Source of the DNA: Halomicrobium mukohataei DSM 12286
GTDB taxonomy: Archaea; Halobacteriota; Halobacteria; Halobacteriales; Haloarculaceae
Assembly (NCBI RefSeq): GCF_000023965.1
Contig: NC_013201.1
Coordinates: 30,001 to 62,000, forward strand
DNA length: 32,000 nucleotides
Direction of reading: 5' to 3'
In this document: in pieces, positions 1 to 32,000 of the stretch
Layout: the number at the start of each line of letters is the position of its first letter
Numbering within the stretch: position 1 is the stretch's first letter
Translations under genes and position numbers: made by a program
The notes under the pieces: model-generated
Database searches by the model: none
What the model was told of the DNA's origin: nothing
Seen by the model: the letters and a program-made list of their open reading frames with translations, nothing else

Positions 1-1857
1 ACGGCGGTGCCGATACGGGTGTTCCAGGGCGAACACGAAACCGCCACACGGAACGAGTTGCTCGCCGAGTTCGTACTGACCGACGTGCCGCCGACCTCGG
101 CCGGGACGCCGGCGATCGAGGTCACGGTGAGCATCGACGAGAACCGGTGGATCAACGTCGAGGCAGACCACGACGGCGACAGTGAAGCGATCACGATCGA
201 TCCCGCGACGGAGCGATCGCTGCGGGATGGAACGAGACGCCAGTCCGAGCAGGAACGGCCCGCACCCCGACTGGTTACCACTCGGGACGAAGACGAGGCG
301 ACGGCATCCGACGAAAGCCCGGAGACGAGCGCCGCGAGGGATCTGGAGACGCTGATCGACGAGGCCCTCGACGTACGCAACCAGCTCCATCGTGGCGTCC
401 TCTACTGTCGCCGGTCGATCGACAACGAGGTGGCGGATCTCCGCGACAACCTCGAAAAGACGACCCGAAACATCGAGTCGATCGTCGGGACGAACACGGA
501 GAGCGCGGACAAACGCGACGAGGACGGCGAGGAGGTGGGCGACCGGCTCGTCGGCGAGCTGGCGGCCGTCGAGGACTCGCTGCGGGCACTGCTCGACGAG
601 GACACGTCGACGGGGCTGGCGTTCGACGACCTCGAAGCGCTGGTCGACCGGATCGACCGCGGGCTCGAAGCGGCGGGACTCGTGCTCGTCGATCCCGACG
701 GCGGGGCCGAGACGGACCCGTACCGCCATCGAGTGGTCTCCTCAACAGAGAGCTCCGTCCCGGAGGGGCGAATCGTCTCCGTCCAGCAGATCGGATACGA
801 GCGCGACGGTGCGGTGTGCCGGGAGGCGACGGTGGTCGTCAGCGCCGGTTCTCCAGCGGAACGTGTCACAGCGGCCACGGGGCAGACCGATCCCGACCGG
901 TCGGGCGATACACTCGATCGAGCGATCAGAGACGCACGCGCCCCGGCCGTCGAGCAGTTCCCGAGCCCACCACGACGGTCGGTGAGCTACGAGGACTTCG
1001 AGATCAGCGCGACGCTGGGAACCGGCGGCCAGGCAGTCGTGTACGAGACGACCCACCCGGCGATCGAGTCGCCGGCCCGGATCGCGCTAAAAGAACCGGC
1101 TCGCGGCGAGCGGACCCTGACACACGACGCGATCAGTTCGTTTCTACAGCGGGCACAGACGTGGCGGACCGTCGACGACCGCGAGCGAGAGAGTCGCCGG
1201 TGGCGCTCCCACGAGTACATCGTCGGCGTCGTCGACGTCGGGGACACCCGACCGTGGATCGCCATGGAGTACATGGACGGCGGTGACCTCGCCGAGCGAC
1301 TCGACGGCACCGAGGGGCTGCCGGTCGAGGAGGCCGTGTGGATCGGACAGTGTCTCTGCCGCGCGCTCGAAGTCGCACACGAGTACGGGATCGCCCACCT
1401 GGACATCAAGCCGGGGAACGTCCTCTTCACCGAAACGACACCGTCACGCTGGGACCTGCCGAAGCTCGCCGACTGGGGCCTCGCGAGAAAGCTGCTGGAC
1501 CGAGCCGACTCGATGGAAGGCTTCTCCCGACACTTCGCCGCGCCCGAACAGTTCGACGCCGAGACCTTCGGCGAACCGGACGCCGTCACGGACATCTACC
1601 AGGTCGGCGCTGTGCTGTACGCGATGCTACGCGGCGAGCCACCCGTGAGCGGCGGCCGCCTCGCCGTCCGCAAGCGAATCGTCCGCGACGACGGGCCACC
1701 GCCAGCCCCGAGTGCCGATCGTGACGACGTGCCGCCCGAACTCGACGAGATCGTACGCACGGCGCTGGCGACGGCAAAACGGGATCGGTACGAATCGATC
1801 CGGTATCTGCGAGACGATCTGGAAGCCCTGTGGAAGTCGCCGGACGATACCGTCTAG
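1..1857 (+). CDS. Hsp70 substrate-binding domain / GrpE-like domain / Hanks-type Ser/Thr protein kinase fusion (5' end cut by window edge)
   Basis: The frame is open from nt 1 to TAG 1855-1857. nt 1-201 read RVFQGEHETATRNELLAEFVLTDVPPTSAGTPAIEVTVSIDENRWINVEADHDGDSEAITI, which follows the DnaK SBD-beta signature. nt 546-849 read LAAVEDSLRALL...LVLVDPDGGAETDPYRHRVV...GRIVSVQQIGYERDGAVCREATVVVS, which follows the GrpE C-terminal signature. nt 988-1830 carry kinase motifs GTGGQAVVY, IALKEP, HLDIKPGNVLF, ADWGLAR and APEQ. Confidence 0.85.
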   Translation, partial: TAVPIRVFQGEHETATRNELLAEFVLTDVPPTSAGTPAIEVTVSIDENRWINVEADHDGDSEAITIDPATERSLRDGTRRQSEQERPAPRLVTTRDEDEATASDESPETSAARDLETLIDEALDVRNQLHRGVLYCRRSIDNEVADLRDNLEKTTRNIESIVGTNTESADKRDEDGEEVGDRLVGELAAVEDSLRALLDEDTSTGLAFDDLEALVDRIDRGLEAAGLVLVDPDGGAETDPYRHRVVSSTESSVPEGRIVSVQQIGYERDGAVCREATVVVSAGSPAERVTAATGQTDPDRSGDTLDRAIRDARAPAVEQFPSPPRRSVSYEDFEISATLGTGGQAVVYETTHPAIESPARIALKEPARGERTLTHDAISSFLQRAQTWRTVDDRERESRRWRSHEYIVGVVDVGDTRPWIAMEYMDGGDLAERLDGTEGLPVEEAVWIGQCLCRALEVAHEYGIAHLDIKPGNVLFTETTPSRWDLPKLADWGLARKLLDRADSMEGFSRHFAAPEQFDAETFGEPDAVTDIYQVGAVLYAMLRGEPPVSGGRLAVRKRIVRDDGPPPAPSADRDDVPPELDEIVRTALATAKRDRYESIRYLRDDLEALWKSPDDTV

Positions 1858-4849
1858 CTTCGATCTCAGTTTGCCGTCTGAAACCAGTCCGGCGACGATT
1901 CGTCTCGTCGAGGCTTCTTGCTTCAATCCCACAAGGGTCCGTCTGAAACTCCGAGACGTGTTCCCTCTCTAGCTGTGCATCTTCCGCTTCAATCCCACAA
2001 GGGTCCGTCTGAAACCAGATCTAAAACAATGTCATACGGAAAAATCGACATCGCTTCAATCCCATAAGGGTCCGTCTAAAACGATCCGGAATATGAAGTG
2101 ACGAACGATCCGGATACGGGCTTCAATCCCACAAGGGTCCGTCTGAAACTCGACGAGATCGGCGCGAACTCGTTCGCTGATACTGCTTCAATCCCACAAG
2201 GGTCCGTCTGAAACTCGGGGACCGAGACGACGGGGCCGGGTGCTGTCTGCTTCAATCCCACAAGGGTCCGTCTGAAACCCGGAGGGGCCGCTGCGTGGGT
2301 GATCTGGAGAGAAGAGCTTCAATCCCACAAGGGTCCGTCTGAAACGTTGCGTGAGCTAGCGAAACACCGAGTCCGTGTGATGCTTCAATCCCACAAGGGT
2401 CCGTCTGAAACACGGAAATCCAGCCGATCACCCTCCGAGAGGAGAGGGCTTCAATCCCACAAGGGTCCGTCTGAAACCGGACATTCAGAAGCGCCTGACT
2501 AACCGCATGGCTGCTTCAATCCCACAAGGGTCCGTCTGAAACCGGGAAGACCACGACCGCCCGCGCCCTCCAGTTCGAGCTTCAATCCCACAACGGTCCG
2601 TCTGAAACGGCTTCTACGTCGGCAACCGGACCGAGGACGGCGATGGGCTTCAATCCCACAAGGGTCCGTCTGAAACAAGTACGCCTCGATCATCAACGGC
2701 GTCCGGGCTGTGCTTCAATCCCACAAGGGTCCGTCTGAAACGATGCTGTTGAGCTCGTAGCGATCCCACTCGGCGTGCTTCAATCCCACAAGGGTCCGTC
2801 TGAAACAGCCCTTGTGCAATGATCGGGAGTGCAATCCGACCGCTTCAATCCCACAAGGGTCCGTCTGAAACTCAGGCGAGTTGTCGGACGAACAGCTTGA
2901 AGCGTGTGCTTCAATCCCACAAGGGTCCGTCTGAAACTCGTCGAGCGGCAGGCCGCCGACCGCTACGGGCTGGCTTCAATCCCACAAGGGTCCGTCTGAA
3001 ACCGACACGGTCGAAGATGCTGGCAGCTCGCGAATCGCGCTTCAATCCCACAAGGGTCCGTCTGAAACGGATCTCGACGGCCGCGTGGCCGTGCATCTCG
3101 GGGTCGCTTCAATCCCACAAGGGTCCGTCTGAAACAACGCTTCAACGCGCTCTATTGACCGAGCGTATCGGCTTCAATCCCACAAGGGTCCGTCTGAAAC
3201 AGATCTCGCGGATAAGCTGCCCCCGCCCTCCCATGAGGCTTCAATCCCACAAGGGTCCGTCTGAAACCACTTCGAGCGGACTTTGGGCCACCCCGGAAAG
3301 TCAGGCTTCAATCCCACAAGGGTCCGTCTGAAACCGATACGTCCGGGACGCCCGTGACGACCACCACTGCGCTTCAATCCCACAAGGGTCCGTCTGAAAC
3401 GGAGGAGCGGATGGACATGAGCGACACGACGATCCGGCTTCAATCCCACAAGGGTCCGTCTGAAACGAGCATCTCTCCAATCAGCGGTCATCAACCGCGA
3501 GCTTCAATCCCACAAGGGTCCGTCTGAAACAGTATCTGTCTACGCGATACCGCACCGTCAGAGTGGCTTCAATCCCACAAGGGTCCGTCTGAAACTACGA
3601 CCTTCCCACTGAGGGTCTTGAGCTAACGATTGCTTCAATCCCACAAGGGTCCGTCTGAAACGCGACGTGCTTACCTCTGACGCCAATATTGACCTTGCTT
3701 CAATCCCACAAGGGTCCGTCTGAAACTTCATCAAGAGGCACACAAGCATGGTGCGTCCAAAGCTTCAATCCCACAAGGGTCCGTCTGAAACCTGGCCTAC
3801 CCGAGTCGGTTCCCCGCAGCACTCGCAGCTTCAATCCCACAAGGGTCCGTCTGAAACACGATCGTCACCGACACCCTCGGGGCCGGCGGCGCGCTTCAAT
3901 CCCACAAGGGTCCGTCTGAAACGAAACGACCGAGACGCAAAGCGAGTTCACACAACTCGCTTCAATCCCACAAGGGTCCGTCTGAAACTTAGATGATCAG
4001 GTAGCCTGCTACCAGTGCAGCTGCGCTTCAATCCCACAAGGGTCCGTCTGAAACGAGACCCAGCTTTGCCTTCCAGGTGATCAGCTCGTAGCTTCAATCC
4101 CACAAGGGTCCGTCTGAAACTCGAAGCGCTCGGTCGCGACGGAGACCAGCGACCAGCTGGCTTCAATCCCACAAGGGTCCGTCTGAAACTGACGACCACA
4201 CACACGAGGCCGTGCGTGTGCTTGTAGCTTCAATCCCACAAGGGTCCGTCTGAAACCCACGTCCCGGTGACACGCAGCTCGGTGAGATCGCGCTTCAATC
4301 CCACAAGGGTCCGTCTGAAACCATGGAGTCTTCAACATTTCATGGGCTGGGCTTGGCCGCTTCAATCCCACAAGGGTCCGTCTGAAACCGCAACCCGACG
4401 ATCGAGGACGGGCCGTCCCTGGAGCTTCAATCCCACAAGGGTCCGTCTGAAACGCGTCGGACTGCGTCGATAGTGTTCGTGCTCATGTTGCTTCAATCCC
4501 ACAAGGGTCCGTCTGAAACCAGACTTCTACTGGAAGGCGAAAACTGAGAAGGCAGCTTCAATCCCACAAGGGTCCGTCTGAAACTACGCTCGACGACCTC
4601 CGTCGTGCGCTCCAGAAGTCAGCTTCAATCCCACAAGGGTCCGTCTGAAACGCGCTGCGGACGTGGTGTCAGAGGGGTTACCAGTAACTGCTTCAATCCC
4701 ACAAGGGTCCGTCTGAAACACTCCGGGTACACTGGTGGCGATGCTCTACTCGCCGCTTCAATCCCACAAGGGTCCGTCTGAAACACACGTTTCTTTTTTT
4801 CAGGAGCCATCACTCACTCGCTTCAATCCCACAAGGGTCCGTCTGAAAC
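1857..4849 (-). CRISPR. CRISPR array, 45 full 30-nt repeats plus one degenerate terminal repeat; haloarchaeal type I-B-like repeat
   Basis: The plus-strand repeat is GCTTCAATCCCACAAGGGTCCGTCTGAAAC (first copy 1920-1949, last 4820-4849). All spacers look unique and are 34-39 nt long. A degenerate 28-nt copy, GCTTCGATCTCAGTTTGCCGTCTGAAAC, lies at 1857-1884. Variant repeats sit at 2053-2082 (2 changes) and 2579-2608 (1 change), so decay clusters at the left end, which is therefore the trailer. The reverse complement GTTTCAGACGGACCCTTGTGGGATTGAAGC is the transcribed orientation of Haloferax-type I-B repeats (ATTGAAGC handle), so the array is on the minus strand. Confidence 0.98.
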
Positions 4850-5032
4850 CATGGTCGATTTGACCACGTATACACTGCTACTTGCCGTTTGCACTTCATC
4901 GTTTCCGTCGACCCTCGATACCCCTCGAACCCCCCGGGGGTCGATGGAAACGCGAACTTCCTCGGTCAGTACGCAGGCGAGACACCACCGACGTGGCGAG
5001 AAGTCGGCGACAGAGGGGTCTCTTCGACCGTC
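4850..5032 (-). promoter_or_regulatory. CRISPR leader remnant, truncated by IS insertion
   Basis: This is a non-coding stretch next to the youngest, perfect repeat. An AT-rich GTATAC segment at about 4868-4875 could be a TATA element. An inverted repeat lies at 4901-4914 / 4938-4951. The region ends at the IS terminal inverted repeat at 5033. Confidence 0.5.
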
Positions 5033-6079
5033 TCGCTCTTATGTAGAACTGCGGAAAGCCCCGATAGCGAGGCAGTCAATCATTGACTCGGTGGGTTCCC
5101 CAGCTAGAGTGAGTAACCGAACGATGCCGAAGGTGTGAGCGGCCTGCTCCAAGCCCTGCTTGGACAGGCCGCGGAACTTCCGCAGCCACGGCTGGACGAG
5201 CGAAAACAGCACTCAGCCTGGTTAATATGGACGCCGTCGAGCGATACATACCGCTCTTTGTGCACGACTGTCCGATGGTCACGCTCCATCTCTCGATAGG
5301 CTTGGAGTCCATCAGTCCAGACCTCTCCCAGCGGCTGGGAGAGGTCTTCAGCCTCCTGAATGACTGGTTCAAGATCACCGCTGTAGTCGATACCACGTTG
5401 ACCGCGGATCACGCGAAGCGAGTCGCGGCACGCCGCGACGAGCGTCAGCTGATCACCGTGGCGTCCCCACCAGCGTGGTCGGCCAGTCTGGGACGAGCCG
5501 CCGCGAGAACGGCTGTTCCGCGGCGGCTCTTGGCCTTTATACCCGGGAAAGACCTCACCAGATTCGTCGGCTTGCGTCGGTCCGTCAATGGTCTGGTCGA
5601 GCAGTTCCCAAACCACGGGAAGCCGCGCTGAACCGCGGCTTCCACCTCTCGAATCGCTGTGTGAACCGTTTTGTAGGCCCGCCCGAACAACGGCGCGATC
5701 TGGTTGATGCTGAGCAACGTATCGGCATAGAGTGTAAACGCGAGAAGTACCTCGCCGCAGGTGAGATGCTTCTCGTGAAACGGAGTTTCGTAGGTGTAGA
5801 CTGGCTTGAAGTTGCAGTCTCGGCACCACACGCGGTCGAGATGGGGCCACGTTTGGATGGCAGTGTGCCCGCACCGTGGACAGGACATATTTTTTCCAGA
5901 ACTCCTTGAGTCGCTGCTCGATGCGGGCATCGAGCGGCTCCGTGTCGAACTCGACGACGCCCAGCTCGATCAGCTCTCGAAACATCCCGCCGAACGCCGG
6001 CTGAGCAGAAGATATACTCCCCAATTATGGCTGGCTCAGTGTAACTATACGGCCTTTCCGTAGCTCTACATAAGAGCGA
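5033..6079 (-). mobile_element. IS1595-family (ISH4-like) insertion sequence, decayed copy
   Basis: Perfect 15-bp terminal inverted repeats TCGCTCTTATGTAGA lie at 5033-5047 and, as reverse complement, at 6065-6079. Inside are a zinc-ribbon (CPRCGHTAIQ...WCRDCNFKP) and DDE-domain pieces (VWTDGLQAY...HINQAE). No matching flanking direct repeat is present (CGACCGTC on the left, CGCACACA on the right). Confidence 0.8.
5039..5985 (-). pseudogene. IS1595-family transposase, disrupted by about 3 frameshifts
   Basis: The coding sense jumps between all three minus frames. Segment 1 is MFRELIELGVVEFDTEPLDARIEQRLKEFWKK, ending at an A6 run near 5891-5896. Segment 2 is NMSCPRCGH...AVQRGFP, ending at a C run. 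Segment 3 is VVWELLDQTIDGPTQ...TDGLQAYREMERDHRTVVHKERYVSLDGVHINQAE, ending near 5205-5215. Segment 4 is LFSLVQPWLRKFRGLSKQGLEQAAHTFGIVRLLTLAGEPTESMIDCLAIGAFRSST, with its stop at 5039-5041. I translated the last segment by hand; it is not in the ORF track. Confidence 0.75.
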
Positions 6080-6106
6080 CGCACACAGCCACTATCCGGG
6101 CCGATG

Positions 6107-6545
6107 TCACGGAAGGCCATCTGTTAGGTCGACGAGGTCCTCGTCGGTCTGCCAGCGATACAGCCGTCCCTCCTGCTCGAACAGATCGAAGACACCGTCC
6201 TGCATCCAGCCGAAGAGATGCTTCTCGTCCTCGTACTCCCGTTTGAGGACGTGGCTTTTCGCGAAGAACTCGGTCGTGCCGACGAGCAACCCTTGTTCGA
6301 CGAGGAAGTCGCTCAGTTCCTCTCGGCGACGCCGACAAGGTAGGTCACGATATCACCAATCAGGCAGAACTTCTGGATGTTATCGTCCCACTCGGCGCGG
6401 ATGTCGACCATCCGGAAGGCGTAGGCGGTCCTGTCGGCGGTTGAGTCGGTCGATCACGAGGTTCAACCGGCGGGGCTCCCGGTCGTGGTTCCCCAGCACG
6501 AAGTACGAGAACGCCCCTCGCCCGAATACGGGATAAGCACGTATT
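6107..6545 (-). pseudogene. Frameshifted, 5'-truncated gene remnant with a GNHD metallophosphoesterase-like motif
   Basis: Hand translation of the minus strand gives three pieces in three frames. They are GAFSYFVLGNHDREPRRLNLVIDRL, then TAYAFRMVDIRAEWDDNIQKFCLIGDIV, then EELSDFLVEQGLLVGTTEFFAKSHVLKREYEDEKHLFGWMQDGVFDLFEQEGRLYRWQTDEDLVDL. No start codon is present. Only the GNHD motif supports the family call. Confidence 0.3.
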
Positions 6546-6552
6546 CAGCCGG

Positions 6553-6570
6553 TAGTGTGGCGCCACACTA
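6553..6570. promoter_or_regulatory. Perfect 18-bp palindrome TAGTGTGGCGCCACACTA upstream of vapB (candidate operator)
   Basis: Read directly from the sequence. It ends 32 nt before the vapB ATG at 6603. Confidence 0.5.
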
Positions 6571-6602
6571 GGCTTTTCAGGGTCGGTCACTTACTCGGAG
6601 AT

Positions 6603-6854
6603 ATGAGCAGCGACAGAATCGACGCCGAAAGCAAGGTATCTGGAAATCAGGCAAACATCCCCGCCCGGATTCGACGTGAACTCGATATCGACGACGGTGA
6701 TCAGCTCCGCTGGCAGCTTGAAAGTGATGGGAGTATCCGGGTCGAAGTCATCCAACAGCAGACGGGCACGTTCACCGATTTCGACGGCTACGCTGGTGAA
6801 AATGCAACCGATGTGACCAACGATCACGACGCCTGGGGCGTCAACGTCGAGTAA
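6603..6854 (+). CDS. vapB: AbrB/SpoVT-family antitoxin (VapB-like)
   Basis: The sequence SKVSGNQANIPARIRRELDIDDGDQLRWQLESDGSIRVEV looks like a swapped-hairpin AbrB/MazE fold. The TAA stop abuts the ATG of the PIN-domain gene (TAAATG at 6852-6857). The internal ATG at 6603 is preferred over the ORF-track start at 6555. Confidence 0.8.
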   Translation: MSSDRIDAESKVSGNQANIPARIRRELDIDDGDQLRWQLESDGSIRVEVIQQQTGTFTDFDGYAGENATDVTNDHDAWGVNVE

Positions 6855-7289
6855 ATGCCCCGCGCACTCATCGATACGTCAGTCCTGTTTGCAGCCGCGT
6901 ACAAGCGAGATAATTCACACGACGGCGCACTTCCAGTGCTCCAGGGCATCGATACTGGAACGCTTCCTGAGGCAGTCGTCCTCGACTACGTTCTCGCCGA
7001 AACGCTGAACGGCCTCACGACACACGCCGGCCACGACGCAGCGGTCGATCTCCTTGATCGCATCGAAGAAAACGCCCGCTTCCACATCGACACACTCACC
7101 ATCGATGCCCTCGCGACAGGAAAGTCCCTCTTTCGCCAACACGAACCCCTCTCCTTCGTCGATGCCTGTATTGTCGCGTATATGCAAACCGAGGGTCTCG
7201 GCTACCTGTATGCGTTTGATGACGATTTTGACGCTGTCGAGGACGTCTATCGGCTCGAAACAGCGACGAATCCCTACGATCCAAACTGA
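6855..7289 (+). CDS. vapC: PIN-domain ribonuclease toxin (VapC)
   Basis: The four PIN acidic positions are readable: LIDTSV, LAET, FVDA, FDDDF. The 144-aa size and coupling to an AbrB-type antitoxin fit VapC. Confidence 0.9.
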   Translation: MPRALIDTSVLFAAAYKRDNSHDGALPVLQGIDTGTLPEAVVLDYVLAETLNGLTTHAGHDAAVDLLDRIEENARFHIDTLTIDALATGKSLFRQHEPLSFVDACIVAYMQTEGLGYLYAFDDDFDAVEDVYRLETATNPYDPN

Positions 7290-7598
7290 CACAAACAGAC
7301 GACACGATTGGGGTAACGAAGTGCAGTCTCAGGAAAGTCACACCCCGTAGTCAGCCACCAGCTCCTGGAACACGTCCCACTCCGGAAGCCGATCGTCGTC
7401 GATCTCGCCGTGCGTGTCGAGGTAGCGGAGCAAGGAGGCGATATAGTAACAATTGAAACGATTTACACACCGATCGCACTGCTGTCGTGCGATCGGGTGT
7501 GCATTGATTTTCAATGGCTACTATAGAAGGACTCAGGTAGATACTGGTCGATCGCCGCAGAGTCCACACAAACGAAGCAAGCTGATCAGGAGACGGCG

Positions 7599-7680
7599 AT
7601 GCGCGTCACGCGTGACGCGCTCGCCGTCGATACACCGATTTGGATGCTCGGAGACAGCGCCTACGACATCCGTTCCTTGC
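7599..7680 (+). pseudogene. Short DDE-transposase-like fragment
   Basis: DTPIWMLGDSAYDI resembles the second-Asp region of IS4/IS5-type haloarchaeal transposases. No surrounding ORF is intact. It lies in a low-coding debris zone (7290-7887). Confidence 0.25.
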
Positions 7681-7887
7681 ACTGTGTCTCCGAGTCGTCA
7701 TTGCAATCACCAATTTTGAGCGAGGCGACGACCCTGTCTGTGAGAAGCTCAATCTATGAGATGGTTTCTATGACAGGCTCGGTAAAATCAGAACTACTGC
7801 TACCTGGGACGGTAAAAACAGCTCACTCTGGTCGCGTTGATGATTCGGTGGACAGATTCAAATACCCCTCCAGGCCTTCTTTCAGGT

Positions 7888-8355
7888 ATGGGACACAATC
7901 TCGTCGACGGGCGTTCTGCTCCCGGTTCGGGAGATTCTGTGCGGATTCGCGTCTTGCAGGACGAGGAAGGCAATCTCGCAGTTGACCGCCCGTATCGGGA
8001 TTTGCCTCTCGAATTGAGTGCTGGTGACGAAATCCCCTTCCCTGAAGAACCGGGTACGTACGAAGTTCAGGGTATGGTCAGCCAAGTGATGTTGGCGGAT
8101 CGTGACGGTGCGGATTACTTGTTCCTCGAAGACTACCACGTCGAAAAGGTGGCGGACAGACTGGTTGAGCTGCCCCGAGAGGATGATACTCCCGAGTGGG
8201 AGGAAACCGATACCTCGGATGCAAATGTCGACGTAGATGTTGATTCCGTGTTGTCGGAGGAGACGATCGTCGAGGAAGCTGACTCCCGTTCGACAGTCGG
8301 GGAAGCTGAGTCGCTATCGGAGAGTTTGAACGAACTCCTCTTGGGAAAGAAGTAG
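7888..8355 (+). CDS. Hypothetical acidic protein
   Basis: An ATG at 7888 lies 24 nt downstream of the TATA-like TTCAAATA (7857-7864), a spacing that fits a leaderless transcript. The composition is acidic and the C-terminal tail is very acidic. I recognise no domain. Confidence 0.55.
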   Translation: MGHNLVDGRSAPGSGDSVRIRVLQDEEGNLAVDRPYRDLPLELSAGDEIPFPEEPGTYEVQGMVSQVMLADRDGADYLFLEDYHVEKVADRLVELPREDDTPEWEETDTSDANVDVDVDSVLSEETIVEEADSRSTVGEAESLSESLNELLLGKK

Positions 8356-8462
8356 ACTACTCGTCTTCGTCAACACTGTCGTTGTTTTCGGATCGATCTC
8401 TGCCCAGTTCTAACGCTGACGGTGTACTGGCCTCTTCTGACTGCTTCCCCAGCTCAAGCAAC

Positions 8463-8819
8463 GATGGACCGACGCAAGTCGTCGAATCTGGGATGGCCTG
8501 TTCGGGCTACAAAGGCCAAGAGCCGCCGTGGAACAGCCGTTCCCGCGGCGGCTCGTCCCAGACTGGCGATCACGCTGGCGGGGACGTCACGGTGATCAGC
8601 TGACGCTCGTCGCGGCGTGCCGCGACTCGCTTCGCGTGATTCGCGGCTAACGTGGTATCGACTACAGCGGTGATCTTGAACCAGTCATTCAGGAGGCTGA
8701 AGACCTCTCCCAGCTGCTGGGAGAGGTCTGGACTGATAGACTCCAAGCCTATCGAGAAATGGACTTTGACCACCGAACAGTCGTGCATAAGGAAAGATAT
8801 GTTTCGCCCGACGGCGTCC
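8463..8819 (+). mobile_element. Internal fragment of a second IS1595-family copy, inverted relative to 5033-6079
   Basis: It is collinear at the nucleotide level with the reverse complement of about 5225-5590. It encodes DGPTQ..SGYKGQEPP.NSRSRGGSSQTG ... LTLVAACRDSLRVIRG*RGIDYSGDLEPVIQEAEDLSQLLGEVWTDRLQAYREMDFDHRTVVHKERYVSPDG. It contains an in-frame stop and a 1-nt deletion, and has no terminal repeats. Confidence 0.8.
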
Positions 8820-8935
8820 CGTCGAAGGCGACGATCACGATCAAGGAGATCAACGACAACCGCTACTACTACTGGCAGTGGCGCGACGGCGAGCAGATCC
8901 GTTCCCAGTACGAAGGTCCCGTTGATCCGGCGTAG
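8820..8935 (+). pseudogene. 3' remnant of an unrelated gene joined in frame to the IS fragment
   Basis: Reads PSKATITIKEINDNRYYYWQWRDGEQIRSQYEGPVDPA, then TAG at 8933-8935. From memory only, an RYYY.QWRDG....S.Y.GP tail recurs in small haloarchaeal plasmid or virus-associated proteins. Confidence 0.35.
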
Positions 8936-8976
8936 TCGTCGCCCGAGGCGACAGTGGCTGGGACGGGTGCAACACA

Positions 8977-9290
8977 CCCCGTGTGCGAAGTGATTCTCGG
9001 GTCGTATCCGGAACACCACCCCCCGTGTGCGAGATGAATCGCGCCGGAAGCGGGACCGACACCGTGTGCGAAGTGAAGCGCTGTTCCGTGCTGGGTTCGC
9101 GCCGGAGCCGTGTCGCCGCCGCCAGTGAGTGGTACACACCCACCCCGTGTGCGAAGTGACTTGGGCGCACTCCGTCTGCGAAATGATCGATCGCGAGGTC
9201 GGCAACACACCGTCTGCGAGATGACCACCCCGTGTGCGAGATGAAACTGTCAGCGTGAGCGAGAGACAGCGACCGGCGTGTGCGAGCCGG
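8977..9290 (+). repeat. Cluster of 8 same-orientation ORB-like repeats (CCCCGTGTGCGA[AG][AG]TGA) downstream of orc1
   Basis: Core copies lie at 8977-8993, 9021-9037, 9060-9076, 9143-9159, 9170-9186 (GTCTGCGAAATGA variant), 9208-9224 (variant) and 9228-9244. A partial copy lies at 9275-9290. Confidence 0.75.
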
Positions 9291-9318
9291 ATCGGAGGAT
9301 CCCAGAGTCCGCGCGGCC

Positions 9319-10662
9319 TCACCCCTCGAAGAAGTCCTCGATCTGAGCGTTGACGACGGACTGGATCAGTGACTCGTCCTGCTCGACCTCTTCGAGTCGG
9401 ATGTCCGAGCGCAGCGTTTCGGCGACGACCTCTGGATCGTCGACGAACGTGTACTCTTTGTGGACGCCGCTGCCGTAGCCACGGCCCCGTTTCTCCGAGG
9501 TGACGAAGTTGTAGGTCTCGGCCTCGCCCATGTACCGGAGGTAGGAGTCTCGAGACTTCTCGTCCGTGTCCAGAAGCTCCGTGAGATACTGATAGACGCG
9601 GTAGGCGACCGTACTCGGGACGGCGTTGAGGTTGCGGTTCGAGTAGACCGGGACGATCGCCGTCGCGTACAGCGAGAGCTTCTTCTGGGAGGAGAGGCCC
9701 TGCATCTGGGTCAGCGTCCGGTCGCGTTCGGCCTCTTCCTGTGCGTCGCGAACGTGCTGTTCGTGGACCGTGTCGTCGCCGGCACGGTCCGCGATCTCGC
9801 CTGCCGTCCGGAACAGGTCGATCGCTTTCCGCGCGTCGCCGTGATCCTGTGCCGCGAAGGCAGCACTGAGCGGGATGATCCCGTCTTCGAGGACTCCCTC
9901 CTGGAACGCGTCGCGTCGGCGTTCCAGGATCGCCTGCAGCTGGTTGGCGTCGTAGTCCGAAAACACCACGTCCTGAGGGTTGAACGAGCTCTCGGCACGA
10001 CCGTCGAGTTCCTCCATGAAGCGCGGATCGTTCGTGAGGGCGGCGACCGAGACGTGCTGGTCGATCCGGCCCAGCTGAGAGGCCCGGGACAGCTGATACA
10101 GGAGTTTCGAGTACGCCGGTTCGTCGTTTGGATCCCGCTGGCGACCGACGAGCAGGTCGACCTCGTCGAGGATGATGATGACCGACTCGAAGTGTTCACT
10201 CAGAATGTCGTAGAAACGGTTGAGCTTCTGGCTCGTGGAGACCCCGCTCTGTGGGACGCCGACCTCGACGCCCGCTTTCGCCGCGGCGTTTTCCACGAGC
10301 TGGTAGACGGCTCGATCGTGTGATTTGAGCGTCTGGCAGTTGATTTCGACGACGCCGAAGTCGATGTCCTGGCTGTTTGCCAGTTCGATCACCTGCTGGC
10401 AGACGGCGTTGATGATCAGGGACTTGCCGGTCCCAGACGGGCCGTAGAGTAGCATATTCGGCGGGCGGTTGCCCTGCAGCGCCGGCCGGAGATACGTGAT
10501 GATGTCTTCGAGCTGTTCGTCGCGACCGACGATGCGGTCCTCGTCGATAACGGCGTCCGGATCGAGGAGACCCTTGTCCCTGAAAACGGAGTCCTGGACG
10601 CCCTCCTGAAGTCGTCCCTTGATAGACTGGGACAGTGACTGCTGGTCGTCGCCGTCACCCAT
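9319..10662 (-). CDS. orc1: Orc1/Cdc6 replication initiator
   Basis: Walker A LLYGPSGTGKS, Walker B VIIILDEVD, an AAA+ lid and a C-terminal winged-helix region are readable. I prefer the start MGDGDDQQ at 10662, which lies 26 nt downstream of a TATA-like element. The ORF-track start is 10689. Confidence 0.95.
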   Translation of the reverse strand: MGDGDDQQSLSQSIKGRLQEGVQDSVFRDKGLLDPDAVIDEDRIVGRDEQLEDIITYLRPALQGNRPPNMLLYGPSGTGKSLIINAVCQQVIELANSQDIDFGVVEINCQTLKSHDRAVYQLVENAAAKAGVEVGVPQSGVSTSQKLNRFYDILSEHFESVIIILDEVDLLVGRQRDPNDEPAYSKLLYQLSRASQLGRIDQHVSVAALTNDPRFMEELDGRAESSFNPQDVVFSDYDANQLQAILERRRDAFQEGVLEDGIIPLSAAFAAQDHGDARKAIDLFRTAGEIADRAGDDTVHEQHVRDAQEEAERDRTLTQMQGLSSQKKLSLYATAIVPVYSNRNLNAVPSTVAYRVYQYLTELLDTDEKSRDSYLRYMGEAETYNFVTSEKRGRGYGSGVHKEYTFVDDPEVVAETLRSDIRLEEVEQDESLIQSVVNAQIEDFFEG

Positions 10663-10687
10663 GATACCGTGATATAATCCACATCGC

Positions 10688-10695
10688 AAATAAAG
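10688..10695 (-). promoter_or_regulatory. Candidate TATA box for orc1
   Basis: The minus strand reads CTTTATTT, 26-33 nt upstream of the ATG at 10662. That spacing fits a leaderless haloarchaeal transcript. Confidence 0.4.
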
Positions 10696-10805
10696 ATTTG
10701 GAACCGCCTGCGAGATTAAATGTAGAGAATATACCGCATAGAGTCGATAATATCTGCGAAGAGATGGAGATGGGACGTACCGTGGGCAAAGTCAAATACC
10801 GACGT

Positions 10806-10865
10806 GTGCAGAGACGGACGAGTGTAGAGAAGGGGGTGTGTAGAGAAGGAGATGTGCAGAGAAGG
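10806..10865 (+). repeat. Four iteron-like direct repeats GTG[CT]AGAGA[AC]GG
   Basis: Copies lie at 10806-10817, 10823-10834, 10838-10849 and 10854-10865, spaced 15-17 bp apart. They resemble the GTGTGCGAGA core of the neighbouring ORB repeats. Confidence 0.7.
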
Positions 10866-10882
10866 AGATGAGAGGACACGGA

Positions 10883-11160
10883 CCCCGTGTGCGAGATGAA
10901 ACGAGAATCCGGAAACCACGACGACTGTGAAGATCGAGGGAACACCGTTTCAGCGGGTTCGGATTGCGTCCCGATTCGGACGACGTGCGGACCCACACAC
11001 CCCGTGTGCGAAATGAAATGCAGACGAACGGAAAGGTACTGGTAGAGAGTCGAGTTCCGACGGCGGTCGGGATCCGTCGCCCCCACACCCCGTGTGCGAA
11101 GTGAATCGCCGTGGAGAACAGAATGGGGAAGTTGACCCCCACACCCCGTGTGCGAGATGA
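10883..11160 (+). repeat. Four ORB-like repeats upstream of orc1
   Basis: CCCCGTGTGCGA[AG][AG]TGA occurs at 10883-10899, 11000-11016, 11088-11104 and 11144-11160. Most copies are preceded by a CACAC or C-rich extension (a G-string on the other strand). Confidence 0.75.
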
Positions 11161-11239
11161 AATCGGCAAAGAAGGAGAGTCCCCTTCCAGCCGGAGTCAG
11201 TGACGGATATCGTCGCAGTGGTCGAGGAGCCGCGTTAGA

Positions 11240-11490
11240 GGTCTATAAAGACGTATCTAGGGATGGCTGACGATCGATAGGTTACTGCAGTCGTTTTAGA
11301 TCGTCGGTATATGTTATGTGTATTTTATCTAAGCTATCTAGACTATCTAGCATATTTTCATTCTCTTTCTCAGTTCTTCTTGCAGTACGGCTTTGGTTTT
11401 TCCTTCTTAGTAATAAGTATTCCTATTGTACTAGCTTATTTTCTATTTTGGTCTTTCAGACTCTCTCTTTGCTGAAAACATCGATATTGG
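11240..11490. other. AT-rich candidate duplex-unwinding element of a replication origin
   Basis: This is the only strongly AT-rich stretch in the window (for example TATATGTTATGTGTATTTTATCTAAGCTATCTAGACTATCTAGCATATTTTCA). It is bracketed by ORB copies of opposite orientation at 11144-11160 (+) and 11552-11568 (-). Confidence 0.6.
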
Positions 11491-11551
11491 CTGCTTCCTG
11501 TCTCAGCTCGCCCGCTCTCCCTAGCACCCCACCCCCACTCTCTCACCGATT

Positions 11552-11568
11552 TCATATCGCACACGGGG
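11552..11568 (-). repeat. Inverted ORB-like repeat closing the origin
   Basis: The plus strand reads TCATATCGCACACGGGG, the reverse complement of CCCCGTGTGCGATATGA. It is followed by TGAGGGGGT. Confidence 0.7.
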
Positions 11569-11577
11569 TGAGGGGGT

Positions 11578-11650
11578 TCACCCACTCACTCACCCACTCA
11601 CTCACCCACTCACTCACCCACTCACTCACCTACTTACTCGCTCACCCACT
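11578..11650. repeat. 12-bp tandem repeat (CCCACTCACTCA)n
   Basis: Four perfect copies span 11581-11628. A degenerate fifth copy (CCTACTTACTCG) and a partial sixth follow. The repeat lies between the origin and the stop of the HEAT-kinase gene. Confidence 0.95.
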
Positions 11651-11674
11651 TCGAGTGCTCTAAACAGTCGACGA

Positions 11675-14500
11675 CTACAGGTCTTCACACGCCTCCTGTA
11701 GAGCGTCCCGGAGGTACAGGATGTCGTCGTACCGCTGGGCTTTCGATTTGGACAGTGCCGTCAACAGGATCTCGTCTACGCGCGGTGGGACCGCTGCGAT
11801 CTCGCTTGGCGGCGTCGGCTCACTCTCCAGGATCTGGTACATCGCCTTCGATGGATTACTGTCGAACGGTGGCTGTCCGGTGAACAGCTCGTAGAAGACC
11901 GCGCCGAGTTGATAGATGTCCGTGCTGTGATCGCTGGTCCCGTAGTCGTCGTCGAACTGCTCCGGTGCGGCGTACTGTGGCGTGAGCCCCTGTACGCTCT
12001 GGGAGTGTTCGAGCAACTGCTTCGAGAGTCCCCAGTCCGCTACTTTCGGCACGTCCCAGGCGTCTTCGACCGTCCGAAAGAGGACGTTCTCGGGCTTGAG
12101 ATCGAGGTGAGCGACGCCGTGCTTGTGTGCGTGGCGAACGGCCTTCGTGACTGCGAGCGCGGTCCAGAGCTTCTGGGCCAGACTCATCTCTCCAGCCCGT
12201 TCGCCGAGGTGTCCGCCGTCCATGAACTCCATTCCGATCCACGGGACCGGGCTCGCCCCCCAGTCGACGACGCCGACGATGTGGTCGTGTCCGTCCAGCC
12301 TGTCCCACCGCTCGGCTTCGTCGAGCAACCGCTCGATCGTCTCGCCGTGAATCGTCCCCGACATCCGTGGTCTCTTGATCGCGATCGACGTGTCTTCCGT
12401 CCCGCTCGAAACCGACGCCTCCACCACGTCGGCGTTGCCTCCCTGTCCGATCGTCCGTTCCTCTTCGATCTCGTCGAGGGCGATCTCCGCTTCTGGCGCA
12501 CCCGGAATGTCTGCCGGTCGCCGTTTGTCGACGTGGACCGACGCTGAGCTGTCGTCATCGTCGTCCTCTGACGTGTTTGCAGCTAGAATTGCCTCTACTC
12601 GCTCGACCGTCGCCGCTCCGAACCGCTTCGACTCGCCAGAGCGGAGCAGGTCTCGCAACGGCTCCGGATCGTGTCTGGCGACCTGGGCGAAACAGGACCC
12701 TGCGTAGTCCTCGATGGTGTCGTTCCCGTCTGCCAGTAGTGGGACGATCGACGGAAGGTAGTCGGCGACCCGTGACGGGTGTTCTTCGGATACGGTTGCG
12801 AACGTGGAGGCGGCGAACTTTCGTGTCGATCGCTTCGGATCGTCGAGTCGCGATTCGATCGCGTCCAGATGGTCGACCACCTGTCGGGGCTCTTCTTTGG
12901 CCACTTCCGTGAACACGTAGGTCGCAAGGTTTCGCGTGTTCTCGCTCTCGTCGTCGAGTCGCGGTTCGAGTGCGTCCAGATAGCCACTCACTCGCCGAGG
13001 GGAGACCTCGACGCCCTCGCTGAACGGAGTGGTCGCGAAGTTTCGCGTCGGTCGTTTGGGGTCGTCGAGCCGTGGTACGAGCGCGTCTAAGTAGTCGAGT
13101 GTCTGCCGGGGCTCTTCCTTGGAGACCTCTCCGAAGACGTAGGCCGCGAGGTTTCGCGTGTTCTCGCTCTCGTCGTCGAGTCGCGGTTCGAGGGCGTCTA
13201 TATGGCCACTCACTCGCTGGGGGGCAACCTCGACGGCTTCGCCGAACGCGGTGGTCGCGAAGTTCCGCGTGTTCCCACTCGCATCGTCGAGGCGGTCTTC
13301 GAGCGCGTCCAGAGAGTCGAGAACCTGGTTCGGTTTCTCGTTAGCGACTTGCTTGAAGACGTAGGTCGCGAAGTTTCTCGTTCCTTGGCTTTCGTCATCG
13401 AGGCGATCTTCGAGCGCGTCGAGATAGTCAATCGTCAGCCGTGGATCTTCCTTGGAGACTTCCTTGAAGACGTAGGTTGCGAAGTTTCTCGTTTCCTGGC
13501 TCTGATCGTCGAGGCGGTCTTCGAGCGCGTCGAGATAGTCATACGCGAGGCGTGGCTCTTTTTTGGCGACTTCCTTGAAGACGTACGCTGCGAAGTTCCT
13601 CGTCTTCTCTCCCCGGTCGTCGAGGCAGTCTTCGAGCGCGTCGAGATAGCCGCTCGTGTGGCGTGGCTTCTCCTTTGCGACTTCCTTGAAAACGTAGGCC
13701 GCGAGGTGTCTCGTGTTCTCACTCTCGTCGTCGAGTCGTGGTTCGAGCGCGTCCAGAGAACGACTCACTGGCCGGGGGGCGACTTCGACGACTTCGCTGA
13801 ACGCGGTAGTCGCGAAGTTCCGAGTGGATTGTTTGGCATCGTCGAGCCGTGGCTCGATCGCGTCCAGATAGTCGATCACCTGTCGGGGTTCTTCCCTAGA
13901 GACCTCTCCGAAGACGTAGGTCGCGAGGCTTCGCGTATTTTCGCTCTTGTCGTCGAGCCGCGGTTCGATCGCGTCCAGATGGTCGCTCACTCGACGGGGA
14001 TCGACTTCGACCACTTCGCTGAACACGGAGACCGCGAAGTTTCGTGTCGATTCCTCGGCGTCGTCGAGTCGCGGTTCGACCGCGTCGAGAGAGTCGATTA
14101 CCTGCCGGGGGTCCTCCTGGGCGACCTCTTTGAAGACGTAGGTCGCGAGATTTCGCGTATTTTCGCTCTCGTCGTTGAGGCGTGGTTCGATGGCGTCCAG
14201 ATAGTCACTCACTCGCCGGGGGTCGACTTCGACGACCTCGCTGAACGCGAACAGCGTGAAGTTTCGCGTCTTGCTGTTCGAATCCTCGAGACGCGGTTCG
14301 AGAGTGTCGAGATAGCCCCTCACTCGCCGTGCGTCCGATTTGGCGACCTGCTTGAACACGTAGGTAGCTGTCTGGCGGTTCTTGGGCTGGTTGCTGTCGA
14401 GAAACCGACCGGCCGCGTCGAGATCTACCCGGGCCGGAGCGCCATCGGCGTCACGCCGCAGACTGTCGATCTCACGAGTCGAATCCTCGTCGGTGTCCAT
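11675..14500 (-). CDS. HEAT-like repeat array fused to a C-terminal Hanks-type Ser/Thr kinase
   Basis: About 15 tandem 37-aa repeats (LDA[IL]EPRLDD.S.NTRN.A.YVF.EV..E.PR) span roughly 12690-14410. The kinase spans roughly 11690-12490, with motifs GQGGNADVV, IAIKRP, HLDLKPENVLF, ADWGLSK and APEQ. A TATA-like ATAATTT (minus strand, 14529-14535) lies about 30 nt upstream of the ATG at 14500. Confidence 0.95.
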   Translation of the reverse strand: MDTDEDSTREIDSLRRDADGAPARVDLDAAGRFLDSNQPKNRQTATYVFKQVAKSDARRVRGYLDTLEPRLEDSNSKTRNFTLFAFSEVVEVDPRRVSDYLDAIEPRLNDESENTRNLATYVFKEVAQEDPRQVIDSLDAVEPRLDDAEESTRNFAVSVFSEVVEVDPRRVSDHLDAIEPRLDDKSENTRSLATYVFGEVSREEPRQVIDYLDAIEPRLDDAKQSTRNFATTAFSEVVEVAPRPVSRSLDALEPRLDDESENTRHLAAYVFKEVAKEKPRHTSGYLDALEDCLDDRGEKTRNFAAYVFKEVAKKEPRLAYDYLDALEDRLDDQSQETRNFATYVFKEVSKEDPRLTIDYLDALEDRLDDESQGTRNFATYVFKQVANEKPNQVLDSLDALEDRLDDASGNTRNFATTAFGEAVEVAPQRVSGHIDALEPRLDDESENTRNLAAYVFGEVSKEEPRQTLDYLDALVPRLDDPKRPTRNFATTPFSEGVEVSPRRVSGYLDALEPRLDDESENTRNLATYVFTEVAKEEPRQVVDHLDAIESRLDDPKRSTRKFAASTFATVSEEHPSRVADYLPSIVPLLADGNDTIEDYAGSCFAQVARHDPEPLRDLLRSGESKRFGAATVERVEAILAANTSEDDDDDSSASVHVDKRRPADIPGAPEAEIALDEIEEERTIGQGGNADVVEASVSSGTEDTSIAIKRPRMSGTIHGETIERLLDEAERWDRLDGHDHIVGVVDWGASPVPWIGMEFMDGGHLGERAGEMSLAQKLWTALAVTKAVRHAHKHGVAHLDLKPENVLFRTVEDAWDVPKVADWGLSKQLLEHSQSVQGLTPQYAAPEQFDDDYGTSDHSTDIYQLGAVFYELFTGQPPFDSNPSKAMYQILESEPTPPSEIAAVPPRVDEILLTALSKSKAQRYDDILYLRDALQEACEDL

Positions 14501-14640
14501 CGCTCCTCTCGGCGTAGGATCTCCAGTTCAAATTATCTTCCCACTAGAACACCTCTCGAATCGGAGCGAATACGGACACTCCTCGGTCACGTTCCTCTCG
14601 GTCAGTACGTTGAAGCCACTCCCAGTCCAACGACCTGCAG

Positions 14641-17226
14641 ATGAGTGACTCACGGGAGCCGGACCCTTCGACCGTCGAGAGCCCGAGTCGGCGGTCGCTG
14701 TCGCCCGACTCGTTCGATCACGGGGCAGTGATCGGTCGAACTCCCACGACGGTCGTCCACCGGATCGGGGTCGGCGCGGACGATCAGATCGCGGTCAAAC
14801 ACCCGGCGACCCACGGGACCCTGGGCGGTGACGTGTTCGATTCGTTTCGACGGGAGGGCAAACGGTGGGCTCAACTGGCCGACCACCCCCACATCGTCGG
14901 CGTCGTCGACTGGGGCGAGAGCCCGCTGCCGTGGCTCCACCACGACGCCGACGTGCCGTGGGTCGCGATGGAGTACATGGACGGCGGGGATCTCGGGGAG
15001 TACACGGAGGAGCTCTCCATTGAGGGCAAGCTCTGGGTCGCCGAGCGACTCGCCGACGCCGTCTGGTACGCACACCACGACGGCGGCGGCCTGATCCACC
15101 ACGATCTGAAGCCCGAGAACATCCTCTTCCGCGAAACGCCGGACGAACAGTGGGACGTGCCCAAGATCGCCGACTGGGAGCTCGCCCGGACGCTCCTGAA
15201 CCACTCCGACAGCGTCGGCGTCACCACGCCACAGTACGTCGCGCCCGAACAGGCCCACAACGAGTCGACCGACCAGCTCACCGACCAGTTCCAGCTGGGA
15301 ATCGTCCTCTACGAGCTGTTTACCGGGACCTATCCGTTCGTCGACGGTCCCGAGTCGGCACCCGAAGCGGCACTGATCACGGGCATCCTGCGGAACGATC
15401 CCGTCCCGCCCAGCGAGCGTCGACCCGTGGTGCCGTCGGCGCTGGACGACGTGGTCCTGACGATGCTGGCAAAGGACCCCGACGATCGCTACGAGGCGAT
15501 GCTCCAGGTCCGGAACGACCTGCGTGCGATCGAGCCAGGCGACGACCGCTCCGAGGAACCGGAGCCGAACCCGGCCGCTCGGAGCCGTCCTGACTCCCGT
15601 TCGGTGCCGACCCAGACGGCCGACTGGAACGGTGTCGGCGTCGGCACTGGCGTGGTCCTCGACACCACTGCTCGCGGAGCGGCGGCGATCAGGACCGACC
15701 TGGCAGACGACGGGACCTTCTACCTGAGCGATCTGGACCACGATCTCGAACCCACCCAACGGGTCTCGCTCTACTACGAGGGGGACGATCCGGGAGCGAG
15801 CGACATTATCGAGGTCCAGCCCGTCGAGAGCGACGAGGAGCCGCCCGCAGTGGGCGACAGCGAGACGTTCGGCGAGGGCGTGGTGATCGACACGACCGGC
15901 GACAGCAAGGCGGCCGTCGAGACCGACCTCGCCACCGACGGCGTGTTCTACCTCAGCGGTATCGAGGCGACCCTCCAGACCGGTGACGCGGTCGCGCTTC
16001 GCTACGAGGGATCCGATCCGACGGCGAGTGACGTCTCGCAGGTGGTGCCGATCGACGAACTCGACGCGACGGCGTCCGTCGCGGCCGACGACACCGGAGA
16101 GGGCGAACCCGCGGGGGAATCCTCCCCGGCCGGAGAGGTCGAACCCGCGGAGGAAACACCAGCCACCGACAGCGCCCGGCCGATACGAGGGAGTTGGCCG
16201 CGATCCGGGAACGATCAGGGCCGCACGCACGCAACGGACCAACAGGGTCCCGACGGTTCCGTCGACGTGCTGTGGCAGGCGGAGATCGGGAGCGGTCTCG
16301 AAGCGCCGCCGGTCGTCGCCGACGGGACCGTCTACGCCGGGTGCTCGAACGGAACGACGGTCGCACTCGACGCGGGGACGGGAACGAAACGCTGGCAGTT
16401 CGAGACGAGAAACGACGTCGTCGCCGCGCCGGTCGTCGCCGGTGAGACGCTGTATGCGGTGAGCAAGGACGCCCACGTGTACGCGATCGACCGCGAAGCG
16501 GGTACCGAGCGCTGGGCCTACGACACCGGGAGCGCGATATACGCACCACCGGTGGTGGCCAACGACCGCGTCGTCGTCACCGCACGTTCGGGCGCTGTCG
16601 CGGCGATCCACACCGAGAGCGGAACCGAAATGTGGGCCGTCGAGACGACGCCCGGCATTCGCGTTCCGGTGACCCAGTACGGCCGGCGACGGCTGCTGGT
16701 CGGTGACGACAACGGCGTGGTACACGTCCTGACGAAGGGTGGCTCCGAGCAGGCGACGATCGACATCAGTGGCCGTGGGCGCATCCGAACGCCGATCGTC
16801 GCGCCGGGAAACTCCGGAACGGTGCTGGTCGGTGACACGCTGGTCGACCTACAGCGCGAGACCGTCGTCGATACGCTCGCCCGCGGGGTCCGGTCGCTGC
16901 CCGCCGTCGACGAGGGGACGGCCTACCACGTGACCGATACGGAAGTCAGGGGCATCGAGATCTACAGCGGCGAGCAGATCGTTTCCTACGGCTTCGACGG
17001 CTCGACGAGTCGTCTCGGGACAGAAACGACACCGGCGATCGCCGACGGCATCGTGTACACGGGCCTCGGTGACGGAACGGTCGTCGCGTTCGACGGCACG
17101 ACCGGGCGGGAACGCTGGCGACGAGAGCTCGGCTCGACGGTCGCCGGGTCGCCGGTTCTCCTGGACGGACACCTCTTCGCCGCGACGCGTGACGGGACCC
17201 TCTACGCGCTCGCCGGCCAGGCGTGA
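14641..17226 (+). CDS. Ser/Thr kinase-like domain / duplicated small beta-rich domain / PQQ-like beta-propeller protein
   Basis: The kinase spans about 14700-15530 (IAVKHP, HHDLKPENILF, IADWELAR, APEQ). Two tandem domains lie at 15649-16056 (GVV.DTT...A.TDLA.DG.FYLS). PQQ/BamB-like blades span about 16264-17223 (AAPVVAGETLYAVSKDAHVYAIDREAGTERW and similar). Confidence 0.95.
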   Translation: MSDSREPDPSTVESPSRRSLSPDSFDHGAVIGRTPTTVVHRIGVGADDQIAVKHPATHGTLGGDVFDSFRREGKRWAQLADHPHIVGVVDWGESPLPWLHHDADVPWVAMEYMDGGDLGEYTEELSIEGKLWVAERLADAVWYAHHDGGGLIHHDLKPENILFRETPDEQWDVPKIADWELARTLLNHSDSVGVTTPQYVAPEQAHNESTDQLTDQFQLGIVLYELFTGTYPFVDGPESAPEAALITGILRNDPVPPSERRPVVPSALDDVVLTMLAKDPDDRYEAMLQVRNDLRAIEPGDDRSEEPEPNPAARSRPDSRSVPTQTADWNGVGVGTGVVLDTTARGAAAIRTDLADDGTFYLSDLDHDLEPTQRVSLYYEGDDPGASDIIEVQPVESDEEPPAVGDSETFGEGVVIDTTGDSKAAVETDLATDGVFYLSGIEATLQTGDAVALRYEGSDPTASDVSQVVPIDELDATASVAADDTGEGEPAGESSPAGEVEPAEETPATDSARPIRGSWPRSGNDQGRTHATDQQGPDGSVDVLWQAEIGSGLEAPPVVADGTVYAGCSNGTTVALDAGTGTKRWQFETRNDVVAAPVVAGETLYAVSKDAHVYAIDREAGTERWAYDTGSAIYAPPVVANDRVVVTARSGAVAAIHTESGTEMWAVETTPGIRVPVTQYGRRRLLVGDDNGVVHVLTKGGSEQATIDISGRGRIRTPIVAPGNSGTVLVGDTLVDLQRETVVDTLARGVRSLPAVDEGTAYHVTDTEVRGIEIYSGEQIVSYGFDGSTSRLGTETTPAIADGIVYTGLGDGTVVAFDGTTGRERWRRELGSTVAGSPVLLDGHLFAATRDGTLYALAGQA

Positions 17227-17250
17227 CGACTCGGTTCGCCCGCGATCTCC

Positions 17251-17314
17251 GATGGCACGGTCCCGGATATCACAGTCCCGGATGCCGTAGTTTCAGATGG
17301 CGCGGTCCCGGATG
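17251..17314 (+). repeat. Three direct repeats containing GTCCCGGAT upstream of the AAA+ operon
   Basis: GATGGCACGGTCCCGGAT lies at 17251-17268, CACAGTCCCGGATG at 17271-17284 and GATGGCGCGGTCCCGGATG at 17296-17314. Confidence 0.6.
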
Positions 17315-17475
17315 AGTCTGTGCCCCATGCCGGAACAAAACATTTCCCGGTCCAACCGAAACGTGCGTAGCAACGTGGTTTTCTCAGGAACGACGCCGTT
17401 CTCGTCGCGTGATCGCGCACCGACCGGACCCGACGACGGGCACACGCCCGCGTCGGCCGAGCGGGACTCGGGACG

Positions 17476-18402
17476 ATGACGGTCCCGGAGACGACGGCGG
17501 ACGCCGACACCGTCGGTGAACGCACGGGCGAGCAGTTCGGCGAGCTCTCGGTGCTGGCAGACACCGGGCACGAGAAGGTACCGGAAATCGAGCGCGACGA
17601 CTACCACCACCGCCAGATCGAGGGCGATCGGACGGACGTCGAGATCGTCACCCGCGCGCTGGAACTGGGGATGAACGTCGTCCTCAAGGGTCCCCCCGGC
17701 GTCGGCAAGAGCTTCCTCACGCGGTACGTCTGTGCGATGACGAACCGACCGCTGTACCGCGTGACGCTCTCGGAGACGACGTACCGCGAGGACCTGCTCG
17801 GTCACCTCCATCTCGTGAGCGGCGACGGCGGCGAAACGGTCACGGAGTGGATCGACGGGCCGCTGACCCGTGCGGTCAGGGAGGGAGCGGTCCTCCTGCT
17901 CGACGAGATCAACGCCGCCGACGCCAACACCGTCGCCGCTCTCAACGCCGTGATGGAACAGCGCGCGACCCGGTCGCTGACGATCCCACAGACGGGCGAG
18001 CAGCTCGTCCCACACGAGGAGTTTCGCGTCGTCGCGACCTCGAACCCCGGCTATCAGGGGACCTACGAGCTCAACGACGCCTTCGAGGATCGGTTTCGCC
18101 ACGTCAAGCTCTCCTATCTCCCGGAGTCGGTCGAGGTCGAACTCGTCTTCGACCGGACGGACCTCGACAGGGGGAAAGCAGCTCAGATCCGGGACCTGGT
18201 GTCGTTCGCGAGCCGACTCCGGGAGGCGTACGTCGACGGAGAGCTGTCGACGCCGGTCACGACCCGGGAGCTCGTTCGAATCGCCCGGTTCATGGAAGAC
18301 GACTTCATGACCGTCGGGGAGGCGGCCAGGAGCGAACTCGTCGCGCGCGTCGACGAGTACGACGAGTCGCTGGTCCGAACCCTCATCGACAAACGACTGT
18401 AG
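17476..18402 (+). CDS. CbbQ/NorQ-type (MoxR-superfamily, AAA_5-like) AAA+ ATPase
   Basis: Walker A is VVLKGPPGVGKS. The run WIDGPLTRAVREGAVLLLDEINAA (Walker B), TSNPGYQGTYELNDAFEDRF and the ~300-aa single-AAA size match the NorQ/CbbQ pattern. Confidence 0.93.
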   Translation: MTVPETTADADTVGERTGEQFGELSVLADTGHEKVPEIERDDYHHRQIEGDRTDVEIVTRALELGMNVVLKGPPGVGKSFLTRYVCAMTNRPLYRVTLSETTYREDLLGHLHLVSGDGGETVTEWIDGPLTRAVREGAVLLLDEINAADANTVAALNAVMEQRATRSLTIPQTGEQLVPHEEFRVVATSNPGYQGTYELNDAFEDRFRHVKLSYLPESVEVELVFDRTDLDRGKAAQIRDLVSFASRLREAYVDGELSTPVTTRELVRIARFMEDDFMTVGEAARSELVARVDEYDESLVRTLIDKRL

Positions 18403-20307
18403 ATGCGACTGACAGCACAGACCGAGCCGCCGGACCTCGCCGCCCTCTCGACGCCAGAGCGGGCCTCCAGCGAGCGCCGCCGAGAGCTCGAACGCCTCGC
18501 GTCGCTGTGTACGGACAGGGAGAGGACGATCTCGATCGCCTTCGACGAGGAGCGAGCGTTCGCTCGGCCGGCCGAGGGGGCCGGCCCGGACGCCTACGAG
18601 ATCGTGCTGCCGACGGAGAAATACGAGCAGCCCGGCACGGAGCTGCCGCCGGGGCTGTGGGATCGCTCGATCCAGGTCGCCTTTCTCTTCCACGAACTGG
18701 GCCACGTCTACTACTCCGACTTCGATCGCTTCGGCGACTGTTTAGAGCGGGTCGACGGGCGCTGGCGCGACCTGTTTCGGATGGTGTACAACACCGCCGA
18801 GGACGGCGTCGTCGAGACTCAGATCGCCAACGAGTTCTCAGTCACCGACGACTTCGTCCTCCTCAACGACGTGCTCGTCTCGCGGGCCGACGAGCGACAC
18901 CGCGCGTACGTCGACCTGTTCGACCTCGCGACCGCCGACGGCGAGCCGGTCCAGTCCTACACCGTCTTCGAAGCCCTCGCAGTCGGGCTGCTCGACCGTG
19001 GCTTCGTCGACAGCGGTCGCTTCGCCGCCATCGTCGACCCGGACGACGACCGGCGTGTCGTCTACGACGGCCAGCGGGAGGCGCTCGTCGACCTCGTCCC
19101 GGCGATGGACGAGTTCGTCGCCGACGTGCTCTCGGAGCCCGACGGCACCCGGCGGGTCGACCGGGCCCACGACTTCTTTGAGACCGCCAGAGACACCCTC
19201 GCTGGGCTCCCGCCGCGACAGAACGGTCGGCTCCAGACCGCGCCGGTCCGGCCCAGCGACGCCCGGGCCCGCGCCGGCTGGACCGCAGACGCGGCGGACC
19301 GGCTGCCCGACGACGGGGCGGCCAGCGCGCACGTCGCCCGAGATCGCGCTGCTGACGACCGGTCCGCCTCCGGAGCCAGCGGTGCGGGAAGCGTCGCCGA
19401 TCCGGACGAGGACCGGCGGCCGCCGGGCCGCGTCGAGGACGACACGGTCAGACGGGTCCGGCGACGGAGCGTGCGCGCCCAGTCGAACCGGGCGGGCTCG
19501 GGCCGGTCACCCCTCGAACGCGAGGCCCGACACCTCCTCGATGTCGTCGACGACGAGTCGACGGCTCTCGAAGAGGTGATCGTCGTCGACCCCGCCGAGG
19601 ACGGTGGCGACCGGGACCGCTGGGACGACGCGGTCGGGCGTTCGAAGCAACTCCAGCGGGACCTCTCGACGCAGCTTCGCCGCGAGCGCCGTCCCAGAGA
19701 TGAGCCTGGTCATCGCACCGGCCGACTCGACGGGCGGCGACTCGTCGGCGCGAGCCACGGGGCCCAGCGGGTCTTCACCCGCCGGGAGTCCGGGACGGCC
19801 AAAGACCACTCCTGTCTGGTCGTGCTGGACCGGTCGGGATCGATGGACGGCGAACCGATCCGGACGGCCGAGACTGCGACGGCCCAGCTCGTCCACGCGC
19901 TGTTCGCGGTCGGGGTCGACGCGTCCGTGCTGTCGATCTGGGAGGGGTATCCGTGTCTGGAACTCCCCTTCGGGGGTCGCCCGTCCGAGCACGTCGACCG
20001 GCTGATGACCGAACGTGCGGACTGGGGGACGCCGCTCTCGACGGCCGTCGCCGTCGCCCGTGAGCGCCTCGACGACGGCCGGGGATCTCACCCGTTCGTC
20101 GTCGTCGTGACCGACGGCGCGCCGGACCACCCCGACCGCTACCAGTCGCAGCTGGCGGCGTGTACCGTTCCCGTGTTCGGCGTCTACATCGGGTCGGAAC
20201 CGGGCACTCACACCGAGTACTTCGACCGGATCGTCCACGCCGAGACCGACACGCTCGCACGAACGATGCAGCGCCTCGTCAGGGCGCTGTTCTCGACGGA
20301 GGCCTGA
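18403..20307 (+). CDS. VWA-domain protein (NorD/CbbO-like partner) with an N-terminal HExxH motif
   Basis: The start ATG directly follows the upstream TAG (TAGATG at 18400-18405). The C-terminal VWA domain has the MIDAS motif VVLDRSGSMDG plus FVVVVTDGAPD. The N-terminal region has FLFHELGHVYYSDFD and a downstream NTAEDG. Confidence 0.9.
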   Translation: MRLTAQTEPPDLAALSTPERASSERRRELERLASLCTDRERTISIAFDEERAFARPAEGAGPDAYEIVLPTEKYEQPGTELPPGLWDRSIQVAFLFHELGHVYYSDFDRFGDCLERVDGRWRDLFRMVYNTAEDGVVETQIANEFSVTDDFVLLNDVLVSRADERHRAYVDLFDLATADGEPVQSYTVFEALAVGLLDRGFVDSGRFAAIVDPDDDRRVVYDGQREALVDLVPAMDEFVADVLSEPDGTRRVDRAHDFFETARDTLAGLPPRQNGRLQTAPVRPSDARARAGWTADAADRLPDDGAASAHVARDRAADDRSASGASGAGSVADPDEDRRPPGRVEDDTVRRVRRRSVRAQSNRAGSGRSPLEREARHLLDVVDDESTALEEVIVVDPAEDGGDRDRWDDAVGRSKQLQRDLSTQLRRERRPRDEPGHRTGRLDGRRLVGASHGAQRVFTRRESGTAKDHSCLVVLDRSGSMDGEPIRTAETATAQLVHALFAVGVDASVLSIWEGYPCLELPFGGRPSEHVDRLMTERADWGTPLSTAVAVARERLDDGRGSHPFVVVVTDGAPDHPDRYQSQLAACTVPVFGVYIGSEPGTHTEYFDRIVHAETDTLARTMQRLVRALFSTEA

Positions 20308-20310
20308 ACC

Positions 20311-23300
20311 GTGTTCGATCGGACGCCGCGGTCGCTCCGTGTCGGCTTCGAGACCGGACACCTCTCGGGCGAGTCGGTGATCGACCGCGCGCTCCCAGCC
20401 CTCGGTTCGGAGACGATCGCGCGGCGACGAGCAGCGCTCGCGGCGCTCGCGGCGGCCACCGACTCACGGCCCGACCGGACGACCGAAGTCGTCGACGCGG
20501 TCGAGTCGTCGATCGGACCGGGAGCGACCCCGACGCGGGCAGAGCTGGCGGCGTTGCGTGATCTGGGCTGCCGTCGGCCGCGGGCGTTCGCGCCGCTGGT
20601 CGAGACGTTCCGACGGCCCCTCACGCATGCCGGCGAATCCGCCGTCGACACCGCCGCGCTCTCGGCGCTCCTCGGTGATCTCGGCACCGCGGCTCCGGGT
20701 GTGGCAAAGCCACTGCTCGGCCCGCTGGTCGACGCGGCCGACGACGCCCACCCGGCAGTCCGAAACGAGGCCGCCTGGGCGGTCGTGCGGGTCGCGACGA
20801 GCGAACCGGCCATGCTTCGGCCCCTCGTCGCCGGCCTCGTCTGGGAGCTGGACCGCGAGAACCCGGCCACCGTCCGTGACGCGCTCGCGACGCTCGGCCG
20901 GATCGGACAGTTCCTGCCCGCCCACCTCGCGGGACTGGACGCGATCGCGTCGCTGCTCGACCACCCGTCCCCGGACGTTCGGACCGCCGCGATCGAGGCC
21001 CTCGGGGAGACGGCGGGACGCGGTACGAAGTTCGACACCGGCGTCTCAGCACCGGCCCGCGTCGAGCCCTTTCTGGACACCGTTGCCGAGCGCGCGACCG
21101 ACCCGGAGCCACAGGTCCGGGCAGCGGCCCTCAAGACGCTGGGACGGGTAGCTCGCCACGAGCCACGCCTGGCTGGGACGTACACCCAGCGGTTCCTGGC
21201 CGCGACCGACGACGACGACCGCCGCGTTCGGCACACGGCCCTCAACGCGATCGGTGACACGTTCGATCCGTCGACGATCGATCTCGCGCGCTTCCAGCGA
21301 CGGGTGGTACCCCGGCTGACCGACGGAGACGACGACGTTCTGGGTGCCGCCGTCGGGGTGCTCCTGACGGCCGTCCGGGCACTGCGCTCGGACCACCCCG
21401 GACGGGCACGGTATCTCGTCGATCTGCTCGTGTGGTTCCAGCTGTCGCCCCACAGCGGGCTGGGCGTTCCGGATCCACTCGACGAACTGGGCTCGGAACT
21501 GGCCGCACTCGCCGATCTCGACCGGTATCTGGAAGTCACGCGCACGCTCCGAGACGCCGACGACGACTCGCTGCGCCACGCGGGCGTTTCGATCTGCGAC
21601 GCGATCGCGCGCCACGCCGACAGCCATCGGCTCGCGGCCGTCGGCGTCCTCCAGTCGATGCTCGCCGACGAGGACGAGCACGTGCGGCGGCGCGTCCTGT
21701 CTGTCTTCGAACGACTCGCCGAGATCGAACCGACCCTGTGCTCGCTGCTCGGGCGGATTGCCTGGCCCGTGGCCGCCTACGATCCCGCGGTGCGACCCCA
21801 GGCCGTGTCGGTGCTCGCAGCCACCGGACAGACCGACGCCAAGCACCACACCGGACCGGTCGCCGTGCAGTGTCGCGTCCTCCGGGACCGCCGGGACGCC
21901 GAGGACGAGGGCGACGGGATGGATATTCTCGATCCGGACCCGGCGTCCGAACCGCTCCAGCGACTCGCCGAGGCCGCGCCGGAGGCCGTCACCGAGGCGG
22001 CACCGACGCTGGTCGAGTTCCTCGGCGACGACGAGTGTGACGCGCTCGTCGCCGAGGCCCTCGCTACTGCCGTCGCCGAGGGTGGCCGACTCACGACGGC
22101 GACCGTTCGGCGTCTCGAAGCCGTCGTCCAGTCGGACCCGGTCGCGCCGCCGCTGCTCGCGTGGCTCTCGACGCTCCTTCTCCTCGACGGCGACGAGGCA
22201 GCGCGCAGACGGGCACGCGACCGCCTCCACTCCCTGGCCGAGCGACGCGAAGAGACGCCGCTGCTCGCGTGTCTGTCCGTGCTCGTCGACCACGAGCCGA
22301 CCGTCGTCGCCGAGGTGCTCGGCTCCTGTCCGCCCGGCGAGACGCTCTCGGAGTCGCGCGCCCGGCGACTGGCGAGGCTCGTCACCGCTCACCCGCGACT
22401 CCTGTTGCGCTGTCGGACCGGCTGGTCGCCGTTCCCCGAGAGCGCACGCGAGCGCGAGCGCCCCGGACGGACGGCGTGGCCGACGGCGCTGGCCGAGACG
22501 GCTCCCCAGACCGTCTCGGCGACTGACTGGCTCGCAGAGCGGTTCTGGACCGACGACGGCGAACTGACCGCGTCCCTGCTCGAAACGATGGGCCGCGCGG
22601 ACTCGCTCCCGGGCGGTCCCGACGATGCGTGGCGACACCACCCCAGTCCCGCGGTCAGAGACGCCGCCTGCGCGCTGCTGGACGGTGACCCAGACACAGA
22701 CGGGGACGCCGAGCGGGGCGCTTCGACGGTCGACCCGGCAGCGGCCACGGCCGACACCGTCGACGAGATCGCGTCCCGCCTCGCCGCGGCGTCTCGCGAC
22801 CGCTGTCGCCGCGCCTGCGAGCGTCTGGTCTCGATCGCCGTCCACGCTCCCTCCCTGCGTCCGACCGTCCGTCAGCAGCTCCTCGCCAGTACCCCCACGC
22901 TCCGGGAGACGGCCTCGCCCGTCGCCGTCCTCGGCGCGCTGTCGACGCTCGCTCCCCGCGTCGAGACCCCCTCTGAGCGGACGGCCTCCTCGGCTCCACC
23001 GGCAGAGAGCGTCGGGGCGTTGCTCTGTCGGTACGCGTCCGCGCCGTCGCCCGGCGTCCGCGACGTTGCACTGTCCGCGTTGCGTGTCGGGGCGACGGAC
23101 GAGCCGGCGGCGCTCGCGGACGTGGTGATCGAGCGACTGCGCGACCCGTCCGACGCTGTTCGCGCCCAGGCCGCCCACACGGCCGCCACGCTGGTCGGAG
23201 ACTCCCTGCGCGTCTCCTCGCCCCTCGTCGACGCGCTCTGTGACGCGGTCGACGGCCCTCGATACGTCGCGCTCGCGGCCTGTCGCGCGCTGGGTCACTG

Positions 23301-24768
23301 CGGAGCGATCGAGCCGTCGGTCACGGACCGCGTGGTCGCGGCGTTGACGACGCACCTTCGCGCACGCGAGCGCGGCGTCAGGCGCTCGGCCGCCGGTGGG
23401 CTCGCCCGAATCGGTCACGCCGATCCGGCTGCGCTCGTCCCGGTCGCCGACACGCTGTGTGACCGGATCCGGACCGACAGCGTGACGCGGCCCGCTCTGT
23501 TGTCCGTGGTGACGATCCTGGTGACGGAGTGCTCGGTGGCACTCGACTCACTCGTCGAGCCGTCGCTGACGGCCCTCGTCTCCGACACCTCTCCGACCGT
23601 CACCCGTGCCGCCGGTCGCTTGCTCGCCGCCGTCGCCGAGGACGCGCCCGGCACCGTTCACGGACGGCTCCACCCCGTCGGCGAGCGCCTCCACGAGGAG
23701 TACGACGGCGAGATCGTCACCAACTTCCGGGACATCGCTCCCAGCCCGCTGTCGACGTACTGGCTCTTTCGGGTCGTCGCCACCTGCGCGCGGGCCAACC
23801 ACACGATCACGGAGTCGTTCGCGTGGGCGCTGTCCGAGACCGTCGACTTTCTCACCTCGCCCGCGGCGGCCTCGCCCCACTACGACCTCCCGCGCGACAG
23901 CGTCACCACGGACGGACTGGCGACGGTGACCGCGCGAGCGGCGGGGCTCGGCGGCGACTCGTCCTACGAGACGATCCTCGAATCGTGGCCGGGCGATCCG
24001 ACGAAACCGTCCCTGGAGCCGGCGGTGACCGCGCAGTTTCTCGTCCTCGTCGACGACCAGACGCGGGACCGCTCGTTCGAACACATCGAGAATCACGTCG
24101 CGCCCGCCGACCGCGACGACGTTCTGGCGGCACTGCTTTCCCAGTCGGTCAACCTGAACCGCTACGAGGCCGTCTTCGCGTCGCTCACCCGGCTCCTCCC
24201 GCTGAGCGACGACGAGGGGCTGCACCGCCGCGGCGTCGCGACGCTGCTCGACGCCTGCGAGGCCCACAACTGGGCGGTTCGCGTCGACGCCATCGAGGCG
24301 ATCGCGACGCTCGGAACCACCGCGGTGCTCCCGGCCGACGAGGCGATCGGTCACCTGCTGGGACGGCCCGGGCGGGAACCGCGAACGCACGAGGCGATCG
24401 TCGACGCGGTCCTCGACCTGCTGGGCCACGCCGAACGCACGCCCGAGACGGTAGCCACCGCGATGGCCGTCCGGTACGAACGCGGCGGACCAGCGCGTCG
24501 CCGACTCGCCGTCTGGCTGCTCGGGCGACTGGCGACGCGCCACGCGACGGTCCGCTCGCGAGCGGTGGCGACCCTGCTCGCGGCGCTGTCGGACTCGGAC
24601 CGCTGGGCGAGAGAACGGGCCGGCGAGGACCTGGCCGCGATCGCGGCGATCGATCCGGAGCCACTCGCCGCCCACCGCGAGCGACTCGAACGTCGGGTAA
24701 CGCGGGCCGACGGCGAGGTGGCGGATGACCTCCGGACGTGTCTCTCCGAACTGGACGACCCGAGGTAA
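20311..24768 (+). CDS. Giant (1485 aa) HEAT/ARM-repeat protein
   Basis: A GTG start lies 3 nt after the VWA stop. HEAT-type helices carrying the characteristic D/N-x-x-VR recur along the whole length. Examples are HPAVRNEAAWAV, SPDVRTAAIEALG, EPQVRAAALKTLG, DRRVRHTALNAIG, SPGVRDVALSAL, SDAVRAQAAHTA, ERGVRRSAAGGL, NWAVRVDAIEAI and DRWARERAGEDL. Confidence 0.85.
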   Translation: MFDRTPRSLRVGFETGHLSGESVIDRALPALGSETIARRRAALAALAAATDSRPDRTTEVVDAVESSIGPGATPTRAELAALRDLGCRRPRAFAPLVETFRRPLTHAGESAVDTAALSALLGDLGTAAPGVAKPLLGPLVDAADDAHPAVRNEAAWAVVRVATSEPAMLRPLVAGLVWELDRENPATVRDALATLGRIGQFLPAHLAGLDAIASLLDHPSPDVRTAAIEALGETAGRGTKFDTGVSAPARVEPFLDTVAERATDPEPQVRAAALKTLGRVARHEPRLAGTYTQRFLAATDDDDRRVRHTALNAIGDTFDPSTIDLARFQRRVVPRLTDGDDDVLGAAVGVLLTAVRALRSDHPGRARYLVDLLVWFQLSPHSGLGVPDPLDELGSELAALADLDRYLEVTRTLRDADDDSLRHAGVSICDAIARHADSHRLAAVGVLQSMLADEDEHVRRRVLSVFERLAEIEPTLCSLLGRIAWPVAAYDPAVRPQAVSVLAATGQTDAKHHTGPVAVQCRVLRDRRDAEDEGDGMDILDPDPASEPLQRLAEAAPEAVTEAAPTLVEFLGDDECDALVAEALATAVAEGGRLTTATVRRLEAVVQSDPVAPPLLAWLSTLLLLDGDEAARRRARDRLHSLAERREETPLLACLSVLVDHEPTVVAEVLGSCPPGETLSESRARRLARLVTAHPRLLLRCRTGWSPFPESARERERPGRTAWPTALAETAPQTVSATDWLAERFWTDDGELTASLLETMGRADSLPGGPDDAWRHHPSPAVRDAACALLDGDPDTDGDAERGASTVDPAAATADTVDEIASRLAAASRDRCRRACERLVSIAVHAPSLRPTVRQQLLASTPTLRETASPVAVLGALSTLAPRVETPSERTASSAPPAESVGALLCRYASAPSPGVRDVALSALRVGATDEPAALADVVIERLRDPSDAVRAQAAHTAATLVGDSLRVSSPLVDALCDAVDGPRYVALAACRALGHCGAIEPSVTDRVVAALTTHLRARERGVRRSAAGGLARIGHADPAALVPVADTLCDRIRTDSVTRPALLSVVTILVTECSVALDSLVEPSLTALVSDTSPTVTRAAGRLLAAVAEDAPGTVHGRLHPVGERLHEEYDGEIVTNFRDIAPSPLSTYWLFRVVATCARANHTITESFAWALSETVDFLTSPAAASPHYDLPRDSVTTDGLATVTARAAGLGGDSSYETILESWPGDPTKPSLEPAVTAQFLVLVDDQTRDRSFEHIENHVAPADRDDVLAALLSQSVNLNRYEAVFASLTRLLPLSDDEGLHRRGVATLLDACEAHNWAVRVDAIEAIATLGTTAVLPADEAIGHLLGRPGREPRTHEAIVDAVLDLLGHAERTPETVATAMAVRYERGGPARRRLAVWLLGRLATRHATVRSRAVATLLAALSDSDRWARERAGEDLAAIAAIDPEPLAAHRERLERRVTRADGEVADDLRTCLSELDDPR

Positions 24769-24804
24769 TCACTCCCGCCCGGACCCTCTCTGCGCCCGTA
24801 CCGC

Positions 24805-26049
24805 TCACAGCAGGAACGCGAAGACCGGATACGAGGCGGCGATCGCCAGCGACGGGGTCAACAGCCACATCGTCACGATCCGCTTCGCTGCGCCCGGATC
24901 GAAGAGGCTCCGCTCGTCGAGATCCGCGGGGCCCTCCGCGCCCACGTCTGGCACGTCCGGCACCTCTTCGGGCTTCTCCGCGGGCTCTTCCTCGCGGGCG
25001 ATATCCCCGATGGTCGGACCGGTGGGTGCCTCCTCGACGCGCGAGGTGACCAGCGCGCCCGTCGTGACCTCCAGATCCGGGCGCTCGGGGGTCGGCGTCG
25101 CCAGCTGCTTCAACGTCGCGGCTCGACTCGCCCGCCCCCAGCCCAGCCCGATGATCGTCGAGGTCGTACTGACCGCGAGACTCGCGGGGATCCCGAAGTA
25201 AGACAGCACCGTGATCACCGAGGCACCGACCACGGAGACGATCAGCGACGCGAGAATCGGCAGCTCCGTGATGTCGTCGCCGACCGTCTCCAGGGTCCGC
25301 CGAGCGATGGTGAAACTCCCCAGCCCGAAGGCCGCCACCGCGAGCAAGACGCCCTGGTTGACGGTCAGCGATCCACCCTCTCCGACCAGCGGGGCCACGG
25401 CGTTGGCCGCGTTCGACGCGCCCGCCGAGAACGCCATGTAGCAGGCGATCACGATCACCAGGAGCGAGCCGACGATGTCCTGTGGCGACGCGTTCACGTT
25501 CAGATACGGACGCGGGATCGTTCCCGAGCGGTCGAGCTGGACGAAGTGGAGGTCGAACTTCGTGAACGCGACGTAGCGGTCGAGATGCGGGTAGACGTAC
25601 CGTCCGACGACGACGCCGATGACGAAGCACAGAAGCGGCGCGACGATCCACGCCGAGACGATCACGAACATGAGCGCCTGGTTGAGGGTGCCGGAGGCCA
25701 GGCCCAGCCCGACGATCGCGCCGACGGCCGTCATCGAGGTCGAGGCCGAGACGCCGTAGAGATTCGAGATCAACAGCGACGCGCCCGTAAAGAACAGCAC
25801 CGCGACGCTCGCGACGGGCGTGAACTGGGCCGCCGGCACGATACTGCTGCTCATCGTCGCGATGACGTTTCGCCCGACCGTCCAGGCACCCAGGAAGCCG
25901 AACGCGACGAACAGCGCACCCGCTGTCGTCTTCCGTACGAGGCGTGAGCCGACCGCCGGGCCGAACGCCACCCCCGTCGACGAGCCGCCGATGTTGAACC
26001 CCACGAACACGGCGACGACGATACCGACGATGGCTACGGTTCCGAGCAT
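24805..26049 (-). CDS. pitA: PiT-family inorganic phosphate transporter
   Basis: PiT signature repeats GFNIGGSSTGVAFGPAVGS and FSAGASNAANAVAPLVG are present. The protein is multi-pass hydrophobic with an acidic loop near the C-terminus. I prefer the start MLGTVAIVG at 26049; the ORF-track start is 26148. Confidence 0.9.
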   Translation of the reverse strand: MLGTVAIVGIVVAVFVGFNIGGSSTGVAFGPAVGSRLVRKTTAGALFVAFGFLGAWTVGRNVIATMSSSIVPAAQFTPVASVAVLFFTGASLLISNLYGVSASTSMTAVGAIVGLGLASGTLNQALMFVIVSAWIVAPLLCFVIGVVVGRYVYPHLDRYVAFTKFDLHFVQLDRSGTIPRPYLNVNASPQDIVGSLLVIVIACYMAFSAGASNAANAVAPLVGEGGSLTVNQGVLLAVAAFGLGSFTIARRTLETVGDDITELPILASLIVSVVGASVITVLSYFGIPASLAVSTTSTIIGLGWGRASRAATLKQLATPTPERPDLEVTTGALVTSRVEEAPTGPTIGDIAREEEPAEKPEEVPDVPDVGAEGPADLDERSLFDPGAAKRIVTMWLLTPSLAIAASYPVFAFLL

Positions 26050-26215
26050 TCTGTCTCTCCCGATACTGCCGTCTGGCCGCGCATAAAACGATTCGGTATC
26101 TCTGGAGCCGCCCGGCTCGAAGCGAGTATAGCCAACGGTATGAATCACCGTCGCCCGGCACCCATATAACTCCTGCCGACCGCTCCGAGCCGATGTCGCC
26201 CGAGCGTCGCCGCTC

Positions 26216-28261
26216 TCAGATCACCCTGTTCTGGAGCCGATCCCTGTGTTTGGCGTTGTACAGGAGCTTGACCCGGTCCGACGCGGGCGTCCCGATGCAG
26301 GTGAGGACCACGTCCTCCTGTTCGACCTCCTCGTCGGAGAGGATCTGTTGCAGCTCCATGTCGATCTCGCCTTCGACGACGACGGCCGCGCAGTTCGTAC
26401 ACGCCCCGGCACGACAGGAGGAGGGCCAATCGAGCCCCGCCGCCTCGGCGGCCTCGAGGACGTATTCGTCTCGCTCGACCTCGATCGTCCCGTAGTCCTC
26501 CGGCGGAAGATCGCTCGTGGCGGCCCGCGTGAACGCCTCTCCGTCTCGTGGGTCCCACCCTCGATCTGCGACGACTTCGTCGTTCAGGTACTCGACGGTC
26601 GCCGTCCGCGAGGACGACGCGGTCGAACCCCGGTCGCTCGATCGCTCCACTGCACCCCGCGAGCCCGTGAGGTGGTAGCCGCCGTTGGGGTCCGAGCGAT
26701 ACGCCACCCGGCCGTCGTCTTTCAGGTCGTCGAGGGCGTCGAGGACGGCTCCACGGCTCGCGTCGAGCGCTCGGCCCAACTCGGCGCTCGAAACCGGCGT
26801 GGTGCCCCGTCGCGATCGGTCCCTGATCGCCTCGTACACCGCCTCGGCCCCGATGCTCGACGCTCTGTGCTGGGACCCGCCGGTCTCTCGATCGCCGCTC
26901 TGGTCGGCCCTCGACACGTCGACCTCGGTCCCCCTCGCGCGCTCGACCCCGCGCCGGGTCGGCCTGTAGCCGGAGGGTCCGTCGGAGGTGTACTCGACCA
27001 GGTTCGCCTGCTTGAGTTCGTCGAGCCGATCCAGCACCGACTGTCGCCCGGCCTCGACGTGCTCTGCTATCGTCTCGCTGGACACCGTCCGCTCCCCGCT
27101 GTCGGTGAGTTCGTCGACGACTGCGAGCAGATACTCCGTCGATACGGTGTCTGTCGGTTCTGCTTGGTGCTCTGCCGTCTGCTCGTTCCGTCCCGAGTCG
27201 CTCGTCTGCTGGGTGTGGCTGTGCTGTGATTCGCTGGACTGCCCGGCCTCGTGGCGCACTCTCTCGCCGGCATCGACCGGGTCGTCGACCCGCTCTGCGA
27301 TGATCGTCGGCAGCCGTCCACCGCTCCGGACGGCGCGTAGCGCTCGCTCGAACAACTGGACGCTCTCGTATCGCGACCGCTTCTCGGTCTCCAGTGCCGT
27401 CAGCACGACCGCGTCGATGGCCTCGGTCACGTCGTCGCGGTAGTCGCTGGGCGGCGTCGGCGGGTCTCCGTAGACGATGTCGTGCATGATCCCGGTCTGA
27501 CTCCCGGTGTAGGGCGGTTCGCCGGTGAGCAGCGCGTAGACGATCGCACCGGCCTGATACACGTCCGTCAGCGTGTCGGGATCGCCGAACTCGTCGGACT
27601 CGAACTGTTCGGGCGCGGCGTACGCCACCGACAGTCCGTCCATCGTTCCGGTCTGCTCCGAGAGGACCCGAGACAGCCCCCAGTCGCCGATCTTGGGGAG
27701 GTCCCACGTCCCGGCGGCCGTCTCGCGAAAGAGGACGTTCGCCGGTTTGAGATCGAGGTGAACGATCCCGTAGGCGTGGGCGACGGCCAGGCCCCGGCAG
27801 AGACATTCGCCGATCCAGAGCGCGTGGGTCAGTTCCAGTCCGCCGTCGCTCGCGTCGAGGCGATCGGCGAGCGTGCCACCGCCCATGTACTCGATGGCGA
27901 TCCAGGGCAGCCGGTCGCCGATGTCGACGACGCCGACGATGTGGTCCGAATCCGTCCAGCGCTGCTTGTTCCGTTCCCGACCGTCGACCGTCTCCCAGCG
28001 CTTGGCTTCGCTGAGAAACCGTTCGATCGCGTCGCCGGTGAGCGTCCCGGCTCGGGGTGGCTCCTTGAGTGCGATTCTGTCCGGTGGCTCCTCGTCGGTG
28101 ACCCGTCCCTCGTACACGACGGCCTGTCCCCCTCGACCGATCGGCTCGTCGCTGGTCTCGATGTGCTCGTATCGCAGCGATCGACGCGGGGGACTGGTGA
28201 CAGCTTCGATGTCGGGTGGGTTCCGATCGCTCATCGTCTCTGCTGTCTGGCCGGATCTCAT
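26216..28261 (-). CDS. Ser/Thr kinase / two winged-helix domains / full-length halophile-type [2Fe-2S] ferredoxin fusion
   Basis: The kinase spans about 27360-28200 ([38 protein letters not shown]). wHTH-like segments lie at about 26950-27140 and 26664-26840. The ferredoxin at 26219-26602 reads [16 protein letters not shown]...[82 protein letters not shown]. This is near-collinear with my recollection of the Halobacterium ferredoxin, including its N-terminal extension. Confidence 0.9.
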
Positions 28262-28347
28262 TAATCCTTTTCCGGTGTCACCGGGTCTGATTCGTCAGTT
28301 CACGCTCGACTCGTAAGCTTGAATTGAACGGTTGCCAACTATCTGGT

Positions 28348-29004
28348 ATGCGTGCAACGATCCGTGCGGCCGATCCCGAGTCGACGGCGTCTCTCTCCGT
28401 CACAGACGAGTCGGCTGTACGCGTCTACCGCGTCCCCGAGCGCGGAGAGGCGGTCGTCGCCGACAAGGACGGGTCCGTCACCTCGCTGGGCGTCCACGAC
28501 ATCTCCGTGTCCCGCGAGTTCGACGACGACGGCGAGCCCGGATACATCGAGTTCTACAAGGAGGACAGCCAGCTGTACGTCCAGGACGCGGGTTCGAGCA
28601 GCGAGACGGTACAGCAAAACGCCTTCGGCGAGATCGACCTCTCCGACGGCGAGCCCTCGCTGATCACCGGCGACTGTACGGTACAGATCGGCTACAGTAC
28701 GGCACTCGAAGTCGAGGTCGAGCAGTCCCGTGGGAACGACCGTCCGATCCCGTACAAGGCCGACCTCGTGCTCAAGATCTGCGATGTCAGGTCGACCAAC
28801 GAGGTCAAGAGCGAACTGCGAGAGCTCAAAGAGATGATGCACGCGGCCGACATCTCGGACGAGCGGTACCGCAACGTCCTCGCCGACGTGGAGACGGCCT
28901 TCGAAAACGTCGAGAACACGAGAGGCGACGAGCTACCGACCGAGGCCGTCCAGAAAGTCTCCAGTGCGACCAAACGGGCTCGCAACTACTTCCTCAGTTC
29001 CTGA
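28348..29004 (+). CDS. Hypothetical protein: divergent FHA-like beta-sandwich plus helical C-terminal half
   Basis: Spacing is FHA-like: ISVSREF corresponds to VSR.HA, LYVQDAGSSSETV to the D.GS.NGT region, and LITGDCTVQIG to L..GD.I.IG. The canonical GR and the His and Asn are not conserved. ATG 28348 is preferred over TTG 28324. Confidence 0.6.
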   Translation: MRATIRAADPESTASLSVTDESAVRVYRVPERGEAVVADKDGSVTSLGVHDISVSREFDDDGEPGYIEFYKEDSQLYVQDAGSSSETVQQNAFGEIDLSDGEPSLITGDCTVQIGYSTALEVEVEQSRGNDRPIPYKADLVLKICDVRSTNEVKSELRELKEMMHAADISDERYRNVLADVETAFENVENTRGDELPTEAVQKVSSATKRARNYFLSS

Positions 29005-29007
29005 TAC

Positions 29008-29079
29008 TGCCGGCTGTACCTTCGTTTCGACATTCGCCACCTCGGGGTGGCGAAATCCGTGACAGATGTACAGCCGGTA
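29008..29079. terminator. Nested hairpin between convergent genes
   Basis: The outer stem is CCGGCTGTAC (29010-29019) pairing with GTACAGCCGG (29068-29077). The inner stem is TTCGCCACC (29033-29041) pairing with GGTGGCGAA (29046-29054), closed by a 4-nt loop. Confidence 0.4.
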
Positions 29080-29161
29080 GTGTGACGCCCCCGGTCGCTT
29101 GCTCTTCGTGCTGTCGCTCCGCCCCGTTCCCGTTCGAAAGAAGGCGCTACTGTGTGGCCGG

Positions 29162-30400
29162 TCACGCCCCGGAGCCAAACTCCCGATCCCACTCGTCGAA
29201 GCGCCGCACGCTCTCCTCGGAGAGCGAGGCCGAGGTGCGTTCGAACGCCACCTGCACGTCCTGTGGCCGGACGGCGTCGACCGAGAGGTCGTACTCTCTG
29301 ACGGCGTCGAAGCCACGGTCGGCGACGGACGCCAGTCCCGTGTTCGACCGGTTGATCATGGCGTTGACCGCGGTCCGACACACCGCCTCCACGTCACTGC
29401 CGGTGAAATCGCGGTGGATACACTCGCTTGCGATCGCCTCGACGGGCGTGTCGACGCGTCGACCAGTGTCCGACAGCTGGAACGCCGATGGACTCCCCTC
29501 GAAGGTAATCCCGCCTTCGACGGTGTTGATCGCGACGATCTCCTCGGCCGCGCCCACGTCGGGCAGCGGGATCAGCACCCGTCGCGGGAAGCGACGACGG
29601 ATCGCCTGATCGAGGTCCCACGGGGTGTTTGTCGAGCCCAGGACCATCACGAAACTATCGTCGTTCTTGTCGATCCCGTCCAGCTCCGACAGCAGCGTGT
29701 TCAACACGCGGCGAGACGTTTCGTCCAGGTCGGACTCGCGTGACTGTGTCAGCGCGTCGATCTCGTCGAGGAAGACGATACTCGGGCTCATCTCCTCGGC
29801 GAGATCGAACAGCGCGGTGATCTGCTTGCTCGTCTCGCCGAAGTACTTCGAGAGCAGCCCTCCGAGCTTGACGTCGAAGAACGTCGCGTCGAGCGAGCCG
29901 GCGACCGCAGACGCCAGCAGCGTCTTCCCGGTTCCCGGCGGGCCGAACAGGAGGACGCGATCGGTCGCGGCGACGGCGTCGGGCTTGTCGTCGATGCCGC
30001 CCAGCGTGATCGTCCGCTTCAACTCGCCTTTGACCTCGTCGAGGCCCCCGATGTCGTCCCACGTGACCTCCGTCTGGGAGATGAACGATTCGACTTGCTC
30101 ACGAAAGTCCGACTCCGGCTGTTCGGCGTCCTCTGCCCCGCCGTCGCGGTTCTCGCCGATGTCCTCTTCGGAGAGGGCCTCGCCGCTCTTTAGCTTCGAG
30201 ATCGACGACTCCAGTTGCTCTTTGCGGTCCGGATACGTCGTTTCCCGGATCGTTTCGAGCTCTTCCAACCGATCGAGAGACTGTGAGAACGCTTTCGCGG
30301 CCTTCTCGTGGTTCTCCTGATCGAGGTGTGACTTCCCCTTCTTGAGGTACTCTTCGTACTGTTCCTGTAGGATGTCCTCTTTGTACTGTCCGAGATCCAT
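29162..30400 (-). CDS. Vps4/CdvC-like AAA ATPase with an N-terminal MIT-like helical domain
   Basis: The N-terminal segment (YEEYLKKGKSHLDQENHEKAAKAFSQSLDRLEEL) looks like a three-helix MIT domain. Walker A is LLFGPPGTGKT and Walker B is IVFLDEIDAL. STNTPWDLDQAIRRRF is typical of the meiotic/Vps4 clade. The C-terminal SEESVRRFDEWDREFG resembles the Vps4 C-terminal helix. Confidence 0.85.
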   Translation of the reverse strand: MDLGQYKEDILQEQYEEYLKKGKSHLDQENHEKAAKAFSQSLDRLEELETIRETTYPDRKEQLESSISKLKSGEALSEEDIGENRDGGAEDAEQPESDFREQVESFISQTEVTWDDIGGLDEVKGELKRTITLGGIDDKPDAVAATDRVLLFGPPGTGKTLLASAVAGSLDATFFDVKLGGLLSKYFGETSKQITALFDLAEEMSPSIVFLDEIDALTQSRESDLDETSRRVLNTLLSELDGIDKNDDSFVMVLGSTNTPWDLDQAIRRRFPRRVLIPLPDVGAAEEIVAINTVEGGITFEGSPSAFQLSDTGRRVDTPVEAIASECIHRDFTGSDVEAVCRTAVNAMINRSNTGLASVADRGFDAVREYDLSVDAVRPQDVQVAFERTSASLSEESVRRFDEWDREFGSGA

Positions 30401-30436
30401 AGTTACAAAATTGGGTGACGGGACGCGGTGAGCGCG

Positions 30437-31081
30437 TTAGCGGCCCAGCTCCTCGTTGAAGATGTTCTCACTCTCGTCTTCTTCTTTCGTGAGCTCGCTC
30501 AGCGAGACCGGGTCCTCGTTGGCGTCCTGGAACAGCGTGTCGATCTCCGACTCCTCCATCGTCGCCCCGAAGTCCTGCGAGACGCTGGTGAGGGTCCGGT
30601 TGAGCTGATCGCCCTTGCGCTGGATCCACTCCGTGTCCTTGTTGCGCTTCTCGATCTCGCGGACGATGTCGTTCATGAACTCCTGTACGTCTTCCTCGCT
30701 CATGTCCCGGAGCGACGACTGGGGCTGCTCTTCGAGCCGCTTCTTGGCGTTTTTGGCAGCCAGCAGGGTGGTGTACTCTTCCAGCATCTCCTGCCACGCG
30801 GCTTCCTTGTTCTCGTAGTCCCGCTTGAGCTGCTTGGCCTTTCGCTTCAGTCGCTCTTTTTTAGGTCCGGCGACCTTTCGCCCCTTCTCGACCAGTTGCT
30901 CGAACTGGTGATCGAGCCGTTCGAGCTCCTGTTCTTTCAGCTCGATCTGCGTCTCGAAGGTTCGTGCTTCGAGGTCGAGTTCGTCGGCGTCTTTCTCCAT
31001 GAGTTCGTTCGAACTGCCGCCCCAGCTACCTGGTATCCAGTCTCTGAACTGAACCATATACGAGTACATGGTAGGCACCAT
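30437..31081 (-). CDS. Snf7/ESCRT-III-superfamily-like coiled-coil protein
   Basis: A basic helical hairpin (KKERLKRKAKQLKRDYENKEAAWQEMLEEYTTLLAAKNAKKRLE) is followed by an acidic helical tail (MSEEDVQEFMNDIVREIEKRNKD...EIDTLFQDANE). This polarity is typical of Snf7. A TATA-like TTTTATTA abuts the first ATG, so the true start may be MVQFRDW at 31057. Confidence 0.6.
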   Translation of the reverse strand: MVPTMYSYMVQFRDWIPGSWGGSSNELMEKDADELDLEARTFETQIELKEQELERLDHQFEQLVEKGRKVAGPKKERLKRKAKQLKRDYENKEAAWQEMLEEYTTLLAAKNAKKRLEEQPQSSLRDMSEEDVQEFMNDIVREIEKRNKDTEWIQRKGDQLNRTLTSVSQDFGATMEESEIDTLFQDANEDPVSLSELTKEEDESENIFNEELGR

Positions 31082-31136
31082 AATAAAACTTTGGCACTAA
31101 ACCCACTCTACTGGATCTCCATATTGGAGAAAGCTG

Positions 31137-31805
31137 CTACGAAAACTCGACGGTCTCGTCGTCGCCGTCTTCGCTCAGTACGTCGGATTCCGTTTCGATG
31201 TTCCCCACCTCTGTGGGCTCTTCGCTCACTTCTTCGTCGGTCTCGGATGTGTCGTCGCTCCACTCCTCTTCGAGTTCGGAGCCGGTGTGGAGCTGGCTCG
31301 CGCCCTCACTGAACGAGTCCAGTGCGTTCGAAGAGAGCGTATCCGTCTGACCGAGCACGTCGTGTAGCTCCTCGTTTTTCATCTCCTCTTGCTGGAACAG
31401 TCGGACCAGTTCGCTCTGGTCCATCTCCCGGAGCTGGCTCCAGTAGTCGTCGCCCCGGCTCTCGCCGATCTCCTTGATGTTCGCCAGGTTCGAGGCCAGA
31501 TTCCGCTGTTTGCTCGTCTCGTCGATCCGCCCTCTTACGGTTTCGAGCTCTTCTTTGATCTCTTCTGCGTCGCGAAGGAAGTCCTGTGCTCGCTCTTCGT
31601 TACCGGCTTCCTTCGCCGACTCGTACTTCGAGCGCTTGTCATCGAGCGCTTCTTTCAGCTCCTCTCGGCGACTCTTGAGATCGTCTAGCTTCCGTTCGGC
31701 TTCCTGTCGCTTGACCTGATGGTCCTCCTTCGGACGATCGAGCAGGTGGCCGTCGTCACTGTCGCCAAACAGTGAGCCGAACCACGACTTCACGGTAGCA
31801 AACAT
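31137..31805 (-). CDS. Snf7/ESCRT-III-superfamily-like coiled-coil protein (paralog-like)
   Basis: The N-terminus MFATVKSWFGSLFG resembles that of the neighbouring gene (VQFRDWIPGSWGG). A long charged coiled coil is followed by a very acidic tail. The gene is first in a same-strand three-gene cluster ending with the Vps4-like ATPase. Confidence 0.55.
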   Translation of the reverse strand: MFATVKSWFGSLFGDSDDGHLLDRPKEDHQVKRQEAERKLDDLKSRREELKEALDDKRSKYESAKEAGNEERAQDFLRDAEEIKEELETVRGRIDETSKQRNLASNLANIKEIGESRGDDYWSQLREMDQSELVRLFQQEEMKNEELHDVLGQTDTLSSNALDSFSEGASQLHTGSELEEEWSDDTSETDEEVSEEPTEVGNIETESDVLSEDGDDETVEFS

Positions 31806-31830
31806 AGTTGCTATCTTTGGTCACAGGTGC

Positions 31831-31836
31831 ATAAAT
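31831..31836 (-). promoter_or_regulatory. Candidate TATA box of the Snf7-like/Vps4-like operon
   Basis: The minus strand reads ATTTAT, 26-31 nt upstream of the ATG at 31805. That spacing fits a leaderless transcript. Confidence 0.4.
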
Positions 31837-32000
31837 GTGCGTGCAAGTAGCTATCACGCGATGACGGCCGTCTCGGAGACGGCGGCCCGGGGCTCTTCGC
31901 ACAGCGCGCGAGCTGCCCGACTCCCGGGTCGACTCCGCGACGGACGCCGCCGTCTGTCCCGGAGTGTGACATCGACGGTACGCTGCTGGCGCGATCACCG

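What the first reader, a model, noticed from the sequence alone, without database searches (positions are those of the whole stretch)
1..1857. One ORF covalently links an Hsp70 substrate-binding domain, a GrpE-like exchange-factor domain and a Ser/Thr kinase
Three recognisable modules lie in one uninterrupted frame. nt 1-201 carry the DnaK SBD-beta signature. nt 546-849 carry a GrpE C-terminal signature (DP..H..V, Q.GY...G...R.A.VVVS). nt 988-1830 carry a complete kinase domain. DnaK and its nucleotide-exchange factor are normally separate proteins. I know of no described architecture that places chaperone, NEF and a Hanks kinase in one polypeptide. It suggests client- or folding-state-coupled phosphorylation, or a chaperone-gated switch of the kind proposed for NTPase-thresholded conflict systems. 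The gene is cut by the window edge, so I cannot tell whether an Hsp70 ATPase domain lies upstream.
Basis: partly seen in the sequence, partly recalled or inferred. Interest (0 to 1): 0.75.

Follow-up and report, generated by a model that had tools for sequence, protein, structure and literature searches.

The report
Archaeal Hsp70–GrpE–protein kinase fusion
The first 1.9 kb of the window really do encode one protein that joins an Hsp70 chaperone, a copy of its GrpE recycling factor and a signalling kinase. The protein belongs to a small, conserved and so far undescribed family in salt-loving archaea, and probably uses the chaperone part as the sensor that controls the kinase.

Summary
Window nt 1-1857 is an unbroken frame. 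It holds Pfam HSP70, GrpE and Pkinase hits, all above the curated cut-offs.

I recovered the source contig, a Halomicrobium mukohataei JP60 megaplasmid (WP_012807418.1, auto-named "GrpE"). The full gene encodes 1158 aa: SBDβ – Hsp70 NBD – SBDβ – lid-helix remnant plus GrpE-like helices and β-domain – Hanks-type kinase. A fold search of the modelled GrpE-like part returns only GrpE structures.

It is not an artefact:
- Three Halomicrobium replicons keep the ORF.
- Relatives at about 50% identity in other haloarchaea and hypersaline metagenomes keep all three modules.
- dN/dS is below 1 in every structured domain, lowest in the GrpE β-domain and the kinase.

The Hsp70 part is a degenerate paralogue. 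Every fused member lacks at least one of K70, E171 or D201. DnaK and GrpE equivalog thresholds are not met.

The gene often sits beside paralogous kinases fused to other modules. I found no paper describing the architecture.

My best reading is a chaperone-gated sensor kinase, with logic like BiP–IRE1/PERK. An antiviral "decoy" sensor is the main rival. Function is inferred, not shown.

The parts
1..1857 (+). C-terminal 618 codons plus stop of a 1158-aa gene (full-length residue = window residue + 540). The gene is WP_012807418.1, locus tag E5139_RS16075, on the H. mukohataei JP60 plasmid NZ_CP039376.1 at 53800-57276.
1..198 (+). Last strands of the second Hsp70 substrate-binding beta-domain (full-length aa 541-606).
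   Evidence: Pfam HSP70; phmmer SBD-beta copy 2 at full-length 519-632; strands in the model
199..318 (+). Acidic, predicted disordered linker (full-length aa 607-646).
   Evidence: pLDDT below 50 over 609-646; dN/dS 0.5-0.9
319..672 (+). Four-helix region (full-length aa 647-764). The first helix carries the LDVRNQLHRG motif, which aligns to Hsp70 lid helix B. The later helices align to the GrpE helical bundle.
673..846 (+). GrpE-type C-terminal beta-domain (full-length aa 765-822), motif TDPYRH...GY.RDG...REA.VVVS. With the kinase it is the most constrained part of the protein.
   Evidence: Pfam GrpE; alignment to stand-alone GrpEs; Foldseek GrpE-only hits; dN/dS 0.10-0.18
847..999 (+). Linker with the conserved SPPRR motif (nt 964-978) that precedes the kinase domain throughout this haloarchaeal kinase family.
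1000..1854 (+). Hanks-type Ser/Thr kinase domain. It has a G-loop GTGGQAVV, a beta3 Lys (IALK), an HLDIKPGN catalytic loop, DWG (a DFG variant) and APE.
   Evidence: dN/dS 0.05-0.19
11675..14500 (-). Paralogous kinase with N-terminal HEAT repeats (941 aa). It recurs next to the fusion gene in other genomes.
   Evidence: Pfam; neighbourhoods L004 and L005; 39% identical kinase domain
14641..17226 (+). Paralogous kinase with a C-terminal PQQ beta-propeller (861 aa). It recurs next to the fusion gene in other genomes.
   Evidence: Pfam; neighbourhoods L004, L005, L007, L011; 38% identical kinase domain

Best explanation
The gene encodes a cytoplasmic sensor Ser/Thr kinase whose input module is a self-contained, degenerate Hsp70 machine. 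Its order is SBD-beta, Hsp70 ATPase domain, interdomain linker, second SBD-beta, disordered linker, a remnant of the Hsp70 lid helix, a GrpE-like helical bundle and beta-domain, an SPPRR linker, and a Hanks-type kinase.

Proposed mechanism (inferred): the two peptide-binding beta-domains capture extended hydrophobic segments. These could belong to misfolded or specific client proteins, or to an internal pseudo-substrate. The ATPase domain works as a slow nucleotide switch rather than a fast foldase. The GrpE-like domain resets that switch in cis, dimerises the protein, or both. The resulting state gates kinase autophosphorylation or phosphorylation of the bound client. This is the chaperone-titration logic of BiP-IRE1/PERK or DnaK-sigma32 (from my own knowledge of those systems), collapsed into one polypeptide.

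What is shown: the architecture, its conservation, purifying selection, intact kinase catalytic motifs, intact SBD pocket residues, and partial loss of Hsp70 catalytic residues. What is inferred: ligand, direction of regulation, substrates and physiological role.
For: - Architecture: Pfam HSP70 529 bits, GrpE 41 bits and Pkinase 87 bits on the full protein. There are two SBD-beta copies. The GrpE fold is confirmed structurally.
- Real gene: the ORF is identical in two assemblies. It is intact in H. katesii and Halomicrobium sp. LC1Hm.
- Family: HSP70+GrpE+Pkinase occurs in P0297-P0301, P0123-P0125, P0132, P0138 and P0201. This includes Haloplanus pelagicus and Salinigranum halophilum.
- Selection: dN/dS is 0.05-0.19 for the kinase, 0.10-0.18 for the GrpE beta-domain and 0.33-0.71 for the Hsp70 parts.
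- Switch-like ATPase: D8 and D194 are kept, but every fused member lacks at least one of K70, E171 or D201. Canonical haloarchaeal DnaKs keep all of them. The J-domain contact residues Y145, N147, D148, N170 and T173 are altered in this subfamily.
- Peptide binding is plausible: the interdomain linker VVLLDV and pocket residues I401, F426, V436 and I438 are kept.
- Sensor-kinase family: the same kinase clade is fused to PQQ propellers, HEAT, HTH, S1, CSD, SepF, DnaJ_C, EF-1alpha-C, CetZ and ferredoxin. One locus carries a PP2C phosphatase. The Haloplanus orthologue sits among housekeeping genes.
Against: - There are no experimental data of any kind.
- The inter-domain arrangement is not predicted with confidence (pTM 0.40), and I had no coordinates or PAE, so cis docking of GrpE on the NBD is untested.
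- The GrpE-like part lacks the conserved Gly (E. coli G122) and the N-terminal long-helix motif, so exchange activity is uncertain.
- Relaxed constraint and recombination in the Hsp70 core, together with the mobile, defence-rich plasmid context, fit a conflict role at least as well.
- The distribution is patchy. A strict-pattern scan of 185,579 species genomes found only Halomicrobium katesii.
Confidence: 0.45

Rival explanations
1. Antiviral or conflict sensor of the 'integrated decoy' or guard type. The fused Hsp70-GrpE module mimics the host chaperone machinery that viruses recruit. Engagement by a viral protein activates the kinase, which then triggers dormancy or abortive infection. The neighbouring paralogous kinases, fused to copies of other core host proteins, would form a sensor battery.
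For: - The gene lies on a megaplasmid 63 nt from a 45-repeat CRISPR array. The island also holds IS elements, VapBC, MoxR-vWA and an IetA-like AAA ATPase.
- Paralogous kinases nearby or in related loci are fused to EF-1alpha C-terminal domains, ferredoxin, CetZ tubulin and DnaJ_C.
- Mrr-type nuclease genes lie upstream in two distant loci.
- The distribution is patchy.
- The Hsp70 core is less constrained and recombinant, while the kinase is conserved.
- The kinase domain resembles the PD-T4-6 and MAD6 models.
- A host chaperone acting as an infection sensor has a precedent in DnaJ and bNACHT25 (PMC12169576, listed; title and abstract only).
Against: - The PADLOC and NCBIfam matches cover only the generic kinase domain and are far below equivalog cut-offs (MAD6 75 vs 460).
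- No effector or partner gene is conserved across loci.
- The two Mrr proteins are not orthologous, and none is in the window.
- The Haloplanus orthologue lies among metabolic housekeeping genes.
- dN/dS is below 1 in every structured domain.
- A viral-contig scan found nothing.
Confidence: 0.27
2. Regulator of the host chaperone network. The paralogous Hsp70, GrpE (or DnaJ_C) domains act as docking modules. For example, the GrpE-like domain could heterodimerise with host GrpE or bind host DnaK. This would bring the kinase to the housekeeping DnaK-DnaJ-GrpE system or its clients, to phosphorylate them.
For: - Sister architectures carry single chaperone pieces with the same kinase: kinase-DnaJ_C (P0009), kinase-DnaJ_C-SBD (P0126), GrpE-kinase-PQQ (P0130) and Hsp70-kinase (P0013).
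- The GrpE beta-domain, which is the DnaK-contacting element, is the most conserved non-kinase part.
- A canonical DnaK coexists with the fusion in Salinigranum.
Against: Hsp70-GrpE fusions without any kinase also exist, for example Halorussus salinisoli WP_321112442.1. So the Hsp70-GrpE pairing has a rationale independent of kinase targeting. There is no interaction evidence.
Confidence: 0.18
3. An ordinary protein-folding DnaK-GrpE chaperone that happens to carry a kinase, or a non-functional fusion, pseudogene or assembly artefact.
For: The automatic annotation calls it GrpE or Hsp70 with the GO term 'protein folding'.
Against: - DnaK equivalog scores are 559.6 vs 648 and 543.7 vs 822.55. 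GrpE equivalogs reach at most 31 bits against cut-offs of 164 or more.
- Catalytic and J-domain contact residues are altered.
- The ORF is intact in three complete replicons and in many metagenomes, and dN/dS is below 1.
- The shorter Salinigranum entries are nested C-terminal versions in the same frame, not a frameshift split.
Confidence: 0.05

Closest known systems
DnaK-GrpE chaperone and nucleotide-exchange pair (e.g. PDB 1DKG, 4ANI, 8GB3)
   Same: The same two folds are present. The Hsp70 NBD, linker and SBD-beta are 47-56% identical to haloarchaeal DnaK. The GrpE helical and beta-domain fold is there. The DnaK loop that binds GrpE (NSEGDR, E. coli G32) is retained.
   Different: The two are covalently fused instead of being separate proteins. 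There is an extra SBD-beta and only a remnant of the lid. Catalytic residues E171, D201 and T199 are substituted. The GrpE part lacks the long N-terminal helix motif and the conserved Gly. Both parts score below NCBI equivalog thresholds. A kinase is attached.
BiP-IRE1/PERK (and DnaK-sigma32, Hsp70-HSF1) chaperone-titration stress sensors (from my own knowledge)
   Same: An Hsp70 is coupled to a Ser/Thr kinase or regulator, so that client load could set signalling output.
   Different: In those systems the chaperone, its exchange factor and the kinase are separate proteins and are not homologous partners of this kinase clade. Here all are in cis. The analogy is functional only and was not tested.
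Bacterial Hanks-type sensor kinases (PknB/Stk1 family)
   Same: The kinase domain is the closest solved homologue (E 3e-26) and has the same catalytic motifs. Both have a modular sensor-plus-kinase design.
   Different: There is no transmembrane segment and no PASTA domains. Here the sensor is a cytoplasmic chaperone module. It is a non-RD kinase (HLD) with DWG instead of DFG.
GAP1-N2 GTPase-centred conflict systems with HSP70 and GrpE genes (Kaur et al. 2020, PMC7159879)
   Same: A dedicated Hsp70 paralogue is paired with its own GrpE outside the housekeeping operon. Kinases appear in a separate theme of the same study.
   Different: Those components are separate genes linked to a GTPase, in actinobacteria and firmicutes. 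No GTPase flanks this gene in any locus examined.
Anti-phage kinases (PD-T4-6/Stk2-like, MADS MAD6, BREX PglW)
   Same: Kinase-domain similarity (PADLOC PD-T4-6 151 bits, mad6 134 bits).
   Different: The similarity is limited to the generic kinase domain. The partner genes of those systems are absent. NCBIfam MAD6 scores 75 vs a cut-off of 460 and PglW 42 vs 990.

Membership tests
Hsp70 superfamily (Pfam PF00012) | Profile match above the gathering score, covering the actin-like NBD, the hydrophobic interdomain linker and SBD-beta. | tested here: met
   529 bits vs 20.6 on the full protein. The linker VVLLDV and SBD-beta are present. Foldseek top hits are DnaK structures.
DnaK (housekeeping orthologue; NCBIfam NF001413 / TIGR02350) | Score at or above the equivalog cut-off. 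| tested here: not met
   559.6 vs 648 and 543.7 vs 822.55.
DnaK (housekeeping orthologue) | Full catalytic set K70, E171, D194, T199, D201 and J-domain contact residues Y145, N147, D148, N170, T173 (E. coli numbering, from my own knowledge). | tested here: not met
   E171D, T199S and D201S. Y145V, N147S, D148V, N170G and T173A. The canonical haloarchaeal DnaKs P0303 and P0399 keep the catalytic set.
DnaK (housekeeping orthologue) | Complete alpha-helical lid (SBD-alpha). | tested here: inconclusive
   Only a helix-B-like segment aligns. The Pfam HSP70 match reaches profile position 575 of 599. The downstream helices align to GrpE.
GrpE (Pfam PF01025) | Profile match above the gathering score, and the GrpE fold (helical bundle plus C-terminal beta-domain). 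| tested here: met
   43.2 bits on the fragment and 41.3 bits on the full protein, vs 25.8. The top 11 Foldseek hits are all GrpE. Residues equivalent to E. coli H154, G177-Y178, V190 and V192 are conserved.
GrpE (functional nucleotide-exchange factor; NCBIfam equivalogs) | Equivalog score, the long N-terminal dimerisation helix with its basic/aromatic motif, and the conserved Gly (E. coli G122). | tested here: not met
   The best equivalog score is 31 bits against cut-offs of 164-194. The stand-alone GrpEs in the alignment keep the Gly and the helix motif. The fused forms do not.
GrpE (functional nucleotide-exchange factor) | Accelerates ADP release from an Hsp70 NBD; forms a homodimer. | not testable with these tools
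   This needs biochemistry or a multimer model with PAE. The monomer model has pTM 0.40 for the whole protein.
Hanks-type (eukaryotic-like) Ser/Thr protein kinases (PF00069) | Profile match and catalytic motifs: G-loop, beta3 Lys, catalytic loop Asp/Asn, DFG Asp, APE. | tested here: met
   88.4 bits vs 31.7. PknB E 3e-26. GTGGQAVV, IALK, HLDIKPGN, DWG and APE are conserved in the family. The alphaC Glu could not be placed with confidence.
NTP-dependent conflict systems of Kaur et al. 2020 (GAP1-N2 GTPase + HSP70 + GrpE; MoxR-vWA ternary systems) | Core GTPase or MoxR-vWA pair in the same conserved gene neighbourhood as the Hsp70/GrpE component. | tested here: not met
   No GTPase is adjacent in six loci. 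A MoxR-like AAA plus vWA pair lies at window 17476-20307, about 15.6 kb away. It is separated by a CRISPR array, IS elements, a toxin-antitoxin pair and the replication origin, and is absent from the other loci seen.
Known anti-phage kinase systems (PD-T4-6, MADS, BREX) | Full-length model match and system partner genes. | tested here: not met
   Matches cover the kinase domain only. MAD6 scores 75 vs 460 and PglW 42 vs 990. No partner genes were found.

The most novel reading that the evidence does not exclude
This family may be a single-polypeptide chaperone-titration sensor, an archaeal one-component analogue of the unfolded-protein-response kinases. Alternatively it may be one member of a battery of haloarchaeal 'integrated-decoy' kinases. 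In that battery, copies of core host proteins (Hsp70/GrpE/DnaJ, EF-1alpha, CetZ, ferredoxin, SepF) would be wired to a kinase to detect stress or viral hijacking of those machines. Either way it would be the first Hsp70 covalently fused to its own exchange factor and to a signalling output.
Probability: 0.3. Interest if true: 0.85.

Novelty: new variant of a known kind. Interest (0 to 1): 0.62.

Why it matters
Hsp70, its exchange factor and stress kinases are normally separate proteins, and their coupling has to be inferred indirectly. A natural fusion of all three has several uses.

- It gives a compact, genetically tractable system to test how chaperone occupancy can be turned into a phosphorylation signal.
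- It shows that Hsp70-GrpE can work, or be repurposed, in cis.
- It opens the almost unstudied repertoire of haloarchaeal Hanks-type kinases, which appear to recruit copies of core cellular proteins as input modules.
- It shows that the current automatic name, "nucleotide exchange factor GrpE", is misleading for a 1158-aa multidomain kinase.

Tried and rejected
- The word-index homologue search with the fragment was swamped by kinase hits. With the N-terminal 330 aa it found almost nothing. The exhaustive HMMER search and a full-length query were needed to find the family.
The narrower alignment A4 used very strict patterns and found only H. katesii. So that scan says little about the wider family's distribution.
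- The viral-contig scan found nothing.
- The look-up of the Salinigranum protein's contig failed.
- I suspected that Salinigranum's 723-aa and 485-aa entries meant a split gene. They are nested C-terminal versions in the same frame.
- I suspected a conserved Mrr nuclease partner. The two Mrr proteins share only the nuclease domain at 28% identity, and none is in the window or in L002, L004, L007 or L009.
- PADLOC gave only generic kinase matches. The MoxR and vWA proteins gave none.
- The full-length AlphaFold model cannot settle cis docking: pTM is 0.40, and coordinates and PAE were not available to me.
- Literature searches for the accession numbers and for the architecture returned nothing relevant.
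They agree with the 1DKG alignment, and canonical haloarchaeal DnaKs served as internal controls.
Full report
**Observation.** Frame 1 of window 1-1857 is open for 618 codons and ends at a stop at 1855-1857. Pfam scoring of this fragment gives three hits above their curated cut-offs:
- HSP70 at aa 2-155 (54.0 bits, cut-off 20.6)
- GrpE at aa 140-281 (43.2 bits, cut-off 25.8)
- Pkinase at aa 334-596 (88.4 bits, cut-off 31.7)

NCBIfam and the PDB sequence search agree, giving DnaK, GrpE and PknB-type kinase.

**Source and full length.** I looked up a complete neighbouring gene, the PIN toxin at window 6855-7289. This recovered two NCBI assemblies that carry the same DNA, 100% identical to the window over the 300 bases aligned. 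The record is the circular 221,861-bp plasmid of Halomicrobium mukohataei JP60, NZ_CP039376.1. The window starts at its position 55420. The gene runs from 53800 to 57276 and encodes 1158 aa (WP_012807418.1, UniProt C7P4U6). Databases name it automatically "nucleotide exchange factor GrpE" or "Heat shock protein 70". So an Hsp70 ATPase domain does lie upstream: Pfam HSP70 scores 529 bits on the full protein.

**Anatomy.** The following layout combines Pfam, phmmer, family alignments and an AlphaFold model (pLDDT 74, pTM 0.40).

| Full-length residues | Element |
|---|---|
| 8-113 | extra SBD-beta |
| 139-~500 | Hsp70 NBD |
| after the NBD | interdomain linker VVLLDV |
| 506-606 | second SBD-beta |
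| 607-646 | acidic disordered linker |
| 647-764 | four helices |
| 765-822 | six-stranded beta-domain |
| 823-873 | linker with a conserved SPPRR motif |
| 874-1157 | kinase domain |

The first of the four helices carries LDVRNQLHRG and aligns to Hsp70 lid helix B. The later helices and the beta-domain align to stand-alone GrpEs. I modelled window aa 100-300 alone and got a confident structure (pLDDT 86.8, pTM 0.81). Its 11 best PDB matches are all GrpE (1DKG, 3A6M, 9BLS, 4ANI; E 6e-6 to 2e-3), and the next match has E 0.15. This confirms the GrpE assignment independently of sequence profiles. TM-scores are low (0.35-0.49). I read this as the monomer model folding its helices back on themselves, whereas GrpE is an extended dimer, but I could not inspect coordinates.

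**Not an artefact.** Several lines agree.
- The ORF is intact in H. mukohataei, in H. katesii DSM 19301 (83% aa identity) and in Halomicrobium sp. LC1Hm (93% nt identity).
- The exhaustive HMMER search with the non-kinase half, followed by Pfam scans and a full-length search, shows the same HSP70+GrpE+Pkinase architecture in other proteins. These are P0297, P0298, P0299, P0123, P0300, P0124, P0125 (Salinigranum halophilum), P0132, P0138 (Haloplanus pelagicus) and P0201.
- In P0301 a CetZ tubulin domain is added in front.
- The shorter Salinigranum entries are nested C-terminal versions of the same frame, not a split gene.
- Nei-Gojobori dN/dS among the three Halomicrobium genes is 0.05-0.19 for the kinase, 0.10-0.18 for the GrpE beta-domain, 0.33-0.71 for the Hsp70 parts and up to 0.9 for the disordered linker.

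**A degenerate Hsp70 and a partial GrpE.** I compared the fused proteins with E. coli DnaK and two canonical haloarchaeal DnaKs. All fused proteins that retain an ATPase domain keep D8 and D194 (P0201 lacks most of it). Each lacks at least one of K70, E171 or D201. In this protein the changes are E171D, T199S and D201S. Residues known to contact the J-domain (Y145, N147, D148, N170, T173) are also replaced in its subfamily. The substrate-pocket residues (I401, F426, V436, I438) and the GrpE-binding loop of the NBD are retained. Most members have two SBD-beta copies, but at different positions: N-terminal in this subfamily, and tandem or internal in P0125, P0138 and P0301.

The GrpE-like part keeps the beta-domain signature. 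It lacks the conserved Gly (E. coli G122) and the long-helix motif that the stand-alone GrpEs in the same alignment retain. Consistently, the protein stays below NCBI's DnaK equivalog cut-offs (559.6 vs 648; 543.7 vs 822.55). It also stays far below all GrpE equivalog cut-offs. Canonical DnaK coexists with the fusion in Salinigranum. The module is therefore a specialised paralogue, not the housekeeping chaperone.

**Kinase family and neighbourhood.** The kinase belongs to a haloarchaeal clade with a conserved SPPRR pre-domain motif. That clade is fused to very varied modules:
- PQQ propellers, HEAT, HTH, S1, CSD, SepF, NAC/UBA-like domains and DUF7115
- DnaJ_C (P0009) and Hsp70 without GrpE (P0013)
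- kinase-DnaJ_C-SBD (P0126) and GrpE-kinase-PQQ (P0130)

Hsp70-GrpE fusions without a kinase also exist, for example in Halorussus salinisoli.

The window holds three further kinase ORFs of this kind:
- HEAT-kinase at 11675-14500 (-)
- kinase-PQQ at 14641-17226 (+)
- an ORF at 26216-28261 (-) combining kinase, wHTH and a 2Fe-2S ferredoxin domain

The pairing with HEAT-kinase and PQQ-kinase genes recurs in several loci. It is seen in H. katesii. It is seen in a 53%-identical orthologue's locus, which also has a kinase-EF-1alpha-C fusion. PQQ-kinase genes also flank the CetZ-containing member, together with a PP2C phosphatase, and the P0124 subfamily. The Haloplanus orthologue, in contrast, lies among metabolic housekeeping genes. 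Upstream MarR and Thr/Ser dehydratase genes are conserved only within Halomicrobium.

**Interpretation.** I commit to a chaperone-gated sensor kinase. The Hsp70 module would be a peptide-binding, slowly cycling nucleotide switch, not a foldase. The GrpE-like domain would reset it in cis, dimerise the protein, or both. Occupancy of the SBDs would control or target the kinase. This resembles the BiP-IRE1/PERK and DnaK-sigma32 titration logic, which I cite from my own knowledge. Only the architecture, conservation, residue patterns and selection are shown. The mechanism is inference (confidence 0.45).

The main rival (0.27) is an antiviral "decoy" sensor. In its favour:
- the plasmid island context, with a CRISPR array 63 nt downstream plus IS elements, VapBC, MoxR-vWA and an IetA-like ATPase
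- the paralogous kinases fused to copies of other core host proteins
- the patchy distribution
- a recombinant, less constrained Hsp70 core: dS is 0.5-1.1 there versus 0.02-0.15 elsewhere between H. mukohataei and H. katesii

Against it:
- the defence-database matches are generic
- no partner gene is conserved
- the Haloplanus orthologue has a housekeeping context
- no viral hits were found

A third reading (0.18) is that the chaperone pieces dock the kinase onto the host DnaK system.

**Literature and novelty.** Full-text searches found no paper mentioning the protein or the architecture. Kaur et al. 2020 describe separately encoded HSP70 and GrpE genes in GAP1-N2 GTPase systems, not this fusion. 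The archaeal phosphorylation review I searched by keyword does not mention chaperone fusions. I rate the finding as a new variant of known kinds. All three domains are familiar. The covalent Hsp70-exchange factor-kinase combination, the doubled SBD-beta and the degenerate ATPase are undescribed as far as I could search.

Noticed in passing
window 1920-4849: CRISPR array of 45 repeats of 30 nt (GCTTCAATCCCACAAGGGTCCGTCTGAAAC) with a period of 64-69 nt. It starts 63 nt after the stop codon of the fusion gene. The degenerate repeats are at the low-coordinate end, so the leader is probably near 4850-5030 and transcription is on the minus strand. I saw no cas genes in the window.
   Followed up: partly
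window 5033-6079, and 5229-5586 with 8463-8819: An IS-like element about 1 kb long bounded by 35-nt terminal inverted repeats (5033-5067 and 6045-6079). Separately, a 358-nt inverted duplication (87-92% complementary) brackets the VapBC region.
   Followed up: partly
window 6555-7289: AbrB/MazE-type antitoxin (6555-6854) and PIN-domain toxin (6855-7289), a VapBC-like pair. The PIN gene was the handle used to recover the source contig.
   Followed up: partly
window 8967-9247, 10873-11163 and 11546-11577, around orc1/cdc6 at 9319-10689 (-): Nine direct copies and one inverted copy of a roughly 30-nt element with core CCCCGTGTGCGA(A/G)(A/G)TGAA flank the orc1/cdc6 gene. They look like origin-recognition boxes of the plasmid replication origin. 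A (TCAC/TCACCCACTCAC)n microsatellite lies at 11578-11650.
   Followed up: partly
window 17476-24768: A MoxR-like AAA+ ATPase (AAA_5 104 bits, AAA_3, CbbQ_C) is followed by a vWA protein (18403-20307) and a 1485-aa HEAT-repeat protein (20311-24768), which start within 1 and 4 nt of the preceding stop, in a 72-74% GC stretch. This resembles a MoxR-vWA chaperone-type system. PADLOC has no match for the ATPase or the vWA protein.
   Followed up: partly
window 26216-28261 (-): An uninterrupted 681-aa ORF combines a Pkinase domain, winged-helix domains and a C-terminal 2Fe-2S ferredoxin domain. The public gene table lists only a 144-aa 'ferredoxin Fer' at its 3' end. That table omits pseudogenes, so the status of the rest is unknown.
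   Followed up: partly
window 29162-30400 (-): A classical AAA ATPase (PF00004, 138 bits) resembles IetA of the Iet anti-phage system (PADLOC 123 bits). No protease partner was identified next to it.
   Followed up: no
L002 1527-5003 versus L004 10001-13480 (full gene, beyond the window's left edge): Divergence between H. mukohataei and H. katesii is mosaic. dS is 0.02 in the N-terminal SBD-beta and 0.09-0.15 from the helical region to the kinase, but 0.52-1.1 across NBD, SBD-beta 2 and the linker. This suggests that recombination replaced the Hsp70 core in one lineage.
   Followed up: partly
window 12840-14365 (-): A 111/222-nt tandem periodicity lies inside the HEAT-kinase gene. It reflects a run of about 12 HEAT repeats still similar at the DNA level (68-73% matches).
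   Followed up: no
locus L007 8143-12822 and locus L005 16889-19420: Two related metagenomic genes: a 1559-aa CetZ(tubulin)-Hsp70-GrpE-kinase fusion next to a PP2C phosphatase, and an 843-aa kinase fused to EF-1alpha domains 2 and 3.
   Followed up: partly

Follow-up and report, generated by a model that had tools for sequence, protein, structure and literature searches.

The locus considered here belongs to a described group. Makarova et al. (mBio 2024; PMC10936438) placed it in the 'Halo_FHA' ESCRT system, in which Ser/Thr kinases and phosphatases are found nearby and an FHA–CdvA fusion is proposed to recognise phosphorylated cargo. Plasmid NC_013201.1 of the type strain appears in the neighbourhood table of that paper, from MoxR onward in the portion drawn on here, and the Halo_FHA signature genes match those of the locus: Vps4 (arCOG01307), ESCRT-III (arCOG07402) and the FHA–CdvA-like gene (arCOG13166). 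The parts of the paper used here treat kinases as occasional neighbours; they do not describe a battery of 12 kinases, DnaK–GrpE–kinase or kinase–ferredoxin fusions, nor a MoxR–vWA–HEAT link, hyp689, an Mrr nuclease, thermosome-fragment partners or a 15-kb split. An earlier reading made from the DNA letters alone (the sequence-only reading) missed that the ESCRT/FHA/kinase association had already been published for this very locus.

The MoxR–vWA ternary conflict systems described from multicellular bacteria (Kaur, Burroughs, Iyer and Aravind, eLife 2020; PMC7159879) resemble the locus in that MoxR adjoins a vWA protein with an intact MIDAS and a large third component. In the window, an AAA_5 gene adjoins a MIDAS-bearing vWA gene, the general pattern of a MoxR–vWA pair. 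HEAT, beta-propeller and kinase domains are common to both, and the bacterial systems also include HSP70–GrpE and kinase–PP2C–vWA themes. In contrast, the locus is archaeal and its vWA domain (residues 472–634 of 634) forms the end of the protein with no fused beta-propeller, the propeller being carried instead by the upstream kinase K3. The locus showed no VMAP, iSTAND or FtsH component and no domain of effector or death-like type. Its MoxR scores 25.3 bits against bpMoxR (PF20030), below the cutoff of 27, and has the P-loop GPPGVGKS, whereas the bacterial P-loop is often GXXXTAKS.

Two further systems share parts of this gene set. The Sulfolobus ArnA/ArnB–ArnC/ArnD–PP2A proteins are an archaeal signalling set of Hanks kinases, phosphatase, FHA and vWA proteins, and regulate transcription of the archaellum. 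The Arn module is not known to include ESCRT genes, a kinase battery or scaffold fusions. Among the structural matches of the N-terminal domain of the adaptor described below, the FHA domain of S. acidocaldarius ArnA (5a8i) ranks second. Anantharaman, Iyer and Aravind reportedly described TerY-P and other triads of vWA, PP2C and Ser/Thr kinase in 2012. Genes for vWA, PP2C and Hanks kinases likewise co-occur in the one accessory locus studied here, although here the partner of vWA is MoxR, and the PP2C gene is a long way off.

The window is a 32,000-nucleotide stretch of the Halomicrobium mukohataei megaplasmid (NC_013201.1 positions 30,001–62,000; NZ_CP039376.1 55420–87419). It is best explained, with a probability of roughly 0.55, as the left half of a haloarchaeal kinase/FHA/ESCRT supercluster that is conserved, accessory and carried on plasmids, is ~79 kb long in H. 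mukohataei and acts by the mechanism proposed below. The cluster is made up of a battery of soluble Hanks kinases from a single Halobacteria-specific family (arCOG03682 type), one PP2C, an FHA–Vps28/CdvA-like adaptor, two or three ESCRT-III proteins and a Vps4-like AAA; the MoxR–vWA–giant-HEAT operon belongs to it in some lineages. All 12 family kinases of the plasmid, together with one PP2C phosphatase, lie inside a 76-kb arc of the 222 kb (P ~9e-5). The clustering suggested by the sequence-only reading is therefore significant for the arc but not for the window, where four kinases, given 12 on the plasmid, have P = 0.08. Nor is the island a four-kinase unit bounded by the window: K1 is cut at the window edge, and ~46 kb more island, with eight further kinases and the PP2C, follows beyond the right edge.

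Every element that had been listed was located (Table 1): the AAA+/VWA/HEAT operon, the FHA-like gene, the ESCRT-like operon, the nearby origin and four Hanks kinases, each with a different fused module according to its Pfam domains. The H. mukohataei system is split by a 15-kb insertion, and in the window the island is interrupted by a 45-repeat CRISPR array, an IS remnant, a MazE–PIN pair and a phosphate transporter gene. The replication origin, CRISPR array and phosphate transporter gene are plasmid context; they are missing from a syntenic metagenomic contig (L063). The system also sits among toxin–antitoxin pairs, TnpB and Fic genes. Halomicrobium sp. LC1Hm, the host of a nanohaloarchaeon, also carries the island.

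Table 1. Positions of features in the window
Feature	Position	Strand	Description
K1	1..1857	+	last 618 of the 1158 residues of a DnaK(NBD+SBD)–GrpE–kinase fusion; Pfam HSP70, GrpE, Pkinase
K1 kinase domain	~1000-1788		
orc1/cdc6	9319-10689		
ORB-like repeats	10873-11577		near orc1/cdc6
K2	11675..14500	-	HEAT array and C-terminal kinase (~11678-12466); HEAT_EZ 133 bits, Pkinase 109 bits
K2 HEAT array	12840-14221		12.5 tandem units of 37 aa / 111 nt (TRF)
K3	14641..17226	+	N-terminal kinase, two small beta domains, PQQ propeller (Pfam)
K3 kinase domain	~14698-15540		DWE; Gly loop degenerate
K3 small beta domains	~15631-16056		two, CSD/S1-like; weak S1CSD-TOTE-1 match, E = 0.0018
K3 beta-propeller	~16201-17223		PQQ/BamB type
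MoxR-type AAA+ ATPase	17476..18402	+	AAA_5 104 bits; Walker A GPPGVGKS
vWA protein	18403..20307	+	Pfam VWA_2; intact MIDAS DRSGS at residue 476
Giant HEAT-repeat protein	20311..24768	+	1485 aa; Pfam HEAT_2, HEAT; third gene of operon
K4	26216..28261	-	kinase ~27317-28174; two winged-helix domains ~26657-27151; [2Fe-2S] ferredoxin ~26219-26605 (Pfam)
FHA adaptor	28348..29004	+	N-terminal FHA and C-terminal four-helix Vps28-CTD/CdvA-like domain; arCOG13166
Vps4-like classical AAA ATPase	29162..30400	-	Pfam AAA 138 bits; arCOG01307, Halo_FHA clade
ESCRT-III/Snf7-like coiled-coil protein a	30437..31081	-	arCOG07402 per Makarova 2024 supplement
ESCRT-III/Snf7-like coiled-coil protein b	31137..31805	-	arCOG07402 per Makarova 2024 supplement

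Kinases were called with Pfam PF00069 (Pkinase, cutoff 31.7 bits), against which K1–K4 score 85–109 bits and K5–K12 86–118 bits. K1–K4 show the DWG/APEQ family pattern and are 41–54% identical in pairs, in agreement with the view that they are paralogues of one family; they fall in at least three subclades and are therefore not tandem duplicates. All four contain HIVGVVD, H.D.KP.N.LF, DWG (DWE in K3), APEQ and RY. The motif pattern drawn up earlier holds overall, but K4 has GDWG rather than ADWG and K2 has EFM rather than EYM, and in the '(K/R).RY' motif the RY is invariant while the preceding (K/R) is variable. These motifs had been called family-specific features of the four kinases. Among 128 family domains, DWG is present in 126 and DWE in two, APEQ in all 128, RY in 122 and the catalytic Lys in 127, with HLD predominant; DWG, APEQ, RY and the non-RD HLD thus characterise a large family found throughout the Halobacteria, not the island.

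The VAIK Lys, the HxD Asp, the Asn, the DW(G/E) Asp and the APE are all present in K1–K4. The alphaC Glu is kept in K2, K3 and K4, but is Arg in K1 and Pro in the orthologues P0136 and P0137, so that Arg or Pro replaces it across the K1 orthologues checked; K3 and K8 combine a degenerate Gly loop with DWE. Judged by these residues, some members (the K1 orthologues without the alphaC Glu, K3 and K8) may be weak kinases or pseudokinases. The family also occurs outside the island. At 24 of 36 non-Halomicrobium kinase loci a single kinase is found with no ESCRT genes within 10 kb, and the family therefore also works outside the ESCRT-linked system; solo copies lie on other plasmids, for example in Halapricum. 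In Halonotius, seven loci have a family kinase and a match to the Vps4-like AAA no more than 10 kb apart (at the one inspected, L042, the kinase follows the AAA gene after ~750 bp), and in H. katesii every copy from a two-motif genome scan sits in the three island loci.

The first 1620 nt of the K1 gene precede the window; the gene is complete in L002 and at NZ_CP039376.1 53800–57276. Its fused part had been described as an Hsp70 SBD with a GrpE-like part; the fusion is real, but the complete product also includes an entire DnaK NBD. This DnaK–GrpE–kinase architecture forms only six clusters among 5.8 billion proteins. Its DnaK part scores 529 bits against Pfam HSP70 over the NBD and SBD, but 560 bits against the NCBIfam DnaK equivalog, below the cutoff of 648, and is therefore a diverged DnaK paralogue rather than a housekeeping DnaK. 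The phosphate-1, phosphate-2 and adenosine motifs of the NBD, read from the translation, are intact.

K2 and K3 are divergent, with a 140-bp spacer between them. The counterpart of K2 in a Halarchaeum plasmid is a HEAT–kinase with 34% identity over 987 aa, while K3 has a full-length orthologue of 66% identity in L066. The PQQ domain of K3 had been assigned a 'ligand' input, which is unfounded; such propellers are more likely protein-binding scaffolds than ligand sensors, because they are BamB-type beta-propellers in soluble proteins.

Downstream of K3, the stop codon of MoxR abuts the start codon of the vWA gene (18402/18403). The vWA MIDAS also has its downstream Thr and Asp, and the long N-terminal region of the protein carries an HExxH motif (HELGH). 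A MoxR orthologue in Halobaculum saliterrae (L031) is 74% identical, and the giant HEAT protein has an orthologue of 1493 aa at the same position in L063. The Halarchaeum version of the cluster contains neither MoxR nor vWA, and the pair therefore does not belong to the core of the system.

K4 (WP_012807433, full 681 aa) is listed under arCOG03682 in the portion of the Makarova et al. 2024 tables used here (PMC10936438). Its ferredoxin (residues 555–681) scores 178.3 bits against the NCBIfam Frdxn_Halo equivalog, above the cutoff of 150; it is complete, of the haloarchaeal Fer type, with the four cluster cysteines present. The L063 orthologue (661 aa) has the same architecture, with identities of 79% in the kinase, 45–54% in the wHTH and 66% in the Fer2 domain.

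K4 and the adaptor gene are transcribed away from each other, with an 86-bp spacer between them. Pfam sequence search did not detect the FHA domain of the adaptor; in an AF2 model (pLDDT 85), residues 1–125 form a beta-sandwich matched by Foldseek to the FHA structures 1uht, 5a8i and 3un0 (TM 0.61–0.65 for the first two), and the C-terminal bundle matches the Vps28 CTD (2j9w, TM 0.69). The FHA fold of the protein earlier called FHA-like is thus confirmed, and the protein (WP_012807434) is assigned to arCOG13166 by Makarova et al. 2024 (PMC10936438).

The best PDB match of the Vps4-like AAA is VAT/CDC48 D2 (2e-71), with yeast Vps4 at 4e-47; the best NCBIfam match is likewise CDC48/VAT, and the CdvC score of 146 bits falls short of the 650-bit cutoff. 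By sequence the ATPase is thus nearer to CDC48/VAT D2 than to the Vps4 structures. Its pore loop, SKYFGETSK, presumably resembles that of the Vps4/katanin/spastin clade. In the tables of Makarova et al. 2024 (PMC10936438) the ATPase is given as Vps4 (arCOG01307) and flagged together with the arCOG13166 gene, by which the Halo_FHA clade is defined. It is 88–89% identical in L060 and L063. Immediately upstream of the ATPase gene, and in one operon with it, are the two coiled-coil genes, neither of which gave a significant match in Pfam or PDB sequence searches. Protein a has orthologues of 86% identity in L060 and L063 and of 39% in Halarchaeum. A shallow AF2 model of protein b contains a helical hairpin (residues 26–117), for which the top Foldseek matches are CHMP2A/3, Snf7, CdvB2 and Vipp1, with E-values of only 0.17–2.

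Conservation of the neighbours was a question raised by the sequence-only reading, and they prove to be conserved partners. In L063 the same order is found: kinase–PQQ (874 aa, immediately upstream of MoxR), MoxR, vWA, giant HEAT, kinase–wHTH–ferredoxin, FHA adaptor, Vps4-like AAA, two ESCRT-III genes and PP2C. Identities to the H. mukohataei proteins are 86% for MoxR, 75% for vWA, 55% for HEAT, 61% for the K4-like kinase, 73% for the adaptor, 89% for Vps4, 86% and 77% for the ESCRT-III proteins, 80% for PP2C and 82% for hyp689. A 49.7-kb JGI contig carries the ESCRT/FHA/PP2C block with DnaK–GrpE–kinase, HEAT–kinase, kinase–PQQ and an Mrr-type nuclease. On the plasmid of Halarchaeum, which belongs to another family, the ESCRT/FHA/PP2C/kinase content is kept in a rearranged order, with four orthologous kinases and identities of 72% for Vps4, 58% for the adaptor, 51% for PP2C and 65% for hyp689. 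One-to-one orthologues of K1, K3, K4, K5 and K10 occur elsewhere, and a thermosome fragment is a conserved neighbour in the cluster. Several points weigh against the supercluster reading: the closer match of the ATPase to CDC48/VAT D2, the ESCRT-III matches short of significance, the possible weak kinases or pseudokinases, the absence of MoxR–vWA from Halarchaeum and the single-kinase loci elsewhere. In addition, synteny inside a mobile island may stem in part from co-transfer and not from function.

A conserved core with swapped modules had also been proposed. The core ESCRT and PP2C proteins are indeed 77–89% conserved against 53–66% for the scaffold-bearing proteins, but the fusions are old and stable and not recently swapped, because K1, K3 and K4 have full-length orthologues of the same architecture elsewhere; HEAT–kinase counterparts of K2 are also found.

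Gene content, domain architectures, catalytic motifs, the FHA fold and conservation across lineages, as given above, are observed; the mechanism proposed from them starts with the kinase core. CK2alpha has DWG where DFG is usual, which works against the inactive DFG-out state and goes along with constitutive activity (PMC9608649). CK2alpha and the K1–K4 family have DWG in common but no specific sequence relationship; the motif is presumably convergent, since the best profile matches of the family are bacterial PknB-type kinases and not CK2alpha. As the family combines DWG with a mostly non-RD HLD, the configuration that locks CK2alpha active, its kinases are probably not switched by phosphorylation of the activation loop. 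The fused module (HEAT solenoid, propeller with CSD-like domains, DnaK–GrpE or wHTH–ferredoxin) would aim each kinase at its substrates. The always-on kinases would write pThr marks, which the FHA domain of the adaptor would read and the PP2C would remove. The Vps28/CdvA-like helical domain of the adaptor may then recruit ESCRT-III polymers, to be remodelled by the Vps4-like ATPase. MoxR–vWA, with peptide binding by the MIDAS, and the giant HEAT protein could use ATP to drive assembly or disassembly, in a unit coupled to K3, the propeller kinase. The system as a whole might serve cargo sorting or vesicle formation, or else defence. The 'phospho-relay' network proposed earlier is not reflected in the gene content, where no kinase cascade is evident.

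The same parts and wiring could instead serve conflict or immunity, a role that we regard as possible but unlikely. The modules (DnaK and GrpE, Fer ferredoxin, domains 2 and 3 of EF1A, CSD-like domains), with the neighbouring thermosome fragment, would then be copies of abundant host proteins serving as baits or decoys; engagement by a viral or ectosymbiont effector would trigger phosphorylation and an outcome driven by ESCRT/MoxR, for instance scission of the membrane, expulsion or abortive infection. Such a role would suit an accessory, patchy, plasmid-borne system whose adaptor family has few members (12 clusters at 90% identity; 67 at 50% among 1.84 billion proteins), which lies among a CRISPR array, toxin–antitoxin pairs, TnpB and Fic, and which includes a conserved Mrr-type nuclease (56–76% identity). 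The much faster divergence of the scaffold-bearing proteins points the same way, as do the K4 ferredoxin, which passes the housekeeping Fer cutoff and yet is only 66% identical between orthologues, a further kinase fused to EF-Tu D2/D3, and the presence of the island in the nanohaloarchaeon host LC1Hm. The bacterial MoxR–vWA ternary and HSP70–GrpE/kinase/PP2C/vWA conflict systems are thematic analogues (PMC7159879), but the locus lacks the defining features of the published MoxR–vWA subsystems. PADLOC matches are generic only, to kinases (PD-T4-6, mad6, MkoA, PglW), AAA (IetA, TRIP13) and coiled-coil (LmuB) components; no toxic effector domain was recognised in the cluster, and old, stable fusions are not what rapid shuffling would give.

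We consider improbable the housekeeping stress network favoured by the sequence-only reading, in which DnaK–GrpE folding, ferredoxin redox and PQQ ligand inputs reach remodelling ATPases. Its domain content fits, and the translations preserve the NBD motifs of DnaK and all four cysteines of the ferredoxin. However, the rare, patchy and plasmid-borne distribution argues against a general stress pathway, the soluble PQQ-type propellers give no sign of cofactor or ligand sensing, and nothing in the architecture points to a cascade. Moreover, the cell retains a separate canonical DnaK, and standalone haloarchaeal DnaKs (~620–660 aa) match the DnaK part of K1 at 47–56% only. A chance accumulation of an abundant kinase family among unrelated plasmid neighbours is very improbable: the count in the window is not significant, solo copies exist on other plasmids, and a CRISPR array, IS remnant, TA pair, phosphate transporter gene and orc1 are interspersed, but this is contradicted by the conserved order in L063 and the content, with its one-to-one kinase orthologues, in Halarchaeum and the JGI contig, as well as by the confinement of all 12 copies to one arc.

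The kinase/FHA/ESCRT supercluster thus remains the preferred reading. Its ESCRT part is already published; the kinase battery, the DnaK–GrpE–kinase and kinase–ferredoxin fusions and the MoxR–vWA–HEAT link are the unexplored part of the system.

The window matches exactly positions 55420–87419 of NZ_CP039376.1 (plasmid unnamed1 of H. mukohataei strain JP60, circular, 221,861 bp), and its proteins are those of the type-strain plasmid NC_013201.1. It encodes an archaeal ESCRT system of the Halo_FHA clade with associated Hanks-type kinases, a known kind of locus whose description is here much extended. The Halo_FHA clade comprises Vps4, ESCRT-III and arCOG13166, in which an FHA and a CdvA-like domain are joined; some of its loci also encode kinases and phosphatases, and recognition of phosphorylated cargo has been proposed (Makarova et al., mBio 2024, PMC10936438). 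The supplementary tables of that study include this very locus, from MoxR through kinase K4 (full 681 aa), the FHA protein, Vps4, both ESCRT-III proteins and flanking genes, and places K4 in arCOG03682. In the searchable literature texts no description was found of the kinase battery, of DnaK–GrpE–kinase or kinase–ferredoxin fusions, or of the conserved link between MoxR, vWA and HEAT proteins. The gene map was built from Pfam, NCBIfam and Rfam scans.

Features of the window and conserved partner genes elsewhere on the plasmid; coordinates without an accession are window positions
Feature	Coordinates	Strand	Conservation
K1	1-1857	+	
CRISPR array, 45 repeats of 30 nt, 44 spacers	1920-4849	-	
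IS1595-like remnant	5104-6024	-	
MazE/PIN pair	6603-7289	+	
orc1/cdc6	9319-10689	-	
K2	11675-14500	-	
K3	14641-17226	+	
MoxR	17476-18402	+	
vWA	18403-20307	+	
giant HEAT protein	20311-24768	+	
PHO4-family phosphate transporter (PitA in Makarova 2024)	24805-26148	-	
K4	26216-28261	-	
FHA adaptor	28348-29004	+	
Vps4-like AAA	29162-30400	-	
ESCRT-III-like a	30437-31081	-	
ESCRT-III-like b	31137-31805	-	
hyp689, 689-aa coiled-coil protein	NZ_CP039376.1 103075-105144		65% Halarchaeum, 82% L063
hyp94, 94-aa membrane protein	NZ_CP039376.1 112849-113133		conserved across lineages
thermosome (Cpn60_TCP1) C-terminal fragment	NZ_CP039376.1 117859-118695		conserved across lineages
Mrr_cat nuclease	NZ_CP039376.1 120771-121811		conserved across lineages

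The CRISPR array (repeat GTTTCAGACGGACCCTTGTGGGATTGAAGC, Rfam CRISPR-DR24; spacers of 34–39 nt) is apparently an orphan on the plasmid, since neither the window nor the PLSDB gene table of the plasmid shows any cas genes. Upstream of orc1/cdc6, an ORB-like element of ~30 nt (CCCCCACACCCCGTGTGCGAGATGAAAT) occurs in four direct copies and one inverted copy between 10873 and 11577, the inverted copy lying ~380 bp past the last direct one; this repeat region is probably the plasmid replication origin. The ORB-like elements are followed by a 12-nt microsatellite (TCACCCACTCAC, ~6 copies, 11578–11649). MazE, the antitoxin of the MazE/PIN pair, shares 93% identity with the copy at the end of a Halarchaeum plasmid (L010, NZ_CP054709.1 418810–419058), far above any other shared gene, suggesting recent exchange of the toxin–antitoxin module.

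The sequence-only reading had described four kinases sharing a set of motifs and each fused to a different module, and both points were borne out, save that K1 is cut by the window edge. All of K1–K4 score 85–109 bits against the Pfam Pkinase model (gathering score 31.7), and HIVGVVD, H.D.KP.N.LF, DWG (DWE in K3), APEQ and the C-terminal RY are all seen in their alignment. A profile of the four domains retrieved at least 702 relatives, the named matches all being from Halobacteria. Among 128 aligned kinase domains DWG is present in 126 and DWE in 2; APEQ is found in all 128, RY in 122 and the catalytic lysine in 127, and a non-RD HLD occurs in most. Judged from this alignment, the DWG, APEQ and RY motifs are traits of the whole kinase family. 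The Gly loop is degenerate in K3 and in K8, one of eight further family kinases (K5–K12) on the same plasmid.

The island is larger than the window. The twelve family kinases detected on the plasmid by tblastn all lie within record positions 53.8–132.9 kb, with none elsewhere on the plasmid, and the only annotated PP2C phosphatase of the plasmid, at 102.2 kb, is inside this span. Twelve points placed at random on the circle would all fall in the observed 76-kb arc with a probability of ~9e-5, analysis and simulation agreeing. The modules among the twelve include HEAT (four kinases), PQQ propeller (three) and wHTH (two); one further kinase is bare, another carries a C-terminal peptide repeat, and a predicted membrane helix is absent from all twelve. 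The family also occurs alone. A contig scan with two strict 10-residue patterns yielded 39 haloarchaeal loci, which are a sample of the family and no census (H. katesii serving as species representative, and kinase counts at the foreign loci L013 and L019 resting on tblastn); at 24 of the 36 non-Halomicrobium loci a single kinase is present within 10 kb on either side. On a Halapricum plasmid, a solo kinase–PQQ gene sits among mobile elements. The near-identical island of H. katesii DSM 19301 (L011, L041 and L032) lies in a 2.96-Mb scaffold, NZ_KB905378.1, in two separate places (~2.88–2.91 Mb and 1.60–1.62 Mb), reflecting either chromosomal integration or a scaffolding artefact.

The kinase fusions are old and stable and not fresh domain swaps, because full-length orthologs of K1, K3 and K4 and counterparts of K2 occur in other lineages. 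The whole K1 gene encodes 1158 residues, in the order short extra SBD-beta-like segment, complete Hsp70 NBD and SBD, GrpE-like domain and kinase. Its orthologs of the same architecture form only six clusters among 5.8 billion proteins (~1155 aa, identity down to 45%), and the alphaC Glu is missing from the K1 orthologs checked. K3 has a full-length ortholog of the same architecture (66%) in L066, part of a 49.7-kb JGI contig, while the K4 ortholog in L063, an ENA metagenomic contig, has its kinase, wHTH and Fer2 domains in 661 aa (61% overall; kinase 79%, wHTH 45–54%, ferredoxin 66%). The counterpart of K2 in Halarchaeum is a HEAT-kinase (34% over 987 aa), and larger HEAT-kinases are encoded at L066 (1308 aa) and at a further locus, L034 (1322 aa). 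In the HEAT array of K2 itself (12840–14221), a 111-nt (37-aa) unit is repeated 12.5 times in tandem (68% matches), and there is also a 222-nt super-repeat, making it a homogenised repeat solenoid.

Recent tandem duplication of K1–K4, raised by the sequence-only reading as one possible origin, is ruled out by at least three subclades together with these orthologs and counterparts. Pairwise identity among the four is 41–54%. In the 128-domain alignment K1, K4, K9 and K11 group together with a common insert, K3 and K8 group together with DWE and a loop insert common to both, and K2 is the commonest type. At K4 the JP60 RefSeq/PLSDB table gives only a 145-aa ‘ferredoxin Fer’ (26216–26650), locus tag RS16160 being missing. 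This bare PGAP gene was rejected, as nothing interrupts the 681-aa kinase–wHTH–ferredoxin ORF and L063 has the same fusion; the short entry probably stems from faulty annotation.

At the kinase density of the plasmid, a count of four in these 32 kb is unremarkable (P = 0.08). The neighbouring genes are conserved partners in other genomes, their order being kept in L063 and their content in Halarchaeum and the JGI contig. Since synteny and content are conserved, chance co-localisation is excluded. Overall, what the sequence-only reading observed was confirmed, and its interpretation was partly supported. L063 encodes, in order, kinase–PQQ, MoxR (86%), vWA (75%), giant HEAT (55%), K4-like (61%), FHA adaptor (73%), Vps4-like (89%), ESCRT-III (86% and 77%), PP2C (80%), hyp689 (82%), hyp180 (80%) and K5-like (80%). 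This is the window order minus the phosphate transporter gene, with the PP2C block following on at once. The same block is 15 kb from the ESCRT operon in H. mukohataei, behind an inserted molybdoenzyme operon. The ~15-kb block right of the window (NZ_CP039376.1 87.4–102 kb) contains TorD, NrfD, DsrO-like and molybdopterin oxidoreductase genes, small genes and, at ~95.7 kb, a third ESCRT-III paralog.

The JGI contig (L060 and L066) encodes the FHA adaptor, Vps4, two ESCRT-III proteins, PP2C, hyp689, a kinase–PQQ, an Mrr-type nuclease (76%), the 1308-aa HEAT-kinase, a DnaK–GrpE–kinase (53%) and the K3 ortholog, as well as an 843-aa family kinase fused to EF-Tu/EF1A domains 2 and 3 (L066 16889–19420). 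Halarchaeum sp. CBA1220, which belongs to another family, has a plasmid with a rearranged set: Vps4 (72%), FHA adaptor (58%), both ESCRT-III genes, PP2C (51%), hyp689 (65%), hyp94, Mrr nuclease (56%), the thermosome fragment and orthologs of K2, K3/K8, K5 and K10; MoxR and vWA are absent from it. Four kinases accompany MoxR (74%) and vWA (44%) in Halobaculum saliterrae, and in Haloglomus irregulare a HEAT-kinase accompanies PP2C, hyp94, hyp180 and hyp689. Seven Halonotius loci have a family kinase no more than 10 kb from a Vps4-like AAA match; in L042, the one inspected, the kinase gene is ~750 bp downstream of the AAA gene. Between H. mukohataei and its metagenomic relatives, core genes are 77–89% identical and scaffold-bearing proteins 53–66%.

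An AF2 model of the FHA adaptor (13-sequence alignment, pLDDT 85) has an N-terminal beta-sandwich matching FHA domains, including that of Sulfolobus ArnA, and a C-terminal four-helix bundle matching the Vps28 C-terminal domain. Ser55 and Arg56 of the adaptor are conserved. Its family is rare: clustering at 90% identity gives 12 clusters, and clustering at 50% gives 67 among 1.84 billion representatives. The AAA ATPase is a classical AAA protein, nearer in sequence to CDC48/VAT D2 than to Vps4 structures; its pore loop, SKYFGETSK, resembles that of the Vps4/katanin clade. The two ESCRT-III-like proteins gave no significant match in Pfam or PDB sequence searches. The Foldseek list for an AF2 model of ESCRT-III-like b, built from two sequences, consists mostly of CHMP, Snf7, CdvB2 and Vipp1, matches that are suggestive only (E-values 0.17–2), which leaves the ESCRT-III assignment tentative. 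The MIDAS motif of the vWA protein is intact. Its 420-residue N-terminal region, in which Pfam detected no domain, contains the sequence HELGH, of the HExxH type, near residue 97 and could be a zincin-like peptidase domain.

Outside this family, DWG has been described only from CK2alpha, in which it makes the inactive DFG-out state less favourable and goes along with constitutive activity (PMC9608649). Together with the non-RD HLD, it suggests that the kinases are not switched by activation-loop phosphorylation; the fused binding modules would aim them instead. A single FHA adaptor would then be the reader, and a single PP2C the eraser, of kinase marks, with ESCRT-III and Vps4 as the output. 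This reading is qualified by the missing alphaC Glu of K1 orthologs and by the degenerate Gly loop of K3 and K8. MoxR–vWA and the giant HEAT protein, which adjoin the propeller kinase K3 in a position kept in L063, would form an accessory ATP-driven module. In the published form of the idea, this wiring would serve phospho-dependent cargo sorting or vesicle formation.

Alternatively, the same wiring could serve a conflict system, and several points favour this. The system is plasmid-borne, accessory and patchy in distribution, it lies in a defence-rich context with a conserved Mrr-type nuclease in the set, and its scaffolds diverge faster than its core. Copies of housekeeping proteins serve as modules (DnaK–GrpE, EF-Tu domains and ferredoxin, that of K4 passing the Fer equivalog cutoff) and could be baits. 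Bacterial MoxR–vWA and HSP70–GrpE/kinase/PP2C conflict systems are thematic analogues, but the locus lacks their defining features. A PADLOC scan of ten island proteins found only generic kinase, AAA and coiled-coil similarities, which give no basis to name a defence system. Membership in the beta-propeller MoxR–vWA subsystem of Kaur et al. was rejected, as no propeller is fused to the vWA protein, the bpMoxR score falls short of its cutoff and the P-loop is of the canonical kind.

The fullest form of this idea, which we consider unlikely, would make the supercluster a device of archaeal innate immunity or of defence against symbionts. Each kinase in a constitutively active (DWG, non-RD) battery would use a built-in copy of a housekeeping protein of the host as bait, much as plant NLR receptors use integrated decoys; the baits would be DnaK–GrpE, Fer ferredoxin, EF1A domains, CSD-like domains and, in trans, the thermosome fragment. 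An invader protein engaging a bait would trigger pThr marks, the FHA–Vps28/CdvA-like adaptor would read them, and ESCRT-III with Vps4 would sever or eject the membrane or cargo in question. If true, prokaryotes would have their first ESCRT-based defence output, and a euryarchaeal ESCRT system would have a function assigned to it for the first time.

As a Halo_FHA ESCRT system with associated kinases, the locus bears on the role of ESCRT in Euryarchaeota that divide with FtsZ. Its unusual proteins, the complete DnaK–GrpE–kinase chain, the kinase fused to a housekeeping-type ferredoxin and the DWG-bearing kinase family, are each of interest to kinase regulation and chaperone biology. The plasmid NZ_CP044130.1 of Halomicrobium sp. 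LC1Hm, host of the nanohaloarchaeon Ca. Nanohalobium constans, also carries the island (14 kinase matches; Vps4 97.6% identical), which makes this strain a natural choice for probing a symbiont-related role. H. mukohataei and LC1Hm are both culturable systems for the ESCRT question. The hard-wired link, in a culturable organism, between an ESCRT module and signalling that can be read out (12 kinases, a single PP2C and a single FHA adaptor) makes the role of euryarchaeal ESCRT experimentally testable.

Follow-up and report, generated by a model that had tools for sequence, protein, structure and literature searches.

Several molecular machines pair a MoxR-class AAA+ ATPase with a partner that carries a VWA domain. 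In NorQ-NorD, a finger of NorD enters the pore of NorQ, and the pair works by twisting (PMC13036017). The cobaltochelatase adaptor CobT is built from an M48-like N-domain, a disordered linker of ~90 residues, and a shaft and VWA domain; its segment Q373-R413 inserts into the CobS ring, its MIDAS adjoins the armadillo-like domain VI of CobN, and the role of its peptidase-like N-domain is structural (preprint 10.64898/2026.07.21.739949). A CobS/CobT pair is also encoded by haloarchaeal tailed viruses, and it has been proposed to use the host CobN (PMC8651126). Gene pairs annotated as CobS/CobT occur in many bacterial phages as well. Kaur et al. 2020 proposed MoxR/vWA couples as thresholding switches in conflict systems (PMC7159879, eLife 9:e52696). 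In their MoxR-vWA-beta-propeller system a C-terminal propeller on the vWA protein is a strict feature and the P-loop is often GXXXTAKS, while in their VMAP system the MoxR protein carries N-terminal WxhapG and PsWRxa motifs and VMAP is the third component (PMC7159879).

The locus described here is carried by a 222-kb plasmid of Halomicrobium mukohataei, to which the window analysed, a stretch of 32 kb, is 100% identical. A preliminary description of this DNA had proposed a compact unit of five genes, and the five ORFs, their domains (Pfam), the divergent kinase spacer and the coupled starts were all found where it had placed them. The HEAT-kinase ORF (11675-14500, minus strand, 941 aa) encodes a HEAT-repeat array and a Hanks-type kinase, and is separated by a 140-nt divergent spacer (14501-14640) from the kinase-PQQ ORF (14641-17226, plus strand, 861 aa), which encodes a Hanks-type kinase and a PQQ beta-propeller. 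Three further plus-strand ORFs encode a MoxR-class ATPase of the CbbQ/NorQ/CobS type (17476-18402, 308 aa), a CobT-like VWA adaptor (18403-20307, 634 aa) and a giant all-alpha HEAT solenoid (20311-24768, 1485 aa). The AAA+ stop and VWA start are coupled in TAGATG (18400-18405), and the VWA stop and giant start in TGAaccGTG (20305-20313), the giant starting 3 nt past the VWA stop. The 249-nt intergenic region 5' of the AAA+ gene (17227-17475, plus strand) contains 15-nt GGTCCCGGAT-type repeats at 17251-17314 and a block at ~17330-17385 that is conserved in three Halomicrobium species. Because this gap with its conserved block lies between the kinase-PQQ and AAA+ genes, the three downstream genes probably have their own promoter, for which 17227-17475 is the putative site, judging from sequence. 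Comparison of two Halomicrobium species shows purifying selection on all five genes (dN/dS 0.17-0.34).

The accessory context noted earlier, an origin, an IS element, a toxin-antitoxin pair and a CRISPR, could also be located in the window: an Orc1/Cdc6 gene (9319-10689), a weak match to an IS1595-type transposase (5104-6024), a PIN toxin gene (6855-7289) with MazE upstream, and a CRISPR array of at least 43 repeats (1920-4849). No metallophosphoesterase (MPE) and no PP2C gene was found in the 32 kb. Four paralogous kinases are present, all of which keep their catalytic residues.

Across genomes, the conserved core consists of three genes, encoding the AAA+ ATPase, the CobT-like adaptor and the HEAT giant of ~1500 residues. 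The AAA+ and VWA genes were adjacent in 17 of 17 loci in a genome scan, and the giant adjoins them in 19 of 20 haloarchaeal genomes with a VWA gene of the close clade, lying downstream, upstream or divergent. The sole exception is a decayed copy, where the giant has disappeared along with the larger part of the AAA+ gene. A search of 72,556 plasmids with the giant's N-terminal module yielded exactly five, the same five that carry the VWA gene, and the giant is always next to that gene (reciprocal co-occurrence 5/5). The proposal that the HEAT giant is a dedicated partner of the AAA+/VWA pair is borne out by these genomes and plasmids. The broader expectation, that homologues of all five genes would be found together elsewhere, held strongly for the AAA+, VWA and giant genes but not for the kinases, so that the five-gene layout is real while the conserved unit within it is the trio. 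The trio is accessory, being plasmid-borne in five cases and patchily distributed across at least 10 genera, with one decayed copy. Its genomic surroundings differ from locus to locus, with two-component systems, transporters and metabolic genes among the neighbours. No published description of the trio was found in the literature searched, and within that literature the combination is, as had been suspected, not a described system.

The assignment of the AAA+ protein to the CbbQ/NorQ type agrees with its PDB sequence matches, which run near full length for NorQ (1e-26), CbbQ (2e-25) and CobS (2e-20); the top PDB match, to the Midasin AAA modules (3e-77), is summed over five modules. The protein matches Pfam AAA_5 (8e-30) and CbbQ_C (5.6e-5; 23.7 bits, over the 20.6 cut-off), and its Walker A (GPPGVGKS, aa 72-79) and Walker B (VLLLDE, aa 139-144) motifs are both canonical. 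The AAA_5-type core, the Walker motifs, the CbbQ/NorQ-type C-terminal lid and an adjoining VWA/MIDAS gene, at a gap of 0-10 nt in every scanned locus, place it in the CbbQ/GvpN/NorQ-CobS branch of the MoxR class. Identity between genera is 66-95%.

The second core protein had been described as an HExxH-VWA protein, and both parts of that description stand. Its N-terminal domain (18403-19227, plus strand, aa 1-275) carries HELGH at aa 97-101 (nt 18691-18705), and N130, E133, D134 and E138 on the following helix are likewise invariant in 46 sequences. The HExxH is retained in 128 of 142 representatives of the wider family. An AlphaFold2 model of the domain (pLDDT 89.5) runs from three strands through the HExxH helix to the Glu helix, and this motif and predicted topology, with E133/E138 on the last helix, would fit a gluzincin, although Foldseek against the PDB returned no significant peptidase fold match. 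Foldseek did match viral CobT-like N-domains (HVTV-1, E 1e-15, TM 0.78); in the PDB library, with entries to April 2026, it gave nothing below E 0.5 and no CobT chain, and since the CobST preprint dates from July 2026, CobST entries may be absent there. At the HMM level the N-terminus matched no PDB sequence, CobT chains included.

A linker of low complexity (19240-19512, plus strand, ~aa 280-370), variable and with gap-rich alignment columns, follows the N-domain and leads to an Arg-rich helix and shaft-equivalent segment (19630-19806, plus strand, ~aa 410-468). This segment is among the longest invariant runs of the adaptor (L417, L421, L425, R429, R430, G436, R438, G440, D443, G453, F458, G464 and D468), and its aa 430-468 align with CobT Q373-R413. 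The VWA domain (19807-20304, plus strand; Pfam VWA_2) has a complete MIDAS, with D476-x-S478-x-S480 (nt 19828-19842), T543 and D571 invariant, and the protein ends ~60 aa past the domain without a propeller. The profile of linker, shaft and VWA domain aligns with CobT 220-458 at 5e-9, the best match to a solved structure, and the adaptor is homologous over its full length to the 'CobT' of halovirus HVTV-2. Its architecture is that of viral-type CobT: peptidase-like N-domain, disordered linker, pore shaft and C-terminal VWA/MIDAS. The conserved HExxH suggests that the N-domain has a part in catalysis or metal binding, beyond what the analogy with CobT explains.

The giant matches Pfam HEAT_2/HEAT (7.5e-27), and its aa 286-1485 were modelled by AlphaFold2 exclusively as helices (pLDDT 81), with CAND1, karyopherins, mTOR and PA200 as best Foldseek matches (E ~1e-10). 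No transmembrane segment was found in the sequence, and no CobN or chelatase domain in Pfam or in the AlphaFold2 model. The sole part recognisable across all giants, by blastp between them and by HMM matches in all loci, is the N-terminal module (20311-21225, plus strand, ~aa 1-305), a candidate docking site for the adaptor with invariant G16, R39, P129, P166, R170, A174, R224 and A273. The bulk of the protein beyond this module is long, fast-diverging and without a catalytic domain. With a dN/dS of 0.34 against 0.17-0.19, and no window above 1, the giant evolves ~2x faster than its AAA+ and VWA partners, of which it could be client, scaffold or sensor.

The two flanking kinases are lineage-specific local additions and not part of the core, and the comparison did not support the view that kinases are components of the system. 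In the HEAT-kinase, a HEAT array (~aa 38-620, encoded by 12.5 tandem units of 111 nt) precedes the kinase domain (aa 679-923; Pfam Pkinase 3.7e-31). The kinase-PQQ protein has its kinase domain at aa 43-287 (Pkinase 1.1e-28) and a propeller at ~aa 537-861 (PQQ_2 5.4e-33), and keeps the catalytic Lys, HHDLKPEN, DWE and APE, with a degenerate Gly loop. Both are confined to three Halomicrobium genomes, and Hanks kinases of any kind lie within 10 kb of the trio in only 5 of the 20 genomes, from two genera. The commonest companions are MPEs (11/20), followed by PQQ propellers, which at 7/20 accompany the trio more often than kinases do. Orthologues of MPE families A and B occur in different genera, with an operonic arrangement in Haloparvum and Haloglomus. 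Mutual identity of the PQQ propellers is only 25-34%, and at least four families are represented among the MPEs; the recurrence of both could therefore partly reflect domains common in haloarchaeal variable regions. The recurring propellers, one of them fused to the giant in Halorubellus, together with the HEAT and PQQ domains of the Halomicrobium kinases, leave a weaker, residual link between kinases and trio.

We consider it probable that the trio is a motor-adaptor system in the style of CobSTN and NorQD, with a HEAT solenoid as the platform on or through which it acts. By analogy with the solved structures of those systems, the ATPase would form a hexameric ring, the near-invariant Arg-rich shaft of the adaptor (~aa 430-468) would enter the ring pore, and its HExxH N-domain would dock onto the ATPase lid and the third subunit. 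The intact MIDAS would grip the giant at an acidic residue, most probably one within its conserved N-terminal 300 residues, and ATP hydrolysis would twist or pull the adaptor and so remodel the solenoid or the proteins that it carries. The remainder of the solenoid may serve as a docking platform for lineage-specific partners, namely MPEs (often co-operonic with it), PQQ propellers (in one case fused to it) and in Halomicrobium the two flanking kinases, whose non-catalytic domains are the HEAT array and the PQQ propeller. The all-helical make-up of the giant and its higher dN/dS, with no window above 1, favour such a scaffold role. With no MPE in the H. mukohataei window, a phosphoesterase platform cannot hold there as such. 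Conflict, stress or enzyme maturation may each be the role of the trio, which would most likely lie in stress or conflict rather than in housekeeping.

Two rival readings change the extent or the purpose of this system. That all five genes form one system, with the HEAT-kinase and the kinase-propeller protein as obligatory sensor or regulator subunits, is unlikely. The compact layout is shared by three Halomicrobium genomes, all four kinases of the window look catalytically intact, and the two flanking ones bear HEAT and PQQ domains, both of which turn up repeatedly with the trio, as in the Halorubellus giant fused to a PQQ propeller. Kinases also adjoin the trio in Halobaculum saliterrae, and Halobaculum sp. 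MBLA0147 is the only genome with kinase, PP2C and FHA genes beside it. However, the closest counterparts of these Halobaculum kinases in the window are the other two kinases (50% identity) and not the flanking pair, 15 of the 20 genomes have no kinase within 10 kb, and the gap with its conserved block splits the kinase-PQQ gene from the trio. With four paralogues in 32 kb, moreover, kinase adjacency there is partly a regional property. More tentatively than the motor-adaptor reading, and compatibly with it, the trio may be an antiviral or anti-plasmid system with the MoxR/VWA pair as thresholding switch, sensing by the giant, and the HExxH domain or linked MPEs as effectors. Its plasmid-borne, patchy distribution and decayed copy, the fast evolution of the giant, the nuclease-like character of linked MPEs (PdeM-like, YfcE-like), the CRISPR array and toxin-antitoxin genes near the H. 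mukohataei trio, HerA-like and DndF-like neighbours in Halorubellus, the fact that the AAA+/VWA pair has its nearest relatives among viral genes, and the conceptual precedent of Kaur et al. 2020 (PMC7159879) all point this way. Against it stand the mixed neighbourhoods, the lack of any dN/dS window above 1, the structural role of the peptidase-like N-domain in true CobT, and PADLOC-DB v2, which gave no specific match for the trio: the VWA protein matched no model, the AAA+ protein was marginal (mad8 and MkoA, ~4e-4), the giant had a generic HEAT match to OloA, and the kinases had generic kinase-domain matches such as PD-T4-6 and mad6.

Three further readings would assign the genes to something already known. 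It is improbable in the extreme that the AAA+ and VWA proteins are a genuine CobS/CobT serving a CobN encoded elsewhere, with the HEAT gene as an unrelated neighbour: the VWA profile has CobT as its best solved match, the AAA+ protein matches CobS at 2e-20, and host CobN use has been proposed for viral homologues annotated CobS/CobT (PMC8651126), but the AAA+ protein scores 75.4 bits against the NCBIfam CobS equivalog TIGR01650 (cut-off 558.55), ~20 trio neighbourhoods hold no cob gene, CobN included, and the third gene, always the HEAT giant, has no CobN domain, starts within 3 nt of the VWA stop and shows full reciprocal co-occurrence. Equally little probability remains for membership in the MoxR-vWA-beta-propeller or VMAP ternary systems of Kaur, Burroughs, Iyer and Aravind (2020), to which beta-propellers nearby and a weak match to Pfam bpMoxR PF20030 (9.3e-6) might point. 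That match, at 25.3 bits, is below the 27-bit cut-off, the vWA protein lacks a C-terminal propeller, the P-loop is the canonical GPPGVGKS and not GXXXTAKS, the N-terminal 55 residues of the AAA+ protein show by eye no WxhapG or PsWRxa motif, and a HEAT solenoid, not VMAP, forms the third component; on these defining features (propeller, P-loop, bpMoxR score, VMAP component) membership is refuted. Very improbable, too, is that the genes are left over from an integrated halovirus with cobST and have no cellular function. Identity to Druskaviridae cobST is 28-36%, and some metagenomic relatives lie among many small co-oriented genes, but no viral genes flank the trio in any cellular locus examined, purifying selection acts on the genes, the giant is missing from the viruses, and a long divergence separates the trio clade from the viral sequences.

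Like the MoxR-vWA ternary systems, the trio has a large third component beside its MoxR-class ATPase and vWA protein. The domains associated with those systems include solenoid repeats, propellers, kinases and FHA, and their thresholding logic could apply to the trio. The trio differs in having no vWA-fused propeller, no GXXXTAKS and no VMAP/iSTAND component, in its phyletic range, and in that its pair falls in the CobS/CobT-NorQ branch. TerY-P triads, in work attributed to Anantharaman in 2012 and Gao in 2020, reportedly comprise a TerY-type vWA protein with adjacent PP2C and Ser/Thr kinase.

More distant parallels concern architecture. The Bacteroides aerotolerance (Bat) operon, whose mechanism is unknown, encodes MoxR, DUF58, the VWA proteins BatA/B and the TPR proteins BatC/E, so that both it and the trio unite a MoxR ATPase, a VWA domain and alpha-solenoid repeat proteins in an operon. 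Unlike the trio, with its cytoplasmic giant, Bat has an ATPase of the MoxR-proper subfamily, membrane-anchored VWA proteins, short TPR proteins and no HExxH. Eukaryotic Rea1/Midasin with Rix1-Ipi1-Ipi3 offers a repertoire like that of the trio, namely AAA+ modules, an acidic linker, a MIDAS, and alpha-solenoid and beta-propeller partners; Midasin is one chain of 4700-4900 residues acting on pre-60S ribosomes, and the likeness is architectural only, with no orthology claimed.

NorQ-NorD, which inserts FeB into cNOR, and the Rubisco activase CbbQ-CbbO are closer, with an ATPase of the same MoxR subclass, a VWA partner with a pore-entering finger, and ATP-driven remodelling of one dedicated client. 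Their clients are enzymes (NOR, Rubisco), no solenoid is encoded by a third gene, and NorD and CbbO have no HExxH N-domain. The nearest relatives found of the trio pair are the 'CobS/CobT' of the Druskaviridae (HVTV-1/2, HCTV-1/5/16). Viral CobT shares full-length homology with the adaptor, the HExxH as HECGH, the NAAEDG motif and the N-domain fold (TM 0.78), while viral CobS is 28% identical to the trio ATPase and differs by an N-terminal extension of ~90 aa and inserts; halovirus cobST has no giant HEAT neighbour.

In overall plan the trio resembles CobS-CobT-CobN, and with it Mg-chelatase ChlI-ChlD-ChlH, as a three-part assembly of motor, adaptor and large third subunit. Unlike CobN, the third subunit consists of HEAT solenoid alone; no cob genes lie nearby, the HExxH is strictly conserved in the trio, and the ATPase falls far under the CobS equivalog cut-off. 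Motor (~310-330 aa) and adaptor (~630 aa) agree in size, and CobN, with ~1250 aa, corresponds to the giant of 1485 aa. Likeness in sequence to CobST runs through the shaft and VWA domain of the adaptor, its linker corresponds to the ~90-residue linker of CobT, and the two adaptors share the order of peptidase-like N-domain, disordered linker, pore shaft and VWA/MIDAS.

The module that the preliminary description had drawn as five genes is real, conserved and apparently undescribed, but it comprises three genes, and the two kinase genes beside it are local additions. All five open reading frames were recovered by ORF calling, and their domains were assigned with Pfam and NCBIfam. The HEAT-kinase gene (11675-14500, minus strand) encodes a HEAT array and a Hanks kinase, and the kinase-PQQ gene (14641-17226, plus strand) a Hanks kinase and a PQQ propeller. 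The three genes of the module, referred to here as the trio, follow on the plus strand and encode an ATPase in which an AAA_5 domain carries a CbbQ_C lid (17476-18402), a VWA protein with HELGH at residues 97-101 (18403-20307) and a giant HEAT protein (20311-24768). None of the five proteins includes a transmembrane-like segment. Direct reading of the sequence confirmed the 140-nt divergent spacer between the kinase genes and the coupled junctions within the trio, TAGATG at 18400-18405 and TGAaccGTG at 20305-20313. The AAA+ gene is preceded by a 249-nt gap, part of which is a block that is conserved among three Halomicrobium species; from this we infer that the trio is probably a transcription unit of its own. 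The block, at about 17330-17385, reads CCGGAACAAARCATTT ... AACGTG ... CAACGTGG, and 15-nt repeats of the GGTCCCGGAT type are located at 17251-17314; repeats and block are a possible promoter and regulator site.

A pattern scan over one genome per species identified 17 loci, 13 of a close clade (VWA protein at least 43% identical) and four of a distant clade (about 28%), and the AAA+ and VWA genes are adjacent in every one. Adding loci from a protein look-up and a plasmid collection brought the close clade to 20 genomes from at least 10 genera. Using an HMM of the first 330 residues of the giant, we found this gene beside the AAA+/VWA pair in 19 of the 20, so that the homologues do occur together in other genomes. 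Most genomes have it directly downstream of the pair; Haloglomus and Halorubellus have it upstream, in the same orientation, and in Halobaculum saliterrae and Halolamina it is divergent from the pair. The one genome without it is that of Halorubellus salinus, where a decayed copy (positions 9690-11863 of locus L015) has lost the giant and keeps only the last ~90 codons of the AAA+ gene. The copy of Halolamina pelagica (locus L018) appears decayed as well: in this draft assembly the giant is shortened and both the AAA+ and the VWA gene contain frameshifts, possibly through sequencing errors. Co-occurrence was also measured from the side of the giant, by tblastn against plasmids: its N-terminal module has matches on five of 72,556 plasmids and on no others; these five, and they alone, also encode a close VWA homologue of full length, and the giant is next to it every time. 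The distant clade (Halodesulfurarchaeum and uncultured Halobacteriales; loci L020-L023 and L030) encodes an HExxH-VWA/AAA+ pair about 28% identical to that of the trio, in a recurring order of DUF1405, AAA+, VWA and then a sodium:solute symporter, and no giant HEAT gene was found in these loci. Some metagenomic relatives are located among many small co-oriented genes.

The VWA gene is 100% identical to one on plasmid NZ_CP039376.1 (221,861 bp) of Halomicrobium mukohataei JP60, whose annotated gene order is that of the window. H. katesii and a plasmid of Halomicrobium sp. LC1Hm carry the same genes, with VWA gene matches of 97% and 93%, respectively. The accessory context that had been noted is there as well: a CRISPR array at 1920-4849 whose 30-nt repeat occurs at least 43 times (each copy scoring 42.5 bits with Rfam CRISPR-DR24), a PIN/MazE pair, Orc1/Cdc6 and a transposase that is a weak IS1595 match. 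No cas genes were found inside the window.

Both Walker motifs, A and B, are canonical in the ATPase. Among solved proteins it is most closely related to the Midasin AAA modules, followed by NorQ (1e-26), CbbQ (2e-25) and CobS (2e-20), the last three matching nearly its whole length. The VWA protein, or adaptor, has 55 close relatives in a 5.8-billion-protein index, and those with a named source all come from Halobacteria; the distant representatives are metagenomic according to a cluster look-up. Alignment revealed invariant columns at HELGH followed by N130, E133, D134 and E138, an invariant block L417...R429 R430...G436 R438 G440 D443...D468, and a complete and invariant MIDAS, an adhesion site dependent on metal ions (D476-x-S-x-S, T543, D571). 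A profile of the VWA family matched solved CobT at 5e-9 from the linker to the first part of the VWA domain and, counted along this alignment, residues 430-468 correspond to CobT Q373-R413, the shaft inserted in the CobS ring (CobSTN cryo-EM preprint 10.64898/2026.07.21.739949). In that work, CobT consists of a peptidase-M48-like N-domain with a three-stranded sheet, a ~90-residue disordered linker and a C-domain with the shaft and VWA, and the armadillo-like domain VI of CobN adjoins the MIDAS (10.64898/2026.07.21.739949).

In an AlphaFold2 model of adaptor residues 1-300 (pLDDT 89.5), three strands lead to the HExxH helix and then to a helix bearing E133 and E138. A Foldseek search of this domain against the PDB library returned nothing below E 0.5, the CobST structures apparently being too recent for the library. 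The fold does match viral CobT-like N-domains (HVTV-1, E 1e-15, TM 0.78) and Caudovirales "CobT/VWFA" proteins (1e-5 to 1e-3). HExxH persists across the wider family, in 128 of 142 representatives. Judged from the alignments, the HExxH/E site, being strictly conserved, may serve metal binding or proteolysis; the analogy to CobT leaves it unexplained, and such strict conservation in a CobT-type N-domain suggests that the domain is more than a structural spacer.

Residues 286-1485 of the giant are modelled as helices only (pLDDT 81), and the predicted model resembles CAND1, karyopherins, the mTOR N-terminus and PA200. No catalytic domain was found in it, and the N-terminal ~300 residues are the only portion recognisable across all giants; a profile built on their alignment gave no score for any of 8000 candidates from the 5.8-billion-protein index. 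Between Halosimplex and Halomicrobium the AAA+ and VWA proteins are 88% and 70% identical and the giant 43%. Its dN/dS between two Halomicrobium species is 0.34, compared with 0.17 for the AAA+ and 0.19 for the VWA protein, and a sliding-window analysis of the same pair detected no window above 0.61 that would indicate positive selection on the giant.

Three kinds of accessory gene recur within 10 kb of the trio in the 20 genomes: metallophosphoesterases (MPEs) of at least four families in 11, PQQ propellers with a mutual identity of only 25-34% in seven, and Hanks kinases in five (three Halomicrobium and two Halobaculum). Two MPE families are orthologous across genera, the YfcE-like MPE-A (~221 aa) and the PdeM-like MPE-B (~190 aa), with cross-genus identities of 55-66% among Halosimplex, Haloparvum, Natronoglomus and Halobaculum; MPE-B of Natribaculum and Haloglomus is 38-46% identical. 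The co-oriented order is AAA+, VWA, giant, MPE-A, MPE-B in Haloparvum and MPE-B, MPE-D, PQQ, giant, AAA+, VWA in Haloglomus. On plasmid p117 of Halorubrum sp. BOL3-1 (positions 1-6302 of locus L034), four or five MPE genes and a DHH phosphoesterase are immediately upstream of the trio together with a pentapeptide-repeat protein and a 547-aa AAA ATPase, and an IS4 element separates the MPE cluster from the trio. No MPE is encoded in the window. A PP2A-like reading, with HEAT scaffold, PPP phosphatase and propeller, was discarded, the phosphoesterases linked to the trio being similar to YfcE or PdeM and not of the PPP type. A role in phosphate metabolism, suggested by an adjacent PHO4 transporter, was discarded too, because PHO4 adjoins the trio only in Halomicrobium. 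The PQQ propeller is fused to the kinase in Halomicrobium and to the C-terminus of the giant in Halorubellus (1924 aa), and is free-standing in Haloglomus and two Halobaculum species. In Halorubellus litoreus (L025, positions 11979-20686) the trio is beside a HerA-like ATPase (1058 aa), two proteins of unknown function (876 and 204 aa) and a DndF-like protein (4e-31), a neighbourhood that looks like a defence island.

The window encodes four paralogous Hanks-type kinases that are 40-45% identical, have intact catalytic residues, and carry DW[GE] instead of DFG and a non-RD catalytic loop. Their kinase domains are joined to Hsp70-GrpE (925-1857), HEAT (11675-12520), PQQ (14641-15618) and wHTH-ferredoxin (27317-28261). 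The kinases of Halobaculum saliterrae are 50% identical to the first and last of these, compared with 39-46% for the two next to the trio, and one Halobaculum kinase locus also includes PP2C and FHA genes. The linkage of kinases to the trio is thus lineage-specific and no defining feature of the system; at the domain level it is suggestive, because the partner domains are HEAT and PQQ. The first kinase lies in the 3' part (7-1857, plus strand) of a 1159-aa gene that extends upstream of the window and is named "GrpE" in RefSeq, and the part inside combines an Hsp70 substrate-binding region, a GrpE domain and the kinase in an unusual chaperone-kinase fusion. The last belongs to a 681-aa ORF (26216-28261, minus strand) that also encodes two winged-helix domains and a ferredoxin of the 2Fe-2S type. 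All that the plasmid gene table annotates here is a "fer" ferredoxin, at the 3' end of the ORF, and a frameshift interrupts the H. katesii copy; the gene may be decaying or mis-annotated. Within the HEAT-kinase gene, a 111-nt tandem repeat of 12.5 copies with a 222-nt super-period (12840-14365, minus strand) suggests a recent repeat expansion; a 480-aa ORF on the opposite strand (13202-14644, plus) was dismissed as the shadow of these repeats. Six copies of microsatellite-like TCACCCACTCAC directly follow the stop codon of the gene on its 3' side (11578-11650). A classical AAA ATPase of 412 aa (29162-30400, minus strand), followed by two hypothetical genes, has IetA-like PADLOC matches (3.6e-36), and no protease partner was seen for it. 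It was rejected as a further component, as its similarity to the AAA protein neighbouring the Halorubrum trio does not go beyond the generic AAA core.

The CobSTN assemblies (preprint 10.64898/2026.07.21.739949) and NorQD structures (PMC13036017) offer a template in which a finger or shaft of the VWA partner enters the pore of a hexameric ring, ATP drives a twist of the adaptor linker, and the MIDAS faces the third subunit. All motor and adaptor features that this template requires are present and invariant in the trio sequences. Homology, motif integrity and genetic linkage are direct observations; by analogy, the ATPase would form a hexameric ring, the adaptor shaft would insert in its pore, the N-terminal module of the giant would be the MIDAS target and the rest of the solenoid might serve as a platform for variable partners.

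We argue for an accessory role of the trio, possibly a conflict-related one. Its plasmid location, patchy distribution and one decayed copy fit such a role, as do the fast evolution of the large subunit, the nuclease-like neighbours and viral relatives, the CRISPR array and toxin-antitoxin pair in the window, and the HerA-like and DndF-like genes in Halorubellus. However, trio neighbourhoods are heterogeneous, no signal of positive selection was detected and there is no known defence signature. A role in cofactor loading or maturation of the linked metalloenzymes is equally possible. That MPEs, propellers and Ser/Thr kinases are recurrently linked to the trio suggests an assembly of several proteins under regulation, possibly one involved in conflict.

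These observations can be joined in a reading that we regard as improbable, in which the trio would correspond, in prokaryotes, to the holoenzyme platforms that eukaryotes build on giant HEAT proteins. The solenoid would keep YfcE/Vps29-family and PdeM-like MPEs, propeller proteins and kinases docked and inactive, and the CobST-like motor would load these partners, possibly with metal centres, or free them on demand through the HExxH site. Haloviruses would then carry a motor-adaptor pair to manipulate or counteract the host machine, and not to produce vitamin B12. On this reading, phage "cobST", which is widespread, would do something that does not require CobN, and a conflict between virus and host would include the host trio.

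To our knowledge, MoxR-class AAA+/VWA pairs are understood for few clients (CobN, ChlH, NOR, Rubisco and pre-ribosomes), and archaeal proteins of the size and fold of the giant are rare. The trio would add a client class without an enzyme, a giant HEAT solenoid. Within the MoxR ATPases its AAA+ protein falls in the CbbQ/NorQ/CobS branch, and its VWA protein is a CobT-like adaptor, the nearest known system being viral "cobST", a pair that many phages and haloviruses have in their core genomes and whose function is so far conjectural. The "CobT" of halovirus HVTV-2 is homologous to the adaptor over its full length, including a viral HECGH, and its "CobS" is 28% identical to the ATPase. By these sequence and context tests a cobaltochelatase was rejected, as the CobS model scores 75 bits against a cut-off of 558 and no CobN or cob context surrounds the trio in about 20 neighbourhoods. 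Nor is the trio a member of the beta-propeller ternary type of Kaur and Aravind, where the propeller is fused to the vWA, often with a GXXXTAKS P-loop, and which occurs in a few bacterial phyla (PMC7159879), or of the VMAP type, which needs specific MoxR N-terminal motifs and a VMAP protein (PMC7159879). PADLOC scans gave only generic kinase, AAA and HEAT matches and no specific model for the five proteins, and for ten neighbours in other loci generic matches plus the HerA-like and DndF-like ones in one locus. Literature searches (MoxR with HEAT and haloarchaea; cobST with phage) found no description of the trio, and Liu et al. 2021 (PMC8651126) discuss only the viral pair, which they propose to use host CobN. 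Since the cellular clade pairs with a HEAT protein and not with CobN, that idea becomes directly testable, and the trio, as a cellular and genetically tractable relative of the viral pair, offers a testable handle on viral cobST genes and on possible MoxR/VWA targets. Among known systems the trio is thus best placed as an apparently undescribed motor-adaptor pair of the CobST/NorQD type with a giant HEAT protein as its third subunit.

Follow-up and report, generated by a model that had tools for sequence, protein, structure and literature searches.

The kinase-ferredoxin gene and its domains

The window, that is, the whole stretch of 32,000 nucleotides that we analysed, covers positions 30001-62000 of plasmid NC_013201.1 of Halomicrobium mukohataei DSM 12286. 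It contains the gene HMUK_RS16845 (WP_012807433.1), one ORF of 681 aa on the minus strand (26216-28261) that starts with ATG and has zero internal stops. The following features were recognised in it, in window coordinates:

26216..28261, minus strand: HMUK_RS16845, whole ORF, kinase-wH-wH-ferredoxin (681 aa; alternative start M10 at 28234)
27302..28174, minus strand: Hanks-type Ser/Thr kinase domain, residues ~30-320 (Pfam, motifs, AF2, Foldseek, dN/dS)
27146..27283, minus strand: linker 1, residues 327-372 (11 of 46 residues S/T; pLDDT <50 for 332-370; dN/dS 0.5-1.5)
26936..27145, minus strand: winged-helix (wH) domain 1, residues 373-442 (Pfam HrcA_DNA-bdg/Rrf2/HTH_Crp_2; AF2; Foldseek)
26855..26935, minus strand: linker 2, residues 443-469 (disordered; 7 of 27 residues S/T)
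26663..26854, minus strand: winged-helix domain 2, residues 470-533 (Pfam MarR_2/HTH_11; AF2; ortholog alignment)
26600..26662, minus strand: linker 3, residues 534-554 (9 of 21 residues S/T; holds a non-conserved GTG at 26648-26650 and ACG GCG at 26600-26605)
26219..26599, minus strand: halophile-type [2Fe-2S] ferredoxin domain, residues 555-681 (NF041393, PDB matches, dN/dS, own clade)
26390..26416, minus strand: cluster-binding loop (C616 TGT 26414-26416, C621 TGT 26399-26401, C624 TGC 26390-26392)
26297-26299, minus strand: fourth cluster ligand C655 (read from the sequence, ortholog alignment)

HMUK_RS16845 is predicted to encode a single polypeptide of ~73 kDa, probably soluble, in which a kinase, two wH modules and a complete ferredoxin domain follow one another. 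A preliminary description of this DNA had placed a kinase, two wHTH-like segments and a ferredoxin in one frame with no internal start or stop. The common frame and the absence of stops were confirmed, but an in-frame GTG does lie at V538 (26648-26650). The true start of the gene may be M10 (28234), because the homologs P0002 and P0003 begin at that residue. Membrane association, which the arCOG label implies, was rejected, as no TM-like segment was found in the protein (KD19 maximum 1.16).

The N-terminal region matches the Pfam profile Pkinase (PF00069) on residues 39-257 (E 5.7e-24, 85.4 bits vs a cut-off of 31.7). All catalytic motifs are present, in agreement with the kinase initially proposed: the G-loop G42xGG, K66, E85, HLD170-L-K172-P-x-N175, D193WG and APE218 do not vary among five orthologs. 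AF2 models the domain as a bilobal kinase fold with pLDDT >90, and Foldseek aligns this fold to PknB, PknA and Stk1 with a TM (target) of 0.72-0.86, around 0.8. The domain is therefore catalytically competent-looking, as judged from its motifs and its model. Three disordered S/T-rich linkers, delimited by AF2 and by composition, connect the domains of the protein; we infer that linker 1 is a candidate segment for autophosphorylation and FHA docking.

Behind the kinase, wHTH-type Pfam stretches lie at residues 375-438 and 486-534. The HrcA_DNA-bdg profile exceeded its cut-off (30.9 bits vs 21), and MarR_2, Rrf2, HTH_11, HTH_20 and TrmB remained under theirs. Both units have the H-H-H-E-E topology with AF2 pLDDT of 87-97, and the winged-helix fold of the two segments was borne out by the AF2 models and by Foldseek. 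An ESCRT-II/CdvB-like nature of the pair was considered and rejected, the top 50 Foldseek matches being generic wH proteins only (DtxR/IdeR, ScpB, SelB and Pol III subunits).

The C-terminal domain scored 50.9 bits with Pfam Fer2 on residues 592-656 (cut-off 21) and 178.3 bits with the NCBIfam equivalog model Frdxn_Halo (NF041393; cut-off 150), residues 555-681 corresponding to positions 2-128 of the 128 in the model. The ferredoxins of Halobacterium salinarum (PDB 1e0z) and Haloarcula marismortui (1doi) are matched across their residues 2-128 with E ~1e-52. The last ~128 residues are thus collinear with a stand-alone haloarchaeal ferredoxin, N-terminal extension included, as had been noticed beforehand. 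The predicted spacing of the four cluster cysteines, C616-x4-C621-x2-C624-x30-C655, was exact; these residues are invariant in five orthologs, and the loop reads SCRAGAC.NC as in the stand-alone proteins. AF2 confidence was low for residues 614-639 of the cluster loop, which may be an artefact of the apo-model or of the MSA.

Divergence of the ferredoxin domain and conservation of the fusion

We then compared the fused domain with the stand-alone haloarchaeal ferredoxins (Fer), among them the canonical 129-aa Fer (P0422) encoded on the 3.11-Mb chromosome of H. mukohataei, with which it shares 70% identity. Fused domains are 65-71% identical to stand-alone Fers, whereas the latter average 82% among themselves. 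Of 73 positions at which stand-alone Fers hardly vary, 23 are changed in the fused domain, which is also less acidic: the net charge is -17 to -23 in Halomicrobium-type fused domains and -15 in P0005, the most distant ortholog, vs a mean of -24 in stand-alone Fers. In NJ trees with 200 replicates, the fused ferredoxins formed a separate clade in 197 of 200 bootstraps; a single origin of the P0005 domain and the Halomicrobium-type ones was recovered in just 21 of 200. Compared with an ortholog of the housekeeping Fer, the fused domain stands apart by its separate clade and by the lack of a conserved start codon of its own. These comparisons identify it as an additional paralog that is encoded on the plasmid and has diverged from the chromosomal Fer, and not as the cell's own ferredoxin; it keeps all predicted cluster ligands, and its surface is remodelled and less acidic.

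The fusion itself recurs in relatives of the gene. Orthologs that share 91% nucleotide identity with the gene, or 87, 63-65 and ~48% protein identity with its product, each consist of one uninterrupted frame, and no stop codon separates the kinase-wH part from the ferredoxin part in the window, LC1Hm, L001, L003 or L004. The same architecture in a single conserved frame was found in at least five lineages, P0005 lacking wH1. The kinase and ferredoxin domains are under purifying selection, with dN/dS values of 0.15-0.23 and 0.20-0.23, respectively, vs 0.4-1.5 in the linkers. Altogether, the sequences show the kinase-wH-wH-ferredoxin fusion to be genuine and conserved. The architecture occurs rarely and patchily: a search among 1.84 billion representatives gave a single cluster at 50% identity. 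A wH2-ferredoxin scan of genome contigs returned just H. katesii and unrelated ferredoxins, although its 8-mer patterns are very specific and give it little census value. In H. katesii the kinase part of the gene carries a 1-nt frameshift; the gene is therefore dispensable at least in that organism.

Kinase paralogs and the adjoining ESCRT-like locus

The kinase belongs to a large haloarchaeal family whose members carry fused copies of FtsZ, DnaK-GrpE, EF-Tu, CSD, PQQ and others, and the window alone encodes four such paralogs, each with a module of its own. Its closest paralog there is the Hsp70-GrpE kinase (7-1857, plus strand), as the preliminary description had stated: the two share 53% identity, vs 41% with the HEAT-kinase and 37% with kinase-PQQ, and both carry the runs [15 protein letters not shown] and WIG.CLCR...NVLF that had been pointed out. 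Haloarchaeal kinases joined to whole housekeeping proteins thus make up a wider and apparently undescribed pattern.

The gene lies on a plasmid, not far from a segment of lower GC content that bears IS elements. Its neighbours in the window are as follows:

14641..24768, plus strand: upstream block of four genes kept beside the kinase-ferredoxin gene in orthologous loci
14641-17226, plus strand: kinase-PQQ (conserved upstream block)
17476-18402, plus strand: MoxR ATPase (conserved upstream block)
18403-20307, plus strand: VWA protein (conserved upstream block)
20311-24768, plus strand: 1485-aa HEAT-repeat protein (conserved upstream block)
28348..29004, plus strand: FHA-CdvA-like gene, arCOG13166, WP_012807434.1, divergent from the kinase-ferredoxin gene (Makarova et al. 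2024, Table S2, PMC10936438)
29162..30400, minus strand: Vps4-like AAA+ ATPase, arCOG01307 (Pfam AAA; Table S2, PMC10936438)
30437..31081, minus strand: ESCRT-III/Snf7-family gene, arCOG07402 (Table S2, PMC10936438)
31137..31805, minus strand: ESCRT-III/Snf7-family gene, arCOG07402 (Table S2, PMC10936438)

This exact locus is listed in Table S2 of Makarova et al. 2024 as a Halo_FHA ESCRT-like system (PMC10936438). According to the same article, Ser/Thr kinases and PP2C phosphatases accompany Halo_FHA loci, and the FHA-CdvA fusion was proposed to recognise phosphorylated proteins (PMC10936438). The FHA assignment of WP_012807434.1 is the published one, based on arCOG, HHpred and AF2 (PMC10936438); our Pfam and PDB sequence searches did not find an FHA domain in this protein. 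The kinase-ferredoxin gene adjoins the FHA-CdvA-like gene in all loci examined (window, L001, L003, L005 and L004). The Halomicrobium-type loci (window, L001, L003 and L005) also hold Vps4 and two ESCRT-III genes, and in the locus of P0005, the ~48%-identical ortholog, an FHA-like homolog (E 1e-10) is adjacent. A PP2C phosphatase gene is present in the kinase-ferredoxin loci. A family-wide ESCRT link was rejected, as the kinase-FtsZ gene P0031 of Haloplanus stands alone, away from any FHA, Vps4 or ESCRT gene. The FHA/ESCRT link holds for the kinase-ferredoxin lineage and not for the whole kinase family.

Given this position beside the FHA-CdvA-like, Vps4 and ESCRT-III genes, it is likely that the kinase is read out through phospho-Thr recognition by FHA and not through transcription. 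We therefore propose that WP_012807434.1 is the reader of the phospho-Thr marks set by the kinase. The strict adjacency also makes the kinase-ferredoxin protein a concrete candidate input for an archaeal ESCRT-like system.

Possible roles of the fused ferredoxin

Our analysis suggests that the kinase-ferredoxin protein may connect phospho-signalling to Fe-S or redox state, an apparently undescribed connection in which redox sensing is a plausible mechanism. The ferredoxin domain would be the input module, and the occupancy or the redox state of its cluster would modulate the kinase, either intramolecularly or by altering how partners bind. In turn, the kinase would autophosphorylate Thr/Ser residues in the disordered linkers, or phosphorylate bound proteins. 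These marks would be read by the FHA domain of the divergent FHA-CdvA-like protein, coupling the signal to membrane remodelling by ESCRT-III/Vps4, and the PP2C phosphatase of the locus would reset it. We give this explanation as a whole a probability of about 0.45. If true, it would provide a directly testable connection of Fe-S/redox status to Ser/Thr phosphorylation in archaea, for which signalling of this kind has hardly been characterised.

Sensor histidine kinases such as NreB and AirS embody the concept of a kinase whose activity is tied to an Fe-S cluster in its own chain. In these histidine kinases the cluster is bound by PAS or GAF-like domains; they are not Hanks kinases with a captured electron carrier. 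A parallel, by analogy only, may be drawn with mycobacterial PknG and its FHA protein GarA/OdhI, since autophosphorylated Thr residues in a disordered segment of PknG recruit this FHA substrate (PMC8546545). Both are soluble Hanks-type Ser/Thr kinases with a Cys-ligated redox-type domain, iron-binding in PknG and putatively so here, a protein-interaction module and Thr-rich disordered stretches. Each also has an FHA-domain protein as its functional partner, in our case a putative one suggested by gene adjacency. The differences are substantial: PknG has a small rubredoxin-like domain beside the catalytic core together with TPRs, whereas the kinase-ferredoxin protein has a complete plant/halophile-type [2Fe-2S] ferredoxin at its far C-terminus, behind two wH domains. 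Indeed, Pfam found no rubredoxin or TPR profile in it, its domains beyond the kinase being wH, wH and Fer2. Moreover, its proposed FHA partner carries a CdvA-like segment and belongs to an ESCRT-like locus, and that of PknG is a metabolic regulator; homology between the two proteins is limited to the kinase domain.

With respect to the Halo_FHA systems, the window has the FHA-CdvA-like arCOG13166, Vps4 and two ESCRT-III genes in common with them, but its kinase has no TM segment, and the passages of PMC10936438 on kinases and on ESCRT mention no ferredoxin fusion. In the supplementary tables of that article, 'Ferredoxin' occurs in the annotations of unrelated genes only, never for this gene (PMC10936438). 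Our literature searches found no published description of kinase-ferredoxin or kinase-housekeeping fusions, in line with the earlier remark that no example was known. The protein would thus be the first Hanks-type kinase with a complete [2Fe-2S] electron-carrier protein.

A purely redox-specific explanation is weakened, because the kinases of the family are fused to many housekeeping proteins. As many of these domains are non-redox, the variable module may therefore serve for targeting or as a bait instead of redox sensing, the ferredoxin copy being akin to those of FtsZ, DnaK-GrpE, EF-Tu and CSD. As a targeting module, it would dock the kinase on the natural partners of ferredoxin, ferredoxin-dependent oxidoreductases, for phosphorylation; as a decoy, it would be bound by a viral or plasmid effector and thereby set off the kinase and an FHA/ESCRT response. 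Whole housekeeping proteins on the same kinase throughout the family, four paralogous kinases with differing modules in one window, the plasmid setting with its lower-GC, IS-bearing segment, the conserved MoxR-VWA-HEAT block alongside and the rare, patchy distribution are all consistent with such a role. However, a mimic should retain the partner-facing surface, yet here substitutions affect 23 of the 73 near-invariant Fer positions and the acidity is lower. PADLOC matched the generic kinase domain only, known defence partner genes were not found, and neither was support in the literature. We consider targeting or bait a serious but somewhat unlikely alternative. Membership in PD-T4-6, MADS (Mad6) or BREX (PglW) was rejected, since the matches span the kinase domain only, the NCBIfam scores stay far under their cut-offs (Mad6 67.9 vs 460, PglW 56.7 vs 990), and no BREX or MADS partner genes were found in the window.

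One could also imagine, with a quite small probability, that the kinase-ferredoxin protein is one sensor of a hitherto unrecognised haloarchaeal surveillance system in which whole copies of key housekeeping proteins (ferredoxin, FtsZ, DnaK-GrpE, DnaJ, EF-1alpha, CSD, RPA and NAC), joined to a shared Hanks kinase, act as integrated baits or state reporters. The kinase would fire when a viral or plasmid effector perturbs the bait or, for the ferredoxin, upon cluster damage or redox collapse; the FHA-CdvA adaptor would read the phospho-marks and recruit ESCRT-III/Vps4, which would remodel or shed membrane. If true, such a system would be the prokaryotic counterpart of the 'integrated decoy' and tandem-kinase immune receptors of plants, here connected to an ESCRT machine.

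The wH domains raise the question of a one-component-like regulator, which would bind DNA and control transcription of the divergent FHA/ESCRT genes in response to ferredoxin redox state and/or autophosphorylation. Just 86 bp (28262-28347) lie between the ATG of the kinase-ferredoxin gene (28261) and the start of the FHA gene (28348), the HrcA_DNA-bdg score exceeds the cut-off and Rrf2, MarR_2 and TrmB match weakly, and a single wH domain superposes in Foldseek on the DNA-bound wH of DtxR/IdeR at 2.2-2.8 A. DNA binding is nevertheless doubtful, given the acidic or neutral character of both putative recognition helices (H3), [13 protein letters not shown] and [13 protein letters not shown] (K+R 3 vs D+E 3, and K+R 2 vs D+E 4). 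The tandem-wH matches in Foldseek (ScpB, SelB and Pol III subunits) are non-operator-binding proteins; moreover, the wH domains are fast-evolving, with dN/dS of up to 0.7 and an identity of 44-56%, and P0005 keeps only wH2. It is more likely that these modules are protein or nucleic-acid tethers rather than classical operator-binding domains, and we hold transcriptional control to be very unlikely.

Separate translation of the ferredoxin from an internal start, with the kinase-wH part forming a separate product or a decaying gene, is suggested by the current annotation. On identical DNA, RefSeq/PGAP calls a 144-aa 'fer' CDS (WP_049940919.1) from the in-frame GTG at V538; in LC1Hm, PGAP calls a 134-aa 'fer' CDS (WP_255318061.1), and the 134-aa 'ferredoxin Fer' P0121 of Halomicrobium sp. 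IBSBa begins inside the corresponding linker. The H. katesii frameshift, which affects the kinase part, would also fit. Against this, the GTG codon is not conserved in orthologs, the internal starts called by PGAP differ between strains, and no start codon was found in the 42 codons upstream of the ferredoxin domain in L003. The canonical fer start is lost, ACG GCG (26600-26605) standing in the position of the stand-alone ATG CCN, and no AT-rich, TATA-like stretch is visible by eye upstream of the GTG. In addition, none of five orthologs has a stop codon between the parts, and the kinase part is intact at a dN/dS of 0.15-0.23. The short call was presumably driven by the NF041393 equivalog model. 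We regard two products as highly improbable; the Fer equivalog model of PGAP would then cause a systematic annotation error, shortening the gene to a 'fer' CDS and hiding the fusion in current RefSeq.

Finally, an accidental, functionless read-through fusion heading for decay, to which the H. katesii frameshift, the plasmid location and the rare architecture might point, is barely credible and largely refuted by conservation to ~48% protein identity, by dN/dS values indicative of purifying selection on the kinase, wH and ferredoxin domains alike, and by the invariance of the catalytic and ligand residues.

Domains and predicted fold of the protein

The gene at window 26216-28261(-) encodes 681 aa from an ATG start, with no internal stop. 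A kinase, two winged helices and a complete halophile-type [2Fe-2S] ferredoxin had been described in this one ORF, and profile searches recovered these domains in a single frame that is conserved.

Profile matches, by residue
39-257: Pkinase, 85 bits (cut-off 31.7)
~375-438 and 486-534: two winged-helix-type stretches
592-656: Fer2
555-681: NF041393, the NCBIfam equivalog for haloarchaeal ferredoxin, 178 bits (cut-off 150)

In the winged-helix stretches HrcA_DNA-bdg scored above its cut-off; MarR_2, Rrf2, HTH_11 and TrmB all scored below theirs. The C-terminal part is indeed collinear with a stand-alone ferredoxin, as it covers positions 2-128 of the 128 in NF041393, and the ferredoxins 1e0z (Halobacterium salinarum) and 1doi (Haloarcula marismortui) matched over their whole length (E ~1e-52). 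The four cluster cysteines are spaced as described, C616-x4-C621-x2-C624-x30-C655. In the alignment they are unchanged across the orthologs, as are the kinase motifs (G-loop, K66, E85, HLD170-LKPxN175, D193WG and APE218). A search of the protein for a TM-like segment found none, so the label "membrane associated" does not apply.

AlphaFold2 modelled the kinase with pLDDT above 90, two H-H-H-E-E winged-helix units at 375-442 and 472-531 (pLDDT 87-97) and disordered linkers at 332-370, 451-467 and 534-550; Ser and Thr account for 11/46, 7/27 and 9/21 linker residues. The N-terminal half of the ferredoxin is confident and its cluster loop is not, plausibly an artefact of the apo-model or the MSA. 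In a fold search the kinase superposed on PknB, PknA and Stk1 (TM 0.72-0.86) and each winged helix on the DtxR/IdeR type (2.2-2.8 A), the tandem being arranged like the winged-helix arrays of ScpB, SelB and Pol III. An ESCRT-II-like pair was also considered and is unsupported, since this search gave no ESCRT-II or CdvB match.

One polypeptide and the annotated short ferredoxin

Older RefSeq releases carried the full 681-aa WP_012807433.1, and current PGAP records have no protein for the kinase part. For the identical DNA of strain JP60 they list only a 144-aa "fer" CDS that begins at an internal GTG, and for strain LC1Hm a 134-aa "fer".

Short "ferredoxin Fer" calls in current PGAP records, from internal GTG codons
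26216-26650(-), window
NZ_CP039376.1, 81635-82069
NZ_CP044130.1, 81893-82297

The start choice was probably driven by the Fer equivalog model, and the current annotation conceals the fusion. Such calls would fit two products, with the ferredoxin made separately from an internal start, a reading that we consider highly improbable. Indeed, the search for orthologs returned the same unbroken frame, from kinase N-terminus to ferredoxin C-terminus, in LC1Hm (91% nucleotide identity to the window gene), metagenomic P0001 (87% protein identity), P0002/P0003 (63-65%) and P0005 (~48%). The internal starts are not conserved: the GTG of the window is GTC in LC1Hm, the GTG of LC1Hm is GCG in the window, and no ATG, GTG or TTG was found in the 42 codons upstream of the ferredoxin domain at L003, the 63%-identical locus. 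The ancestral fer start has been lost: stand-alone genes begin ATG CCN ACC GTC (M-P-T-V), and the corresponding codons of the fusion are ACG GCG ACC GTC (T-A-T-V). Among the orthologs compared, dN/dS is low in the kinase (0.15-0.23) and the ferredoxin (0.20-0.23) and high in the linkers (0.4-1.5), whose lengths differ by whole codons only. The one-polypeptide claim of the preliminary description is therefore upheld. Its statement that there is no internal start or stop holds for stops; an in-frame GTG exists, although not in LC1Hm.

The sole disrupted copy is that of H. katesii DSM 19301 (KB905378.1; L005 9255-11272, also L006), in which the loss of a single nucleotide at codon 247, within the LTGEPPY region of the kinase, leaves ORFs of 268 and 423 aa. 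The same deletion occurs in the NCBI and Logan assemblies, which are identical over the gene region; it may reflect a true pseudogene or a sequencing error.

A diverged ferredoxin beside FHA- and ESCRT-like genes

The canonical 129-aa Fer of H. mukohataei lies on the 3.11-Mb chromosome (P0422; ACV46987.1, C7P0K5_HALMD) and is 70% identical to the fused domain. Identity between the fused domains and stand-alone haloarchaeal Fers is 65-71%, the latter having a mean pairwise identity of 82%. The fused domains of Halomicrobium type form their own clade (197/200 NJ bootstraps). Stand-alone Fers have 73 positions with a conservation of 95% or more, and these domains carry substitutions at 23 of them, among which R652V/F, L673R/M, Y675R/G, M637L/I/N and A622T. 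They are also less acidic (net charge -17 to -23, and -15 in P0005; the stand-alone mean is -24). By these sequence features the domain is a neofunctionalised extra paralog that has retained its cluster site and altered its surface. The P0005 ferredoxin grouped with the Halomicrobium type in 21/200 bootstraps; the shared arrangement of second winged helix, linker and ferredoxin suggests a common fusion event.

The gene sequence is already public and the plasmid locus (NC_013201.1) is listed in Table S2 of Makarova et al. 2024 (PMC10936438), where coordinates are those of the window plus 30000 and our gene is HMUK_RS16845, 56216..58261(-), WP_012807433.1.

Neighbouring genes in the window (from PitA onwards, Table S2 of PMC10936438)
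14641-24768(+): kinase-PQQ, MoxR ATPase, VWA and ~1485-aa HEAT-repeat block (also L003 10989-20963; H. katesii L005 12721-21272)
24805-26049(-): PitA
28348-29004(+): FHA-CdvA-like protein, arCOG13166, divergent from the kinase-ferredoxin gene
29162-30400(-): Vps4
30437-31081(-) and 31137-31805(-): two ESCRT-III genes

L003 and H. katesii share the order kinase-PQQ, MoxR, VWA, 1485-aa HEAT protein, kinase-ferredoxin, FHA-CdvA-like, Vps4 and two ESCRT-III genes, so that the first block stays directly beside the fusion down to 63% identity; PitA intervenes only in Halomicrobium. The part from FHA-CdvA-like to ESCRT-III recurs in the P0001 contigs (L001 and L002), and L003 has a PP2C gene. P0005 has an FHA-CdvA-like homolog (E 1e-10) directly before its gene, which lies amid HEAT-kinase, PP2C and kinase-FtsZ genes. 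The FHA assignment of 28348-29004(+) is taken from published profile and structure comparisons; Pfam and PDB sequence searches gave no significant match, the weak ones being to VPS28 (E 0.14 in Pfam, ~1 in PDB). Its SVSRE and DAGSSSET motifs loosely resemble FHA signatures.

A single-chain kinase-ferredoxin with two winged helices is thus conserved, under selection, intact in catalytic and cluster-ligand residues and placed beside FHA/ESCRT-like genes. The locus type was named the "Halo_FHA" ESCRT-like system (PMC10936438); its FHA domain is proposed there to recognise phosphorylated proteins, and such loci are noted to be accompanied by Ser/Thr kinases and PP2C phosphatases. We propose, with a probability of roughly 0.45 for the whole scheme, anatomy included, that the ferredoxin is an input module whose cluster occupancy or redox state would modulate the kinase. 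The latter would autophosphorylate the disordered Ser/Thr-rich linkers or phosphorylate bound proteins, the pThr marks would be read by the adjacent FHA-CdvA-like protein, coupling to ESCRT-III/Vps4, and PP2C would reset the signal. The nearest precedent is PknG, a Hanks kinase that carries a rubredoxin-like, iron-binding domain; Thr residues autophosphorylated in its disordered segment recruit the FHA protein GarA/OdhI (PMC8546545).

Alternatively, the ferredoxin copy could serve for docking or as a decoy, as housekeeping proteins are fused to kinases throughout the family. We hold this to be somewhat unlikely and rank the sensor above it, because a kept cluster site with a remodelled surface suits a sensor better than a faithful Fer mimic. 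A DNA-binding one-component regulator is improbable, since the putative recognition helices of both winged helices are acidic or neutral and these domains evolve fast. Of the earlier interpretation, the conserved one-polypeptide architecture therefore stands and the DNA-binding part is weakened.

Rarity of the fusion and the wider kinase family

Among 1.84 billion representative proteins, kinase and ferredoxin occurred together in one 50%-identity cluster and the H. katesii fragment; about 1,040 representatives matched at E <= 1e-30, all through the kinase domain among the matches listed. Literature searches for a kinase-ferredoxin fusion, and for the wider pairing of kinases with housekeeping proteins, found no description, in line with the earlier remark that no example was known. 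We regard the protein as a Hanks kinase whose sensor or adaptor module has no precedent.

Whole housekeeping proteins are fused to haloarchaeal kinases of this family, with the kinase at either end (P0005-P0120). In our own tally of the non-catalytic parts of the best 120 kinase homologs, the modules were PQQ propellers (~42), FtsZ (6), winged-helix/HTH (5), Fer2 (5), Hsp70 with or without GrpE (4), cold-shock domain (4), S1 (3), HhH (3), DnaJ C-terminal domain (2), EF-Tu domains (2), and KH, NAC, RPA and HEAT (1 each). Four module-fused kinases lie in the window.

7-1857(+): Hsp70-GrpE kinase
11675-14500(-): module-fused kinase
14641-17226(+): kinase-PQQ
26216-28261(-): kinase-ferredoxin

At 53% identity the first is, as had been noticed, the kinase in the window most similar to the kinase-ferredoxin; the other two share 41% and 37% identity with it. 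The motifs quoted for the first and the kinase-ferredoxin are all common to both. The distant ortholog P0005 (L004 1194-3191) gains an N-terminal cold-shock domain and lacks the first winged helix, showing that modules have been shuffled around a conserved core of kinase, second winged helix and ferredoxin. A Haloplanus kinase-FtsZ gene stands alone, so the ESCRT link is not general to the family. PADLOC and NCBIfam defence models matched the generic kinase domain only, and a known defence system was rejected.

A different halo-type ferredoxin fusion, without a kinase, is present in the Salinigranum sp. MAG JBEPXT010000005.1 (L010 ~2750-3426(+)): an N-terminal HTH-like segment (MVRLDEADLSDLQRLLRG...) is in frame with a diverged ferredoxin, 50% identical to the query domain, with the Cys ligands present. 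Finally, window 2001-14000 has a GC content of 0.54-0.64, against 0.66-0.74 across most of 14-30 kb, and holds a fragment of an IS1595-like transposase as well as a gene for Orc1/Cdc6 (5104-6024(-) and 9319-10689(-)), consistent with a mosaic plasmid region.

Follow-up and report, generated by a model that had tools for sequence, protein, structure and literature searches.

Haloarchaea divide with FtsZ, and a Halomicrobium mukohataei locus resembling a small ESCRT system raises the question of whether its genes encode two ESCRT-III-like proteins and a Vps4-like ATPase and, if so, what such a system may do for the cell. We analysed a window of 32,000 nucleotides (NC_013201.1, 30001-62000, plasmid of strain DSM 12286) in which a window coordinate is the plasmid coordinate minus 30000; window coordinates are used below unless the plasmid is named. 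An earlier note, written from the sequence alone, had read the locus as an ESCRT-like module. We consider it probable that the locus is the core of a plasmid-borne ESCRT-like system of the Halo_FHA type, in which proteins A and B would be the ESCRT-III subunits, a Vps4-family ATPase would act on them, and phosphorylation would control an accessory role. Gene order, similarity at the domain and fold level, conservation of the neighbourhood and promoter-like boxes were all observed.

Open-reading-frame calling across the window placed three genes on the minus strand in the order A, B and ATPase, with frames at 31137-31805, 30437-31081 and 29162-30400, as the earlier note had them. The gaps of 55 and 36 nt given there hold when the longest B frame is used, but the first of them does not survive a correction of the B start. 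The start common to most homologues, and to the current RefSeq entry, is the ATG at 31057, which is therefore most likely the start of gene B (Hmuk_3259, arCOG07402; 30437-31057, minus strand), giving a 206-aa protein that begins MVQFRDW (WP_126967198) in place of the 214-aa version from 31081 (C7P4W4). A TATA-like box upstream of the first gene had also been proposed and is present: ATTTAT at 31836-31831 on the minus strand lies 26-31 nt before the ATG of A, a position that fits a leaderless haloarchaeal transcript. A second TATA-like box, TTTTAT (31083-31088, minus strand), stands some 28 nt upstream of the ATG at which B probably starts. With this start and this box, A and B are in fact 79 nt apart, and B could be transcribed from a promoter of its own. 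The motif WTTTAT has only four copies on both strands of the whole window, and of the three on the minus strand two are found about 28 nt upstream of module gene starts; by chance, TTTAWW would be met in an 11-nt slot of this kind with a probability of about 1e-3. Since the 36-nt gap is too small for a promoter, the ATPase gene is probably co-transcribed with B.

The ATPase (Hmuk_3258, WP_012807435, arCOG01307; 412 aa, 29162-30400, minus strand) has a helical MIT-like N-terminus (about residues 1-75), an acidic linker, one classical AAA cassette (PF00004, E 3.8e-40, residues 149-279) and a Vps4_C-like terminal helix (about 375-411). The cassette carries Walker A GPPGTGKT (153-160), the pore loop KYFG (185-188), Walker B LDEID (211-215) and NTPWDLDQAIRRRF, which ends at residue 271, with AIRRRF (266-271) in the second region of homology; FDEWDREFGSG occupies residues 401-411 at the C-terminus. 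An (A/L)xRRF motif without the Pro-Gly of Cdc48, PAN and FtsH (RPGRFD) is diagnostic for the Vps4/meiotic clade. The HMMER alignment to VAT shows this state, with a two-residue gap in the RRRF region facing the 'pg' of VAT. Among single-domain PDB sequences the best match to the ATPase was yeast Vps4, with 164.6 bits vs 127.4 for VAT-D2 in the single-sequence search. The family profile gave 256.5 bits for Vps4, 251 for katanin and 209 for VAT-D2, and Vps4 was aligned end to end in one stretch (profile 27-421 to Vps4 22-434 of 437). The single cassette, the RRRF motif, this collinearity and probably the C-terminal helix are shared with Vps4 of eukaryotic and Asgard ESCRT systems. On these alignments the ATPase is a member of the Vps4/meiotic clade and not of the Cdc48/PAN group, as had been claimed, and WP_012807435 is included in a published Vps4 tree set under the clade Halo_FHA (Makarova et al. 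2024, PMC10936438).

NCBIfam models do not discriminate on the ATPase (CDC48 160.7, PAN 146.3 and CdvC 145.6 bits), and the CdvC alignment begins at position 27, within the N-terminal domain. Vps4_C (PF09336) matched the terminal helix below threshold (E 0.057, 13.9 bits vs a cut-off of 21.3; model 27-61) and is carried by many full-length relatives of the ATPase at 37-50 % identity. The Pfam MIT profile gave no match on the N-terminus, where only weak TPR matches at 16-43 were seen. Two more specific identities were rejected. The protein is a relative only, and not an orthologue, of CdvC, given its 145.6 bits vs the NF041006 equivalog cut-off of 650. It is also not IetA of the IetAS anti-phage system, whose models match the AAA core alone (143-353; 123 bits in PADLOC, 113 bits vs a cut-off of 510 in NCBIfam) and whose IetS protease is not encoded at the locus.

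Protein A (Hmuk_3260, WP_012807437, C7P4W5, arCOG07402; 222 aa, 31137-31805, minus strand) was characterised from its frame, a family alignment, an AF2 model and Foldseek. Its N-terminus, SWFGSLFG, is hydrophobic (mean hydrophobicity 0.48) with moderate amphipathicity (hydrophobic moment 0.33); the SLFG portion presumably resembles the LFG-type N-terminal membrane-insertion motif of CHMP/Snf7 proteins, which we treat as a lead only. The AF2 model has helices at 26-67, 70-117, 119-127 and 130-172 with a core pLDDT of 83-96; the first two, of about 42 and 48 residues, form the alpha1-alpha2 hairpin (26-117), and the acidic tail (173-222) is predicted to be disordered. The family alignment shows a conserved LEEEWS and a C-terminal DExhExS in this tail. 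The N-terminus of protein B is rich in Trp, its hairpin has a basic tip (GRKVAGPKKERLKRKAKQLKR), and its acidic tail carries the conserved motifs DFGxTxEExEIDxLF (including EIDxLF) and SLSxLT and a terminal hydrophobic motif. The predicted helices of B (32-69, 73-118 and 129-171) are of low confidence (mean pLDDT 59). Both proteins are thus modelled as a long alpha-helical hairpin followed by further helices and a flexible, disordered acidic tail, with lower confidence for B. The charge polarity described in the earlier note, a basic hairpin and an acidic tail, stands for the tails, with net charges of -22 in A and -13 in B, but not for the hairpins, which are neutral to slightly acidic (-4 and -2); a clear K/R patch is found in B alone (residues 61-86 in the 214-aa numbering).

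The profiles of A and B are related to each other (hhalign E 2.8e-4 over 153 collinear columns), and on this comparison the two proteins are distant paralogues. ESCRT-III/Vipp1 chains made up 22 of the 50 top Foldseek PDB matches for A, led by CHMP3, CHMP2A, CHMP1B, Snf7, CdvB2 and Vipp1, and 20 of 50 for B, all matches being non-significant (best E 0.24 for A and 0.35 for B, TM 0.2-0.6). A control search of a viral library returned only mixed, unrelated coiled coils in the same E-value range. The long helical hairpin is a common, convergent shape. The Snf7 and PspA_IM30 profile check that the earlier note had proposed produced no above-threshold match for A, B or their close relatives: Pfam Snf7 (PF03357) and PspA_IM30 (PF04012) gave nothing for A, B or 32 close family members at E up to 10. 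Sub-threshold matches, on the hairpin and in the right register, appeared further out, where the distant A-family protein P0036 matched Snf7 at E 0.0054, and an A-like protein of a related metagenome locus (L005) matched PspA_IM30 as its top Pfam family at E 2e-4 (21.5 vs a cut-off of 33.9 bits) and then Snf7 at E 0.0047. Profile-based searches of PDB sequences gave no significant ESCRT-III match; the weak matches include CdvB and Snf7, aligned collinearly. No canonical MIM1 or MIM2 was found in the A or B tails. The helical architecture, the ESCRT-III-dominated fold matches, the sub-threshold distant matches and the published arCOG07402 assignment together support the claim that the two proteins are ESCRT-III/PspA-like. 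We regard A and B as divergent ESCRT-III-superfamily proteins, an assignment that is statistically insecure in our own tests.

The same superfamily could do a different job. PspA/Vipp1-like membrane-stress repair, in which A and B would cover damaged membrane, keep it stable and be recycled by the AAA ATPase, shares with our proteins the helical hairpin architecture and an N-terminal amphipathic segment, that of A being like PspA helix alpha0. Vipp1 structures among the fold matches of both A and B, and PspA_IM30 standing ahead of Snf7 for the distant A homologue of L005, point the same way, although every PspA score was below threshold. PspA systems are not known to come, as a rule, with a Vps4-type MIT-AAA ATPase. 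The Halomicrobium module includes a Vps4-type ATPase. No PspB/C or PspF-like partners were found in the window or in related loci, and conservation of the module with ESCRT-II-like winged-helix (wH) (arCOG09748) and CdvA-like components also argues against repair of this kind, which we find unlikely. Euryarchaeal ESCRT-III-like proteins, with B (C7P4W4) as the query, have been placed near the PspA/ESCRT-III divide (Liu et al. 2021), a position that suits the PspA/Vipp1 reading.

The Halo_FHA-type reading, which we prefer, draws further on the neighbouring genes. Convergent to the ATPase gene lies Hmuk_3257 (28348-29004, plus strand; WP_012807434, arCOG13166, 218 aa), which by published assignment combines FHA and CdvA-like parts. 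This gene is the Halo_FHA clade's signature and was absent from the earlier note, as were further components outside the window. Profiles at the HMMER level did not detect FHA or CdvA in Hmuk_3257, and gave only a faint similarity to Vps28-CTD (E 0.06-0.14). In the alignment the canonical FHA Gly-Arg reads Gly-Val/Ile, so that phosphothreonine binding is not assured. The CdvA-like similarity at the C-terminus is weak in the published analysis as well (HHpred probability 53; Makarova et al. 2024, PMC10936438). All close loci (L002-L005) keep a gene of the Hmuk_3257 type beside the module.

Kinases had been noted beside the module, and Ser/Thr kinase frames do flank it in the window. By Pfam and NCBIfam, the adjacent frame (26216-28261, minus strand, 681 aa) combines a Ser/Thr kinase with two wHTH domains plus a 2Fe-2S ferredoxin; it is a possible regulatory kinase for this neighbourhood. 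A 941-aa protein (11675-14500, minus strand) has a HEAT/adaptin-N-like solenoid with a C-terminal Ser/Thr kinase and accompanies the module in both Halarchaeum (L002) and the metagenome locus L005. An 861-aa protein (14641-17226, plus strand) has a Ser/Thr kinase with a C-terminal PQQ beta-propeller, and a similar kinase-PQQ gene occurs in L004.

Conservation extends to a larger set: A, B, the Vps4-family ATPase, the FHA-like protein, PP2C, arCOG09748/08177 and the HEAT-kinase are kept together in Halarchaeum and on two metagenome contigs. PP2C and proteins of 689 and 180 aa are kept in L004, in L005 and on the plasmid; the arCOG identities are taken from Table S2 of Makarova et al. (2024, PMC10936438). 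Few examples of the module exist, amounting to about 16 clusters among 5.8 billion proteins and 9 representatives among 1.84 billion for family A. It lies on a megaplasmid of 200-420 kb in every complete genome examined, namely H. mukohataei DSM 12286 (where it is carried on pHmuk01) and JP60, Halomicrobium spp. LC1Hm, IBSBa and KBTZ05, and Halarchaeum sp. CBA1220.

This setting also suits a phospho-signalling or conflict (defence) system, in which the ATPase would be the effector or a segregase, A and B would be adaptors or substrates, and the ESCRT-III likeness would be a convergence of coiled-coil geometry with no role in membrane remodelling. Its grounds are the accessory region of a megaplasmid with many Ser/Thr kinases and a PP2C nearby, the MoxR-vWA pair that adjoins the module region, the PADLOC matches of the adjacent kinase to the PD-T4-6 and mad6 models and of the ATPase to IetA, and the lack of a significant sequence link of A or B to Snf7 or PspA. 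However, what the IetA models match is just the generic AAA core, IetS is absent, and outside Halomicrobium the MoxR, vWA and 1485-aa HEAT genes do not stay with the module. Collinearity of the ATPase with Vps4 runs over its full length, N- and C-terminal extensions included, and the ESCRT-III enrichment among fold matches was specific to the PDB search and did not recur as generic noise in the viral-library control. A phospho-signalling or defence system of this kind seems to us quite improbable. Cdv-like cell-division machinery acting beside or in place of FtsZ is hardly credible, since the arCOG07402 label and the weak published CdvA-like similarity of the FHA protein are set against a rare, plasmid-borne module, an ATPase far below the CdvC cut-off, A and B proteins without the C-terminal wH domain typical of CdvB, and the argument of Makarova et al. 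(2024, PMC10936438) on FtsZ-bearing euryarchaea.

The module is the same system as the published Halo_FHA clade, with no structural difference (Makarova et al. 2024, PMC10936438). With CdvABC of the Thermoproteota (TACK) it shares a Vps4-family ATPase, ESCRT-III-like proteins and, by the published analysis, an adaptor with a weakly CdvA-like helical domain; it differs in the low CdvC score, in the missing CdvB wH domain, in that no PRC-barrel CdvA was seen, and in being plasmid-borne and patchy, not core. With eukaryotic and Asgard ESCRT-III it shares the helical hairpin core with a disordered acidic tail in A and B, and genes that precede Vps4. Unlike those systems, it has no Snf7 or MIT Pfam matches above threshold and no recognisable MIM1/MIM2, and it is associated with FHA, Ser/Thr kinases and PP2C instead of a ubiquitin link.

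Polymerisation, the MIT-tail interaction, phospho-control and the cellular role are inferred. A and B would bind membrane via their hydrophobic N-termini and the hairpin and would co-polymerise into filaments. The ATPase would act as a hexameric unfoldase whose MIT-like N-domain docks on short motifs that are conserved in the acidic tails of A and B, and by pulling subunits out it could power the turnover of filaments and the deformation or scission of membrane. Assembly or cargo selection might be made to depend on phosphorylation by the FHA/CdvA-like protein, the flanking kinases and the plasmid PP2C, with arCOG09748 (wH, ESCRT-II-like) and arCOG08177 as further conserved components. Because division in haloarchaea is FtsZ-based and the module is patchy and plasmid-borne, its role is likely phosphorylation-controlled accessory membrane remodelling, such as vesicle budding, protein sorting or membrane repair, and not cytokinesis. 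The megaplasmid location in every complete genome examined also invites the idea of a budding machine, encoded by the plasmid and gated by phosphorylation, that would load cargo, perhaps including the plasmid, into extracellular vesicles; we rate this idea very unlikely. If it were true, phospho-marks written by kinases and read by the FHA adaptor would stand in for the ubiquitin of eukaryotic ESCRT sorting.

The earlier note had called the module essentially uncharacterised. This is accurate for experiments, as no experimental work on it was found in the literature searched, but not as a claim of novelty. Table S2 of Makarova et al. (2024, mBio, PMC10936438) lists the locus within the Halo_FHA archaeal ESCRT clade, with rows on NC_013201.1 (plasmid coordinates) for arCOG13166 (58348-59004), Vps4 arCOG01307 (59162-60400) and ESCRT-III/Snf7 arCOG07402 (60437-61081 and 61137-61805). 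Further along the plasmid the table also has a third paralogue of ESCRT-III together with PP2C, arCOG09748 and arCOG08177. The label of arCOG07402 is 'predicted cell division protein', and the argument made by Makarova et al. is that where euryarchaea possess FtsZ, their complex ESCRT systems do not serve division. B had already served as the euryarchaeal ESCRT-III query of Liu et al. (2021). The module is a correct rediscovery of an already catalogued system. What is added here is the corrected start of B with its TATA box, the test of A-B paralogy, how narrow the subfamilies of A and B are, the constancy of the megaplasmid location, and the finding that FHA, MIT and Snf7 are not recoverable with profiles at the HMMER level.

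Two smaller observations concern the surroundings of the ATPase gene. A coiled-coil gene of 200-260 aa lies directly upstream of it in every related locus except that of Thermococci, where the two upstream genes are wHTH- and AbiEii-like. Downstream, the ATPase and FHA-like genes converge on a spacer of 157 nt that holds a GC-rich 9-bp inverted repeat with a 4-nt loop, TTCGCCACC / GGTGGCGAA (29033-29054), which may form a bidirectional terminator hairpin.

The reading of the trio as an ESCRT-III-like pair followed by a Vps4-like ATPase is supported overall. On the minus strand, exactly where the earlier note had placed them, lie the open reading frames of two small coiled-coil proteins, A (31137-31805; 222 aa; Hmuk_3260/C7P4W5) and B (30437-31081; 214 aa from the longest start; Hmuk_3259/C7P4W4), and that of the ATPase (29162-30400; 412 aa; Hmuk_3258/C7P4W3), with spacers of 55 nt between A and B, counted from the longest B start, and 36 nt between B and the ATPase gene. 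The TATA-like box said to precede the first gene was also found, as ATTTAT at 31836-31831 on the minus strand, 26-31 nt 5' of the ATG of A. The motif WTTTAT has just four copies in the 32-kb window, both strands counted, and two of its three minus-strand copies stand about 28 nt 5' of gene starts within the module. Given this rarity and placement, the promoter-like signal is, as judged from the sequence, not due to chance. A TTTTAT box at 31088-31083 (minus strand) lies about 28 nt 5' of the ATG at 31057 of B. Most B homologues in the family alignment begin at MVQFRDW, as does the current RefSeq entry (WP_126967198). Based on the homologue starts, the RefSeq start and the box, B is probably a protein of 206 aa that starts at 31057 and has its own promoter, in which case A and B are 79 nt apart; the start of B in the older annotation (Hmuk_3259/C7P4W4), which gives 214 aa from 31081, is probably wrong. 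The layout suggests a separate, leaderless transcript for B and the ATPase gene, which are probably co-transcribed since the 36-nt gap is too small for a promoter. A GC-rich, 9-bp inverted repeat at 29033-29054 (TTCGCCACC-CCGA-GGTGGCGAA), with no T-run beside it, lies between the ATPase gene and the FHA-like gene, which converge on it, and may be a bidirectional terminator.

Pfam finds a single AAA cassette in the ATPase. Against PDB sequences, the Cdc48/VAT entries top the list solely because they have two matching domains each; counted by domain, VAT-D2 reaches 127 bits, and yeast Vps4 has a single matching stretch of 164.6 bits. A family profile built from 39 members gives 256.5 bits for Vps4, 251 for katanin and 209 for VAT-D2, and its positions 27-421 are collinear with residues 22-434 of the 437 of Vps4, a span that begins within the MIT domain and reaches the C-terminal helix. 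Yeast Vps4 thus outscores VAT-D2 both singly and by profile, which bears out the claimed place of the ATPase in the Vps4/meiotic clade: by these scores it is a Vps4-family, meiotic-clade protein and not of Cdc48/PAN type. Its second region of homology is AIRRRF, with a two-residue gap facing the 'PG' of VAT in the alignment, and AIRRRF without 'PG' is what we take to be the meiotic-clade pattern. The Vps4_C model of Pfam falls on the correct terminal segment at a sub-threshold E-value of 0.057, and PF09336 is carried by many full-length relatives with 37-50 % identity (Methanosarcinales, Thermococci and others). At the other end, Pfam returned no match to MIT and weak ones to TPR at 16-43, and the alignment of the CdvC model begins at model position 27; a putative MIT fold is likely for this N-terminus. 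The score of the CdvC equivalog (145.6 bits) is far short of its cut-off of 650. A reading of the ATPase as the defence protein IetA was rejected, the match being confined to the AAA core and the partner gene being absent.

For the small proteins, the earlier note had described a basic hairpin and an acidic tail. The acidic tails are indeed present (net charge -22 in A and -13 in B), but the hairpins are about neutral and a clear basic tip is seen only in that of B. The expected affinity to Snf7 or PspA did not appear in the profiles of close members: none of the 32 close A and B members matched Snf7 or PspA_IM30 of Pfam at E-values up to 10. Profiles of A and B gave nothing significant against PDB sequences, and searches of Pfam, NCBIfam, PADLOC and PHROGs gave coiled-coil-family noise only. 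A PspA-like repair module, a rival reading of low probability, would be favoured by the A-like protein of L005, a related metagenome locus, whose best Pfam match is PspA_IM30 (E 2e-4). The hairpin of this protein, where that match lies, is matched by Snf7 as well (E 0.005); the distant family member P0036 matches Snf7 with E 0.005 (residues 29-103 to model positions 3-77), and among PDB sequences a widened A profile finds, collinear with the hairpin, CdvB at E 0.34 and the Snf7 core at E 2. These signals from P0036, L005 and the widened profile are weak but consistent with one another.

An initial profile comparison of A with B gave nothing (probability 0.8 %). With broadened alignments, hhalign matched 153 collinear columns (E 2.8e-4, probability 41 %), which take in the N-terminal Trp, the hairpin loop and a common LR(D/E)M..E(L/V)..F motif. 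This collinearity and the shared motifs suggest that A and B are probably distant paralogues, in agreement with arCOG07402 being common to both. The N-terminus of A is SWFGSLFG, with (L/I/W)FG kept in most distant members; it presumably recalls the membrane-insertion motif of LFG type at the N-terminus of CHMP and Snf7 proteins, which we treat as a lead only. A GpsB/DivIVA-like match of B (E 0.002-0.003) was discarded as spurious, being gone with the broader profile. The match of B to DUF4085, seen in 13 of 17 members and near threshold (22.9 bits, cut-off 24.1), accounts for one RefSeq name and says nothing on function. Both families are very narrow, with about 16 clusters each among 5.8 billion proteins. 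An exhaustive HMMER profile search for family A yielded nine representatives among 1.84 billion, through which no bridge to annotated Snf7 or PspA was found, and a scan of genome contigs for the A pattern found H. katesii alone.

In the AF2 models of A and B, a long hairpin leads on to more helices and then to an acidic tail that is disordered; helices lie at 26-67, 70-117 and more to 172 in A (core pLDDT 83-96) and, at lower confidence, at 32-69, 73-118 and 129-171 in B. When these models were compared to the PDB with Foldseek, ESCRT-III-superfamily chains led, with 22 of the 50 best matches for A and 20 of the 50 best for B. The matches include CHMP2A/3, CHMP3, CHMP1B, IST1 copolymers, Snf7 and Shrub, as well as Loki CHMP4-7, Asgard ESCRT-IIIB, CdvB2 and Vipp1. 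All E-values are at or above 0.24, and a control with a viral library returned unrelated coiled coils at comparable E-values and nothing specific; single fold matches are therefore not informative, but their enrichment in ESCRT-III chains is, as far as predicted models go. In a second rival reading, also of low probability, the ATPase is a signalling or defence segregase and the coiled coils are convergent; the enrichment argues for the ESCRT-III reading. From the evidence of the present analysis, we consider membership in the ESCRT-III superfamily quite probable for A and somewhat less so for B, and it would appear likelier for both once published arCOG and HHpred-level assignments are counted.

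The FHA-like gene (28348-29004, plus strand, 218 aa), unmentioned in the earlier note, is convergent with the ATPase gene and adjoins the module in H. katesii, Halarchaeum sp. CBA1220 and two metagenome contigs. At the HMMER level, an FHA domain was not recovered in its product by the single sequence, a 5-member profile or per-member Pfam scans. In the alignment a conserved Ser-Arg is kept and the canonical Gly-Arg is Gly-Val/Ile, and the C-terminal helical part has a faint Vps28-CTD similarity (E 0.06-0.14). Conserved along with this gene are a PP2C phosphatase, further Ser/Thr kinases, a 689-aa protein (arCOG09748, ESCRT-II-like wH), a 180-aa protein (arCOG08177) and a kinase fused to an N-terminal HEAT/Adaptin_N-like solenoid (11675-14500, minus strand; Adaptin_N 44.5 bits, exceeding the cut-off of 37). 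The last is kept with the module in Halarchaeum and L005; it is transcribed divergently from a large kinase with a C-terminal PQQ beta-propeller (14641-17226, plus strand), and L004, another related metagenome locus, has a kinase-PQQ gene as well. In H. mukohataei, a molybdopterin-oxidoreductase operon (from TorD, window 31995) parts the trio from the remaining ESCRT-like genes; beyond it, outside the window, lie PP2C, arCOG09748/08177 and a third ESCRT-III paralogue, the B-like Hmuk_3270. Since the ESCRT-like genes are contiguous in L004, without this operon between them, it looks like an insertion in Halomicrobium. At L001 22996-29137, a stretch of the plasmid just past window position 31995, the operon comprises TorD, NrfD/PsrC, a DsrO-like gene and the catalytic subunit. 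At 2391-3513 of L004, a B-like gene (202 aa) follows an additional FHA-like gene, which is short (119 aa), and at 9271-12009 of L005 the order A-B-Vps4 is replaced by B-Vps4-A; among relatives, the module is thus rearranged and partly duplicated. Directly 5' of more distant Vps4-like ATPases (Haloarchaeobius and the metagenome contigs L008 and L009) lies a gene for 200-220 aa that has no significant match in Pfam. In a Thermococci locus, the two upstream genes are weakly wHTH (TrmB-type) and AbiEii-like, and kinases and PP2C are again present. A stepping-stone through a Pfam-positive Snf7 beside such distant ATPases was dropped, as the neighbours there have no Snf7 match.

Under the ESCRT-III reading, A and B would reach the membrane via their N-termini and hairpins and then co-polymerise. 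The N-domain of a Vps4-like hexamer would dock on conserved tail motifs and pull out subunits, by which filament and membrane would be remodelled. Phosphorylation by the kinases, with PP2C and the FHA-like adaptor, may gate assembly or cargo choice, and the system may have an accessory role in budding, sorting or repair. A third rival, a division system, is very improbable, and Makarova et al. (2024, mBio, PMC10936438) proposed on the grounds that the hosts possess FtsZ machinery that such systems serve in vesicle formation or in the sorting of phosphorylated proteins and do not act in division.

In the same study, Vps4 phylogeny defines a 'Halo_FHA' clade that combines Vps4, ESCRT-III and the FHA/CdvA-like arCOG13166, with arCOG09748, arCOG08177, kinases and phosphatases added in some loci, and its Table S2 gives the present locus gene by gene (PMC10936438). 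The published tree also contains a Vps4 homologue of Halobacterium salinarum. The locus was therefore already known from comparative genomics. Liu et al. (2021), whose euryarchaeal ESCRT-III query C7P4W4 is protein B of the window, credit a 2010 paper with the first report of such homologues. Full-text literature searches found no experimental study of the Halo_FHA clade. RefSeq and UniProt name the same proteins inconsistently ('hypothetical', 'ATP-binding protein', 'DUF4085 family', 'Atg14 domain-containing', '26S protease regulatory subunit'). With such names and with Pfam blind to the module proteins, a sequence-only reader could easily think them new. Euryarchaeal ESCRT-like systems inform pre-eukaryotic ESCRT evolution and bear on the role of Vps4/ESCRT-III in organisms that divide by FtsZ. 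The locus is a typical example and already a reference sequence in the field; its remaining value is in the biology of the module and in its poor public annotation.

Other genes of the window were also considered. At 17476-24768 (plus strand), genes for a MoxR-type AAA ATPase of 308 aa, a vWA protein of 634 aa and a HEAT-repeat protein of 1485 aa form an operon-like array. It resembles MoxR-vWA 'ternary' systems (bpMoxR 25.3 bits, cut-off 27) and was rejected as part of the system, since it accompanies the module only in Halomicrobium loci and is not conserved outside. In an intact 681-aa frame at 26216-28261 (minus strand), a haloarchaeal-type 2Fe-2S ferredoxin (NF041393, 178 bits) is fused to a Ser/Thr kinase and two wHTH domains; the frame may code for a kinase that senses redox state, or may be a decaying gene. 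RefSeq annotates only its ferredoxin part in strain JP60, leaving 1.7 kb blank, and the H. katesii counterpart is broken over two frames.

In every complete genome seen, the module is on a megaplasmid of 200-420 kb (NC_013201.1, NZ_CP039376.1, NZ_CP044130.1, NZ_CP054709.1 and the IBSBa and KBTZ05 plasmids), a draft H. katesii scaffold being the sole ambiguous case. NC_013201.1 itself, the plasmid of H. mukohataei DSM 12286, has 221,862 bp (window coordinates are plasmid coordinates minus 30000), and the plasmid of H. mukohataei JP60 matches the window at 100 % identity. The window starts within a 1158-aa gene annotated as 'GrpE', of which the C-terminal 616 aa are at 7-1857. The rest of 1-9300 has a lower GC content (0.55-0.60 vs 0.65-0.74 elsewhere), few long ORFs and an AbrB/PIN toxin-antitoxin pair, and is followed by an orc1/cdc6 gene at about 9319-10689; the region 1-9300 looks like a patchwork accessory region.
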